Of a stretch of DNA of 64,000 nt, positions 1 through 64,000 are shown one piece after another. Position numbers and translations under genes: made by a program. Position 1 is the first letter of the stretch; each line of letters starts with the position of its first letter. Source of the stretch: Chiloscyllium plagiosum (Eukaryota). The stretch spans positions 62,030,459 through 62,094,458 of the forward strand of contig NC_057726.1 of assembly GCF_004010195.1 (NCBI RefSeq), in the 5' to 3' direction. Below the pieces are notes generated by a model. It was not told the origin of the DNA and made no database searches. It saw nothing but the letters and a program-made list of their open reading frames with translations.

Positions 1-815
1 GTTGGGCCACAGTGCGGTGTGGTTGATTGGTGCGTGTGTCCCAGAGATGTTCCCTAAAGTGCTCTGCTAGGAGGCGTCCAGTCACCCTCCCGTCGTGGCA
101 CCTTCCCTGCCACTGTAGGAATTGCAAAACCTGCACCCACACCTCCTCCCTCACCTCCATCCAAGGCCCTAAAGGAGCCTTCCACATCCATCAAAGTTTT
201 ACCTGCACATCCACCAATATCATTTATTGTATCCGTTGCTCCCAATGCGGTCTCTTCTACATTGGAGAGACTAGACGCCTCCTAGCAGAGCGCTTTAGGG
301 AACATCTCCGGGACACCCACACCAATCAAACACACCGCCCTGTGGCCCAACATTTCCACTCCACCTCCCACTCTGCCGAGGACATGGAGGTCCTGGGCCT
401 CCTTCACCGCTGCTCCCTCACCATCAGACGCCTGGAGGAAGAACGACTCATCTTCCGCCTCGAAACACTTCAACCCCAGGGCATCAATGTGGACTTCAAC
501 AGTTTCCTCATTTCCCCTTCCCCCACCTCACCCTAGTTCCAGCTCGGCACTGTCCCTTTGACTTGTCCTACCTGCCTATCTTCTTTTCCACCTATCCGTT
601 CCACCCTCCTCACTGACCTATCACCGAGATCCCCTCCCCCACTCACCTATTGTACTCTATGCTACTTTCTCCCTTCAGGCTCTCTGCCTTTATTCCTGAT
701 GAAGGGCTTTTGCCCAAAACGTCAATTTTACTGCTCCTCGGATGCTGCCTGAACTGCTGTGCTCTTCCAGCACTACTAATTCAGAATCTGGTTTCCAGCA
801 TCTGCAGTCATTATT
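1..815 (+). mobile_element. Penelope-like retroelement 3' fragment (GIY-YIG endonuclease, ORF 27..536) with 3' tail
   Basis: The ORF reads FTCTSTNIIYCIRCSQCGLFYIGETRR..RFREH..HF..RRLEEERLIFRLETLQPQGINVDF, the GIY-YIG domain typical of PLEs. Bases 1-83 are an inverted copy of ~269-351. The tail ctgatgaagggcttttgccc recurs elsewhere in the window. Confidence 0.85.
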
Positions 816-2424
816 TTTACCCAATAATTAACCTACCATTCTATAAATCAGTAAAATGCCATGCCTCTAGTTCTTCTTTGGGCTGCAGTTAAAAATGAAA
901 GAGATACTCAGGAGAATCCACAGGAGAGGAAAGGATTTAACTTTCTTTTTTTACCCCAGTAAAAGACAAGTGTTATTGGATGAATTCACCAAATGGTTAA
1001 AGCTAAAAGAAATTTAACAGTCCACTTAATTTACGAAGACCATGGTAAAAAAAAACTAACAAGAAAACAGAAGATAAGGCTGTAAAAATAGCATTTTGAG
1101 CTCATATGGAATTTAAAGAGAATGCCTTCGGTCAGTGGATATTTATCACAGCCGAGACTTCAGGATGTGATCTCTCGTGTTGTGACTGTGTGCTACGTAA
1201 GTACCTGCGCTGGAATATGAAACTACTGTACATGTCATTCTCTTTACGATCAAAGATCAAACAACAAGTTGAGAAAAAAGATCAGAAGAGAGTCAGAAAG
1301 TGTTCATTACTGAGAGAGAGAGAGAGAAAGAGAAAGAGACAGGAGAACAGAGCAGCTTTTCGTCCTGTGGTCCCTGAACTTACCCGCTTTGTAACCTGGA
1401 TTGTATGGACATACATTCATTGTTTGAAAAATGCTGTCTTGTGTAGTATGTGTTTTCATACCTTGGAGCTCGAGATCTGGGAACACTTTGAGTCGAGTTT
1501 GTATCTTGGGAATGTATGCTGATTTGAAATTGTGATGACAACATGTATGGTTAATATAATGTCCCTTCGAGGATGTAGCTGTGGTTGTGTAAAAAAGAAA
1601 CCTGCTATGAAATGTTGATTTTGGATTTGTTTCTTAAAGCATGGTAAACATTTACCTTTTGGAATTGGTTACTGTTAATTTAAGTTAATTGAAGAAGAAA
1701 AGTTAAGTCGAAAGACAAAACTCCTGTTTCCTCCAAACAATGTACTTTCTCTGTTGATTTGAATTTGAGGAAAGAGTCCTGGGTAAATGCTTAATTTCAG
1801 ATGTTTTACGTTTAAAGTATTATGTTTGCAATTTCATTTTTGACCAAAATAAAATTTAAGATATTATTTTAACACCTGTGTGGATCTTTAACGATAAGAT
1901 TTGCTCAACTGAAATATTCAGTCGTGTGAACACTTTCAAGTAATAAGGGAATTGGAATTTTTGAAATGCAATTCTGTTTGCACAAAATTTTCTGGCGATA
2001 TGTTTTCATATCTGGGAAAACTGACATCAAGGAATTGAAAATGAGAGTAAAATCTTACCAACGAGGTCAGTTTTCTCTTGATTCAAAAATTAATTATAGT
2101 ACAAGTCTTCTAGTGCTATACGTGCGGAATAGAGACTGTTGGCATAACTCGATTCAGGAGTTTTTGCCCCGCCCCTTTTAAACAAGCAGCTATCCACCAC
2201 CAACTAATCTATTCTGCCTGAAGTGGAATGGATGGATATTGTTTTGATTTTCAGATAATTGAAGATGCTCAAGACTTTTGCCAATGTGTACAAACTTCTG
2301 AAACTGTCTACAGGCTTTCAATGTCGCAACATGGTGATGGATGAGGCATCCTTTGCACATCAAACAATTCGCTAACAATGCATGTCAGCGTTGGAGAACC
2401 ACTGTGAAAACATTACATGCATTG

Positions 2425-3067
2425 TGTCATTGACTAAACCAGACCACTCAAAAGATTTTTAGGCAGGCAGCTGAGACTATAACTTTACAATTTGTTTCAG
2501 TAAGTGTACCGTGAAAATTACCGAGATTAAGTTAGCTAGATTGACTACTAGATTTTAAACACACAAAACTTTATTCACAAAACTACACAGAAACCCAAAG
2601 AACAGAATAAAGAACTCCTACAGAACTCAGCCTATCCAACTACACTTAATTATGCTGTTCCAAAGATACACAGCAGAGCCAACAGGCAACCCCCCTTTAA
2701 AAACCAGTATAAGTAGATCATGTGCTTACAGGTTAAGTTGAAGGGCAAAGAGAGAGAGAGACTTTCCACACAGCTCCCTGTTGAACTTCTCACCAGTTCA
2801 AGGACTGAAATAAAACTGCCCAGTTCAGCAAGAGAGCTAAACACTCCCCTTTCTTTATACAGGTCACTTCTCAAACATGACCACTTTGGCCTGGGGTCGC
2901 AACTGTTTACATAGAAACAAAAGATCTCTCAAAATCCTTTCATCGCTGTACTAAACCAGACTGATCAAAACCCGGCCAGGCTTATTACCCCTCTGAAAAA
3001 ATTCAAGGGCAGATTTTCCTTGAGCCAAGGAACAGGTTTTAGGAAACAAAGTACCACTTTGGTGACA
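2425..3067 (-). mobile_element. Solo LTR (Gypsy-type family)
   Basis: Termini TGTCA...TGACA are flanked by a 4-bp TSD ATTG (2421-2424 and 3068-3071). Similar to the LTRs at 9403, 14519 and 44009. Strand is inferred from the PBS next to the 9403 copy. Confidence 0.8.
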
Positions 3068-3099
3068 ATTGAGTATCAGGAAGCTCAAAGCCACTAAGC

Positions 3100-6000
3100 A
3101 CATCACGATAAAAAAAAATCTTGGCATTATAAAATATTTAAATAGAATAGTTAACGGAAAATTTAAATGCATTCTGGAAAATGTTAAAATACTTGCACAG
3201 ACTCAATAGCTATAATGCATATAAAATTGTTAGCAATTTTGAGGGAGGAAACATAATAGGGAATTCGGAGAAATTTACATATAGGTGCATCACATATGCA
3301 GCATGAGTTAGCAAATAAATTCCCTCCTTTTTACAAAATGAAGGGTTGTCTTAGAGAAAGAGCGAGCCAAGAAAGTTATTGCCTTCTGTTTGACCTCTGT
3401 TTACGATATTATGAGATTATGTTTCATTGGACTACAGATCTTTCCAGAGCTCAGGAATTAGATAGAATATTAATAGTTGAATTGCAAAATTGGACGAGAG
3501 GAAATGATTAAAGGTGGAGAGTGGTAGCTGAAGAGGAAAAAGAATGAGGACAATCGGTTACATTGGCAGTTGGGATTACATGTATTTTAGTAAAAGGAAT
3601 TTTTGGTAACAGCAATAAAGAGAGAGCTGTCTTTCACTGATGTTTGTATCCTTGTCTGTCTTTTTCTTGAGGACTGAATTTGATGATTGAGCCACCAACC
3701 AAGACATTGGGACTACAGATGGAGAGATAATTCAAGGTGCGTGACATGATCTTGGAATACCAGTATACCTGTTCAAAAAGGATTGAATGATTAAGAGCTT
3801 ATGCTTGAAACATCGACTCTCGGATGCTGCCTGACCGGCTGTGCTTTTCCAGCACTGCAATGTTTGACTCTGATCTCCAGCATTTGCAGTCCTCACTTCC
3901 TTCCTTATTTTAAAGAAGACCAAGCTTAGACTCTGCTGGTGTAAGAGTCAATAATAAGCGAATTCCAGGTAAAACAGTAATATGTTAGACTTGTGTTGCT
4001 TGATACAGTGTATAATGCAGCTCAGTTGAGTACTTGCATATGGAGATAGTTACCATTCAATGATACAATCATTCATAAAATTGGCAAGGAAGGAAACATG
4101 TTGAACAAATATACTCCGAATGGATGCATTGGAAGAGACCTGGAGAAATGTGAATCTATTTATGATGTCATTTTACTGTTATCTGCCTAAGAGAACTTGA
4201 GGATAAAGAATAACAAAAATTAAGGAGCACAGATTTGAATTTATAATTCTCAGAGGACATAGAATTTGAATATAGTTAATTTTGGAACAAATGGCGTAAA
4301 TAGACTAACTGAAAGAAAAAAAGACAAATTAAGCAGATCATTGCATTCAAAGATCAAGAGAAGAATGATAGATAGATTAGAAAATATGACACAAGGGTGA
4401 GAAAGAGATCACATCTCATGGCGGCCAAATTTCACCAGCGTGTTTAGACTTTGGAGGGTGACACATGGGCAATCAAGGTTCTGAACCCATCACCATTATT
4501 GGGACACGTTATCCTATCCCATCCCTTCCTGCAATCCATTGCACTGTATGCTGGGCTCACTGGAAGTGGGAAAATTAAGACCAATATCAGACAGGCGCAG
4601 AGCTAAATGGGAGTAGGTATGATGTCCCGCAGATAAACATATCCAGGAAGTTAAAGCTGAAATAGTAAGCAGACAAGAATGATGGTGAAAGAAGGGAATG
4701 AGAATGAGTCTGTGAGAGAAGTCGAAGATGGAGAGAATTGTGGGAATGCTGAGGAACCATTAGAAGGAGACAGAATGTTGGAATTATTTGTATCTCGATC
4801 AAGGAAATGCTACGACAGGATGCCCCACACTGCTTGGGCAATAGTAGATGTAGAGAAAAACTTGATGTCAGGAGATTCCTGGTAGATACTCAGCTCAAGT
4901 AACAAAATTAGATACCCTGAATGCAGCACTGAAATTAGGCAGAGGCTAGATATTCAACGTGAACACGGATAATATGTATGCTTTTACAGTAGTGCACGAA
5001 TATATGATGATGTGGGTTCAGCGAGGACATATTACCTCATCTAGGGGCCATGTACAACAAGATGAACAGGTTAAAGATTTGGTAGAAGAATCTAAGTTAC
5101 CTATGAACTAGTATTGATTACAAATAAAGCACATTGGATGGTAGGAACGACACAGCATTGGATTAATGAATATTAGATACAGCAGCTAAAATACTTACTG
5201 AATTACAGCAGTTACCAGGATCAAACGAAAATAAATCAGTTAGGATGATACTTCTCTCAAGTTATTCTGGATGGCATCGAGAATTTGAAACCCCTTCAGG
5301 ATATAATTACTTGATTATTGAATAATTCTCAAGGAGAGCAAAAGGCAGGGACGTGTCAACTAACACGAAATGGTGACTGACCAGTACGAGCTTCTTAAAA
5401 CCAATCACGTACCAGCTTCTAGACTGGGTATTGGGTGAACAATTGCAGAAATTCGTAGAGGAGAAGATACCCTTTGACCACCTCAACAGTTTAACGCTTG
5501 CTCATAGATTAATGGATATCCATGACGATCATAAAGGGAAATGCTACATAGGAGGGGCGGTACACATGTCGAAACATGAGGACAACTACACCAACTACTC
5601 ACAGAATGTCCACAATTTAGGCAAATACAATGCTAACATCTGGATGTCTCTACAAAAAAAACAAGCCACGTGATTGTTTAAATAAGACCAAGAATAAAAT
5701 CGACTTGTTACAGTGTCACCACGAAGGGGATCACTGGGCATGCCCAGTGGAAATGACTAGACAAAGGCTGACCAGTTATTGCATCGACTCTTAAGAGAAT
5801 AGCATACACTGCATTTCACCAGAGAATAACCAGTCTTTTCAGCAGTATGTCCTAGTTGGACAGACTTATTATTTAGCCACAGTGACCAGTTATTATTGTA
5901 TCCTGTATTGGGACATAATATTGCTGTCTGGACTTAAAATTGCCATTGTCAATATAACTGGGGGCATTATTTTTGAGGAAGAATCCTTACCCATACCAGA

Positions 6001-6850
6001 AAAACAATTAATGCTTAAGAAAACTTCCAAGATCCATTGCACAGATACAGACCAATAGGTATTGCAGTATGTCGCCACTAAACTGCCATCTATTCCACAC
6101 CTGTCAACAAGCTGGGCTTGTATCGTCAAGCAGGCTAAAGAAATCATTCACAAGTGGTCTGAATTCACTGAGGAAATCAGGGTCCACACGGATCAAGCAG
6201 ACGAGAGTCTGAGAGAACCCAGTTTGTGAGAGCAAGCAAGGGACCAGGGTGTGAATACACACATGCATTCCTGGATTTGGATTATATGTGATATAGTGGT
6301 AGTGGTCCAAGTGCATTATTTGTATTGATCTTACTAATGTGCATCGTTGAAAGACAGTTCAAGATGTGAAGAACAAATGGCAGAGCTCCGATGAAAGAGT
6401 ACGAGCACTAGACTTGGTGCCTTAAGGTGGAGGACAGCTTGGTGCATAAACCAGTGGCAGGGAGGGATGTGTTATTGGTCTGCCCATGCTGAGAGGGGGC
6501 AAAATATCGCTGTCTTTTGGCATAAGTATGATGGAGACTTTTAATTGCAATAACTGCATTGACTTGCCTGGTCCAGCATTAAAGTGAGATCGTAAGGTAG
6601 GACAATGGCAGCTTTGCGAAGGAGGTAAATCCAAGGGGACATGATCTATTTGAACAAAGACTCTTACAAATTAATGTACAAGGACTTCTGTGGCAAACGT
6701 AACTGCTAATGTCTTTAAGAGATAGTCTTATGAGTGATGGCTGAGAACAGACAACCCAAAGTTTTTTTTTTACTTTGCAAAAATTGAACTAAATATTATG
6801 AACCCATAATAAAAGAGACAAATGATGAATTAAAAGGAGGAGATTATGTC
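3100..6850 (+). mobile_element. Highly decayed endogenous retrovirus internal region (RNase H, probable env remnants)
   Basis: 4760-5140 translates with stops and frameshifts to LELFVSRSRKC..HTAWAIVD..VNTDNMYAFTVVHEYMMMWVQRGHITSSRG..QVKDL..SKLP, a retroviral RNase H pattern. A polypurine tract aaaaggaggaga at ~6831-6843 is followed by tgt. Boundaries are approximate. Confidence 0.55.
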
Positions 6851-7649
6851 CTGTAAAACCCCATGACATCAGATAAATTCATTGATACGTGAAAGTGATT
6901 GAGTTTCATTTTTATTAATGGAATAAATGTTGTCTTATTAGGTAAAGAGTTAATGTAGAAATATTCACAGTAGGATCAGTACATTTCATCTCAAAAGACA
7001 GCATGCGAAGTAAAAAAATTGTAGTGTAGCTGCAAGATATAATGGTGGTGTTTACCCGCCCTTCTAAGGTCAGGTTTGACAGAGCTGCTCACTACACGAT
7101 GGCTAAATAATTCTAAAATTAGTTGCAACCATGTAATTTTATTTATAATTAACTCTAAATTAGAACTGATATTATGAACTTCATAACAATTAGTAGAAAT
7201 AGCATTGTTTGCATCTCCTGTGTTTAGGACTGTAGGAAATATAAGATGAATAATAGAATTTGATAAATATGGCAATGACTACACAATAAATTAGAGATTT
7301 TGAACAGTCCTTCGAGATGCACAAGTCTGGGAGAAGTCTGAAAAAGAATATGATGGTTAATTTTGGAATGTAAATTAATAGGCTACATTATAAAATTGAA
7401 GGACTGATTATAACAACGTCTGATAAACGTCAAGAGATCAAAAGGTTGTTCTTAGATGTGTCCATTATTGATCAGCAGTTGCACAGAACTGCATGTATAG
7501 ATTTTGAGAGGGGGTGGGAGGCAGCGGGAGGAATAATGATATCAATGTCGCATGTAATTATTGTAACAAGAAATAAATCAAAATTCTGTATTCATCTGGG
7601 GAAACTAGAGTGTCATTGATTGATTCAATCCGAACCATGCAAAGAGGGC

Positions 7650-9400
7650 AAGTGGTATCCACATGAACACCAGATTTGGAGCAGTCTCTAGCCTCGCCTC
7701 AACTCTGGTAAAAGAGTTCTGAATAAAGGTCTATTTTACATAGAGCTCAAGATTCCTTTTTGACATATTTCTCCAAAAGTCCTTCAAAATTTAAGGGACA
7801 TCAATCGCAGAATCATCTGGATTTGGTCCTTCACTCTGAGTGCAACAAGTGACATTTTTATGCCTTTATTTGCTATCAAAATACCCCTATTTGAGCATAT
7901 TCACACATAATACAGTCTGTGACTTTTATTTTCCTTCTACGTGGGGTTCTTATCAAATCGTTCAGTTTCCTGTCAATTTGATAGGGCCCACTCAACTTTG
8001 TCATTAAATGTTGAAATACTGCCAGTAGTGACATTAATACTTGATCTCCATTCGAGAAATTATTGTCTTTTGATCTCTTGTTTGCTTCCCGTTTCATCAC
8101 ATAATGTGCTACTTTTAATTCTGTGTAGCCAATTCACCCTCTCTATTTAATCTCGTTCTAAAATTTGAAACATAGCCAAATACTGCTGTCCCTGATCTCC
8201 AACTCATAATATTTTCCTCAATTAATTTAAATGGTTCCCTCACCTAGTGTCCAAAAACAACTTCAAATGGTCAGAATTTAGTTGATTCATTAGGTGCATC
8301 CCCAGTAGTAAACTATGCAAATGCAATTCCTTAATCCCAATCGTCTGCATACTCTTGACTGTAGGCTCTCAAAATGGTCTGTAAAGTTTTATGCCATCAT
8401 TCTAGGGTTCCCCGCAATTCTGAATGCTATACAGTTGATTTAAATTTTTGCACTCGTAAGCTACCCATAATTACCTTGAATAACTTCGATGTAAAAGTGT
8501 ATCCTTGATTCGTTTGTTTTTTCTCGATAGTCCGGATCTTGTAAATAGAAACAATTTATTCACTCTTTTCCAATCCTTTTAACATGAAATTACATAATGG
8601 AGTGACCTCTGGAAATCTTGCAGACACATCCATTTCGTTCAAGGAATATTGATTCATTTTTTTTTTGTTTTCGTGAGTGGTCCTATGCAATCTATTAAAA
8701 TTATTGTATAAGGTTCCTCAAGTGGTGGGATGCATAGTAAGGGTGTTGATTTTATTACAGACTGAGATTTTCCTATTAATTGACATGTGAGACATGCCTA
8801 AAAACTATAAAATCATATCTTTATGCAGTGCAGGCCATTAAAAGTATTTTTCTATCTTGGCTTGAGTTTACCTCACTCAAAAATGACCCCCTTCTCACAT
8901 GTGCTACGAGAAACACCTCCTTTCTATAACTCACCAGTAATTCAACTTGATGAATTTCTTCCCAGTTTTCATCCACCTGAATATATATTTCCTCATCAAG
9001 ATTTCATTTTTAAGATAGTAGAATTATGATATACACTTGGAGTCGTCTTCAGTGCAAGTTTAACGATATAACTCGTGTACCTTTCCACCTTTCTGTTGTA
9101 AATCAGCTAACTTCTGTGAACTGAAAATATCCACTTGTCCTCCACCTGTTCTTGTTTAGCTTTAGCTTGTCCACCAATTCGAAATGTTCTCCCTTACCCA
9201 ACTTTTCTAAACCATCCCAAGTGATTGCTTCTACACCCAGGAAACACATAGCCTCTGAAAGAACCGTTGTTACAGAAAGCGCTCCCTATATAAACCAACC
9301 AAATGCAACACCAAAACAAAATTGCACTCACTGTTTTTGAGTGCAATAATGTGAAACCTAACCTGGAATTAGAGATTTTTATCCCGAACCAGAACTCCAA
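7650..9400 (-). mobile_element. Internally deleted Gypsy LTR retrotransposon, degenerate integrase
   Basis: The minus strand gives integrase-like fragments: LIDCIGPL, MDVSARFPE, RDAPNES..PFEVVFG..VREP, GDQVL..L..KLSGPY. A degenerate tRNA-Pro-like PBS (ttggagttctggttcgggat) lies at 9381-9400, right next to the LTR. Confidence 0.75.
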
Positions 9401-9402
9401 TT

Positions 9403-10075
9403 TGTTATGGGGTAGACCAGACCCCTCCACCCCAAAGTGTTGCAAACAGATAGCCTACATCCTAACCTTTACATTTATTTAAAGCCAAGTGTAAGGTACT
9501 GTGTTCAGGATGTGATTTGATTAGTCCATCCCAATTCTTTAATCAAATCACACTTTATTCTTACAACTCAGTTAAAATACAAAACAAAAAGGCATAGCTT
9601 TAACTCGACAGAAATACCTAACAAAGTAATGCGTTATTTAGACGTTTATCATCTATGATTCCAATTTGGGCATGATCCTCTTAACACACCCTTTGTCAAA
9701 AATGCAATCCAATAAAATAGCTACGATTCTCAAATTATGCCTATTTCCAGCCCAGAAGAAAGAGACACTCTCCCCCTTTTGATTTCTACCAGGGACCCTC
9801 ACTGCCTCAGATTGCACTCTAGCAACCAGGAACTCACGCTTTTAGCTCAGCAAACAGCAGACATCTTGAACTAACTGAAAGCTAAACTAAAAGCCTACCT
9901 GGGGTCTTTGTGAGCCCTGACCCGCTCACTCATGATTCTTTCGTCGCATTTAGAAGAAAACACCCACGAAGAAGTTAAAAACTGGCTTTCAACTGGCTGT
10001 CTGAAGGAGTCATTTCACTACCATTGTGGCAGATCACCTCTCCAGGTGAAACAGAGCAGAACCCCTCTTAAAGAC
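9403..10075 (-). mobile_element. 5' LTR of the Gypsy element
   Basis: Starts tgttatgg..agaccagacc like the solo LTRs at 14519 and 44009 and abuts the PBS. The far end is degenerate. Confidence 0.6.
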
Positions 10076-10393
10076 AAAGACTGGTTAGTTGCACCCTTCT
10101 CAGTAAGTCAGAGAGCTTTGAGATGCGAACTAGACACCTTATGCCTTTGCAAATTATTGGAAACACTTGGAATAGAAAGATAGAAAGCAACCTTGTGTGC
10201 AGCACAAGCACCAACCAAATATATCGTGTTTATCAAAGATCAGCCTCAGTCCATAAAATTCATAGCACGCAGTCCTGAGGACTGACCACCAGACCTAAAA
10301 CATTAACACTGATTTCGCTTCACAGGTGGTGCCAAATCTGCTGAGTTTTACCAGTAGCTTCTGTTTTGTGTCTATAACATTCATATTTGGTTT

Positions 10394-10701
10394 ATAGATT
10401 ACTTACAGTGCGGAAACAGGCCCTTCGGCCCAACAAGTCCATACCGCCCCACCGAAGCGCAACCCACCAAATACCCCTACATTTATCCCTTACCTAACAC
10501 TACGGGCAATTTAGCATGGCCAATTCACCTGACCTGCACATCTTTGGACTGTGGGAGGAAACCGGAGCACCCGGAGGAAACCCACGCAGACACGGGGAGA
10601 ACACGCAAACTCCACACAGTTAGTTGCCTAAGGCGGGAATTGAACCCGGGTCTCTGGCGCTGTGAGGGAGCAGTGCTAACCACAGTGCCACCGTGCCGCC
10701 C
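10394..10701 (-). mobile_element. tRNA-derived elasmobranch SINE (HE1-like)
   Basis: The minus strand begins ggcggcacggtggcactgtggttagcact (A box) ... gggttcaattcc (B box), followed by the conserved core ccggtttcctcccacagtccaaagatgtgcagg and a CR1-like tail. Other copies occur in the window. Confidence 0.85.
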
Positions 10702-11965
10702 ACATGTGTGCCTTTGTGTATGTAGGGGAGAGTTTATGTTTGGCTGGCTGCAAAGTGATTTGAAACATCCCCATCAGTTGGGAAATGAATATCAGTTAGA
10801 GAACTATATATTGGTGGTGTATTTAAAAGACTTTTGCACTCCCTGGTGTCCTTTTTAGTAGTAGCCTGTTACTGTTTTGCTCTCTGCTTCCATAGTCTGA
10901 ACTTGCAGTTGGCTTCTTCAAAAAGCCTATTCTGCACCTATCTCCCAGCAAGGCTTATGAACTCCAGTGACCCCAAGTGCTGTTCAAATGCAGAAATCGC
11001 AATGGACGAGCTATACTAATCAGTGTTACACTACTGTGAAACATTACAAAATTGAAATGTGCATGTGGAATTTAATCACTTTGACTGTACTGAAACATGC
11101 ATGGTGATGAATTAGAAAAAGGTGGCACATGAGGACTACATGAATAGCTTATACATTCCCTTAAAAATTATTGTAAAACAATAGGTAAGTTACGATGTCA
11201 CGAGTGAAATGAACTATCTGTTGATGTCATGTTGAGTAATGACATAATTTGATTGAAATATGTGATGTTATCTCCCTGTTGCTATACACCACTAAGTCGG
11301 CTTGCAGCATTTCACAGAATTATTGGCAGTTACGTTTAGGAATACATGCTGCACAACCAGATCCGTTTCCAATGTAAAATTAAAACGAACACTAACAAAA
11401 CACTGACCTTGTAAAGCGGGCAGCATAGCTGCATTCTGTGTTGCATGTGTCTATTGTTTTATGGTATTGCGCTGGCAGGTAGCTTTTTTTAATGGGAAAT
11501 AACAACTGGGGGATATTTTCTGTGAGTTTAGAGAGTTCAGTTGATGATAAAGGTCTAAATAATGCATTACCTTGTTAGGTATTTCTGTAGAGTTAAAGCT
11601 ATGACTTTTTTGCTTTGTATTTTAACTGAGTTGTAAGAATAAAGTGTGATTTGATTAAAGCATTGGGATAGACTAATCAAATCAAATCCTGACCACGAGT
11701 TTAGTGAGTTAAGTGTCCTATTCATTGTGCACCTCGAGTGAATTTCAGAAGGAAGTAAGCAAGACATAAGTCAATACATGGGTTTTATTATATCAATTGC
11801 CAAAGAAATTGTGAAATGCTGGTTTGTATGTGAACGCAAACGTTTTTGACTAGTGTCATGCATACCGATCACTGGAAAACAATTGCATTATTGTAGTGGA
11901 AGAGAATAGATTGAGAATAAATAATTAAAACAGATTTAACTCTAATGCATGTCAGGTAAGATAAT

Positions 11966-11971
11966 TTTATT
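11966..11971 (-). terminator. Candidate polyadenylation signal of gene A
   Basis: AATAAA on the minus strand ~330 nt after the gene A stop codon. Weak evidence in AT-rich DNA. Confidence 0.3.
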
Positions 11972-12300
11972 TTCTGAACGATAGCCAACAAAAAACGCCC
12001 ATCAACTAATCGAGCAGTCAATAATAGACAGACTATATTCTCGGATCTATCATTGGAATTATTCACAATTTCGGCAGACACGTTTTGCATGGCATATGCA
12101 CGCGTGGAGTGATATAGTAAATGAATAGAGATGGCTAACTGAACGATTCTTCTTTGTTATAAACCTCCATAACTTCTTAATTTGTTTTTCTATGCATGTG
12201 GGCATCGTCTGTGTTCTTTGCACTTTTACTGTCAGCCGCCCCCTAGCCTGCGTCTTCTCTATGAGTTTGCGAAATTAAGCGTTGTGTAGGTCATCTTGTC

Positions 12301-12321
12301 TCAAACTGTTGCTTGTCGAAT
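12301..12321 (-). CDS. Gene A exon 7 (last coding exon), IRQATV*; completes the ITIM ILYGR|I
   Basis: Acceptor atcttacag|ATT, phase 0 matching exon 6. TGA at 12303-12301. A further motif MTYTTLNF follows in the same frame. Confidence 0.7.
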   Translation of the reverse strand: MRQATV

Positions 12322-13028
12322 CTGTAAGATTAATGTTTTGATTTGGTGTAAATGAGTCGGCGCCCAAGGCTTAGTGATTATGTTCAATCATCAAAAAATG
12401 GACCGAGATGCAAAAGTAAAGTCGACATGCCCCAGAAATTGAATCAGTGGTGCTGGAAGAGCACAGCAATTCAGGCAGCATCCGACGAGCAGCAAAATCG
12501 ACGTTTCGGGCAAAAGCCCTTCATCCCAGAAATTGCTTGATCATGAGAGGGAGTGGCAACTGATGTCATTTAACCTGAGGATCGCATTTGTCAGGAGAGG
12601 TCAAGATGGTCACAACTTCATGGTGACTTCAGCCAGTACAGGAAACAGTTAAAAATCACTCAATGGCAGGTTATCGTTCAACAGGCTCATTAGTAAATAG
12701 TAGTAAAAAGTGCTGCTTCTTTCATCTGGTGGTTCGTCAACTAGTGCTTCGAAAACTAGTGTTTCCAAATAAACCTGTTGGGCTATAACCTGGTGTTGTG
12801 TGATTTTTAATTTTATCCACGCCAGTCCAGCACTGGCTTCTCCAAATCAAAGGACAGGAAACGACCGCGCACTACTGGTGGCATTCAGCATTGCAAATGG
12901 GCTGCCCAGATAATTCAGCAAAGGAAACCCTGACTTAGATGCAACACACAGCCGCCCCCATGTCCGTTATTCTTGATGGACCATTTGTCACATTTGTGAG
13001 CTTTTTTTGATCTATTGGTCAAACTTAC

Positions 13029-13130
13029 CCGACCGTACAAGATACTTTCATTTTCAAGATTACTAGTTGGACATTTTCTGGCATTGCTCACATCCACTTC
13101 AGCATAATGCACGACCTCAGCCAACTCTCT
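13029..13130 (-). CDS. Gene A exon 6, cytoplasmic ITIM exon RELAEVVHYAEVDVSNARKCPTSNLENESILYGR
   Basis: ccattcag|AGA ... CGG|gtaagt, 102 nt, phase 0/0. VHYAEV fits the ITIM consensus. A homologous 102-nt block exists in gene B at 53283-53384. Confidence 0.85.
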
Positions 13131-13647
13131 CTGAATGGATCAGAAAGGAAGAAAATATTTGGTTATATGGCTACTTCGTTGGCATCAGCATTTCACACAT
13201 CTGGTCATTGGACAGATTAACTTGAACTAGAAATCAAGTGCACAACATAGAACTCATTTGATTAGCATACACTAGAAAGTTAAGACAATATGAATACTAG
13301 AACTGAAATTTAAACTTGTCCTCTTGTACTCAACCTCAATGTTACGAAAAGCGTCTCCTTTCAATGAAAGTTTCTGTCTCATGGAGAGATATAATTGATT
13401 TATAAAGATTTGCAAAGAAAAAGACAATTTACTTGTTAGTTATAAAACATAATTTATTTTTATTCAGTGCTCTGATTCTAAGTGCATTCCTAGTCATTTT
13501 TTTTTTAAAAAAAGACATATCTTGATTGGAAAAATGCTTTCAGTAAGTGCAATTAAAGAGATTTTGACATCAGGTATGAAATAAAAATCTCATGATATTA
13601 AATTCTATTTACATGTTGCATAAGTCAGCATAAGCAAGTCAACATAC

Positions 13648-13691
13648 CATTTCTTCACGACGAGTTGATCTAGTTAAATAGTCTTCTTTAT
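13648..13691 (-). CDS. Gene A exon 5, cytoplasmic (Y)KEDYLTRSTRREEM
   Basis: ggtag|AT ... ATG|gtatgt, 44 nt, phase 1/0. Same length and ends (KED...EM|gtatgt) as the gene B exon at 53984-54027. Confidence 0.8.
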
Positions 13692-14327
13692 CTACCAGTG
13701 AATAAGATTTAATATTTGTAAAAGTTTGAAATATTTACTCAGTTTCCAAACCAGTGAATGCAAAGCTAATTTTAGAATTAGAAGAAAAGAAAACTGAAAG
13801 TTCTCGAGTTCCACATTTTGCTGATAGCATTTGAATTGCCAGCACTTTGAGAATAGGAATTACATGGTAGGGAATGCTCGTTTAGATGCTAGGGGTTTCA
13901 AACAAAATGGGAATGAGTTGTAAATTTCAGTTGCGGAGGTGATTCTGCATTTTTATGCCTGGAAATCAAGCTCACTTGTCCATTCGACCATCTATATAAT
14001 TGCAACTCCGTCGGGGCTTTTTACTCTTCAATTATTTGTTCCTCTACACAATATTTGTGACCATATGGTCATTTGCGAGGGTACCTTTCATTCATCATGT
14101 TGAAAATGGACAAAAAAGAAACATTGCTGCGTTTTACGGCTCATTGTGCACTATTGCATAATGGAATGCTTTTTTTAAACAATTGAGACTTAGTGAAAGC
14201 AAATGCAATGTAATGTTCAATATTAAATCATATTCGAGTTCTCCTTCCCCGGTGTTCCAAAGACAGGCTTTCTTAAATTTCATTCTTAAATAGTTAAGAA
14301 GAGTCAAGGTTTTACAATGAGGCTTAC

Positions 14328-14438
14328 ATTCATTATTTTGCAGTCGACCTCTCTTCTTAATGATGATCAGTAGTACCAAAAAGATCACTCCAAACACGGC
14401 GCATCCAGGCACCCAGAAGTAATGTGAGTTAATACCGT
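14328..14438 (-). CDS. Gene A exon 4, transmembrane DGINSHYFWVPGCAVFGVIFLVLLIIIKKRGRLQNNE
   Basis: tttgcag|AC ... T|gtaagc, 111 nt, phase 1/1. A 20-aa uncharged hydrophobic stretch is followed by the basic stop-transfer KKRGR. Confidence 0.9.
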
Positions 14439-14518
14439 CTGCAAAAATAAGATGTACTTTGGCTAAACATAGTATCCAAGATTTATTGTTTCAACTAAGG
14501 TGCTAACTTTAATAAGTC

Positions 14519-15429
14519 TGTTATTGACAAGACCAAACCTTCTGAAATTTTTCAGAAGATAATCTAGACCATAACGTTTTCTCAGTTAAAGATAAAGGTG
14601 AGGTGTTATTATTCCTGATGAAATTCGATCGGCCAAACTATTGGATTTAAAGCCAAACACGCTTTATTCATTGACTATAGTTAAAACACAACAAAACAAA
14701 AAAGGAATTGGATTAACCTTACCCTATTGGAAAACTTAATAGAACAATACATACATTAACTATCACTAATTAACTGTTCGAATATAGCAACATCCCATAA
14801 ACACACCCTTGGCAAAAGGCAAATTCAGAAAGGAAGTTAGCCTCCAGCGCCAGGGGCCCAGGTTTAATCCCAACCTCAGGCAATTGTCTGTGTAGACTTT
14901 GCACATTCGCCCCGTGCCAGTGTGAGTTTTCTTGGGGTGCTCCAGTTTCTTCCCATAATCCAAAGATGTGCAGGTCAGGTGAATTGACCATGCTAATTGA
15001 CCGTAGTGTTCAGGAATGTGTAGATTAGGTGCATTAGTCAGGAGTAAATGCAAAGTAATAGGGTAGGGGAATGCGTCTGGGTGGGTTACTCTTCGGCAGG
15101 TAGGTGTGGACTTGTTGGGTCAAATGACCTGGTTCCACACTGTAGGGATTCTATCATTCTATGATTTTGGCTGTAACAAAGAGGGAAAAAAATAGCTTCC
15201 AGTTCTTCAAGACCCCAACGGCAACTGCTGAGTGATAAAGCTAAAAATCCTGTTTCTGTAGGAGCTTGACCACACCAATTCAGGCTGCTTCTGTTTTTTC
15301 CAAATTAAAAAAAAAGGTCATCACAAGCTGTTTACTCTAGTGAGTGTGATTTCTCGAAACCTCTGTCTTAAAATCTCTCTCAAAAAAGATAGGGGAAAGT
15401 ACGTCTCTTAAAGCCACAGTATCATCACA
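14519..15429 (-). mobile_element. Solo LTR interrupted by an HE1-like SINE (+ strand, ~14840-15165)
   Basis: Termini tgtta...tcaca with a near-TSD agtc/actc. Shares the aaacacacccttggcaaaagg.aaattca block with the 44009 LTR. The SINE core tccaaagatgtgcaggtcaggtgaattg lies inside. Confidence 0.7.
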
Positions 15430-16541
15430 ACTCAACGCTATCAAAGCTATAAGAAAGACTGCCAAGAAGCATTTTTGATACGATGTTTGAACAACCTCTT
15501 CATGTATATTGAACATGTTAGATTAATCTGTGTATTGGAATTTAAGCATCGTCGAATGCTGTTTTAGAAATTTGAAATGAGAATCGATCATATGAAAAGA
15601 AGACATGTCTTATTCTGTATGTGTTTGGCTGTTGGCGTACGTATTAAGGAGTTTGACGCTACTTTCACAATAATGTGTACATTGCTCCCACAGAATTCTC
15701 GATTTCAAGAGATGTAAATTGCTGGAGAAGTTCTGCAGGTCTGATAAGCATCTGTGGATCGAAAACACCAGTAATGTTTTGAAACTGGTGATCCTTACTA
15801 TGAATGATGTTAATGCATTTTTCTCTCCACAGATACTGTCAGGTCTGCTGAGTTTCTCCTGCATTTTCTGATTATATTTCAGAGCTCCAGTATCCGAATT
15901 TGTTTGTTGCATTTTACTCTGGATTTAAGGAATTGGTTAAGTATGCCTTTTCAGTTATGTGTGTTTCTTATTTATGGCTACCACTGACTAGTAAATAGGA
16001 TAAAACGGCATCTTGAATTCATTTCATTTAGGTTTTATCTGTGATAGTAAAGAATTATCAGTAGGATGAGGTTCAGAGCAAACCTGCACTATGATCACCC
16101 TGACTGTACATATTATCAGAACATTATGAAGTGGAGCCGAATTCAATGGGTGAAGATGAGAAGCTAGTCATTGGCCAATTTCAGAACCCTCAGTGAGAAG
16201 CAGCTGAAAATAGAATACATGAGCAAAGGCTGTGATGTGGCATGGTACAGTGATCAGAGATAAGGGTTCCCGGGAAACAAAATTCGGAGTAACATTCATG
16301 TCAAAATGCCTCATGTCAGTGGCAACAAGCAGCATCTTATTGGCAGAAAAATGGGGTAGCTGGGAACATTCCATATTCGGTTTTGGAAGCACAATACCTG
16401 TATATGAATTTAATGCTTTCTTATGTATTTCGCAGGGCGTGTCATTTCAAGCTAATGTCTTGAGAATTTGTATGTAAAATATATGATTTGTTTCTGAACT
16501 TGACAATGGTTGCTTCTTCTATTCCCCTCGCAAAGTCGTAC

Positions 16542-16853
16542 CTTTGTTAAATTTAGTAACAGTATAGGTGACCACAGCCGGGGCCTCGAGAGACACGTGA
16601 GATACCATACAGGTATAATTGTCTTCCATTGGATTCTGGTCTGGATCAGCTAAAGTGCTAGAAACCTTGTACAGTCCCTCAGTGTTCTTCACTACGGCGT
16701 TTTGTGCTTCTAATGCAGTCTCAGCGCCATTTTTATACCAAGTTAGGCTGAAATTTCCCGGAAAAAATGCTGCCGTTTCACACACGACATTCAAAGACAC
16801 TGGTGAAGTTCCTCCAGATGGTCTGTAAACAATCTTAAGTGGGGTTGGTGGAA
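16542..16853 (-). CDS. Gene A exon 3, Ig C1-set domain
   Basis: tttgcag|TT ... AAAG|gtacga, 312 nt, phase 1/1. VPPTP..LNVVCETAAFFPGNFSLTWYKNG..NTEGLYKVSSTL..YTCMVSHVSL carries the C1 hallmarks CxxxxF(F/Y)P, W and YxCxVxH. Confidence 0.93.
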
Positions 16854-18280
16854 CTGCAAAATAAAGAGAAAATGAATCAAGTTGAGTTATTGGACACAGT
16901 TGGAAGAAACTAAATTGGTACTTACTTTACGGCACTCTTGAAGAGACTGACCACCTTTCCTTTAAATGTTACTTAGGATATTTGCACTTATCACAGGCAC
17001 CGGTGTCTCGCCAATGTACCCGAGCTATCAAGCGTACGCATTGAGATACTCAGAAGCCAGAAACACAGAATCATTACAACACAGAATATAGGACATGTCG
17101 CCCATTACACTAATAGCTGAAAGACCAGTTCATTCAAGAAAGTACTCCGGTCTTCTTCTCTAATCGTGGATATTGTCCTTTTCAGAGAATAGCCTCATTG
17201 CCTTTTGAGTGATTGTGATCGATGCTAACGACATGAAAGGAGTAAAGAAAGGTTCTGCTGAGAAAATATGAGCAGCAAAAATTAAATTAAGTTGAAAAGT
17301 ACTAATCTTGTGAATGCTATCTGAACTAGAGAAACTGATCATACGTTAAATATGATGAGACAATTATAATACTGGTTCAAAAATCGGTGTGTAGACGTGC
17401 TTTTGATTCGATGGACACTGACACCAGAAATGGTAAAGGTGAGAGACGTAATACTGGGGGGCAGTCTTCTGCCATGCTAGCATCTGCCTTGCGAGGCATG
17501 TCTGTAGACCGGTATAAGATTTTAATTCAATACTAGTGCTGAGAAACTTTAAGAAAAAAAAACAATACGTTGAAAATGAGAAACAATGCAAGAAAGGGTG
17601 TAATGATCAGACAGCGGCAGGACGATATCCCTTGCACAAAACTATATCTGCAATTAAGTGTGGAGGATTAGGTTAAAGGTTTAAAAATAGCAAAAGAACT
17701 GACCTAAAGGTTCTGTACTTGAATGTATGCAACATTTGCTGAAAATACATGCATTGATAGTGCAAGTATAAATAAACATGCCTGACTTGATAGTCGTTCG
17801 AGAGACCTGCTTGCAAGATGACGAAGCCTGAGGCTGATTATCCAAGGTCACAAGATGTTAAGGAAAAACCAGAAGTGTAGCTTTCTTAATAAAAGATGAC
17901 ACTGATAATAAACGGAGAGAGCACATCGTTTGGACTCTCAAGATGTAGAATCAATTTGAATGCAGATAAGAAGTAGAAAGAAAAGTCTTATAGGAGTGAT
18001 ACACAAGCCTGCTGTCCGTAATCATACTGCAAGTCGTGGTGCTTGTAAATGTTGTAACGAGGACGTATGAGAAAGATGATGCAATAATCTGGGTTTATTT
18101 TAATCTGCACATATACCGAATGAATCAAACTTGCTAATATAGCCAAGAAGTGAATTCATGGAATATTTATAGGAACAGTTCTGAGAACAATATGTTTTGG
18201 GGCCTATCGGGTAGTATGCTGCATGTGTTGAGGTAATGTTCAATAGAGCAGAATTTATTAACTACAGCATAGAGAAGATA

Positions 18281-20860
18281 AGAGAAGTTACCATTGTCGA
18301 GGAGGGTTTGCCTACTGAGTCGGTATGGGTGGAAATTAGGAACAGTAAGGGAACAGTTACCTCATTACTACAGGCCCCACAATAGCAGCAGGGAGATTGA
18401 AGAAAGCATAAGTCGGCAGGTTTTGGAAAAGTGTGAAGGTAGTAGGGTTGTTGTAATGGGTGACTTTAACTTTCCCAATATTGATTGGAACCTCCTTCGA
18501 GCAGATGGTTTTGAAGGAGCTGTTTTTGTAAGGTGTGTTCAGGAGGGTTTCCTAACTCAGCGCGTTGACAGGCCGACGAGGGAAGCGGCCATTTTGGATT
18601 TGGTGATAGACAATGAGCCGGGGCAGGTGTCAGATCTTGCGGTGGGAGAGCATTTTGGTGATAGTGACAACAACTGCCTCACATTCTACCGAGCTATGCA
18701 GAAGGAGAGAAGCAGGTACAATGGGAGGATATTTAATTGGGGAAAAGGAAATTATGATACTATCAGACGTGAGTTGGGAAACATGGACTGGGAGCAATTG
18801 TTCCAAGGAAAGAGCACTATGGACATGTTGAGACTGTTTAAGGAATAGTTGTTGCGAGTGATGCACAAATGTGTTCCTTTGAGACAGGCAAGAAGGGGTA
18901 AGATAAAGGAATATTGGATGACGAGAGCAGAAGAGCTTCTCTTCAAAAGAAAGAAAGCAGCTTACGTAAGATGAAGGAAGCAAGGGCCTCGCTCAGCTCT
19001 AGAGGATTACAGGCAGGTCAGGAAGAAGCTCAAAAATGGTCTGAGGAGAGCCAGGAGGGGGTACGAAAAAGGCTTGGCAGGAAGGATTAGGGAGAATCCA
19101 AAGGCATTTTAGACGTATATGAGGAATAAGAGAATGATCAAAGAAAGAGTAGGGCCGATCAGGGATAGCATAGGGAACTTGTGTACAGAGTCTGAGGACG
19201 TAGAGGAAGCCCTAAATAAGTTTTTTGCTTCTGTCTTCACTAAAGAAAAGGACCTTGTAGTGAATGAAACTATTGAGGAGCAGGTAAGCATGCTGGAACA
19301 GATAAACATTGAGGAAGCTGACGTGTTGAAAATTTTGACAAACATTAAGATTGGCAAGTTGCCAGGGCCAGACCAGATTTGTCCTCGGCTGCTTTGCGAA
19401 GTGAGAAATGGATTGCTTCGCTGCTTGCGAAGATTTTTGCATCCTCGCTCTCCACCGGAGTCGTACCTGAGGACTGGAGGGAGGCAACTGTAATTCCTCT
19501 CTTCAAGAAAGGAAATAGGGAAATCCCCGGCAATTACAGACCAGTCAGTCTCACGTCTGTCGTCTGCAAGGATTCTGAGGGATAGGATTTATGACCATCT
19601 GGAAGAGCATGGTTTGATTAAAGGCAGTCAGCACGGCTTTGTGAGGGGCAGGTCATGCCTCACACATCTTATTGAGTTCTTTGAGGATGTTACTAGACAA
19701 GGTGATGAGGGTCGAGCGGTGGATGTGGTGTATATGAACTTCAGTAAGGCATTTGATAAGGTTCCCCGTGGTAGGCTTGTTCAGAAGGTCAGGAGGAATG
19801 GGATACAGGGAAATTTAGCTGGTCGACAGAAGACATCGAGTGGCAGTGGAAGGAAAATATTCTGCCTGAAAGTGAGTGGTGTTCCACGGGGCTCCGTTCT
19901 TGGGCCTCTACTCTTTGCAATTTTTATTAATGACTTCGATGAGGAGATTGTAGGATGGGTTAGCAAGTTTGCAGGCACCACAAAGGTTGGAGGTGTCGTT
20001 GACAGTATAGAGGACTGTTGTAGGCTGCAGCATGATATTGACAGGATGCAGAGATGGGCTGAGAGGTGGCAGATGGAGTTCAACTTGGATAATGCGAAGT
20101 GATGCATTTTGGAAGGTCTAACTTGAAATTTCAGTACAGGATAAATGACAGGATTCTTAGCAGTGTGGAGGAACAGCGGGATCTTAGTGTGCAGGTGCAT
20201 AGATCACTTAAAATTGCCACCCAGGTGGACAGAGTTGTTAAGAAAGCATATGGTGGTTTGGCTTTCATTAACAGGGTGATTGAGTTTAAGAGCCATGAGA
20301 TATGGTTGCAGCTCTATAAAACGCTGGTTAGACCGCATTTGTGTCCAGTTCTGATCGCCCTATTATAGGAAAGATGTGGATGCTTTGAAGAGGGTTCAGA
20401 GGAGATTTACCAGGATTCTGCCTGGAATGGTGGACTTATCTTACGAAGAGAGGTTCACTGAGCTCTGACTTCTTTAATTAGAAAAAAGAAGGAAGAAAAG
20501 GGACCTAATTGAGGTGTACAAGATAATGAGAGGCATAGATAGAGTTGATAGCTAGAAACTCTTTCCCAGGGCAGAAATTGTTAACACGAGGGGTCATAGT
20601 TTTAAGCTGTTTGGTGGAAAGTATAGAGGGGATGTCAGAGGTGGGTTCTTTACGCAGGGAGTTGTGAGAGCATGGAATGCGTTGCCAGCAGCAGTTGTGG
20701 AAGCAAGGTCATTGGGGATATTTAAGAGGCTGCTGGACATGCATATGGTCACAGAAATTTGAGGGTTCGTACATTAGGTTTACCTTACATGAGGATCAAT
20801 CGTCGGCACAACATCGTGGGCTGAAGGGCCTGTTCTGTGCTGTACTGTTCTATGTTCTAT
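18281..20860 (+). mobile_element. CR1 LINE, 5'-truncated ORF2 (APE-RT) with stops and frameshifts
   Basis: VVVMGDFNFPNIDW, ILDLV, DSD, PGPDQI, NYRPVSLTSVV, QHGFVRGRSCLT, FSKAFDKVP, SGVPRGSVLGPLLF. Tail (tgttcta)n. The hexamer aagata on both sides is a possible TSD. Confidence 0.9.
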
Positions 20861-23020
20861 AAGATATCCCCCATTAGTAGGAACCATAATATAATTGAAT
20901 CTAATATTAGGTTTTAGAAAAGAGTGGATTTAAAAGATGTGTTTTAAACTTAAATAAGGTCAGTTATGGGGGCATGAACCTTTGGATAATATTTGGATGA
21001 GTTCTATAAATATCATAACATGCAAGGATATGGGAAAATTGCAGAAAATTATGATTAGCACACTTCAAGTGAAAGGCCTTTTCTGTACTGTATGAATCTA
21101 TGTATCTATGAAGACAAAAATGGCTAACGTGGAGTAAAACTTTATGTTATGAGATATATCACTAAAGTTACAATGACTGTATAAAAGTACATTACAATAA
21201 TAACTGAAGAATCTAATGGAAAGAAGCACAGTCCATAATTAACAAAGGAAACTAATCATAATATAAACATGAAAGCAAAAGTGCATCATTTCACAAAGAC
21301 GATTGGGAAGTCAGAAGACTGATTAGAATAGAATGAACAGAAAAGAATGTCTAAATAATTCCTAAAAGAAAAGATAAAAAAATATATATTTCATAATATA
21401 AAACTAGATAGCAAGACTTTTTTACAGGCATTTAGTAAATGATAGGTATAAGATGAACGTTGGTCTTTTAAAGAGTAAGTCTACGGTAATTATTCTAATA
21501 ATGAAGTGGTCGATGAATTGAGTGCACATTTTGTGTCATCTTCCCTGCAGAGAGATCATTAAAATCTCAGAACTAATCGTGACTGAGGTGGTCATGTTCA
21601 TGGTGAAACCTAAAGCAGTTACATTCACTCAAGAAATGATGTAGAGAAAATTGATAGAGCTAAATCCTCTTAATTCTGCGTGTTTTAATCAATTTCATCC
21701 GAGGGACTTCAAAAGTGGTTCATGAAATAGTAGAGAGTATAGTTTTGTTATCTGAAATTCTTTGGAATCTAGAATGTCTCATCAGGTTGTAAAATTGCTA
21801 ACTGACAACAGAATCCTCTTTCTATCTCCTAAGTTTCTTGTTTATTCAAGGAAATTAGGAGATTGGAAGATGGAACCTGTGGTCAGTTAGCTTCAAATCG
21901 AAGATGGGGAAAACAGTGGATTTTTTTTATGGAGAATGCAGTAATTAATTTATAAAATCTCTGTGCCATCAGGCAGAGCCAATGTGTTTGCCTTTAAAGG
22001 AAATCCTGTATGACTAATGTATAACAATTTTATGACAAAATGGTAACCAATGTGAATAACAGAATATCTGTAGATGTGCTTTACTTAGATTTCCAGAAGG
22101 CATTGAACATGGTGCCAAATGAAAAATTATTGTGCAAAGTACAATTCTGTTGCAGGGAATAATATAAAAACGTGGAAAGGGGATTCTTTAGATAAGAGGA
22201 AGGGGACAGCAAGACAGAAATGGACCATTCTCACGTTCTGATCATGTAATGAATTGAGTATCACTGGAATCAGAATTCTGTAAAAAAAAATGCACGTGTT
22301 ACATCAATGATTTGGACGCAGGAGCTAATCATATACTTATAAAACTTGCTGTTGATGCAAAGATGCAGTAGGCAGAAGAAAAGTTATGAAACTTAAATTT
22401 TGAGCTCAAAAAGGGATAATCTAATTCATTGAGCAAAATTTGGCAAATGGAATACAATGCAGCAAAAATGTGGGCTTGTACATTTTTGCATAAAGAATAT
22501 CTACAAATAATTTTGATTTAAAAGGAAGATGTTGAGATTTCCCAAGTACTGCATGATATGGTTGTCCTGATGCATGAATCAGGCAAAATTAGTTTGATAC
22601 AGCGAGGCCTTTTTTGGTTTGTATGCCTCTATCACTCTATAAGGAAAGTAGGTCGAATGTTGTCATTTATTGCAAGAGGAATAGAATAAAAAAGTAGAAA
22701 TATTCTGCTTTTTTATATAAAACATTGATAAGATCCAATCTCATGCGTGTAATTTTTGTTTTATTGTCCAAGAAAGAACATAGGGTTTACAGGTAACTTA
22801 GAGAAAGTTCATTCTATTATTACCTGGGATGAGGACGTTTTATGAGGAAATTTAGGAGATGCTGTGCCTGTATCCAATGGAGTTTAGAACAGGAGATGAT
22901 CTGTTTGAGATATATAAAACCCTGCGAGTATTTGACAAGAGGGTGTATAAAAGACGTTCCATCTTTTGTGAGACACTCTAAGGAGAAGACAATGTTTATA
23001 GAGCAGTGGCTTTTGCAATC

Positions 23021-23808
23021 CATAAGACCATAAGACATATGAGCGGAAGTAAGGACATTCGGCCCATCGAGTCCACTCCGCCATTCAATCATGGCTGATG
23101 GGCATTTCAACTCCACTTACCCGCAGTCTCCTCGTAGCCCTTAATTCCTTGTGACATCAAGAATTTATCCATTTCTGCCTTGAAGACATTTAGCGTCCCA
23201 GCCTCCACTGCACTCTGTGGCAATGAATTCCACAGGCCCACCACTCTCGGGCTGAAGAAATGTCTCCGCATTTCTGTTCTGAATTTGCCCCCTCTAATTC
23301 TAAGACTGTGTCCACGGGTCCTAGTCTCCTCGCCTAACGGAAACAATTTCCTAGCATCCACCCTCTCTAAGCCATGTATTATCTTGTAAGTTTCTATTAG
23401 ACCTCCCCTTAATCTTCTAAACTCCAATGCATACAATCACAGGATCCTCAGGCGTTCCTCATATGCTAGACCTACCATTCCAGGGATCATCCGTGTGAAT
23501 CTCCGCTCGACACCCTCCAGTGCCAGTATGTCCTTCCTGAGGTGTGGGGACCAAAACTGGACACAGTACTCCAAATGGGGCCTAACCAGAGCTTTATAAA
23601 GTCTCAGTAGCACAACAGTGCTTCTATATTCCAACCCTCTTGAGATAATTGACAACATTGCATTCGCTTTCTTAATCACGGACTCAACCTGCATGTTTAC
23701 CTTTAGAGAATCCTTAACTAGCACTCCCAGATTCCTCTGTACTTTGGTTTTACGAATTTTCTCACCGTTTAGAAAGTAATCCATGCTTGTATTCTTTTTT
23801 CCAAAGTA
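23021..23808 (-). mobile_element. CR1 LINE 3' fragment
   Basis: LYKALVRPHLEYCVQFWSP, RRLRGGLIETYKI, TRGHSLRI, WNSLP. Tail (tcttatgg)n. Same family as 50211-50785. Confidence 0.9.
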
Positions 23809-25431
23809 AAGAGAGTGAAAGAGTGTTACATTTTCTCAGAGAGTCATGAGTCCTTGACGCTCTATTCCCCAATGATACAGGAAGATTCGTAAATATTTTA
23901 AAGTTACAGGTAAATATATTCCTAACTAACAAGGAAGTAAAATTTAATTTGAGTAGGTGGGATGTGCAATTGAAACCATCATCAGATCCGTTCTGATTAT
24001 ATTGAATATCAGAAATATCTTAAAATGCCAAATCGCCTTTTGTCAATTCGAATTTTCATGTTCCTTTGAATCTGTCTCCATTTCACTGCCAGACAATGCA
24101 TTCCGAAGCTGAAATATTCCTTACACGTACACGCTCTCCAATCACTTTTGCTTATTTTACCAATTACAAATCTGACCACCTTGTCTTCGATATCTCCAAA
24201 AATGAGAAATGTTTCTCCCTAGTGTTTTGCCTGACGATTTTGAAAGTCTTTATCAAATCTCATCTGAGCATTCTGTTTCCGAAAAAAACAGCCGTAAAGT
24301 CTCCAGTCTATCTTTATGCCTGATATCTGTCCTCACTGAAACTATACTCATGAATCTTTTCTGCACTCTCCCAAAGATGCTCACATCCTTCCACAAGAAT
24401 GATGCATAAAACTTGGCTCAACACACTTAATTTTCTATCTTCTCTTCACGTTCTATGTACCTAAATTAATAATTTTATTATTCTTCGCATTGACATCCAT
24501 CTGCCACTGATCTGCCATTCCCTGTGTTTGTTAGAGTAAGTATTAATTTTGTCTAGAATTAATGATCGTAGAAGCTACTCACCATTTTTAAAAATTGACT
24601 GGCTTGTATTTATGCTGTTTTCAGACATTACTTGAACAAGAATGTAATGTTTGAAACGCCAGTTCTTGATCGCCAACCGAGTACAAGGAAGATGTGTATT
24701 TTTTTACCAATCAACGCACAACATTTATTCTCGTATCACTAGTAACCTTGGATGTATATCAATCTGTGCTTGTATCTTTTCACCTTGAGGCACAGCGAGC
24801 CTCCTTAACTTCCACCTTCTCATCAATTTTAAAATATCATAGTGTGTTGATTGCTTTCTTATTCACAATGTCTTGTATTGTTCGTTTTTCATAGTAAAGA
24901 CAAAAGCAAATGACAACTTAATATCTCAACGATTCCATCTACCTCCAGTGCAAATTCCCTTTCTGGTCCTTAATCTTGTCTACCTTTTCTTCTATGAAAC
25001 TTTTATTATTATTTGCCTACCTTTAGAATGATTGGAAATTTCCTTTTATGTTAACGGTAAGTTTCTTTTCAGGCGATCTCTTTTCTTCTCATATTATCTT
25101 CCGCTCTGGAATTGTTATATTTGGTGTCATTCTCGACTGTATTTTTTTACCTTGAGTGTAACATAGAGCAATAATTGGCATCTAATGCATGTTTTTCATA
25201 ATTGAAAAACGTAAAGGAAGCATGGAAGCCGCCTGTGTCCTTTAATATTTCAGGCACAAATAGATATTAAAGAGGAATTTTCTGTTAAGACAAAAGTCTT
25301 AGTCCATATGAGATGAATTTGATATCTAGGTCACAGCTGGTGAAATACGCATGTTCAGATAAAGAGCAGAGCTTTAGGCCACACAGTCCTTCTGTATGTT
25401 TTTGACCTGGTATTTTGAGATGACAACAGTA

Positions 25432-26415
25432 TACAGAGTCAGAGAGTCATAAAGTCATAGAATCATAGAGATGTACAGCACGAAAACAGACCATTTGGTC
25501 AAAATCGTCCATGTCGACCAGACATCCCAACCCAATCTAGTCCGACCTGCCGCCTCCCGGTCTATATCACTCCAAACCCTTCCTATTCATATGCACATCC
25601 AGATGCTTTTAAAATGTTGCAATCTTAGTAGCCTCCACCACTTCGTCTAGCAACTCATTCCATACACATAACACACTCTGTGTGAAACGGCTGCCCCTTA
25701 GGTCTCTTTTATGTCTTTCCACTCTCACCCTCAACCATTGCTCTCTAGTTCTGGACTCCCCGACCCAGGGAAAAGACTTTGATTATTTATCCAATCTATG
25801 CCCCTCATGATGTTATAAACATCTATAAGGTCACCCCTCAATCTCCGATTCTCCAGGGAAAACAGCCCCAGCCTGTTCAACTTCTCCCTCTAGCTCAAAT
25901 CGTTGAACCCTGGCAACTCCTTGTAAGTCTTTTCTGAAATCTTTCAAGTTTCACAACATCTTTCCGATAGGAAGGAGACCAGAATTGCACGCAATATTCC
26001 AAACGTTGCCTAACCAACGTCCTGTACAGTAGCAACATGACCTTACAACCCCTGCACTCAGTACTCTGAATAATAAAGGAAAGCATACCAAGTGCCTTCT
26101 TCACTATCCTATCTACATGCGGCTCTACTTTCAAGGAGCTATGAACCTGCACTCCAAGGACTCTGTTCAGCAACACTCCCCAGCACCTTACCATTATGTG
26201 TATAAGCCCTGCTAAGATTTGCTTTCCCAAAATGCAGCACCTCGCATTTATCTAAATTAAACTTCATCTTCCACTTCTCAGCCTATTGGCCCATCTGATC
26301 ACGATCCCGTTCTAATCCCCTTCTTTGCTGTCCACTGCGCCTCCAATTTTGGTGTCACCTGCAAACTTACTAACTATACCTCTTATGCTCACATCCAAAT
26401 CATTTGTATAAATGA
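25432..26415 (-). mobile_element. CR1 LINE 3' fragment
   Basis: LYRTLVRQRLEYCVQFWSPSYRKD and a (ctatgact)n-like tail. Confidence 0.85.
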
Positions 26416-26644
26416 TTTGCTTTAGAAAATATTCTAAGAACGTGAATATGCTGAATATGTCCATCACTTGCAATAAATGTGTTCCAGAAATTAGCTATCA
26501 TATCTAAGGTGTATAATTTACCTTCAGAGTTCATTTATTGAAACGTGAGACATTAAATGCCACAGTAGCGTTTTTATCGTGAAATATCCCCATTTAAGAT
26601 GATGTGTTCCCCACTACTGGACTGTTCTTTTGTTCTGCACTTAC

Positions 26645-26959
26645 CATAAACAATTAGCTGAGACCCAGTTCCATTTCCTTTAATGATTCCATGACACATC
26701 ACTGCACAGTGATAGACTCCTGAGTCTTGGAAAGTTGCATCCCACAGCTGGAAGGTGCGGTACCATTTCGTTTCCAGACCAAATCGTTTTCTGCCATCGT
26801 CAGTGTCTTGCAAGTATTCAGATTCACCCTGTTTCCACCAGCGCACGGTAAAGCAGGCTACATCCTGAGAGATCGTGAATTTGCACACCCAGGTTATGTT
26901 GCCTCCTCTGGTGATAGTCTCTCTTTTGGGTACTTGGGTCACTCTGAATGAAGTGCGGT
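26645..26959 (-). CDS. Gene A exon 2, Ig V domain with germline-fused J-like G strand
   Basis: ctgcag|AC ... TATG|gtaagt, 315 nt, phase 1/1. DRTSFRVTQVP..GGNITWVCKF..VRWWKQ..FQLWDATFQDSGVYHCAV..KGNGTGSQLIVY has the B-strand Cys, C-strand Trp, DxGxYxC and GxGxxLxV. Confidence 0.93.
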
Positions 26960-27444
26960 CTGCAGTTGCCAAGAATACAGTCAAATACAGGCTAATTACT
27001 TTAGATACCACATAGGGAACTAAGAAAGAAGGGAACTGACACAAGGAAAAAGTGAAAATTAACCCCAATAAATAAGTTAGCGTGGAGATTTACGGCGGCT
27101 GATACCTGCCACTTGTTCGGAACCAGATACTCCACATTGGAGTTCAAAAATGCGGGTTTATCATAACCGGGAAAGCACTCCAATACGTTTATCGTAGAAG
27201 ATAAGAGGGGGAACATCTCCCGCTCAACCATAATTGATCAGGAGTTGTGTAGTTATAGTCTGTGGCCTTTGGCTGGCGACGTATTGAGAATGAAATCTAT
27301 GTTTCCAAAACGGACGTAAGTCCGGGATTTCTGCCCTATGAGCCACTAGACTGGGAAAGATAGAGAGGAAATAAAAACAAATTCGTGTCGCTGTTATTTC
27401 GGAAGTAGTTCGCACGTTATCTGGGGCAATCAATACAGAGTTAC

Positions 27445-27499
27445 CTGCAGAAATTATCCCGCGGAGAGTCAGGCACAAGAGAACTAGACGCACTGACAT
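27445..27499 (-). CDS. Gene A exon 1, signal peptide MSVRLVLLCLTLRGIISA
   Basis: ATG at 27499, CAG|gtaact, 55 nt, phase 1. Same length and VLLCL core as the gene B leader. Confidence 0.88.
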
Positions 27500-27619
27500 T
27501 CTGAGCAATTGGTTCAGTTGATCTTGCTCTGCAGTTACTTCACACTTGCAATTGTCGCGCGTAAGTTGTGGTCAATATTTGGCGAGATGCTGCGCGATGA
27601 CGATTGGCATCCTATAACT

Positions 27620-27730
27620 GTGGGTTCAGAAGTGAAAGATTTTGTTTATTTAATGAAACACTGGAACTTTTGCAGCAATTTAGCTGCGTGAACCTCATGT
27701 ATTGCACAGCAAGGGGTGAGGAAGTTTTAC
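27620..27730. promoter_or_regulatory. Candidate haematopoietic promoter motifs upstream of gene A
   Basis: GAGGAAGT (PU.1/ETS core) at 27718-27725 and AAGTGAAAG (IRF/PRDM1-like) at 27630-27638 in a locally CpG-richer region. Motif match only. Confidence 0.3.
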
Positions 27731-28479
27731 TTCGTGACGGATTTCCGAGGAGTGGCAATCTGATGCAAATTTCGACGCCGTAACTTTTTTTTAAGGAGGG
27801 AGAGCAATCCACATTTTTAACAGGAGATTCTGATCAGGGATCCTTCAGATTCGTGGAACAATACCTCCATTCAAACAGTTCTTTCACAGCGTAGAACTTT
27901 CTGAAGAAAGCAGGAAGCTCCCCTGTTTCACTGCAGTCACACGCCGCGTTACGAAATTTAACGTTTCAGCAAGCCGTTTGTAAGTACTGTCAATCGGTAT
28001 GTAAATGCGGTAGGTGTGAAGTTAAAACGTAGGAAATCTGGAGTGCTAGGTGGCTAGGTGTTAGGGGGCTATGTAAGTAGAGTGCCAGCTGTGTAGCATG
28101 CCAGTTACAAACAACAGAGTTTGCCAGTGGATAGGGTGTCTGACGACGTGAGGAAGGCGGGCGGGTCGGTTTCCGTCGTTGGAGAAGACGAGCAGAATGT
28201 GTCCAAAGGGGGAAGACAAGGTAGGGATCAGGAGAAGCAGGTCGATGAATCTGAAGGAAAAGGGGCCAGGAGATCAGCTCCTGGGTACTGTGGAGGAAGC
28301 GATTCTACAGCAAGGGATATTTAGTCCAGTTCACGGCAGAGGAAGGGGGATCGAGTTCAGCGACGGGGTAAAGAATGTCCTCTTCCTGCCTCCCAAATTA
28401 CCACTCAGGTTTTGAAGCTGGCTGTCGAATAGCAGCGCAGAATGCGCGATCCTGCCAAGACCTTATCTGTTAGTCCGAT

Positions 28480-29000
28480 TTTTTTTTTACCTTTCAGTTT
28501 TTTTGTTGCCTTATTCTAGCGACTTTCTGTGAAGCCCTCATTCCTTCGGCGCAAAGGAGCCAAGCCGGCTGAGATCGCACGGGACGAGCGAAGCCAACGT
28601 AAAAAATGGGGTCCCCCGGCGACAGCGCGAGGCGGCAGCGAGAACATGCAGACCCCGGTTGAGTTGGGCGTGGACTGGAGATGAGACCCGCCACTGGAGA
28701 TGAGACCCGCCGCTGTCTGGAGGCGACGCCCGGCGCGGTTTGCTCGAAAGACTGGAATGCTTAAGTTTTTGTTTCATTGTTTTTCTAATTTGTCCCGAAT
28801 ATTTTGTTCCTCGGTACAGTACATTGTACGTAAGATGGCGCAAAGGGCTGCAATGCTGAATTCTTTTCTCTCTCTCTCTAATTTATTGCTAAAATCCTCT
28901 AGTTAGGCACCTTTGTACTTCTAAGTCCACCTTGTAAACTTTTCACTGAATTCGTTTGAATACATGCGGCAATAAATCTCATTTTAATTCTAATTCTAAA
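28480..29000. repeat. CpG-rich unclassified interspersed element
   Basis: An abrupt GC/CpG-rich block with an internal direct repeat (actggagatgagacccgcc x2) and an AATAAA plus (attcta)n tail. Confidence 0.4.
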
Positions 29001-30399
29001 GTGCGCTGTTGAGTTGGGGCCCGTGGGTCAATGTGGAAGAAATTTGGGAGCAGAGAAAATGGGATAGAGGGGCACGGGTATCGGCCTACAGTGGGGGTTG
29101 AGTGATGGGGGTGGGTCTGGTGGATGGATCAGTTGAAGGGAAATTGGAATTAGGTCCAGAATTGCAGAACGTCGTCGGCTCCCAGAATGGAGTAGGTGAA
29201 GGATGTTCAGTGGGTGAAAGGAAGTTATGCCTGTGGATGAATGTGTGTTGGGTTCAGAATATATGGTGTACTGGGGGGACGGTACTGAGGGCGAGGGGTG
29301 GGGGAGAGATTACTATGATCTTGAGTTCCAGGATTGTCACGTCAAAGGTTAGGGGATGCAAAGTATCTGGGGACTGTGTAATGGAAGGTATTTACAGTAA
29401 GTATCTGGTCAGATAAATAGTTACTCAGACGTGAGGTTATGTATCTAATTTCACATGAGTGCATTACTTTATTTCACTGAACCTTCTAACTTCTCCACTT
29501 TAAATGGAAAATTGACAGGTTGTCAAGCCCAAATGAGTGCTCACTGAAGTCTTCAATTCCCATACAATTCCTTTGGAGTTTATTGCAAAGTGAATACTTA
29601 ACGGTCCCCTTGAGCAACTCTCCCCTATTCTGGAATAATGACTGCCTCAGCACCAGTAAATCTGGACTATAATGATTGACTATTTAAGCCCTTGAAAGGC
29701 CCAGGAAAGAATTCTGCTGTGTGAAAACAATATGAAATAATGAACCTCAACACACAACATTGACTGAGGCAACAACAGTGATAAACCAAGCCTGTCCATC
29801 CTACAAAGTCTTACCTAATAACATCAATGGGTTTGCATCACAAGAGTTGTCTCATAATCTGGTCAAGCAGAACCTAATGTTGTCATATTCATGAGGTCAT
29901 AACCTTGCAGAAAATATCACAGGGTATCACAGTTACCAACCCAAAAATGTTATGTACCACTGGTAGCAATGCCCTGCCAGTGATAGACAGTTGGGAAAAA
30001 ATTGTTCTGGTTGGCCGCAACATTCTGCATGCATTGCATCTCATAGTAACAAATAAAACAAGAACAAAAAACTGCTGTTCATTTGCATGTGCACCCGACC
30101 TGACCCGCTCAGCAATCACAAACCTCTCAGGTGATGAATCAATGCACCAATATGTTGCCTATGAATTGTATGAAATATAGAGCATGACATGGGACAAAAC
30201 AGAAATTTTTCTTGTAATTTATATTGTTTTTCTAATCATTCTGTTCAGAGGTGCTATTAAATACCTTTGGAGAAAGTTGGACTTGAACCCAGCTCTCTGG
30301 TAACAGAGGTAGGGACACGAATACTGCACCACAAAATGGCCGCTGGGACAGAGCAGATGTCCGTTCGGCTAATATCCATCATCTGTAGTGTATTGCCAA

Positions 30400-31470
30400 C
30401 AAAACCATTGACTGAGCTGAGCAAATACTAAAGACCATTCACGTGGCCGGTGGAATTTAACACTAATATCTGTCAGGTGACGCACTTTGGAAGAAGTAAC
30501 ATGAGAAGGGTGTAATCAATTAACAGCTGGACACTAGGAAGCTCAGAGGAACAAAAAGGTCTTTCTAGTGCTTATCCACAGATTCCTGAATGTGGCAGAA
30601 CTGGTTATTAGCGCGGTTAAGATGGCAAACGGGACATGCGTCTTTATTAGTCATGACGTAGATCATTAGAGGAGGGGGAGCTTTGGAGAAACTGTACAAA
30701 ACTTTGTTTAGGCCACACCCACAATATTGTGTGCAGTTCTGGTCACAGCATAATACAAAGTATGTGAGTGCACTGGAGGAGATGCTCAGGTGATTTGCCA
30801 GGATGCTGCCTTGACAGAACAGTTAAGCGATTAAGAGAGGCTGGATAAGTTCAGAATGGCTTTCTTAGAGCAGAGAAGGCTGAGTGTGGACCTGATTGAG
30901 GTGCATAAGATTCTGCTGGAAAAGCACAGCCAGTCAGGCAGCATCTCAGGAGCAGGAGAGTCGACGTTTCGAGCATAAGCTATTCATCAGGATCTTTTTG
31001 ATGAAGAGCTTATGCTTGAAACACCGAATCTCCTGCTCTTCAGATGCTGCCCGACCGGCTGTGCTTTTCCAGATCTTCACTTGTTGACTCTGTTCTCCAG
31101 CATCTGCAGTCCTCACTTTCTCCTAGTGTATAAGATTACGAGGAGCAGAGACAGGGTCGACAGCAAACAGCTATTTCCTTCTAGTCAAGGATTAATCATC
31201 AGGGAACATTGTTTTAATGTGAAAGGTGGAGGGATTTGAGGAAAACATTTTTCACCCAGAGGGCAGTGAGATTCTGGAACACAAAAAGAGGGAGAGTAGT
31301 TAAAATGGAAAACATTACAACTTCTAAAAAGTACTTGGATGAACACTTGAAATATCAAAACATTCAAAGATATGGGCCTAGTGCTGGAAAATTGAACTCG
31401 TATAATTTCATTTACCTTTTTTGTTGGTATTGACTCAGTGGGCTGAAGGTACTGTATGATTCTATGATGT
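30400..31470 (+). mobile_element. Degenerate CR1 3' fragment interrupted by a Penelope-derived fold-back (30914-31125)
   Basis: RPHPQYCVQFWS-like and RKTFFTQRAVRFWN motifs, with inverted PLE tails inside. Confidence 0.65.
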
Positions 31471-31530
31471 AGCAACAAGACAGTGTTTACTGCAGGTTAT
31501 GAGTGAACCAAAACAGGAAATTAGGCGGAA

Positions 31531-31792
31531 GATTAGATTAGATTAGATTCCCTCTGGTGTGGAAACAGGCCTTTCAGCCCAACACCGTCCCTCCGAAGAG
31601 TAACCCACCCAGACCCATTTCCATCTGACTAATGCACCTAACACTATGGGCAATTTAACACGGCCAATTCACCTGACCTGCACATCTTTGGACTGTGGGA
31701 GGAAACCGGAGCACCCGGCGGAAAACCCCCCTCCCCCCCACCCCCTCCCCACAGACACTGGGAGAATGTGCAAACTCCACACAGACAGTCAG
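31531..31792 (-). mobile_element. HE1-like SINE, 5'-truncated
   Basis: Same core as 10394-10701, with a (aatct)n tail. Confidence 0.8.
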
Positions 31793-32815
31793 TGAGAACT
31801 GCAGATGCTAGAGAATAGTTCGACCGTGTGGTGCTGGAAATGCATCGCAGGACAGGCAGTATCAGAAGAGCAGGAAAATCGACGTTTCAGACAAAATCAG
31901 GAATGAGGCTGTGAGTCAAGGGGGTAGTGAGATAAATGGGCTGCGAATCGGTTTCATGATGAAGAGTTTCAGGGCAGAGGAGATTACTTGGGGTTGCAGT
32001 GAGGGAGAGACTCACTGAAATCCTCGTAGGGAGAGGAGGAGAATTTATTCAAGGTGGAATCCTTGGAAGAGGCTTCACAGTGACGTTAAAATCAACTAGG
32101 AGGAAGTGAGGAATACAGATGCTGGAGATTAGAGTCCAGACTGTGGCACTGGAAAAGCATAGCAGATCAGGCAGCATCCAAGGAGCAGCAGAATCAATGT
32201 TTTGGGCAAAATCCCTTCATCAGCAATGAGGCTGTGAGTCGAGGGGGTGGTGAGATAAATGGAAATCAGGAAACAGGAAAATGGAAAACGACTGTTTGAC
32301 GATGGCACCAGTCCATTTGCCGCAGATGCTTCTGTGTATGGCAGTATTGATAGATAATACAATTAGGAGAAAGTGAGGACTGCAGATGCTGGAGATCAGA
32401 GCTGAAAAATGTGTTGCTGGAAAAGCGCAGCAGGTCAGGCAGCATCCAAGGAGCAGGAGAATCGATGTTTCGGGCATAAGCCCTTCTTCAGGAATGAGGA
32501 AGGTGTGCCAAGCAGGCTAAGATAAAAGGTAGGGAGGAGGGACTTGGGGGAGGGGCGTTAGGAATGCAATAGGTGGAAGGAGGTTAAGGTGAGGGTGATA
32601 GGCCAGAGAGGGTGTGGGGGCGGAGAGGTCGGGATGAAGATCGCAGGTCAAGAAGGCGGTGCTGAGTCCGTGGGTTGGGACTGAGATAAGGTGGGGGGAG
32701 GGGAAATGAGGAAGCTGGAGAAAAGGATGAATACAGATTTCTCCAGCTTCCTCAGGCCTTCCTAAAGAAGGGCTTATGCCCGAAACGTCAATTCTCCTGC
32801 TCCTTTGATGCTGCA
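31793..32815 (-). mobile_element. Cluster of Penelope-like 3' ends / pseudo-LTRs
   Basis: Repeated gtgaggactgcagatgctggaga...ggaaaagc..caggcagcatcc..gttt.gggca.aagcccttc units homologous to 520-815, with an inverted tail at 32755-32815. Confidence 0.7.
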
Positions 32816-34924
32816 ACGCATTTTTAAGCTATGATTACCATCCAATCTAGATTCAGTTTAAATTTTAAAAAGAGGTGCTTCTTTGATCGTTTCATTTTAA
32901 TACAAGATTGTTGGATCGGAGACAGAGCCTTGCTAGGTGGGACAGCAGAAGAATATTGGTTGCACCTTATTGGTGCAGCGCAAGCAGAAATTATGTGTGG
33001 AAAATTCAGAGTTTCACAATGTCAGAGTCTTCACAAAATTGACATTTGTATTTGATTATATAGATAGTACCAACGGAAATGTTTCATACACTGGCAGGCA
33101 ACATGGTCATTCTGTTAAATTATTTTGTCCTCAGTTTCAGTAAAGTACTGTTAGTAGCCACTTGTCTCTTGATGGATGATACTTCCAATGAACTTAATGA
33201 ATTGGGATTTCCAATGATGCCCGGAAAATGTAAGCATTTCCGAATCTTATTTGTCCAACCGATATGTTGCCTCTTGACTTTACATACACCTTTTTCCTTC
33301 TTACTTCCCAAACACACATTATATAGAGGCCTAATGGAAAGTGTAAATCATTTGTCCGGCCTGTGCTAATAGAAAACTTGTATTCTATTGTTAACCTCCA
33401 TCTTACAATTGTAATAATTCAAGGTTTCCTCACCATTTTGCAAGCACTTAAAAGCTTTTGCATCAGTTGCGTCAATTCCGTTGATGAAAACATCAACTTC
33501 TAAAATCTCTCCAGAAAGTTAACTGTGCATTTTTTTATTACGTAACACCGAATCCACACTTTATGTTTACCACGAGTCGTGCTTCTATCTTCATGCCTCA
33601 ATAGATAATTCAATCCAAGTAAAAGCAAATACACAATACTTCTATTTTCCTTCATGTTTCAACACACACATGAAAATGTGACTCAGGAGAATCTGCGTAG
33701 CATTTTATGGCGAACGTCATTAAAGACTTAAGTACTGGCACATTATGGTCAGAAATTATCGAGGTATTGTTGCTGGACTAGTGACCTAGAAACTTAGGTA
33801 GTGGTCTGAGAATTTGGAAGATGCTGGAATTTGAACGTTTAAAGCCTTGGAAATAAAAATCTAACGATGATCAGGAAACAAATTAATTGTTACAATAAAC
33901 CTTTTTTTTGAACTTGCATCTTTAGAGGAATGTAGTATGCTGTTCTTACGTGCTGTGACTAACGTGTGACTGCAGATGACACAGTAATGTGCTGGACTTT
34001 TGACTGCCCTCGTAAAGCCATTCAGGTCTATGAAACGTCTAAAATGTTGAAACTGAGCAAACCACCTGGCATCCATCTAGGCAGTAGGAACAGCAGCAGT
34101 ATTTTCTTAATTGCATTGCTCTGCAAAGTCTTCCATCCTGACATCTTACAAACACCAACTTGATATAATTGCAGACAATGCCACTAAGATCTTTGGACAA
34201 CTCCTCTCCCGTCAGCAGGAAACAGTAATGGTTCTATAATGGTATACAGTCAGGAGGGAGTCGCACTCGGACTCAGCGTTAAAGGTGGATCCCATGACGT
34301 CTCATGACAGCATAACTAAGGAAGCCACCTCGGCACTCACCACCTACCATATCATTCAGGTGATAAATTGGCACTACTCCGAGTCGGACACCATTTGCAG
34401 GAAGGAGTGAACTTCGCTACGGTCCTTTAACATCATCGACAAGATAGCTTGATAGCATCATGAGGGACCCGGCTGGTCGGGCTCCAAAAAGCATAGCTGC
34501 GAGACTGTGCCTGTGGCAGATGATGAGGAAACCACCAAGAGAGAGAAATATGTTTGGCCTCATCTTGACTAATCTGCCTGCCATAGCTGCGTGGGTAAAG
34601 CTCTAATCTTTAATGACTGTTGCTATCTCTCAAAAGAAAAAAAATAAATTACCAGATGACAACGATCTACTTTGCAAAAAAGGGTGTGGGGACAATACAT
34701 AAATGTAATATGTGAGGTTATTTTTACATGTTTTAATCACTCTGTCTGCCCGTATCTGATCTTTCTCCCTCTTTAAGTGCAAAATAAGATCAGCATTTGT
34801 ATTTCCAAGCTCACTTTATTTATTTCTTTATTTATTTTAGGCCTGCAAATTGATTGAAATATAGCAATTTTGCTTTAAAAATTGTCTTTACAGTGTTCGC
34901 TATTCAAAAAAAACCTGCTGATCC

Positions 34925-35300
34925 TGGAGGGTCGAAGGCTTAGCTTTATCAATGTTTATCAGATCATGAGGGACATGGATATATTGAATAGCCAAGGTCT
35001 TTTTCCCAGCGTATGGGAATCCAACACTAGAGGGGATATCCTTGAGGTGAGCGGGAAATTAATTAAATGTGACTGGTACGAGCCAAGGTTTCACCGGGAG
35101 GGGGTGCATATGTGAAAACAACTGCAAGAGGAGGTACAAAATCCAAATTTAAAAGGCATCTGGATGAGTACCTCAATCGGAAGGGGTTGAAGGCATATGG
35201 GCCAAATATTGGCAAATGGGATTGGATCAGTTCATGATATCTAGTCGGCGCGGTAGAATTGGACCGAAGGGTTTCTTTCCATGGTTTCTTTGACTCTATG
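34925..35300 (+). mobile_element. Degenerate CR1 3' end
   Basis: YQIMRDMD..LFP..TRG motif and a CR1-type 3' UTR. Confidence 0.55.
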
Positions 35301-38300
35301 AATATGACTCGTTAACCAAGCTTGCTTCAAACATCAAAGCGTTTATCGCTTTAAACCAATGAGAAGTAAGCCTCTGAACAGTCCAAGGATTTGGCCACTG
35401 AACAAAGCACACACTTTTTAGACGTCTGTTTTTAACCCGCAATTGTATTATTAATTGATTACATACACATCCAAACAGGTTAATTATGTGACGAGAGATT
35501 AGTCCATGGACAGGTTTACATCATCCCATGACCTCAAGGCATCTTCCAAGCACCTTTATGATTTATCCTTTAGCCTTCAGAATGCATCATGTTCAAGCAC
35601 ATTCTATACTTAGGTTTTGCCCACTTGTGCAGCAATCCCCTGTTAACAGAAAGAGTTGTCTTTCTTAGACTGAATATCCACAGGAGAGCAATTGTCTCCT
35701 GTAATGCCTGCAGACTTAAAATTCCATTATGACATACAATACATGGCTACAGTTACCTGGGGATCTCAACGTCATGTGAATGCGTGATGAGTACATGGTC
35801 AGACTGTTCCCATCCATCCCATGATGGATACCAGACTTTATCCAGCCTGGTACGGACGTCGAGACTATACATTTCCTAATTTCATCTATATAAGCAATTG
35901 CAACTATTTCTGTTCTGCAGTGTCATTGTATTTGGTTCACAATACCTTTCGTGCGTTGTCTTAATCTTGTTACCCTGGACGCAGTCCTTTCATGAGTTTT
36001 TAGTTTCATTTGAACATCAGACTATTGCTTCAGATTTTTGAAAATCCCCAGCCGTTTTATGTTAACTGAGAATCATGTTCAGCCATTTGATACTGCTTCA
36101 GCCATGCGTAGTGTGAAAAACATCATAAGGCTCTCTCTCTTATTAAAGACACTGAGAGAGAGAGGCGACTGATGGCGGTTTAAATAGAGGGTCTCCACGT
36201 ATCAGCCAAGAAGAGTGGTTGAGAATGAGACTCTTCCATGGTACCTACAATGATGTGGGAAATTAACGCATCCTGTTGTTAACAAAACCAGCTGTATAGC
36301 TAACTGAGCGAACTAACTCCCCATGGAATGTGACTGAAATACATTTTTTTTTACTTAGAGAGATTATGCCTATTTTTTACAGTAGAATGCTCGATGTTGT
36401 ATGCTAGTAATAACGATTAGTCAGTCAACAGCCATCTTAATATGACTATTGTGATTTACATGTAAACACTTGATTAAAATCCACCTTTAGTAACCTTTCT
36501 GATGTTCAAAGAATTTCAAAAAAAAGCACACTCACCAACCATTATCATTCCCTTAGCTTTCAAAACTGGAATTGTCTTCAAACTCAACACTGAATTGTGT
36601 CCAACAAGATAAATGACCTGCCTCCTCGTTTTACTGCATGTATGTGCAGTCTTATAAGGCTTATACATTGTCTCTGTGGAAAAGAGATGGAGGCTGTGAT
36701 TGCTCATAGTTTCCCTCAAAAGTTCAGTTGGTGACATTTTGTTTACAATGCACTGTGGTGCCAGTAGTACGAATTCAACTCCCACATTAGTTGAGGTTAC
36801 CACGAACGTCCTGTCTTCTCCACTTCACCCATCATGTGGTGAGCCTCAGGTCAAACTCATCTCTCATTGCCTCTTTCTAATGAGAGGGCAACCCTATGGC
36901 TCTCTTCGACTATTGTTGACTTTATCTTATTTATTCCCTCATGATCCAAGTCTTTTCACCTGCCAAAAATGACCTGTCTTATGATTTTTTTATGATTAAT
37001 ATGATTTGTCTATTTTATATCTTACCACTATTTTGCAATTTTTCAACAGTAATGCCTCCAAGTTCAAAAGCCTTCAAAAGTTATGTGCTTTTCCACGATG
37101 TAGTCTCATTACTTTCTTGGTATCTGTGCAAATTGTGGGCACAGTATATCTTATTTCTCTTAAATTGAAACCTTAATTTCTTCATCAAATTGATCCTTCA
37201 ATTCAGATTGCTCAGACTTGCACAAGCAGTTGGGAATCTGGCTTTTTTTCTCCTACTGTTAAAGATATGCTCTATTTGAACCTCCACCCACCTTTCTCCA
37301 TTTATGTCTAAGATCCTAACTAGCAATTATCTTCTCCCTCATATGCAACCTATCACTGGTACCATGGGTAAATTATGACCTTTGAGAAATATAAGGTGAA
37401 TGGGGAATTATTAGGAAAATGAAGTTGAAGCTTAAGATCAACCATAATATTTCTGAATTATAGAGTAGGATCAATTGGCTGCCAGGTATTCTTCTGCTAG
37501 AAGCAGATGTAGTCGTGGATTATTTTTCCCTTGTCTGAATATTAAAACTACTTTAGCTATCTTCCAGACCTTTAGCTGGACCTTTACCAATAACAAATTA
37601 TGAAATACGTGTAACAGTTCCTCTACTATCTCTTTCCTATACTCATTCAATATATGGCACATGCCAGCACTTGCATTAACTATTTACTAATCCTGAGACA
37701 GGAATTGGTGATTATGAGAAAGTAGTTAACATTCACCATGACTTCTGCTGTTGGGTTATTTAACTCAATTTTTTAAATTTGGCTAACGTGATCAGGTGGC
37801 CTGCAGTGGAAATGGCCATGATACTGATAAAGAGCTACAATCTAGAATGCTGGGAATTTTGGTCAAGATAGTTTTAATCTGACCCAGATTAAAATGCAGC
37901 CAGAACATATTGTAGTCTGCTCTGGAAACTGTGACCTTCAGTTTCCTGTGTTGACCAGATAGGGCAGGTTTTGTGATTATTTGATAGACGTACTGGCACC
38001 AAATTACAATGCATGGAATGTGTCTGTCACGACTTGGGGTAAACATTTGGGGTATGTTTACCAGTTAACTCCATTGGTTAGGATCTAACAGGGCTATCAG
38101 GTTTGTTCAATTTATTGACTCAGTGTCAGAGACGTTTCTGGAATTTATCACGTTTAGCAGAACAAAGGACTTCTCAGGAGGAGTCTTCGAGATGACCACT
38201 TGAGAAACACATGCCATGGAGTTATATTTAGGGACGGCAAAGTATCACAAGGCAAAAACTACACCGAGAGCAAATTTGGTCACTTCACTCAAATTGGTCT

Positions 38301-38928
38301 AGTATTTGTATCAAGCCAAACATCTCGATTTAAGGTTAGAGTTAGGGTTAAATGTGCGTTAAGGTAATGTAATGTAAAGCGGACTCAAATGTGAGGAGTT
38401 AAAGTTCAAGTTAAGTTAGACGAAGTTAGAAGTAAATGCTACAGTGCATACATGCTTGATTATGCGTATTAGTACTAAAAGTGTTAAATAAAGAAGGAGT
38501 TGTTTAATTAAGTCCGAGTTGACACCCTGCCCTTTATCTGTGACAAAGAGGAAGAACACTTTGGTAAAATGTTTGTGTACTTCTTTCGGGCAGTGCTAAG
38601 AAGTTAATATTAATACTTGTTACCATAAAATGACTGCATCGTTATTTTTTAAAAAAAAGGTTATGCTGTCCTTAATTACACTTATAATTGGACTCAGGAG
38701 AACATGGCTTTAAATAAATTGCTTCGGATGTGACAGCAGAATGATATACAGTGAGGAGGCATTGATTTTTTTTCATACAATGGCTAACAGAATCTATTTT
38801 AACTGCAGAACACTAAGTCACCAATTTTAAAAAAAAAATGTATTCTGCTGCTAACACAAGGAATAACAAAACTAGCGATAGGCCCATCTGCTTGGATCTG
38901 CATGGACTAACAATGCACATGCAGTGCA

Positions 38929-41900
38929 GTGCAAGTCTCTGGCACAGAGTTTGTCCCTGTTGTACAGAAGGGAAGGAGGAGAGTGTTAGTCATTGGGGAC
39001 TCAATACTTAGAGGGTCAGATCGAAGGTTTGTTGGGAATGAACGAGACTCACGGTTGGTGTGTTGTCTCCCAGGTGTCTTTGGGGTCCTGAAGAGAGAGG
39101 ACGATCAGCCCCAAGTCATGGTCCACGTACGTACCAACGGCATAAGTGGAAAGAGGGATAGGGGAGTAACGCAGGATTTCAGGGAACTAGAGTGGAAGCT
39201 GAGAGATAGAACAAACTGAGTTGTTATCTCTGGTTTGTTACCCGTGCCACGTGATAGCGAGGCAAGGAATGGGAGAAATATCAGCTGAACACATGGCTGC
39301 AACGATGGTGCAGGAGGGAGGGTTTCAGGTCCATGGATAACTGGGATCATTCTGGGGAAGGTGGGATCTCTACAAACAGGACAGTCTTCACTTGAATCAG
39401 AAGGGTACTAATATCCTGGGTGGAAATATGCTGGTGTTATTCGGATTGGTTTAAACTAGCTCAGCAGTGGGGTGGGAATCTCAGGTCCAGTTACAGTGCA
39501 CAGGAGGATGAGAGTAGGGAGGGCATGGATAGGATTTCATGGTCACAGGAATATGCTGGCAGACAGCAAGCTGTTTTGAAGTGTGTCTGCATCAAAGCCA
39601 GAAGTATCCAAAATAAGGTAGGTAAGATTGGTACCTGGAACTTCGATGTTATGACCATTTCGGAGACATGGATAGAACAGGGTCAGAAATAGATGTTACA
39701 GGTTCCAGGGTTTAGATTTTTCATTAAGTGAAGGGGGGGAAAAATGGGAGATGCGACTTTGTTAGTCAAGGGCAGTGTAACGGTGGCTGAAAGAACATTT
39801 GACGAGAATTCGTTCACTGAGGTATATGGGTGGAGGTGAGAAACAGGAGAGAAAAGGGCACAGTGCTGGGAGCTTTTATAGGCCTCCACAGAGTTCCAGT
39901 GACGTGGAGGAAAGGATTAGCAAAATGATTCTGGGTAGGAGTGAAAGGAACAGGGTGGTCAATATGGGGGCTTTAACTTCCCCAACATTGACTGGAAATG
40001 CTATAACTCTAGTAGGTCGGATGGATCAGTTTTTGTCCAATGTGGGCAGGAGGGTTTCCTGGCACAGTATGCCGCAGGGCCGAGAAGAGGGGAGGCTACA
40101 CTGGATCCAGTGCTCGGTAATGAACCAGGCCAGATGTTTGATTTAGTGGTTGGTGAGCAGTTTGGAGAGTGACCATAATAATATTAATTTTAGTTTAGCG
40201 GTGGAAAGGAATGGGTAAATGTCACAGGGCAAGAGTTATAGATGGGGGAAGGGCAATTACAATGCGATTAGGTAAGGGGTAGGATGCACAGATGGGGTAG
40301 CAAAACGCAGTGGATGGGGAGAATCGAAATGTGGAGCTGGATAGGTATGATAGGTCCTTGATAGGTATGTCCCCGTCAGGCAGGTAGGAAGTGATAAGGT
40401 AAGGGAACCGTGGTTTACTACAGAAATTGCATCTCTTGTTAAGCGGAAGAAGGAGGCTTATGTGATAATGAGACGAGATGGTTCTGATGAGGCGGTGGAG
40501 ATTTACAGATTAGCTAAGAAGGATTTAGAAAAGTTAAGAAGAGCAAATAGAGGATATGAGTAATCTTTAGCAGTTAGAATAAAGGAGAACCTTAAAGCTT
40601 TCTTCAGGTACGTGAAGAAGAAAAGGATGACTAGGGTAGGAATAGGGCCAGTCAAAGACAGAAGTATGAAGTTGTGAGTGGACCTTGTGGAGATTGGAGT
40701 GGTGCTTACCGAATATTTCTCATCGGTTTTCACTGAGGAAATGGAGAATGTTGCAGAGGGGAAGAATGAGATATGAGATACTAGACTAGAAAAGATCGAG
40801 ATTTGTAAGGAAGAGGTGTTATCAATTCTAGAAGGAGTGAAAGTAGACTAGTCTCTGGGCCAGATGGGATATATCCGCAGATTATCTGGGAAACTAGAGA
40901 GAAGATGTTGGAGACTTTGGCTTTGATCTTTGAGTCGTCATTGTCTACAAGACTAGAGGATTGCGAATGTTGTGCCCTTGTTCAAAAATGGCAGTAGAGA
41001 TGACCCTGGTAATTATAGACCAGTGAGAATTACATCTGTTGTTGGACAAGTTTTGGAAAGGATTATAAGAGATAGGATTTATGATCATCTAGCAAGCAAC
41101 AATTTGATTGCAGACAGTCAACATGATTTTGTCAATGGCAGGTTATATCTCACAAATCTCATTGAGTTTTTTGAGAAGGTGACCAAGCATGTGGATAAGG
41201 GTAGGGCAGTTTACGTGGTGTACATGGATGTCAGGAAAGCATTTGATAAAGTTCCACATGGTAGACTGTTGGAGAAAATGCAGAGGCATGGAATTGAGGG
41301 TGATTTAGCAGTTTGGATTAGAAACTGGCTTTCTGTAAGAAGGTAGCGGGTGGTGGTTAATCGAAAATATTCTGCCTGGAGTCCGGTTGCTAGTGGTGAG
41401 CCACAAGGATCAGTTTTGGTACCACTGTTGTTTGTCATTTTTACAAATGACTTAGACACAGGCATGGTTGGATGGGTTAGTAAGTTTGCAGATGACAGTA
41501 AAGTAGTGGACAGTTCGGAAGAATGTTGCAGGTTGCAGGGGGACTTGGATAAACTGCAGAATTGGGCTGAAAGTGGGCAGAAAGGTGGCAAATGGAGTTC
41601 AATGTAGCTAATTGTGAGGTGATTCACTTTGGGAAGAGTAACAAAAAGATGGGGTACTGGGCTAATGGTCGGGAAGAGTAACAGGAAAGCAGAATACTGG
41701 GCCAATGGAAAGATTCTTGGTAGTGTGGATGTGCTGAGGCATCTTGGAGTCCATGTACATTGATCCCTGAAAGTTGCCACGCACGTTGATCGTGCTGTTA
41801 AGAAGGCATGCAGTGTGATGGGTTTTATTGATAGAGGTTTCTCACCTCCACCCATATACTCCAGTGAACGAATTCTCGTCAAATGTTCTTTCAGCCACCG

Positions 41901-42520
41901 TTACACTGCCCTTGACTAACAAAGACGCATCTCCCATTTTGGGGAGATGAGTTCTGGAGCTGTAGTGTCATGCTGTAATTATATGAAACGCTAGTGCGTC
42001 CTCACTTGGAGTGTTGTGTACAGTTCTGGTCGCCATATTTCGGGAATGATATAGAAGCATTGCAAAAGGTGCAGAGGAGATTTACCAGGGCGTTGCCTGG
42101 TCTGGAGGGAAGGTCTTATGAGGAAAGGCTGAGAAACTTGAGTCTGTTCTCATTGAAAAGTAGAAGGCTAAGAGGAGACATACAAGATGATCAAAGGATT
42201 CGATAGGGTAGACAGTGGAAGCCATTTTTGCTAGGATGATGACGTCAGCTTGTACGAGGGGGACTAGCTACAAATTGAGGGGTGATAGATTTAAGACAGA
42301 TGTCAGGGGCACGTTCTTTACTCAGAAAGTGGTAAGGGCGTGGAACACCCTGCCTGCCAATATAGTTAACTCAGCCACATTAGGGAGATTTAAACCATCC
42401 TTTGATAAGCACATGGATGATGATGGGATAGTGTAGAGGGATGGGCTTAGATTAGTTCACAGTTCAGCACAACATTGAGGGCCAAGGGTTCTGCGCTGTT
42501 TGTTCAATGTTCTATGATAT
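38929..42520 (+). mobile_element. Near full-length decayed CR1 LINE (ORF1 SGNH-esterase + ORF2 APE/RT)
   Basis: ORF1: VLVIGDSILRGSDRRF..VCCLPG..VHVRTN. ORF2: [57 protein letters not shown]1 tail. Confidence 0.9.
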
Positions 42521-43184
42521 TTGTCGGACGGCGTTTTTTTTAAGGATGGCTATATGAGAGTCGGTGGTCTAGTTTATGTGGCAGTTCCTGTACATTTGGT
42601 GAAAGCCTGCACGGTAGTTCATCTCATACCATCCCTCAGCTGATAACTGAATAATCTGTCATATTGAACAGCACTTGTAAGAAGTAGTGAGTGTTACAAA
42701 AGCACGTAAAGTAAATGGTACAGAACTTCATGACCATCAGTTATAACTTGACCTCTTTGTCTCCAAACATGTCACAGATGCATCTGATCTTAAATCTTTC
42801 CAGTTTGGATGACTGCACGTTGTTTGGAGAGTTGAAATCCCATTTTTCGCCTCATAAAACATTCTGCACAATTTGTGTCATAATGCAGTCATATTAATTG
42901 GGCTAGGTGATAAATAGGTTGAGGGTCTTGAAGCAGGATCTCGTTGCTGGACTGTGAACATTTAGCAGCATCAGAATTTTATTCCACTACTTTGTAATTT
43001 CATAATGTAACATATTGTAAATCCAATATTAACATCAAACTCGAGGATCAACCTGGTTTATTGTGACAACCAGAAATCCATGTCAAAATCGGCTTGATTC
43101 ATGGCGTAAAATTAAGCCTAAAACTGTTGAATATGCAGGGAATTTCCACATACATATCAAACAGTGAAAGCAAAGTAGACAGGT

Positions 43185-43722
43185 AGGAGGCTGGAAGAAT
43201 AAACAAGTCAGGCAGCATCAGGAGATGGAGAGGTCAGCGTTTCAGGTGTAACCCTTCTTCGGGACTGGGGTGGATTTAGGGGGAGCTCTGGATAAAGATG
43301 GTCGCAGGAGAAGGGTGGTGAAGTGACGATAGGTGAAGACAGGCATAGGGTACGGCCTGGTTGGTCAATGGGGGAATGAATCCAGTGGTTGCCTGGGAGG
43401 AGTGGAAGGGAGGGGAGGGGCTGAGAGCAGAGTCGCGGGAAGTGAAGGGAACGGAGTTTATTTGAAATAGGAGAACTCATTCACGAGTTCTCTGGGCTGT
43501 AGGCTGTCCAGGTGGAAAATGAGGTGATATACCTCCAATTTGTGTTTCGGTTCGTTGTGGCAATGGAGGAGGCCAGGGATGGTCATGCTGGAAATGGAGT
43601 GGGTAGGGGAATTAAAATGGGAACTGACTTGGAGGTCCAGTCTGCCAATAAGGGCCCAGTTGATATGCTCGGTGAGCCACTCTCTACGTTTATGTTTGGT
43701 CTACCCTATGTAGAGAAGACCA
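43185..43722 (-). mobile_element. Penelope-like 3' fragment
   Basis: Minus-strand similarity to the GIY-YIG C-terminus (HL.SLQP..) and a tail ccgaagaagggttacacctgaaac. Confidence 0.55.
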
Positions 43723-44008
43723 TAAATAGTGAAAAACAAAATATGCTACATATGGAGTTTTTTAGTTCTATACAAATATATTAGAGCAAAGACCCACAGC
43801 GTTGCCCCTTCCAGATGTGAATGTTCGAGGACAATTAACTAACAAATGGGAAAATGACGTTTCATAACTATCTCATTCTTCAATTTTGTCATCTTCAATG
43901 GAGTCCAGTGCATGATTACAAAAATAATAATTGTTTTGATGCAACAAACACCATTCTAAAATAGCAAGCGAAATATTAATCCCAATTTTTGGTGTAGCTC
44001 AAATCATA

Positions 44009-44585
44009 TGTTATGGACCAGGCCAGACCTCCTCAAAATATTTTAACAAGGTAGCTTCGACCATAAGTTTTCTTATTTAAAAGGCAGATGTGAAGTGAAT
44101 ATTCCAGGTGTGACACAGCTGGTCAAACAACTCGGTTTTAAGCAAAACAGAATTTATTTAAACACTGCAGTTGAAACATGAACAAAAGACGACAGAATTT
44201 AGAATGGCGTAACTATTGGAGAACTTAACTGACTCGATACAGAACTTAACTAAGGAGCTGTTCCAATTCCCGTAATATCCCATAAACACACCCCTTGGCA
44301 AAAGGTAAATTCAAACCCAGATTCCTACAGGTAGGAGGGATTTCAGAGAGAAAAGTCAGCAAGTCACCTGCTGGAGCATGGAACTTTTTTACACTGTAGC
44401 AGCTTCTGTGACAGTTATAACTAAACCAAACTGGAAACAAAAGCGTGAACTGGGAAAACAGACCACTCCCCTGCCATTGTTAAAGTAGAGATTTCCAAGC
44501 ATTTCGGCATGTCTGCCTTTAAGACCTCTCTTGAAAAAAAAGCCCAAGGACAATATAACCTTTTTAAAGTGCTGGCGTTGTCAAA
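44009..44585 (-). mobile_element. Solo LTR (same Gypsy family)
   Basis: tgttatggaccaggccagacc... flanked by a 4-bp TSD CATA (44005-44008 and 44586-44589). Confidence 0.8.
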
Positions 44586-46544
44586 CATAGAAAATAATGT
44601 TGTGGTAATTTAACTATCAAATCTCATATCACTATTGTTCCTTTAATTTTGGTATCCCCAGCGTATCTCAATTAAGTGTGGTTCAACGTATTTGGTGTGT
44701 ACTGCACACCCCAAATGAACATTCACTTTCATCAACATTTAGATATGGAAACTATTTGGAGAATGAAACGTGTTTTAGAGGCTCCCACACTATGTCTCTA
44801 TTTCTTCTTGACTCGCATAAATAACCACACAAATTATGTGCTTTCTTTTCATGTAAGAAGACAACCAAACCTACAGCTTTCTACATTATTTCTTTATTTA
44901 GCTCTTCGATTCTTTCTGCCAAAGTACGTGAACTCACATTTCCTCGCATTATATGCAAACTGCCAAGTTTTTGCCCACTAGCTTAATCTGTCTCTATTCC
45001 TCTGCAGACTTTTTCTGTCATCCTCATCTCTCACATTGCCCTTATATTTGGGGCATCTGCCAACTTGGCGAAAGTACATACTTCTTCCTCATCCAAGCCA
45101 TTAAATGTATTGCATGTAATCATCTCTAGCACTGATCGGTCATAAGCTTTCAACAATAAATTAATGTCATCGCTGGAACAAATTATTTCCAATTCACAAC
45201 ATTGCCAGATTCAACTGTTGTTTCAAATGATTTACTATCAAATCCACAATTCCATTTTTCTCAAATCTAGATGTGACTACACCAGTGCTCTCATAGAATA
45301 CTACTTACTTTTAATCTTTTGAGCACTTGGAAGTCTTCCAAACTATTGTTAGGTATGTCTGTGCAGGCACAGAATCCCAAATATCCATTAACCTACTTCC
45401 GGTGTACATTATTGCCCAGTTTAAACAATGCCATGAGTTTAAGAAAGACTTAACAGCGTTCTGGGTTTGTTCAATGTATCATTTCAATTGTATGATATTG
45501 TGATCTTGTGCTGTAAATTCTGTGTGTTAAGATCCAGCTTCACCATTACCCGACGAAGGGGCAGCACTCTGAAAGCTAGCACTTCTGAATAAACCTGTTG
45601 GAATATTGCGTGGTGTTGTGTGATATTTAACTTTGTCCACCCCAATCCAACACCGGCACCTCCGCATCATTTAAAATTCTTATCCATCTATTTTAATTTA
45701 TTCATACCCTCGCCAATATCTATGCTTGCATTTTGCACTGCAGCCGGTTGAAATTGATCTGTTAATTACAATAATCTAAAATCTTGACAAGTGTGGTTAG
45801 GAAGAGTTACTACATCTCGTAGTGCTAGCAAATGTAACAAAATGCAACGTTTTAATTAAAGCCAGAGTGCTGTCTTTCTTCTGCAATTAAACCACTGAGA
45901 CGATTGTGCCGTGCAATTCTGATGTTGTGAGTATCTCCAGTATTAGTTGGTCCTGCATTTGGAGGACCTGTCCTAATTAGTAACCGTCTGAAGTTGTAAA
46001 ATTCCTCTCAACATGCTTCATCTCTCCAACTTTGCTAATTTTTTTACATTCTCTCCTTATGTAGGTCAGTTAAGCTTTTATGTAATGAGACTCCTATCAA
46101 AACTCCTCAAAACTTCAATCATAAAGATATATGCACAAAATGTAGCCAAGACTAGTAATTCAATTCGAGGGTAAATGGAAAAATAATTAAAATGAATGTA
46201 AACTTGGTGAAATATAAGGAAACCAAAAAAGACACAATGTAAATATCATAAAATGTCCCAACTGTAGATTTGAAGTGATAATATCAAAGAAAAAAGAAAT
46301 ACAATCAAAAAAACAAGTTTTCTCCATTGACACTGTAGTTTTCTGCAATTACTTTGAACAAAGAGACATAGAAAACGATTGGTTCCTGGGGTTTTGTGCT
46401 TAATGGTTACATTTAGACCTTCTGGATCTGAGATGTGCTACTGTGTTGCTCTCTACATATAGCTTCAGGCTTCGGTTGAATATTTTGAAAGCTATGTTAA
46501 TAATAGCAAAAAAGGTACATCAGCACTTCAGCTTATTGATTCAG

Positions 46545-47468
46545 TTTGTTGACAATGATAGAATGAAGGATATAATAGAACATGAACCATAGATTATGGT
46601 GAGGATACAGCTGTGCTGCAGCTGACAGCGTACAATAACTTTTGAAGGTCTAATTTTGAGCTGTTAATCGCATTCTCAACCTACTACAGTTGCAGCACTA
46701 CAAAAAAAGAATAAGAGAAATCCTTAATATGAAGATCAAGCTTCAGAAAGACTCAGGCAAAAGACATGCCTTCTCAATAGTATCTGTAGAATTGTGCGAG
46801 GTGTTGAAATGTTGTTCCATAGACCTGTCAACAAACATTCCGACGTTGTGATACCCACCTATGGCTCACCTGTGCCTGCTAACATGTCAAAGTAAAATTT
46901 AACCAATACCACATGTGCGCTGTCCTACAGGGAGGATGCATGCATTGAAATTGCAATACAGTGTTATACAGAAGTGTATGGCTCTGTGATTCCTCAATAT
47001 TAAAATTGTACACCACGATGTTTTTTGAAATCAAGTCAGACACAGATAAAAACATATCCTGCTGAAATAACAACCTCTCACCTGATTCATATGTAACCCT
47101 ACATTTTGAACATAACGTCGAACAAACATTGAAAGTTACCAGTGCAGAGAACATATTGTGTCTGATCTTCCAGTTTTCAACTGCAAAAGCAGTTCGATGG
47201 CAGACTATTGACTGAGCTCCCTAATAATTTCCGCTGGGTTGAATAGGTCACTGCACAGTATTTGTGAAGACAAAGCTTAATCTTCATATTAAGGATTTCT
47301 CCTAGTTTTTTTGTAGTGCTGCAACTGTAGTAGGTTGAGAATGCGAATAGCAGCTCAAAATTAGACCTTCAAAAGTTATTGTACGCTGTCAGCTGCAGCA
47401 CAGCTGTATCCCCACCATAATCTATGGTTCATGTTCTATTATATCCTTCATTCTATCATTGCCAAACT
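46545..47468. repeat. ~190-bp inverted repeat pair (46552-46743 / 47274-47462)
   Basis: The two arms are near-perfect reverse complements separated by ~530 bp. Confidence 0.9.
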
Positions 47469-47893
47469 GCAGGTGGATTGACTCTAGCTGACTGAGGAAA
47501 GAAGATAAGTCGAGGTGTGTCTAAAACTGAGAAGCCAATGTTGTAACTTATAATAAAGTCGCATATACTGTGTACCAGCAAACATAACCAACATATTATA
47601 AACGGAGATTAGTCGCTCCCCATTACATCAACATTTCTGCAGTGCCGCTAATATCGTGTCAATGTTGTTACTCCTGAGTGATATGTATTTGTGCAGTATT
47701 TGTTGTTTATATTAATGATATAGAATCTAAACATAGGCGTCAAGATCAACAAGTTTGCAGCGGAAGCAAAATTGATTATGTACTTGACAACGAGGAGGAA
47801 AGACTGAAACAGCATGAAGATAGAGATGATTAGGCAGATTGTGCACAAAACTGAAAAATCCAATTAAGTCCAGAGAAGTTGAATCAGCGTTTT

Positions 47894-48900
47894 CTTCTGA
47901 GGTTCAATAGGCAGGAAATTCACAATGAATGAGAGGAGATTGTGTTGGATTAAGGAGTGCAGGGATCTTGCAGTGCATGTCCACAAATTGTGAAGGGTAG
48001 CAGGACAGATCAGCTTGGAGACTGATTTTAGTAAATATAAACCGAAACAACTGCAGGTGTTGTAAATCAGTGAGAGACAAATGCTGGAAAAACTTAGCAG
48101 ATGTGGAGAGAAATCAGAACTGAATTCTGAGGAAGGATCACTCGACCCGATATGTTAACTTTGGTGTCTGTCCACAGATGTTGATACACCTGCTGAGCTT
48201 TTCCAGCAATTTCTATTTTTGTCTCTTCACTTCTTATTCCCTTGTCAGCAACGTCAATATGATAATAACAACGATTGTGAAGAGTCTTTGAGTAAAAGAG
48301 CGCGGTGACTGTTAAGAACACGTGACGTGATGGTATCGATGATTTCTGTTTGATGTTTCCTGTATGTTCCGTTGTATAATATCCTCCTTCCCCTTCCCTT
48401 CTGAGGTTCAATAGGCAGGAAATTCACAATGAATGAGAGGAGATTGTGTTGGATTAAAGAGTGCAGGGATCTTGCAGTGCATGTCCACAAATTGTGAAGG
48501 GTAGCAGGACAGATCAGCTTGGAGACTGATTTTAGTAAATATAAACCGAAACAACTGCAGGAGTTGTAAATCAGTGAGAGACAAATGCTGGAAAAACTTA
48601 GCAGATGTGGAGAGAAATCAGAACTGAATTCTGAGGAAGGATCACTCGATCCGATATGTTACTTTGGTCTATGTCCACAGATGTTGACACACCTGCTGAG
48701 CATTTCCAGCAATTTCTATTTTTGTCTCTTCACTTCTTATTCCCTTGTAGGAACGTCAATATGATAATAACAACGATTGTGAGGAGTCTTTGAGTAAAAG
48801 AGCGCGGTGAATGTTAAGAACACATGACGTGATGGTATCGATTATTTCTGTTTGATGTTTCCTGTATGTTCCGTTGTATAATATCCTCCTTCCCCTTCCC
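47894..48900. repeat. Tandem duplication, period 504 bp
   Basis: cttctgaggttcaatagg begins at both 47894 and 48398. The units differ by scattered substitutions and small indels. Confidence 0.9.
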
Positions 48901-50210
48901 CTAAGCACAAAGTGCATGGATCGCTGATGTTTTACCTCACAACCTTCTCTCTCCGCTTGCGGAGGCCTTTGCTCATTACTTTTTAGCCATCATTCCCGAG
49001 TCACCTCCTGAACAAACTCCATCAACATTAAAATGAAATGGTTGTGGATATCGGATATCTGAAACAAAACAATAACGGTAGAAAAGATCAGGAAATCTAA
49101 TAGTATCTCTAGAGAGAAGCAAAGTTAATATTTCGAGTCTGATGTTGTTGAAGTAGTTTCCACCCACAGAGCATTATAAGTCAAACCCTCCCTCTCTCTA
49201 CAGTTGCTGCTGGACCTGCTGACTTTCTTCAGTAATTTCTGTTTTATGTTTTAACGGTTTTCCATTCAATAGAAGAATTCACCGATGGTTGAAATCAGGA
49301 AATATCTGCTTTTCATAGCCCAGTTTTGCCTGTGATTTTGTTGCTTGCATTACCCTGAGTGCCATGCTGATGAAAACTGGAAGATAATAAATGGTAACAT
49401 CATGAATACAAGAAAAAGCAATTTATGTCAACATTAGGGAAACATTGAAATGGAATTGTATTACTGCAGAAGTGTAATTATTTGCAAATCAATTTAAGTA
49501 TTCTACAATGCCTAATGGCTACCAATCCTCTCCATCGCCCTTTTTCTTTCTTCCAAAGGTTTACATACAAGGTAATATCGTGAGAAAGATGCTGATTACA
49601 CTTTGTGCTGGTTAAACTCTATTACATGCTTTACCTCTGAAGCTCAAACTTTAGGATCATATTCTCGCTGATGTCTGGGGTTCGTGATAACAGATGTGAT
49701 TGTTTTGCACCTAACATATGGAAAGCACTTATCAATACAAAGTCTTAGTTTGCTTTGGAGTAAAGTGTCCACCTGGATCAAACGTTATGGGGCTATAGGA
49801 GGTGGTGAACACTCATTTCACCCTCCCTAACCTCCTGCAACTTATCAGAAGAAAAATCTTCCGGAAATCAACTCGTCCATTGGAACACCACCGCACAGTA
49901 TTTCTGCCACTCACATGGGATTATGTTTGGAATTTGGATTCTACTTGTTGCTATATTAGTTCTGTCAGCACTCAGTAGTAGGTACAACAGGAAGAAACTG
50001 ATTATGGCTGCTGCAGAAAGTTGAGTCTCAGGATTTTACAGTGGGGAGGGATCCTCACATCCAACGATGTGTGAGAAGGGAGCGGATGTCTGGTTCTGTT
50101 GATAGACTGTGCAGCACAAAGGTGGATGGCATATTGGAGGACGGCCCTGGATGTACGTTCATATGCCCAATGGCACAAGCTGCATAGATATTTTAGAACC
50201 CCTTCGGATT

Positions 50211-50785
50211 AAGACCATAAGACCATTAGAAATAGTAGTGAAAGGCTATTCGGCCCATCGAGTCCTCTCCACCATTCAGGCATGGCTGATGGGCATTTCA
50301 ACGCCACTTACCCGCACTCTCACCGTATCCCGTAATTCCTTGTGAGATTAAGAATTTATCAATCTCTGCCTTGAAGACATTTAACGTCCCAGCCTCGACT
50401 GTGCACCGTGGCAGTGAATTCCACAGGCCCACCACTCTCTGGCTGAAGAAATATCTCCTCATTTCCATTCTAAATTGACCCCCTCTAATTCTACGGCTGT
50501 GCCCATGAGTCCTAGTATCCCTGCCTGATGGAAACAATTTCTCAGTGCCTACCCTTTCTAAGCCATGCATTATCTTGTAAGTTTCTATTAGATCTCCACT
50601 CAACCTTCTAAACTCTAACCGGTGCAATCCCAGGATCCTCAGCCGTTCATTGTATGTTAGGCCTTCCATTCCAGAGATCATCCGTGTGAATCTCCACTGG
50701 ATACGCTCCAGTGCCAATATGTCCTTCCTGAGGTGTGGGGCCCAAAACTGGACAGAGTATTCTAAATGGGGCCTAACCAGAGCTT
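50211..50785 (-). mobile_element. CR1 LINE 3' fragment running into a gap
   Basis: RRLSGDLIETYKI..THGH..WNSLP; closely similar to 23021-23808. Confidence 0.9.
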
Positions 50786-51461
50786 NNNNNNNNNNNNNNN
50801 NNNNNNNNNNNNNNNNNNNNNNNNNNNNNNNNNNNNNNNNNNNNNNNNNNNNNNNNNNNNNNNNNNNNNNNNNNNNNNNNNNNNNNNNNNNNNNNNNNNN
50901 NNNNNNNNNNNNNNNNNNNNNNNNNNNNNNNNNNNNNNNNNNNNNNNNNNNNNNNNNNNNNNNNNNNNNNNNNNNNNNNNNNNNNNNNNNNNNNNNNNNN
51001 NNNNNNNNNNNNNNNNNNNNNNNNNNNNNNNNNNNNNNNNNNNNNNNNNNNNNNNNNNNNNNNNNNNNNNNNNNNNNNNNNNNNNNNNNNNNNNNNNNNN
51101 NNNNNNNNNNNNNNNNNNNNNNNNNNNNNNNNNNNNNNNNNNNNNNNNNNNNNNNNNNNNNNNNNNNNNNNNNNNNNNNNNNNNNNNNNNNNNNNNNNNN
51201 NNNNNNNNNNNNNNNNNNNNNNNNNNNNNNNNNNNNNNNNNNNNNNNNNNNNNNNNNNNNNNNNNNNNNNNNNNNNNNNNNNNNNNNNNNNNNNNNNNNN
51301 NNNNNNNNNNNNNNNNNNNNNNNNNNNNNNNNNNNNNNNNNNNNNNNNNNNNNNNNNNNNNNNNNNNNNNNNNNNNNNNNNNNNNNNNNNNNNNNNNNNN
51401 NNNNNNNNNNNNNNNNNNNNNNNNNNNNNNNNNNNNNNNNNNNNNNNNNNNNNNNNNNNNN
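50786..51461. other. Assembly gap (676 N)
   Basis: Run of N. Confidence 1.
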
Positions 51462-52771
51462 GCGCCCACGTGTATTGCTATATTTTTAAATTTAGAACTG
51501 ACATGCGAGCATTGAAAGAAGATCAAAATAGTCCGACTGCAAATTTGGCTAAGTAAATTGTTCTCGCTTCTATTTACTACGTGCATGCTTGTAGCTAAAA
51601 CGAGAAAGCTACAAACCCGAGCTGATCTTTAATGACTTATCAGAAGCCTTCAGTGTCGCTTGGTCAAAAAACTTGAAGGGCCATGCTAACAGCACTTTTA
51701 ATATAGCCTCAGGACTGCAGTGGTTCAAACAGTCCAATACCACGTTCTCCACAGCAACTGGGGATGCTTGCTTAGCTAACGATGCCCAGTCCAATGAAAA
51801 ATCTAGACAGCCAATATAATTGCATTTTACCTTCTGTGAATAAAGTGCTACTAGTTCAATTAATTATGCACGAAAATTGTTCACCTTATTTTGTTTATAT
51901 TGTGAAACACCTGCTTCTTTTTACGTGAAAACGTGAAATCATAAGTAAATTTTTCTATTAAAATTCACTCGTGGAATGAGGGCATCTCTGGATAGATAAA
52001 AAATTATTGCCCATTCCTAATTTGCCCTTCAGAAGGTTGTGTTGAATGGCTCGCTTGAACCGCTGTAGTCCGTGTGCTATAAGTAGACCCATTATGCAAT
52101 TATGGAGGAATTTCAAGCATGTTGGCCAGTGACACCGAAGGATCAGGTCATTTGAACTTTGGTTTTAATTCTTTATATCATTGTCACGTGTACTTAAGTG
52201 CAAAAGTACAGTACTGTGAAAAGTGTATAATGTAGCCACACAGGTACCATCTTCGATACAAGAGCGTACGTACAAAAAAAAACATAAGAACAAGGTAGAG
52301 AGAAAGCTCAAAGTTTAACGTTGCATTAAAAATGGTAGAGCATTCAGCTAACAAATATGATAGATTTCCAAGTCAGGGTGGTAAGTGACTTGGATGGGAA
52401 TAAGCAAAGGCTGGTGTTCCCATGTATCAACAGCCCTTGATATTTGAGATGGAAGTGGTAGTGGGCTTGGAAGGCACTAAGGCAACTGAGACATGTTGAC
52501 AGTTAATGCATGGCGACTTACTAGCATTTTTATCACTCTTTTCAAATAAAGGTTCTTACAGTAAACAGAGCTAAACGAGTTTAATTCTCATGATTTTTCT
52601 TTTTAAAAAGGCAGACCCTTCTTTATTTGCCAAACAGAGATATTAGAAGAAACATCAAATACAATATATGATGGTAAAGAAACAGGCGCCTCTTGTGTTT
52701 AATAAGAAATGAAAAGCTCACTATAGGCTAATGTTACGAGGTAAAGAATAAATGATTTGCATTACAAAATA

Positions 52772-53271
52772 NNNNNNNNNNNNNNNNNNNNNNNNNNNNN
52801 NNNNNNNNNNNNNNNNNNNNNNNNNNNNNNNNNNNNNNNNNNNNNNNNNNNNNNNNNNNNNNNNNNNNNNNNNNNNNNNNNNNNNNNNNNNNNNNNNNNN
52901 NNNNNNNNNNNNNNNNNNNNNNNNNNNNNNNNNNNNNNNNNNNNNNNNNNNNNNNNNNNNNNNNNNNNNNNNNNNNNNNNNNNNNNNNNNNNNNNNNNNN
53001 NNNNNNNNNNNNNNNNNNNNNNNNNNNNNNNNNNNNNNNNNNNNNNNNNNNNNNNNNNNNNNNNNNNNNNNNNNNNNNNNNNNNNNNNNNNNNNNNNNNN
53101 NNNNNNNNNNNNNNNNNNNNNNNNNNNNNNNNNNNNNNNNNNNNNNNNNNNNNNNNNNNNNNNNNNNNNNNNNNNNNNNNNNNNNNNNNNNNNNNNNNNN
53201 NNNNNNNNNNNNNNNNNNNNNNNNNNNNNNNNNNNNNNNNNNNNNNNNNNNNNNNNNNNNNNNNNNNNNNN
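52772..53271. other. Assembly gap (exactly 500 N, probably a placeholder size)
   Basis: Run of N starting just downstream of gene B's ITIM exon. Confidence 1.
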
Positions 53272-53282
53272 CTCAGATCTAC

Positions 53283-53384
53283 CTAAATATACACAGTTCT
53301 CATCTTTTCAAGTTTGAGCCTTGGAGTTTTCGTTTTTCTGTTCAAATCCAGCACAGCGTAATGCATGACCTCAGAATCTACTCC
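53283..53384 (-). pseudogene. Gene B decayed ITIM exon (GVDSEVMHYAVLDLNRKTKTPRLKLEKMRTVYI*)
   Basis: Colinear 102-nt homolog of gene A exon 6. The acceptor position (53386-53385) is CG instead of AG, and the last codon before the gt donor is TAG. Confidence 0.75.
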
Positions 53385-53983
53385 CGACATTGGTGACAAA
53401 TAAAAATATTTTTTGATTGGCAAGTCTATTATACTTAGCAGTTATCTTGTGCAAATTATAACACTTTGATCGTGAAACATATGTGATGTAGTCTGGACGC
53501 TGCAACAAATAAGTAAACCCATCAACGTTGATACAACGTGAGTGCTTTGGGAATGTTTACATCAAACAAAATGGTACAACTTAAAATTTCTTTTCAATTC
53601 CCAAGTATAGAGGAATTTGCCATTTAAAAATATTTTCAGTGCAATGAGCATCTTTAATCTCTAATAACGTGTCAGTTATATTCCCAGCAAAACCCTAAGT
53701 AGCAAATAAACATCCATAAAATAAATTAAAAGTGTTCTGAAGAAGAGTCACTGGACTGGAAACATGCTCTTTTTTTTCACCACAGATGCTACCAGACCTG
53801 TTACGTTTATCCAGCAATTTCAGTTTTAAATAACTTACATACCGGACATGATTATCTTAGTGAGACTTGGCAAATATTTTTTACGAAACTGTGTTAAACT
53901 GTCCTGACATAGTTGTGGGTTGAACATTCCATTATAGCATTTTTTTTTGATGCAGGTATTTCGACATTAACGAATAGACATAC

Positions 53984-54027
53984 CATCTCCCCACCGTGGT
54001 TTGCTCCAGCTACAGCGTCCTCTTTAC
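53984..54027 (-). CDS. Gene B exon 5, cytoplasmic (G)KEDAVAGANHGGEM
   Basis: tttccag|GT ... ATG|gtatgt, 44 nt; homolog of 13648-13691. Confidence 0.82.
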
Positions 54028-54660
54028 CTGGAAACAAATAAATTGTAATGGAAAAATAAACCGTTACACAGATTTAACGTCGGAGATTGCAACGTCAAAG
54101 TCAGAAAAATGCCGAAATTTTTAAGTTTGCAATGTGAGGAAAGTTATTTACTAATAAGTTTTATAATGGTCAGCAAGTATTTGATTTTTGGTTTGACGTT
54201 TACTTTTTGAAAACTGCATAAATCCAGCACACAGTAGTACGGCAGGACATTGTATTTAAGATTGAGGATTAGCCATGATGTTTTGCCTTTTGGGTTTATA
54301 GTCAACTTTTGCAACAATTTCTAAAATACACACTGCAAGATATACCCTCATCAGAATTGCACATTGAAACTAATTCTGGCTGTAAATTTCAATTTGGAAA
54401 GTGATTTATTCATGTACCTGGCATTTATTATATCGCAAACGTGATGTTTTTTTCAAAGCAAATCTACGCAATTATTTCCATTTTGATTACAAATGTAAAA
54501 GCTTTCTATTGTAAGCGCATTTTAAATATCCTTGCCTGCCCTCCAACATCTCTCCCAAAACAAAATTTAAACAATTTCAATTCTTAATCGCTTTCACTTT
54601 CTCCTCTGTTACCTAATTCTGATGCTTGTTATAACATCAAAGGCTTAAAGTAGATCTTAC

Positions 54661-54768
54661 CTTTAGTATTCTTCAGCTGACAGCACACTCCAATTACAAT
54701 AATAAGGAACGCACTACCAGCCACCGCACGAATGAGAATCCAATGATAATGTGACTTCTGAATATTAT
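54661..54768 (-). CDS. Gene B exon 4, transmembrane with Arg: DNIQKSHYHWILIRAVAGSAFLIIVIGVCCQLKNTK
   Basis: cttgcag|AT ... AAAG|gtaaga, 108 nt, phase 1/1. Aligns with the gene A TM exon (SHYxW...AVxG). Confidence 0.88.
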
Positions 54769-56204
54769 CTGCAAGATCATTAGTAAAAATGTAGATCACT
54801 AGGAACTCCCTTCCTAACGGCTAAGTGGGTGTCCTAAAACAAATTCATTGCAGTGGTTCAAGAAGGCAGCTCACCACCATCTTCTAAAAGGAAATTAGAG
54901 ATGAATATTAAGGCTCATTCAGTGACACCTGAATCACATAAATGAATAAAAAATGTGGTGGAACCTGAGCGAAAAGTAATCTTCTGCACGTTTGATTGTT
55001 TAAGCTGGTGGTTTCACCAACCTCGCTTTAGTTAACTACAGTAAAAATGAATAAATTCAACTTAATATTTGAAGCCAAGCTATGCAAAATAAATTCTTTC
55101 TCGAAAAGGTGAAATTTCCTTGACTCATTTGGAAGTGGCCTATGGTTTAAGAGTTTAAAATGTGAGACGAATCAATATCCCATAAGCAAACGGTTTGCAC
55201 TTGTTCTTAGAAATCCTCACAGTGGAAGGAAACTTGAAGATTTTTGAGCAGTATTTCCTCCTTGACTGCAAAAATTGTAAAATGCAGCAATCGATTACAA
55301 ATCGCCTTCTACTATCTTAACTCGTCTTACCAGCACCAGGATGACATTGCCGCTAGACAAAGTCACCATCGTCTTATCAGATTGTAGGGTTTTCCTATCA
55401 CTGGTGAGAAATGATTGGAGATGTTTTCAGCTGAGGGTCACTACGCCTCAGGCAGGGAGAGAGATTAAGAAGGAGAGCCCTATACTAGTAATCTTAGCTA
55501 GTGTGAGAATTGAGCCCAAGCTGCTTTGGTCCCTGAACACTACTAGTCAGCTGTCTAGCCAACTTGAGATAATCGGCCAACATTGGAGCCAAGCAGATGT
55601 TAACAGCAATGTGTTTGTTTACCCACATAAACGAACTAATGTATCACTCAATTGAAGACCACATAGGGATGTGCAATAAGTGCTGGTCTTGCCAGCGATG
55701 TCTATATCTCATAAAAGAATTGGGCACAAAATGTAGCTGGTCGATCTCCTCACTGAAACTTGTTGAAAAACACAATGCATTGAACAGAGCATACTGCAAC
55801 GAGTTTTGGGCACAGTTTAAATAGAAATACATCAATCACATCCCCGTTAAACATTTTCAGAACTTGGCAGTTGAAGTTAAGCAGGCGATTAATTTCAGAC
55901 TTGTTCATGGAAAGCATTTGGGGCAGTAGTGGAACTTAAATTCCGAAAGGTCATTTCACAGATTCATCCCTATAGCTGTTGCCGATCGTCCTGATACAAG
56001 AAAGAAAACATGGACAAAATAATAGAGTAAGAAGTAGAAACTTTGTTTACTATTGCTGCATCAGCAACAAAAGGAATTTGGTTGAACCAAGCAAATTTCA
56101 ATATCTGGCAAAACATCATTTTCGTTATGCCCAGATTGAATTCTATTGCAAAAATACAGATTTAATGTATTTTAACAATATTTTCCACGATCCTTCCACA
56201 GACA

Positions 56205-56860
56205 TAATTAAAAAGCAACCAACACCAGATTATAGCCCAACAGTTTTATTTGGAAGTACTAGCTTTTAGAGCGCTGCTCTTTTGGCAGGTAGGTAGTGAG
56301 GCAGTAGCATGCAACACAGAATTTAGAGCACAAGATCATAGTATTATGCAACTGATACGCTATATTCAATATTCAGTGTATCACATCAGATTGGATTACA
56401 GTGTGGAAACAGGCCCTTCGGCGCAACAAGTCCACACCGACCCACGAAGCGCAACCCACCCATACCCTACATTTGCCCCTTACCTAACACTAAGGGGAAA
56501 TTTAGCATGGCCAATTCACCGAACCTGCACATCTTTGGACTGTGGGAGAAAACCGGAGCACCCAGAGGAAACCCACACAGACACGGGGAGAATGTGCAAA
56601 CTCCACACAGTCAGTCGTCTGAGGCGGGAATTGAACCCAGGTCTCTGGTGCTGAGGCAGCAGTGCTAACGACTGTGCCACCGTGCATGACACTATGACCT
56701 TGTGCTATGAATTCTGTGTCTTATGGTCCTGCCCCACTAGCTCCCTGACGAAGGAGCAGCGTTATGAAAGCTAGTACTTCCAAATAAACCTTTTGGACTA
56801 CAACCTGGTGTTGTGCGATTTTTAACTTTGTACACCCCAGTCCAACACCGATACCTCCTC
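56205..56860. mobile_element. Penelope-derived fold-back element with an HE1-like SINE inserted (56389-56684, minus strand)
   Basis: The arms are reverse complements. The SINE is absent from the duplicate copy at 61318-61680. Confidence 0.75.
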
Positions 56861-56946
56861 AACATATCTTCATCATAACATTACGTATAGTGTATCTATG
56901 AACTGAATAGTGCATGTGTCTCCTTCTTATGTTTTAACTTTCATAC

Positions 56947-57258
56947 CTTGGTTAGATTCATAAAATGTATAGGTGATAACAGTTGGTGACCTCAGTGAGA
57001 CATGAGATACCGAACAGCTATAATTGGTGCCGCTCAGGACAGGTCCTGTCTCAACCAAAAAACTGGAAACTTCATACAGTCCCTCGGTGTTCTTTATTTT
57101 ACTAGTATTGGTTCTTAATGCAGTTTCAACGCCATTTTTATACCATGTAAGGGAGAAATTTTCCGGATAAAATGCAGCCGTTTCACACTTTAGTGTTAAA
57201 GAAGTGGAGGAATTCCCTTCGGATAGCCTGGAGCCAGTGATCGTGGGTGTTGGGGCTG
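56947..57258 (-). CDS. Gene B exon 3, Ig C1-set domain
   Basis: ttgcag|CAG (NAGNAG acceptor) ... CAAG|gtatga, 312 nt. LTLKCETAAFYPENFSLTWYKNG..NTEGLYEVSSFL..NYSCSVSHVSL; about 54% identical to gene A C1 with no gaps (hand count 56/104). Missed by the ORF track. Confidence 0.93.
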
Positions 57259-57973
57259 CTGCAAATCACAGAATAAAAAAGTCATTACGGCACAATATTG
57301 AGAAACAAAAGCATTTAACTTCTCATTTTCGTTCGCTTTATACTTTCACAATAGGTCTTATTAATTCTAAACTCTTATCATTTTAATTGTCACACCTCAT
57401 GTATAGCGCACGTTAGAAATAAATGGCATATTGTCAATTTTATTAGGTTGTAAAGTTTAAGGCTTAAAATTACTCACTGCATGAGAGGCAACAATTTGCT
57501 ACCCAACGTTTAGTTTACAAAGGCGTAAGCCTCGGTGAGCAAGTTGTTGAGCCAAGCCTTTGTGCATTAAATGATCAGTGATTTGCACGTTCTTCGTGAA
57601 GTGGTTTAACTGTGTCGGCATAGTTCTCTATCAGACCATCACAATTTATGCAATATACTTTGTTCATTTGAATATCAGGAGATTTCAGCAATAAGTCTGT
57701 CTATGTTATATTAATTGCATGTCAACATTTCCATTATTGAGTGAATCAGTCAAAAGTCAGCTGCCACACTTGCATCCAAATCCTCACACTATCATCGCCT
57801 TAGATATTCTTTATCTAATTACAGTTGAATACAAAAAGCTTGGATTTACAACTAACATGCTGAAAAATACATTAATAGATATTATATTGCTGAGAAAAAT
57901 GCACTGAATAGTCACTTCACATCACTGATTAATATAATGCCGCATGTCTTTTTCTCCTATATTTCAAACTAAC

Positions 57974-58294
57974 CGTACACAGTTAAACGCGATCCGGTTC
58001 CATTGCCTTTAACTTCTCCCTGGCGGATCACGGTGCAGTGATAGATTCCAGCGTCTTGGATTGTCACACCCAGCAGCTGAAGGAAACCGCTTGCTCTACT
58101 TGCCATCCCAAACCTCTTTCTCTTGTCTGTGCTTGTACGCAAGTATTCATTCTCGGCATGTTTCCACCATAACACCCGTACCCAGGTTTGGTCGTTCGAG
58201 AGAGGAAATATGCAGTAGAAGGTGGTACTCTCTCCTCTGAGAACTTTCGCTTCTTCAGGTGCTTGAGACACAGTGAATGAAGTGTGGTCCGCAG
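57974..58294 (-). CDS. Gene B exon 2, VJ-type Ig V domain
   Basis: tgctag|CT ... TACG|gttagt, 321 nt. DHTSFTVSQAP..FYCIF..LWWKH..LQLLGVTIQDAGIYHCTV..KGNGTGSRLTVY; about 47% identical to gene A V with no gaps (49/105). Confidence 0.93.
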
Positions 58295-58453
58295 CTAGCA
58301 GAAATATAATCAAACACAAATTAAGAGCATTACATAAGATATAAAGGTGAAAGCATGGTCAAACTACAAATGGCTAGATGAACGTGGCAACTACTTCGTC
58401 CGCAGCTGAGAATAAAAGGGAAGCTGAAAAAAATGAACAAAACAAGTTGACAC

Positions 58454-58508
58454 CTGTCCGACCAGTGGTCCAGAAAATCAGGCACAGAAGCACCGTTTTT
58501 GTTCTCAT
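58454..58508 (-). CDS. Gene B exon 1, signal peptide MRTKTVLLCLIFWTTGRT
   Basis: ATG at 58508, CAG|gtgtca (weak donor), 55 nt, homologous to the gene A leader. Confidence 0.8.
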
Positions 58509-59576
58509 CCTTTCTTCAGATTGCTGACTCTCTGCTGCAACTGCAAATGTGTGATTGTTGAAAAATGGTTTGAGATTGTTTTTTTTATCAGTGACGTTGC
58601 AATTACATTTGACATCCGGCAAGTGTGGGTTTAGAAATTATGCTTTGTAAAATGCAATGTTCTAAACATTCCAAGCATTGACCACCCGGAATTACATATG
58701 TAATGGAAAATACAGTGTGTAAGGAAAAGTATTAATTTTCTTCTGCTGAATTTCCTAACACTTCTGGAGTCAGTTTTGTTTCAAAAAGGACAGCGCCACA
58801 AGCACGGAGTTCAGTGGTGAAGTGCTACCGAATTGTGATATGTTTGAGAAGCTTACCAGAGCGAACCTGGGGTGGGCCAGTGCCAGCAGAACGTCCCAAT
58901 CAAATCATGAGGGGTGAGACCAAGATCGAACTCAGTTGGAGCAGCAACAGGAGCAGAACTGACCATCACCGAATCCAGCAGTGGCGGTCCTGAGGTGATT
59001 TCAGGATTCAAGAAGAGACATGGAGAAACAGGAAGCAACTGATTGGGGTGGAGATGAAGAAACATTGTGAGGATTTGAGGCAGGATGGAGGAATTATCCC
59101 ACAGTAGCGGAAAATTATCTTCATTAGCTGGCAAGCAACTGTTAATTGAAATACATGTTCAAATTGCTTTAGGATTAAAATGTAAATATGAGAAATTATA
59201 GATTAACGAACTGAATACCACTTGAAAACATAATAAGCCAATTGAATGTCGGTTAAACAAAACAGAGACACAGGGTCAGGCAATGTGCTGCACTTGGATG
59301 AAGTGTGGGTTGGTGGACCCCGTTTAGGTTCAGTGACAAGATGTGTAACAAGCTTTGATTGCTCGAGGAACTCTGGCTCGGAATTGATGAGCTGGAGTCT
59401 GAGCTTTGAACACTGTAATATTTCAGGGAGGGGAGACTTATTTGAAAGCTAAGTTGCAGCAGGAGAAACCCCTTTGATTACCATCCCTGAATCGGACCAC
59501 TGGATTGGAACAAGAAGTTACGTCAATGAATGAGGTAGATATAAGGATCCAGAATGTGGCACAGTAGCAACCTCAG

Positions 59577-60037
59577 NNNNNNNNNNNNNNNNNNNNNNNN
59601 NNNNNNNNNNNNNNNNNNNNNNNNNNNNNNNNNNNNNNNNNNNNNNNNNNNNNNNNNNNNNNNNNNNNNNNNNNNNNNNNNNNNNNNNNNNNNNNNNNNN
59701 NNNNNNNNNNNNNNNNNNNNNNNNNNNNNNNNNNNNNNNNNNNNNNNNNNNNNNNNNNNNNNNNNNNNNNNNNNNNNNNNNNNNNNNNNNNNNNNNNNNN
59801 NNNNNNNNNNNNNNNNNNNNNNNNNNNNNNNNNNNNNNNNNNNNNNNNNNNNNNNNNNNNNNNNNNNNNNNNNNNNNNNNNNNNNNNNNNNNNNNNNNNN
59901 NNNNNNNNNNNNNNNNNNNNNNNNNNNNNNNNNNNNNNNNNNNNNNNNNNNNNNNNNNNNNNNNNNNNNNNNNNNNNNNNNNNNNNNNNNNNNNNNNNNN
60001 NNNNNNNNNNNNNNNNNNNNNNNNNNNNNNNNNNNNN
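59577..60037. other. Assembly gap (461 N)
   Basis: Run of N. Confidence 1.
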
Positions 60038-62626
60038 ATCACATAAATGAATAAAAAATGTGGTGGAACCTGAGCGAAAAGTAATCTTCTGCACGTTTGA
60101 TTGTTTAAGCTGGTGGTTTCACCAACCTCGCTTTAGTTAACTACACTAAAAATGAATAAATTCAACATGCTATTTGAAGCCAAGCTACGCAAAGTAAATT
60201 CTTCTCCGAAAAGGTGAAATTTCCTTGACTCATTTGGAAGTGGCCTATGGTTTAAGAGTTTAAAATGTGAGACGAATCAATATCCCATAAGCAAACGGTT
60301 TGCACTTGTTCTTAGAAATCCTCACAGTGGAAGGACATTTGAAGATTTTTGAGCAGTATTTCCTCCTTGCCTGCAAAAATTGTAAAATACAGCAATCGAT
60401 TACAACTCACCTTCTATTATCTTAACTGGTCTTACCAGCACCAGAATGACATTGCCGCTAGACAAAGTCACCATCGTCTTATCAGATTGTAGAGTTTTCC
60501 TATCACTGGTGAGAAATGATTGGAGATGTCTTAAGCTGAGGGTCACTACGCCTCAGGCAGGGAGAGAGATTAAGAAATAGAGTCCTATATTAGTAACCTT
60601 AGCTGGTGTGAGAATTCAGCCCAAGCTTCTTTGGTCCCAGAACACTACTAGTCAGCTGTCCAGCCAACTTGAGACAATCGGCCAACATTGGAGCCAAGCA
60701 AATGTTAACAGCAATGTGTTTGTTTACCCACATAAACGAACTAATGTATCACTCAATTGAAGACCAATTAGGGATGTGCAATAAGTGCTGGTCTTGCCAG
60801 CAATGTCTATATCCCATAAAAGAATTGGGCACAAAATGTAGCTGGTCGATTTCCTCACTGAAACTTGTTGAAAACACAATGCATTGAACAGAGCACACTG
60901 TAACGAGTTGTGGGCACAGTTTAAATGGAAATACATCAATCACATCCCCGTTAAACATTTTCAGAACTTGGCAGTTGAAGTTAAGCAGGCGATTAATTTC
61001 AGACTTGTTCACGGAAAGCATTTGGGGCAGTATTAGAACTTAAATTCCGAAAGGTCATTTCACAGATTCATCCCTATAGCTGTTGCCGATCGTCCTGATA
61101 CAAGAAAGAAAACATGGACAAAATAATAGAGTAAGAAGTAGAAACTTTGTTTACTATTGCTGCATCAGCAACAAAAGGAATTTGGTTAAACCAAGCAAAT
61201 TTCAATATCTGGCAATACACCATTTTCGTTATGCCCAGATTGAATTCTATTGCAAAAGTACAGATTTAATGTATTTTAACAATATTTTCCACGATCCTTC
61301 CACGGACTGTCTCCATAATTAAAAAGCAACCAACACCAGATTATTGCCCAACAGTTTTATTTGGAAGTACTAGCTTTCATAGCGCTGCTCTTTTGGCAGA
61401 TAGGTAGTGAGGCAGTATCATATAACACAGAATTTAGAGCACAAGATCATAATATTATGCAACCGCTATGATATACTCAATATTCAGTGTATCATATCAG
61501 TTGCATGACACTATGATCTTGTGCTATGAATTCTGTGTCTTATGGTCCTGCCCCATTAGCTCCCTGACGAAGGAGCAGCGTTATGAAAGCTAGTACTTCC
61601 AAATAAACCTGTTGGACTACAACCTGGTGTTGAGCGATTTTTAACTTTGTACACCCCAGTCCAACACCGATACCTCCTCAACATATCTTCATCATAACAT
61701 TACGTATAGTGTATCTATGAACTGAATAGTGCATGTGTCTCCTTCTTATGTTTTAACTTTCATACCTTGGTTAGATTCATAAAATGTATAGGTGATAACA
61801 GTTGGTGACCTCAGTGAGACATGAGATACCGAACAGCTATAATTGGTGCCGCTCAGGACAGGTCCTGTCTCAACCAAAAAACTGGAAACTTCATACAGTC
61901 CCTCGGTGTTCTTTATTTTACTAGTATTGGTTCTTAATGCAGTTTCAACGCCATTTTTATACCATGTAAGGGAGAAATTTTCCGGATAAAATGCAGCCGT
62001 TTCACACTTTAGTGTTAAAGAAGTGGAGGAATTCCCTTCGGATAGCCTGGAGCCAGTGATCGTGGGTGTTGGGGCTGCTGCAAATCACAGAATAAAAAAG
62101 TCATTACGGCACAATATTGAGAAACAAAAGCATTTAACTTCTCATTTTAGTTCGCTTTATTCTTTCACAATAGGTCCTATTAATTCTAAACTCATCTTTT
62201 TAATTGTCACACCTCATCTATAGCGCACGTTAGAAATAAATAGCATATTGTCAATTTTATTAGGTTGTAAAGTTTAAGGCTTAAAATTACTCACTGCATG
62301 AGAGGCAACAATTTGCTACCACCGTTTAGGTTTACAAAGGTGTAAGCCTCGGTGAGCAAGTTGTTGAGCCAAGCCTTTGTGCATTAAATGATCAGTGATT
62401 TACACGTTCTTGGTGAAATGGTTTAACTGTGTCGGCATAGTTCTCTATCAGACCATCACAATTTATGCAATATACTTTGTTCATTTGAATAGCAGGAGAT
62501 TTCAGCAATAAGTCTGTCTATGTTATATTAATTGCATGTCAACATTTCCATTATTGAGTGAATCAGTCAAAAGTCAGCTGCCACACTTGCATCCAAATCC
62601 TCACACTATCATCGCCTTAGATATTC
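60038..62626. repeat. Direct segmental duplicate of 54933-57808
   Basis: Near-identical throughout apart from scattered SNPs and indels and the missing SINE. Similarity ends at gccttagatattc, followed by a CR1-type 3' tail (62627-62690). Confidence 0.95.
61766..62077 (-). CDS. Gene C (or other haplotype of gene B) Ig C1 exon
   Basis: By eye, nucleotide-identical to 56947-57258 with intact splice sites. No V, leader or TM exon for it is visible in the window. Confidence 0.75.
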
Positions 62627-64000
62627 GTTGGACTGAAGGGTCTGTCTCCATGCTGAACATCTCTATGACTCTATGACTTTATGACTCTAAAGACAGAACT
62701 TTTTATTGTTATGATCAAGGATTCGACTGACAATCTCAGTGCGATTGCCACTCTTCAGTTAATCTGCATCACTGAGACTTAAAATAAATTGCGAACACTT
62801 CAGATGGAAGAAATGAAAATATGTACTATGGATTGATGTTATGATTGGACCAGTGAAATAGCAATGCCACTATGCCAACATCTGCAAGAGGACTGAATTG
62901 TTCGCAGGGACATGTGATCAGATATAAGAGTAAACCTATGCTTATGAGTGAGGCCATGTGTTCGTGGACTTTGTTCATCTGGAGACTGCCATCCACAATT
63001 TTCCACACTGTGGGAAGAGGCGAGGAATCCATTATGATCGTTGTTTTTTAATTCTACCTGCCTCGGAATTGCCAGTTTGTGCAGAGTGCAACGTGCCAAT
63101 ATCATACATGAGGCACTTAGCAAGGTACTTTGCACTGCTACCCAGAATCTGTAAATATTGCTCAATATTGCCATTGTAATCAGATTGCAACTATTGCACA
63201 TGATATCTGTAAATATTGCCTTTGTTTAAGGTCGAAAATCTAATCTTACAATTCAAGGAAAAATGAAGAGATAAAGCACTGAAGTGTAAGTCGGGAAGCC
63301 TGACATCACCTATGCTATGATAGAAGAATGTTCACAGGTTTTAAAATAAAGCTTAGCATTTTAAGGCAGAATTAACACAGATTTATAAAGTGGAGTCGAG
63401 TTTGAAAATACATAGGCTCATTGTTTTAGGTTCTAACAAATGGGGTGATGTAGATAAAACCTTTCCAAAACGACCATTTGGGTTTGTAAAAACAAACAAC
63501 CAAAATGCTGTCATGTGAGAAGGTTTTGCTTAATTGCATAAACAGAGGGTGTGGAAATGGAGTATTGTATTTGAGGGTATTAAGAGATAGGGGTTAAATG
63601 GGCCGTAAAGATTGGCACGTTGTACTTACTGTGGATTCATAGGGATTAAAACTTGGCCCTAGCAATTTACAATGCACATCAGCAACACACACAAAGAGTC
63701 TTATTGTAGTATGCCTATGTTCACTGCTGATACAACGCTCGATGGCAAACCTTTCAGGAGGAAATGAGGTAAATGATGAAACAACTGAAGACGACTCGAT
63801 TTAGAATGATGTAATGTCGAACAGTTACACTGATCCTTGCCACAGTGAGTCAAATGCTGCGTTGATGGAAAAGGCAGCCATTCTTAGCTATCATCAGGTA
63901 TTCAGAATGTTTTCTCCGTAAAGGCTGAAAATTTTAATGAGGTCAGGAGCTGGAGGTTCTGTGCTGGAACAAAATTGGACATCAGTGAGCAGATTGTTGC

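What the first reader, a model, noticed from the sequence alone, without database searches (positions are those of the whole stretch)
12301..62077. Tandem cluster of non-rearranging VJ-C1 antigen-receptor-like genes forming a paired inhibitory/activating family in a shark
Seen: two leader-V-C1-TM-tail genes (A: 7 coding exons, 319 aa; B: exons 1-5 intact) with matching exon phases and nearly matching exon lengths (55, 315/321, 312, 111/108, 44, 102), plus a third C1 copy. Each V exon already contains its J-like G strand (GNGTGSxLxVY), and I found no RSS. Known: germline VJ-type V joined to C1-set domains is rare outside Ig/TCR (SIRPs and the avian/amphibian VJ-C1 genes have it; NKp30 has VJ alone), and it is the architecture proposed for the pre-RAG ancestor of antigen receptors. 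Inferred: this is a multigene innate receptor family in cartilaginous fish, with TCR/IgL-like ectodomains and opposing signalling, perhaps not yet described as such.
Basis: partly seen in the sequence, partly recalled or inferred. Interest (0 to 1): 0.92.

Follow-up and report, generated by a model that had tools for sequence, protein, structure and literature searches.

The report
Shark SIRP-like paired V-C1 receptor genes
Two neighbouring shark genes encode surface receptors built from one antibody-like variable domain and one constant domain, one wired to inhibit and one to activate; they belong to a large gene family found in all cartilaginous fishes that databases label SIRP-like and that I found described in no paper.

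Summary
On the minus strand, gene A (27499-12301; 7 exons, 319 codons) and gene B (58508-53984; exons 1-5) are leader/V/C1/TM genes. Each V exon carries its own J-like strand and runs straight into a splice donor. No RSS-like site was found in the window.

A has an uncharged TM and two ITIM-type tyrosines. B has a TM arginine, and its ITIM exon is a relic that cannot be read in frame.

The third C1 is a partial duplicate: 2.6 kb, 95-98% identical to B, exon 312/312 identical. An assembly gap bounds one side and unrelated DNA the other, with no V or TM exon. No gap cuts an exon.

These are not orphan genes. They fall within a family of at least 85 stored proteins from 19 chondrichthyan species, with inhibitory and activating forms interleaved. 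RefSeq names them inconsistently, mostly 'SIRP-alpha-like'.

Closest solved relatives are UrIg2 and SIRP-alpha. The SIRP architecture (V-C1-C1) is not met. The PRARP architecture fits but could not be tested.

First-stage notes of this scan, unchecked, describe similar genes elsewhere in this genome.

The parts
27445..27499 (-). Gene A exon 1: start codon and leader (MSVRLVLLCLTLRGIISA + 1 nt), donor GTAACT
   Evidence: The leader matches Heptranchias family members P0161 and P0162 (..LCLTLRGII..).
26645..26959 (-). Gene A exon 2: V domain with built-in J-like strand (..KGNGTGSQLIVY). Extra Cys pair at residues 35 and 88 of the exon.
   Evidence: V-set 24.2 bits, below the cut-off of 26; tblastn E to 8e-35.
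16542..16853 (-). Gene A exon 3: C1-set domain
   Evidence: (C1-set 40.4 bits, cut-off 21).
14328..14438 (-). Gene A exon 4: stalk and uncharged transmembrane segment (..FWVPGCAVFGVIFLVLLIII KKR..)
   Evidence: 2 of 12 family proteins hit it; matches P0162 ..FYFWVPICAVAGLVFLVL...
13648..13691 (-). Gene A exon 5: cytoplasmic, 44 nt (KEDYLTRSTRREEM)
   Evidence: Similar to P0162 ..GPTRREEL...
13029..13130 (-). Gene A exon 6: cytoplasmic, two tyrosine motifs (V-H-Y-A-E-V ITIM; I-L-Y-G-R-)
   Evidence: Aligns with ..EIVHYVALDLS..RTVYAQ.. of P0162.
12301..12321 (-). Gene A exon 7: IRQATV plus stop. Weak polypyrimidine tract before the acceptor.
   Evidence: It did not pass my pyrimidine filter.
58454..58508 (-). 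Gene B exon 1: leader (MRTKTVLLCLIFWTTGRT + 1 nt), donor GTGTCA
57974..58294 (-). Gene B exon 2: V domain with J-like strand (..KGNGTGSRLTVY)
   Evidence: V-set 34.2 bits; E 2.9e-41 to a catshark protein.
56947..57258 (-). Gene B exon 3: C1-set domain
   Evidence: (44.6 bits).
54661..54768 (-). Gene B exon 4: stalk and transmembrane segment with Arg (..HWILIRAVAGSAFLIIVIGVCC..)
   Evidence: Arg at the equivalent place in P0006, P0167 and others.
53984..54027 (-). Gene B exon 5: 44 nt (KEDAVAGANHGGEM). Leaves phase 0 after 840 nt.
   Evidence: 63.6% nt identity to A exon 5.
53283..53390 (-). Gene B relic of the ITIM exon (..EVMHYAVLDLNRKTKTPRLKLEKMRTVYI*). There is no AG at the homologous acceptor, Met sits at Y-2, and a stop falls one residue after the second Tyr.
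   Evidence: (P0025 hit). Close to P0161 ..EIVHYAALDLSKARKTPRLKGEEERTVYAQ...
61766..62077 (-). Third C1 exon, 312/312 nt identical to B's
60038..62629 (-). Duplicated segment matching B's 54933-57812 (94.9% and 98.1% identity). It starts at the gap and ends 160 nt short of the position of B's V exon.
   Evidence: 21 differences in 819 flanking nt, 0 in the 312-nt exon, P about 3e-4.
59577..60037 (.). Assembly gap. It hides whatever follows the third copy on its 3' side.
52772..53271 (.). Assembly gap 12 nt downstream of B's relic exon. B's 3' end is unread.
18294..20368 (+). LINE fragments (endonuclease and reverse-transcriptase ORFs) inside gene A's 9.8-kb V-to-C1 intron, antisense to the gene

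Best explanation
Genes A and B are two members of a large, non-rearranging V(J)-C1 receptor family of the immunoglobulin superfamily, found throughout cartilaginous fishes.

Each gene encodes a type I membrane protein: leader, one V domain whose G strand is encoded in the same exon, one C1-set domain, a short stalk, a TM segment and a tail.

Gene A is the inhibitory type. Its TM is uncharged and its tail carries an ITIM (VHYAEV) and a second tyrosine motif (ILYGRI). Inferred mechanism: ligand binding by the V domain leads to tyrosine phosphorylation and recruitment of SHP-type phosphatases.

Gene B is the activating type. It has an Arg in the outer third of the TM, which I infer pairs with an acidic TM residue of an ITAM adaptor of the FcR-gamma, CD3-zeta or DAP12 kind. 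Its short tail arises because the ancestral ITIM exon has lost its acceptor and can no longer be read in frame.

B most likely arose from an inhibitory ancestor, as activating partners of KIR, LILR and SIRP did (recalled knowledge).

Shown: exon structure, domains, motifs, family membership, absence of RSS. Inferred: expression, signalling partners, ligand.

The third C1 is a recent partial duplicate of B whose completeness the assembly gap hides.
For: - Exon models have GT-AG at every border and matching phases.
- Domains: Pfam C1-set and V-set.
- The V exon of B finds 184 representatives at E<=1e-3, 77 at <=1e-10 and 6 at <=1e-30.
- Of 30 clusters whose names I looked up, 29 are chondrichthyan. 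The 30th is a scallop multi-Ig protein.
- 10 of 10 homologues tested show one V-set and one C1-set domain.
- RefSeq models of other species run V-C1-TM-tail across the same junctions and the same motifs as my exons.
- Among 85 stored members, my script rules give 35 inhibitory-type, 18 activating-type, 18 other and 14 without TM.
- In V and C1 trees, A and B sit in the same 15-row subclade (SH-aLRT 95 and 97). The activating/inhibitory label needs 12 and 13 changes, so the types interleave.
- B's relic exon retains clear similarity to live ITIM exons but has no in-frame acceptor.
- There are 0 RSS-like sites.
Against: - There is no transcript evidence from this species.
- A's exon 7 acceptor has a weak pyrimidine tract.
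- A's V-set score is below Pfam's cut-off.
- B's 3' end lies beside a gap, so an undetected downstream exon cannot be excluded.
- The activating/inhibitory classes rest on simple motif rules, not on experiments.
- A and B are too divergent (46% and 54%) to be assumed to share a ligand.
Confidence: 0.8

Rival explanations
1. They are true orthologues or co-orthologues of the SIRP family (SIRP-alpha-type and SIRP-beta-type). On this reading the SIRP family dates to the jawed-vertebrate ancestor and merely lost or never gained the second C1 domain in cartilaginous fish.
For: - RefSeq names most members SIRP-alpha-like or SIRP-beta-like.
- The family profile aligns to SIRP-alpha (2wng) across V plus first C1 in one stretch at 64.0 bits. 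It also matches SIRP-alpha's third domain at 47.2 bits. That is the best single C1 match among the five chains whose alignments were printed.
- SIRP-gamma scores 97.6 bits.
- Language-model features of the elephant-shark member P0012 are nearest to SIRP-alpha clusters, at 0.97.
Against: - There is one C1 domain, not two.
- UrIg2 scores higher overall, at 124.8 bits.
- The lambda V-C stretch scores about the same, at 66.5 bits.
- SIRP V domains are absent from the best 60 PDB matches of B's V exon.
- B's TM has Arg, whereas SIRP-beta's TM residue is Lys (recalled).
- A table passage of a 2026 survey lists the SIRP family under Tetrapoda (PMC13262535).
- No tree with real SIRPs could be built here.
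Confidence: 0.25
2. They are the cartilaginous-fish counterparts of PRARP. PRARP genes are the non-rearranging VJ-C1-TM-ITIM genes described from chicken, with orthologues in reptiles, amphibians and bony fish.
For: - The architecture is identical as far as I recall the abstract of Fu et al. 2019 (J Immunol 202:1992). I saw only its citation, in passages of PMC10751288 and PMC11599192.
- A whitefish (Coregonus, a teleost) V-C1 fragment, P0214, aligns to the family profile with hhalign probability 96%.
Against: - This is not tested. The paper is not held and no PRARP sequence was available from any tool.
- P0214 is an unnamed, fragmentary model.
- The exhaustive V search returned only chondrichthyan names among the 29 family clusters I looked up.
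Confidence: 0.2
3. They are B7-H6-type (B7 family) ligands rather than receptors.
For: - Some members are named 'NCR3 ligand 1-like' or 'CD276 homolog' in RefSeq.
- C2-set_2 (CD80-like) and butyrophilin Ig-C models give secondary hits.
- A first-stage note reports an NKp30-like pseudogene 3.6 kb beyond the window (unchecked).
Against: - C1-set is the best model for every C exon.
- ITIM tails paired with Arg-TM short-tail forms are a receptor signature.
- No B7-H6 chain is among the best 60 PDB matches of the family profile.
Confidence: 0.05
4. The third C1 copy is an assembly artefact, a second haplotype or collapsed read set placed beside a gap, not a real third gene.
For: - It starts exactly at the gap and carries only part of B's structure.
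- It has no V, TM or tail exons on either side.
Against: - 2.6-5% divergence in the flanks is more than I would expect between two haplotypes (my own judgement, no call).
- The similarity ends cleanly 160 nt before the V exon, at unrelated sequence.
Confidence: 0.25
5. The V exons are rearranging antigen-receptor segments.
For: The V domains match TCR-alpha and lambda V best among solved structures.
Against: - The J-like strand is in the V exon and is followed at once by a GT donor.
- There are 0 RSS-like sites in the window.
- Germline RefSeq models in 19 species read V-J-C1 without rearrangement.
Confidence: 0.01

Closest known systems
SIRP family (SIRP-alpha, -beta, -gamma)
   Same: - V domain with a germline J-like strand joined to C1-set domains.
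- Clustered genes with ITIM-bearing inhibitory forms and basic-TM, short-tail activating forms.
- High profile score to solved SIRP-alpha and SIRP-gamma and nearest language-model clusters.
- RefSeq naming.
   Different: - One C1 domain instead of two.
- Arg rather than Lys in the TM (the SIRP-beta residue is recalled).
- The V exon alone does not retrieve SIRP V domains in its best 60 PDB hits.
- Ligand unknown.
- Found so far only in cartilaginous fish among the clusters I looked up.
[quoted passage not shown] 2019, abstract recalled, paper not held)
   Same: Non-rearranging VJ exon, single C1, TM and an ITIM-type tail, with tightly linked genes.
   Different: Described from bony vertebrates, and I recall no cartilaginous-fish members. 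Sequence relationship untested here.
UrIg / UrIg2 (shark non-rearranging antibody-like genes; PMC12227049, abstract and passages read)
   Same: Shark, with a germline VJ exon and C1-type domains. UrIg2 (9dmx) is the second-best chain in the PDB profile search, 124.8 bits over three stretches.
   Different: [quoted passage not shown] The window genes have one C1, ITIM or Arg-TM signalling, and belong to a large multigene family.
NKp30 (NCR3)
   Same: Non-rearranging VJ-type V. The activating form has a TM Arg (recalled). A first-stage note places an NKp30-like pseudogene just beyond the window (unchecked).
   Different: NKp30 has no C domain. The window genes each have a C1 exon.
Other paired VJ-type receptor families of lower vertebrates: teleost NITRs, hagfish APAR, lamprey TCR-like/NICIR (recalled)
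   Same: Germline V domains with J-like strands, in activating and inhibitory versions, in multigene clusters.
   Different: These lack a C1-set domain (recalled). Not compared by sequence here.

Membership tests
SIRP family | N-terminal V-set domain with germline-encoded J-like G strand | tested here: met
SIRP family | Two membrane-proximal C1-set domains (V-C1-C1) | tested here: not met
   There is one C1 exon per gene. 10 of 10 homologues have a single C1-set stretch.
SIRP family | Inhibitory member with ITIM tyrosines, and an activating member with a basic TM residue and short tail | tested here: met
   Sequence level only: A has VHYAEV and ILYGR(I), B has a TM Arg and a dead ITIM exon. 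Family-wide there are 35 inhibitory-type and 18 activating-type of 85.
SIRP family | Closest sequence relatives are SIRPs | tested here: inconclusive
   SIRP-alpha scores 110.4 bits, behind UrIg2 at 124.8 and level with the lambda V-C stretch. Atlas features are nearest SIRP-alpha at 0.97. No SIRP is in the best 60 hits for the V exon alone. No tree with SIRPs was possible.
SIRP family | Binds CD47; orthologous chromosomal neighbourhood | not testable with these tools
PRARP | Non-rearranging VJ exon + one C1 + TM + ITIM-type tail (definition recalled from the abstract) | tested here: met
   Gene A architecture.
PRARP | Sequence orthology to chicken, amphibian or teleost PRARP | not tested
   The paper is not held and no PRARP sequence was returned by any tool.
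UrIg / UrIg2 | VJ domain followed by several C1-type domains, dimeric antibody-like molecule | tested here: not met
   A single C1 exon is followed by the TM exon. UrIg2 is described with nine C domains.
NKp30 (NCR3) | Single VJ domain directly followed by stalk/TM, no C domain | tested here: not met
   A C1 exon is present in both genes.
Rearranging antigen receptor chains (IgL, TCR) | V segment flanked by an RSS, with separate J segments | tested here: not met
   0 RSS-like sites were found, and the J-like strand lies inside the V exon before a GT donor.
Rearranging antigen receptor chains (IgL, TCR) | Aromatic residue (F/W) before G-x-G in the J strand, part of the V-V interface (recalled knowledge) | tested here: not met
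   0 of 65 family V domains with the motif have F, W or Y there. Asn occurs in 49, and 46 of those form an N-G-T/S sequon.
B7 family / B7-H6 | V + C ectodomain acting as a ligand for CD28/NKp30-type receptors | tested here: inconclusive
   C2-set_2 and butyrophilin Ig-C give weaker secondary hits than C1-set. Some RefSeq names are B7-like. No B7-H6 is in the best 60 profile hits. The function itself is not testable here.

The most novel reading that the evidence does not exclude
This chondrichthyan-wide V(J)-C1 family is the surviving cartilaginous-fish branch of the lineage that also gave rise to the SIRPs and/or PRARPs. Paired SIRP-type receptors would then date to the jawed-vertebrate ancestor rather than to tetrapods. 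Its V domain keeps the J strand of antigen receptors but has replaced the interface aromatic residue with a glycosylation sequon. It would therefore be an antigen-receptor-like V-C1 unit fixed as a non-pairing, germline innate receptor that repeatedly spawns activating versions.
Probability: 0.3. Interest if true: 0.6.

Novelty: new member of a known kind. Interest (0 to 1): 0.45.

Why it matters
Non-rearranging VJ-C1 genes are the class of molecule from which immunoglobulins and T-cell receptors are thought to have arisen. Cartilaginous fish are the oldest lineage with that adaptive system.

A large family of such genes, conserved from chimaeras to sharks and rays, has both inhibitory and activating wiring. 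That makes it a candidate for the main germline 'paired receptor' system of these animals, and a natural outgroup for dating SIRP and PRARP.

At present it exists only as inconsistently named automatic gene models. A proper phylogeny, expression map and ligand search would fill a real gap.

For this particular window the result is more modest. It holds two ordinary members of that family plus a fragment.

Tried and rejected
- Atlas: the protein-atlas search could not read the two window exons. As the tool suggested, I used the stored elephant-shark homologue P0012 instead.
First-stage notes list MHC-type findings only on other pieces of this genome (8 of 43 shown), which proves nothing either way.
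- Relatives outside cartilaginous fish: the word-indexed searches returned family members, reptile multi-V proteins and a few teleost models. These were 33 proteins at E<=1e-5; 42 at E<=1e-6, with only the 8000 best candidates scored. The pre-filter cannot see SIRPs, so their absence there means nothing. I left the third search of this kind unused for that reason.
- Trees with SIRP, PRARP, NKp30, B7-H6, IgL and TCR were not built, because no tool returned those sequences as usable records and I may not type them from memory.
- Literature: ten searches found no paper describing this family in cartilaginous fish. One search was badly posed and dominated by shark terms. One search ('non-receptor type substrate 1' + shark) found 0 papers. 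Papers not held: Fu 2019, Flajnik 2012 (41), Ohta & Flajnik 2015 (42), Flajnik 2023 (43), Ohta 2019 (90). Any of these, or supplements that I could not open, may mention the family, so 'not in print' is not shown.
- Third copy: I looked for its V exon and its TM and tail exons and found none.
- The joined (spliced) protein was never assembled or searched. Exons were searched one by one, and full-length comparisons used database proteins only.

Full report
WHAT IS THERE

The window is AT-rich vertebrate DNA with three N runs: 50786-51461, 52772-53271 and 59577-60037.

- Gene A: 27499..27445 (55 nt leader), 26959..26645 (315, V), 16853..16542 (312, C1), 14438..14328 (111, stalk/TM), 13691..13648 (44), 13130..13029 (102), 12321..12301 (18 nt plus stop). 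That is 960 nt, or 319 codons, with phases 1,1,1,1,0,0.
- Gene B: 58508..58454 (55), 58294..57974 (321), 57258..56947 (312), 54768..54661 (108), 54027..53984 (44).
- A third C1 exon lies at 62077..61766.

Pfam calls the three C exons C1-set at 40.4-44.6 bits (cut-off 21). The V exons are V-set at 34.2 bits for B and 24.2 for A, the latter under the cut-off of 26.

The 9.8-kb V-to-C1 intron of A holds LINE endonuclease and reverse-transcriptase ORFs on the other strand. Another LINE lies at 38.9-42 kb.

THE GAPS

None of the N runs falls in an exon of A or of B exons 1-5.

- The 52772-53271 gap begins 12 nt beyond B's relic exon, so B's 3' end is unread.
- The 59577-60037 gap touches the third copy exactly where its similarity to B starts. 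By B's spacing, that copy's TM exon would fall in the gap.

I did not fill or bridge any gap.

NON-REARRANGING V

Both V exons end ...KGNGTGSxLxVY and are followed at once by the donor.

HMMER aligns this stretch to the J region of a TCR-alpha chain. The Asn falls on the J phenylalanine, and G-T-G-S falls on G-x-G-T.

A scan for a heptamer (CAC, at most 1 mismatch) and a nonamer (at most 2 mismatches) at spacers 11-13 or 22-24 found 0 sites in the whole window.

SIGNALLING PARTS

A's TM (..FWVPGCAVFGVIFLVLLIII..) is uncharged. Its exon 6 reads ..EVVHYAEVDVS..ESILYGR, which is an ITIM and a second I-x-Y motif completed by exon 7.

B's TM reads ..HWILIRAVAGSAFLIIVIGVCC.., with Arg in the outer third.

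Downstream of B's exon 5 lies a recognisable copy of the ITIM exon at 53390..53283, reading ..EVMHYAVLDLNRKTKTPRLKLEKMRTVYI*.

- It is 58% identical in DNA to A's exon 6.
- It is close to the live exon of a Heptranchias (sevengill shark) family member.
- The homologous acceptor is CG instead of AG.
- The two nearby AGs put the exon out of frame. One gives an immediate TAG, the other a stop after 11 codons.
- The residue at Y-2 is Met.
- A stop follows one residue after the second Tyr.

This agrees with the first-stage note s1-885803. B therefore looks like an activating receptor derived from an inhibitory one. That is inferred from sequence, not shown by RNA.

THE THIRD COPY

Self-comparison shows 54933-56400 matching 60038-61510 at 94.9%, and 56683-57812 matching 61502-62629 at 98.1%.

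The C1 exon is 312/312 identical. The 819 flanking nt of the second block carry all 21 differences. The chance of no difference in 312 nt at that rate is about 3e-4.

No V exon lies in 62078-64000, and no TM or tail exon lies at 58600-59576.

It is either a real partial or complete duplicate whose 3' part is in the gap, or a misplaced haplotype. The exon's perfect conservation fits selection, gene conversion or lower exon diversity between haplotypes, and does not decide between them.

THE FAMILY

An exhaustive phmmer search of B's V exon against 1.84 billion representatives gave 184 proteins at E<=1e-3, 77 at <=1e-10 and 6 at <=1e-30.

I looked up names for 30 clusters. 29 are chondrichthyan and one is a scallop hemicentin-like protein that scores by summing many Ig domains.

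With, the species are:

- Sharks: Scyliorhinus canicula and S. torazame, Mustelus asterias, Heterodontus francisci, Heptranchias perlo, Chiloscyllium plagiosum and C. punctatum, Hemiscyllium ocellatum, Stegostoma tigrinum, Rhincodon typus, Cetorhinus maximus.
- Rays and skates: Hypanus sabinus, Hemitrygon akajei, Mobula hypostoma and M. birostris, Pristis pectinata, Leucoraja erinacea, Narcine bancroftii (a V-only relative).
- Chimaera: Callorhinchus milii.

The family therefore predates the shark-chimaera split.

The source names are inconsistent: SIRP-alpha-like (the most frequent), SIRP-beta-1-like, SIRP-gamma-like, tapasin-related-like, NCR3 ligand 1-like, CD276 homolog, MHC class II beta-like, TCR beta-like, and uncharacterized.

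- 10 of 10 members scanned have one V-set and one C1-set stretch.
- Their sequences run across the same junctions as my exons (..L-I-V-H/Y | V/A-P-P-T-P-L-K..) and share A's leader, TM and tail motifs. This is indirect support for the splice models.

PAIRED SIGNALLING IS A FAMILY TRAIT

85 stored proteins have a full V and a full C1. Simple script rules classify them as follows:

| Class | Count |
|---|---|
| Inhibitory-type (ITIM/ITSM-like motif in the tail) | 35 |
| Activating-type (R/K in the outer TM, short tail, no motif) | 18 |
| Other | 18 |
| Without a TM (partial or secreted models) | 14 |

Quick maximum-likelihood trees of V (106 columns) and C1 (103 columns) put A and B in the same 15-row subclade. 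Support is SH-aLRT 95 and 97. The subclade also holds horn shark, sevengill, catshark, smooth-hound, zebra shark and ray members.

The activating/inhibitory label needs 12 (V) and 13 (C1) changes among the 53 labelled rows. Several near-identical V domains carry opposite labels, for example P0106/P0112.

These trees have few columns and many unresolved forks, and are drawn at the midpoint only.

A and B themselves are 46% (48/104) identical in V and 54% (56/103) in C1. They are two family members of opposite type, not a matched pair.

THE V DOMAIN

Among 75 distinct V domains (the two window exons included), 65 carry G-x-G-[ST]-x-[LVI]-x-[VI].

The residue before the motif is never F, W or Y (0 of 65). 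It is Asn in 49, and 46 of the 65 form an N-G-T/S sequon.

In Ig and TCR that aromatic residue lies in the V-V interface (recalled knowledge). A glycan there would argue for an unpaired V, as in SIRP or NKp30. This is inference.

Column entropy is highest in the stretches equivalent to CDR1, C'-C''/CDR2 and CDR3, and low at C, WWKxGE, RKRF, QDSGxYxC and GNGTGSxLxV.

A's V has an extra Cys pair at exon residues 35 and 88, as note s1-886012 said.

NEAREST KNOWN FAMILIES

B's V exon alone matches TCR-alpha and lambda V domains best in the PDB, at E about 5e-5 to 2e-4. PD-L1, amphioxus VJ-C2 and VNAR are further down, and no SIRP or NKp30 is in the best 60.

A 30-member family profile scores as follows:

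| PDB chain | Total bits | Stretches |
|---|---|---|
| UrIg2 (9dmx) | 124.8 | 55.1 + 27.1 + 37.4 |
| SIRP-alpha (2wng) | 110.4 | 64.0 across V plus first C1 in one stretch; 47.2 for the third domain |
| SIRP-gamma | 97.6 | not printed |
| Lambda V-C stretch of an antibody model (2rcj) | n/a | 66.5 |

Whole-chain scores sum over domains, so the ranking favours multi-domain chains.

Language-model features of the elephant-shark member P0012 are nearest to SIRP-alpha clusters (0.97, 208-209 of 256 features), followed by light-chain-like and CD33 clusters.

The family thus looks and probably works like SIRPs, but fails the V-C1-C1 architecture test.

PRARP has, as I recall its abstract, exactly this V-C1-TM-ITIM architecture in bony vertebrates. 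I could not read the paper or obtain a sequence. It is cited as a VJ gene in passages of PMC10751288 and PMC11599192.

UrIg/UrIg2 are shark VJ genes with many C domains (PMC12227049, abstract and passages), and so differ in build.

A table passage of a 2026 survey of human IgSF families lists the SIRP family under Tetrapoda (PMC13262535).

LITERATURE

Ten full-text searches found no description of this family in cartilaginous fish. A 2019 review of fish immunity does not contain 'SIRP' or 'ITIM' (PMC6795676, term search only).

Several key subscription papers and all supplements were out of reach, so I cannot say the family is unpublished.

WHAT I COULD NOT DO

- There was no structure prediction (closed).
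- There was no neighbourhood look-up in other genomes (closed).
- There was no tree with SIRP, PRARP, NKp30, B7-H6, IgL or TCR.
Exons were searched singly.

VERDICT

These are two non-rearranging V(J)-C1 receptor genes of opposite signalling type, plus a fragment.

They are ordinary members of a large, chondrichthyan-wide, SIRP-like family that is already present in public annotation. First-stage notes of this scan (unchecked) describe similar genes elsewhere in this genome.

The family as a whole deserves a proper study. This window adds a clear example of an activating gene that still carries its dead ITIM exon.

Noticed in passing
window 26645-26959 (gene A V exon): There is an extra cysteine pair at exon residues 35 (CDR1-equivalent) and 88 (CDR3-equivalent), in addition to the canonical pair at 25 and 84. 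It could form a loop-stapling disulfide like those of shark VNAR and camelid VHH. B lacks it.
   Followed up: partly
family-wide; window 26646-26690 and 57975-58020 (J-like strands): The position of the J-segment Phe/Trp is Asn in 49 of 65 family V domains. It forms an N-G-T/S glycosylation sequon in 46, and is never aromatic.
   Followed up: partly
proteins P0178, P0046, P0183, P0213 (turtles) and P0184 (wall lizard): These reptile proteins are made of two to six tandem V domains. In the two I read (P0178, P0213) nearly every V domain ends in a G-N/T-G-T-x-V-T-I J-like strand. P0213 has a TM Arg, and a script excerpt shows one in three further turtle proteins (P0181, P0182, P0185). They are the best non-chondrichthyan matches to the shark family profile (to 220 bits) and may be another unstudied VJ-type receptor family.
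   Followed up: no
protein P0214 (Coregonus): This fragmentary teleost model has two V-J-like strands (GNGSNLIV, GNGTTVIV), each followed by a C1-like domain. hhalign probability to the shark family is 96%. It may be a bony-fish relative or a PRARP-type gene.
   Followed up: partly
proteins P0011, P0015, P0066, P0068, P0108, P0119, P0122: These are chondrichthyan relatives with the same V domain but no C1 domain. P0011 from the elephant shark goes from V straight to TM and a multi-tyrosine tail. The family therefore also has V-only members, which recall NKp30 or NITR.
   Followed up: no
window 27-536 (+): A 169-aa ORF carries a ..CIRCSQCGLFYIGETRRLLAERFREHL.. stretch that looks like the GIY-YIG endonuclease part of a Penelope-like retroelement. 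That label is recalled and was not scanned.
   Followed up: no
window 10403-10696, 14840-15010, 31557-31790, 45470-45670 and copies in B's intron 3: A short interspersed repeat (about 150-300 nt, 73-89% identity between copies, both orientations) is scattered through the window, including the introns of A and B.
   Followed up: no
window 47894-48900: There is a tandem duplication of about 505 nt at 97% identity (47894-48398 against 48398-48900) in the intergenic region.
   Followed up: no

Follow-up and report, generated by a model that had tools for sequence, protein, structure and literature searches.

Activating KIR and Ly49 receptors derive from inhibitory homologues, as set out in a KIR study that also describes KIR2DL4 as a long-tailed KIR with activating function and states that the order of charge gain and ITIM loss could not be resolved (PMC2213150). 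For CD89, NKp30 and NKp46, an outer position of the transmembrane (TM) arginine has been described; shifting this Arg by one residue in CD89 abolished assembly, and in a featureless helix the placement of Arg alone can suffice (PMC13107469). NCR3 is described as MHC-linked (PMC12227049). The shark locus considered here, gene B, reads as a V-C1 membrane receptor gene with a TM Arg and a broken ITIM exon, and the initial annotation took it for an activating receptor derived from an inhibitory ancestor.

Gene B lies on the minus strand of the window, the 64,000-nucleotide stretch of the shark genome that was analyzed (G000:C17:62030459-62094458). A leader exon (58454..58508, with an ATG at 58508, an open frame and a GT donor) that probably encodes a signal peptide is followed by an intact V-set exon (57974..58294; Pfam V-set E 6.6e-08) with a joined J-like end, GNGTGSRLTV, an intact C1-set exon (56947..57258; Pfam C1-set E 2.1e-11), a TM exon (54661..54768) with canonical splice sites that is two residues shorter than in most homologs, and a first cytoplasmic exon of 44 nt (53984..54027) that ends in phase 0. 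All five exons are open and bounded by AG/GT sites. PDB searches with the gene B V domain, with one homolog and with a 12-sequence V profile returned generic Ig matches only.

For the family as a whole, 137 C1 matches were obtained in the genome, with the strongest in two clusters on chromosome C17, at 61.5-62.3 and 68.9-70.7 Mb. The loci covered comprise most C1 neighbourhoods of the first cluster and two loci of the second, which belongs to the same family and has over 20 C1 matches. In sharks, rays and one chimaera, homologs encode V, C1 and TM segments and up to six tail tyrosines. The TM and tail were scored in 75 of 110 C1-bearing proteins, the others being 30 without a scorable TM (including the Arg-bearing P0013) and five removed by hand as isoform duplicates or fragments. 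An ITIM- or ITSM-like motif is present in 3 of the 17 homologs with an outer-TM Arg versus 39 of the 58 without it (Fisher P 5.4e-4, calculated on related, non-independent rows that are gene models), and the annotated rule that gain of a TM charge goes with ITIM loss is real in this family. In a quick C1 tree of 51 rows, Arg-TM genes repeatedly pair with non-Arg genes, with 12 label changes, at least seven of them forced by strong branches. By hand count in the examined part of the 61.5-62.3 Mb cluster, none of five genes with Arg at the usual column (-1) has an intact last-exon ITIM, and nine of ten non-Arg genes have an ITIM-type tail exon. By these sequence comparisons, gene B lies in a large cluster of paired activating/inhibitory receptors, where similar ectodomains go with opposing TM and tail types. 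A second Arg-TM lineage, the IxRL type (IARLIL...), is represented by broken TM exons at L002:3352-3461 and L061:4316-4402 and is intact in P0002, P0019, P0055 and P0089. P0020 of Scyliorhinus torazame has two V domains before C1; it may be an artefact of gene-model fusion or a genuine V-V-C1 form.

Gene A, which had been used as the counterpart of gene B, is not its nearest relative, as their V domains are 47% identical versus 89% at the protein level for gene D (C17:61.97 Mb, plus strand; L009:1069-4510), the nearest relative in the genome; the same value rules out gene A as a direct ancestor. The TM exon of gene A (14328..14438, minus) has Gly-Cys and no Arg, and its 102-nt ITIM exon (13029..13130, minus) has an intact AG. 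The distal ITIM of gene A is also lost, since its last exon (window 12321-12260, minus) has an in-frame TGA as codon seven (IRQATV*), directly ahead of MTYTTL; VHYAEV and a split ILYGRI are kept. Gene B is sister to gene D in the C1 tree (SH-aLRT 91). Gene D has Arg in the usual TM column of the family and a TM resembling that of Scyliorhinus P0008, no ITIM tail was found at its locus, and it is likely an old activating-type gene. The best matches of the TM exon and 102-nt exon of gene B are Cys-TM, ITIM-tailed proteins of Heterodontus and Heptranchias, and the ancestry of gene B is therefore read as inhibitory. Comparison with other sharks and rays, where the nearest outgroup proteins have a Cys-TM and multi-tyrosine tails, supports this part of the initial annotation, and gene B probably used to be the inhibitory counterpart of gene D, the Arg-type member of the pair.

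The TM exon of gene B (54768-54661) reads HYHWILIRAVAGSAFLIIVIG and that of gene A HYFWVPGCAVFG, in agreement with the annotated contrast of Arg and Cys. The Arg codon, CGT (54728..54730, minus), encodes the fifth residue of the best 21-residue hydrophobic window, an outer position, yet it lies in the Cys column of the family, one residue deeper than the usual Arg. Across the 75 scored homologs this column has Cys in 40 and Arg in one, in a doubtful alignment; the usual Arg, one column earlier (outward), is found in 15 of 75. A single T-to-C change suffices for the codon, and the Arg probably arose by that change separately from the Arg of gene D. A zeta/gamma-type TM exon is present in the shark genome (G000:C12:49769721). 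When the TM peptide of gene B was modelled in complex with two shark zeta/gamma-type TM copies, the score was 0.08 (mark 0.34; controls not folded), which counts neither for nor against assembly. Because the Arg is one residue deeper than usual, the odds that it may recruit a dimer of the FcR-gamma/CD3-zeta type are put at about even.

The 102-nt ITIM exon (53283..53384, minus) reads ...VMHYAVL...RTVYI* and is still recognizable as annotated from MHYAVL and TVYI; it is a true homolog of a Heptranchias exon, with 19 of 32 residues shared (59% identity, E 7.5e-10 among the proteins gathered here, which is not chance). Its two lesions are confirmed letter by letter, namely an acceptor CG (53385..53386, minus) instead of AG and a last codon TAG (53285-53283). 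A second copy of the gene B tail, on the unplaced contig G000:C17172 (95% identical), has AG at the acceptor, keeps MHYAVL, carries TAA in place of the second tyrosine and ends in the same TAG. As the TAG occurs in both copies, it predates the copy split and is unlikely to be an error; only the window copy has the CG. The exon had been called doubly disabled, and the two lesions are indeed real, but they differ in age and their effects may oppose each other.

Beyond the broken acceptor, inner AGs open the exon at 53380 (+4), 53377 (+7) and 53369 (+15). The first two behave as initially described, giving an immediate stop and the tyrosine-free frame ILRSCITLCWI*, respectively; the third was overlooked, and it keeps the frame and retains VMHYAVL and TVYI. 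A TAG acceptor 7 nt downstream of the intact pyrimidine tract is a good cryptic site, and the +15 acceptor is a weak GAG. Stops in the +4 and +7 products lie 95 and 59 nt ahead of the last junction, so that by the established 50-55 nt rule of nonsense-mediated decay these ITIM-free products would be decay targets, the +7 product only narrowly. With respect to ITIM content, the +4 and +7 routes are without such a motif, and skipping of the exon and the +15 route have one ITIM-type motif each.

What the skipping route would reach depends on the sequence downstream. The contig of gene B ends 12 nt past the 102-nt exon, at a gap of 500 Ns (52772..53271, minus) into which bases 1-729 of the unplaced contig G000:C92516 fit by homology. 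When both contigs are laid on the uncut second copy, the first base of C92516 directly follows the end of the gene B contig, and over bases 730-2036 it is homologous to the part of the window on the far side of the gap. Bases 185-268 form a last exon with a CAG acceptor, a weak pyrimidine tract (0.47), the canonical ITIM VTYAIV and a stop before a decayed ITSM; in Heterodontus P0003, the last exon matches it at 13 of 24 residues. No other such exon was found in the assembly. This one came from a DNA search, whereas a protein-level search for the last exon of gene B returned four paralogous exons and missed C92516. Skipping of the broken exon would be in frame, as the last exon of C92516 starts in phase 0, and in database models P0001 and P0015 the last exon follows the first cytoplasmic exon directly. 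Sequence identity of C92516 is 99.7% with the copy at C17:62.167 Mb but 96% with the window sequence past the gap, and its exon is therefore that of gene B only if the gene B contig sits in the gap of the 62.167 Mb arm, a placement that would fit the layout of an inverted duplication. On this evidence, the exon likely belongs to gene B.

The copies of gene B look like arms of such an inverted duplication, the alternative being two uncollapsed haplotypes. Mirrored arms are present at 62.100-62.114 versus 62.152-62.167 Mb (90-97% identity), and window 46765-52771 mirrors 62.167-62.173 Mb. The same two readings, inverted duplication or uncollapsed haplotypes, apply to the larger region formed by C17:62.077-62.114 and 62.152-62.173 Mb together with the unplaced contigs C17172, C92516, C58972 and C67889, and the scaffold order at window 51-63 kb may mix two copies. 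Two tandem units of about 505 nt, 97% identical, occupy window 47894-48900, and a portion of this stretch is found again at C17:62.190 and 62.172 Mb.

Taken in the order suggested by the two copies, a CAG-to-TAG change would first have cut the tail after the near-ITIM MHYAVL, turning the last exon into 3' UTR, with subsequent loss of its ITSM. Duplication of the locus would have followed, and then the change of AG to CG in the window copy, leaving the exon to be skipped or entered at an inner AG. Decay would thin the +4 and +7 products, those of the skip and +15 routes would escape it with one ITIM-type motif each, and the Arg may, at about even odds, recruit a dimer of the FcR-gamma/CD3-zeta type. 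An ITIM-keeping product is favoured because only the skip and +15 routes would escape decay. The most stable mRNA of gene B is accordingly predicted, with a confidence that falls somewhat short of even, to skip the broken exon and regain the downstream ITIM, making the product a mixed-signal receptor of the KIR2DL4 kind or a weakened inhibitory receptor. There is precedent in the family for Arg and ITIM in one protein, in P0045 of Mustelus, although the combination is uncommon (3 of 17), which counts against the dual reading. So do the weak pyrimidine tract of the last exon, the weak +15 acceptor and the good cryptic site at +7. P0045 (Mustelus asterias XP_078066431.1) has an outer-TM Arg and the ITIM LAYASL and is a dual-type model in another shark.

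The closest rival, somewhat unlikely but to be taken seriously, is that gene B is an inhibitory gene losing its function in a birth-and-death cluster, with an incidental Arg and a product that is absent or signal-less. Lesions have accumulated, namely a stop, the lost splice site, a deletion of two TM residues and a broken ITSM, and broken family members are close by; near gene B these include a V exon with a stop at C17:62.098 Mb and TM exons with stops. Between gene B and C17172, 8 of the 102 nt of the ITIM exon differ and all eight differences change the protein, but in five of the seven changed codons gene B has the residue of the homologs and the other copy does not. The open leader, V, C1, TM and first cytoplasmic exons, with their AG/GT sites, also argue against decay. 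No full-length B-like protein was found in protein-database searches, which is weak evidence. The low ectodomain dN/dS of gene B versus gene D (V 0.17, C1 0.31) is in line with the ITIM-keeping reading, but it sums over an ancient divergence and is barely informative on the current state of gene B. A second copy of the C1 exon with its flanking introns lies at 60038..62629 (minus; 95-98%), with no V exon found upstream, and the C1 exon is identical between these copies (0 of 318 nt differ, versus 82 of 2266 in introns). This identity would speak against decay, but the identical tract is 515 nt long, spanning the C1 exon and running into both introns (window 56815-57329 versus 61.6-62.2 kb; introns differ by 3.6%), so that selection is no better an explanation than gene conversion or an assembly merge. 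The tract may be due to any of the three, and the identical C1 exon was rejected as proof of selection.

Less probable than decay is the outcome foreseen by the initial annotation, in which the Arg binds a zeta/gamma dimer and the transcript passes through the +7 or +4 AG to a short tyrosine-free tail. It draws on the fifth-residue Arg, which matches the outer position in CD89, NKp30 and NKp46 (PMC13107469), on the association of outer Arg with ITIM loss in the family, on the same route documented for KIR and Ly49 (PMC2213150), and on two neighbours with an Arg and a stop within the last-exon ITIM. Nevertheless, an activating-only receptor does not follow from the inhibitory ancestry, because an ITIM-type motif survives in the two in-frame routes, the ITIM-free products are decay-prone, and the Arg, made by one T-to-C change, stands in the Cys column, one residue off, a shift that abolished assembly in CD89 (PMC13107469). 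The neighbours in question are two Arg-TM genes with the TM motif SRWAGG, at C17:61541745 and 61647770, each with a fossil last exon downstream (L066:2290-2130 and L067:330-170, minus; C17:61.533 and 61.637 Mb) whose acceptor is intact and whose ITIM is interrupted by a stop (LAYAT*). A switch from inhibitory to activating would fit these genes better than it fits gene B.

The fuller scenario, decidedly improbable as a whole, combines a non-MHC V-C1 family of sharks and rays with many inhibitory-to-Arg-activating switches and a recent independent switch in gene B, where loss of the acceptor suppresses the older stop, brings the silenced ITIM exon back in frame and makes a dual receptor resembling KIR2DL4. 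It is very improbable that a consensus error or a private variant accounts for the CG, for the Arg codon or for both: each rests on a single contig, the CG lies 113 nt from the contig end in a region with gaps and near-identical copies, the other copy has AG and the assembly holds only one copy of the TM exon, but the TAG, nearer to the contig end than the CG, is found in two contigs differing by 5%, and the copies differ at evenly distributed sites (31 of 852 intron nt), as real paralogs do.

The second, intact brake exon on the unplaced contig C92516 is likely that of gene B, and the gene would then be a receptor of mixed signals, or one in decay, and not a clear-cut activator. Taken alone, gene B is of moderate interest, because its mechanism is known and decay is nearly as probable as function. 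It is a new instance of that mechanism, in a shark family that appears to have been little described. Repeated origin of activating receptors from inhibitory ones is a rule established with mammalian KIR and Ly49, and the shark cluster shows the same pattern in cartilaginous fish. It also holds readable intermediates, namely stable pairs, Arg genes whose fossil ITIM contains a stop, and gene B, whose lesions are of two ages, and thus offers a testable series for the order of charge gain and ITIM loss. No published description of this cluster was found in a literature search that covered main texts, mostly outside subscription journals; the main text of PMC7677710 has no match for SIRP, NCR3 or NKp30. 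A shark NCR3 paper may already describe these genes.

Among the known systems, gene B resembles activating KIR and Ly49 in its inhibitory ancestor, its gain of a TM charge and the stop or exon loss in its ITIM tail, and its family resembles theirs in repeated origins and in ectodomains common to both partners (PMC2213150). The stop inside the ITIM of the SRWAGG genes parallels that of short-tailed KIR, which, unlike gene B with its Arg, use Lys and DAP12; in macaque KIR3DH loss of exon 8 shifts the frame and removes both ITIMs, whereas the skip in gene B is in frame and would regain one (PMC2213150). CD89, NKp30 and NKp46, which bind zeta/gamma dimers, share the outer-TM Arg (PMC13107469, PMC6514059), and CD89 reads QNLIR where gene B likewise reads LIR. 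Gene B differs from these three in having V and C1 domains, in possibly keeping an ITIM and in lying off the MHC class I chromosome. Like NCR3/NKp30, it has a non-rearranging VJ domain in one exon, but human NKp30 has a single V and no C1 (PMC6514059); shark NCR3 subtypes with C1 are possible. The MHC linkage of NCR3/NKp30 is not shared, since all MHC class I matches placed on chromosomes are on C37 and the receptor cluster is on C17; an MHC class II search gave no match and is uninformative.

The SIRP alpha/beta receptors share a J-type V followed by C1, tails with tyrosine motifs and paired forms, and many database homologs bear automatic SIRP-like names. The SIRP ectodomain is V-C1-C1, SIRP-beta1 has a central TM Lys, and the SIRP neighbourhood is conserved with NSFL1C. 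In contrast, each gene of the gene B family has a single V and a single C1 (the additional C1 at 61-62 kb, upstream of the gene B V exon, is a segmental copy), and the Arg is at the top of the TM. Human SIRP-alpha was the fourth PDB match of a homolog, no better than antibody chains, and SEP-domain matches, which may bear on the NSFL1C neighbourhood, are at two loci, on C20 and C4 rather than C17. Because one defining feature of each is lacking, a second C1 in one case and location on the MHC class I chromosome in the other, the family is filed under neither SIRP nor NCR3. If the skip product is made and C92516 supplies its last exon, gene B would combine a basic TM residue and an ITIM in one chain, as does KIR2DL4, whose Arg links to FcR-gamma. 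The likeness is in how the receptors work and is not homology: the KIR2DL4 ectodomain, of C2-type Ig domains, is unrelated to that of gene B, which would arrive at the same combination by bypassing its own stop codon.
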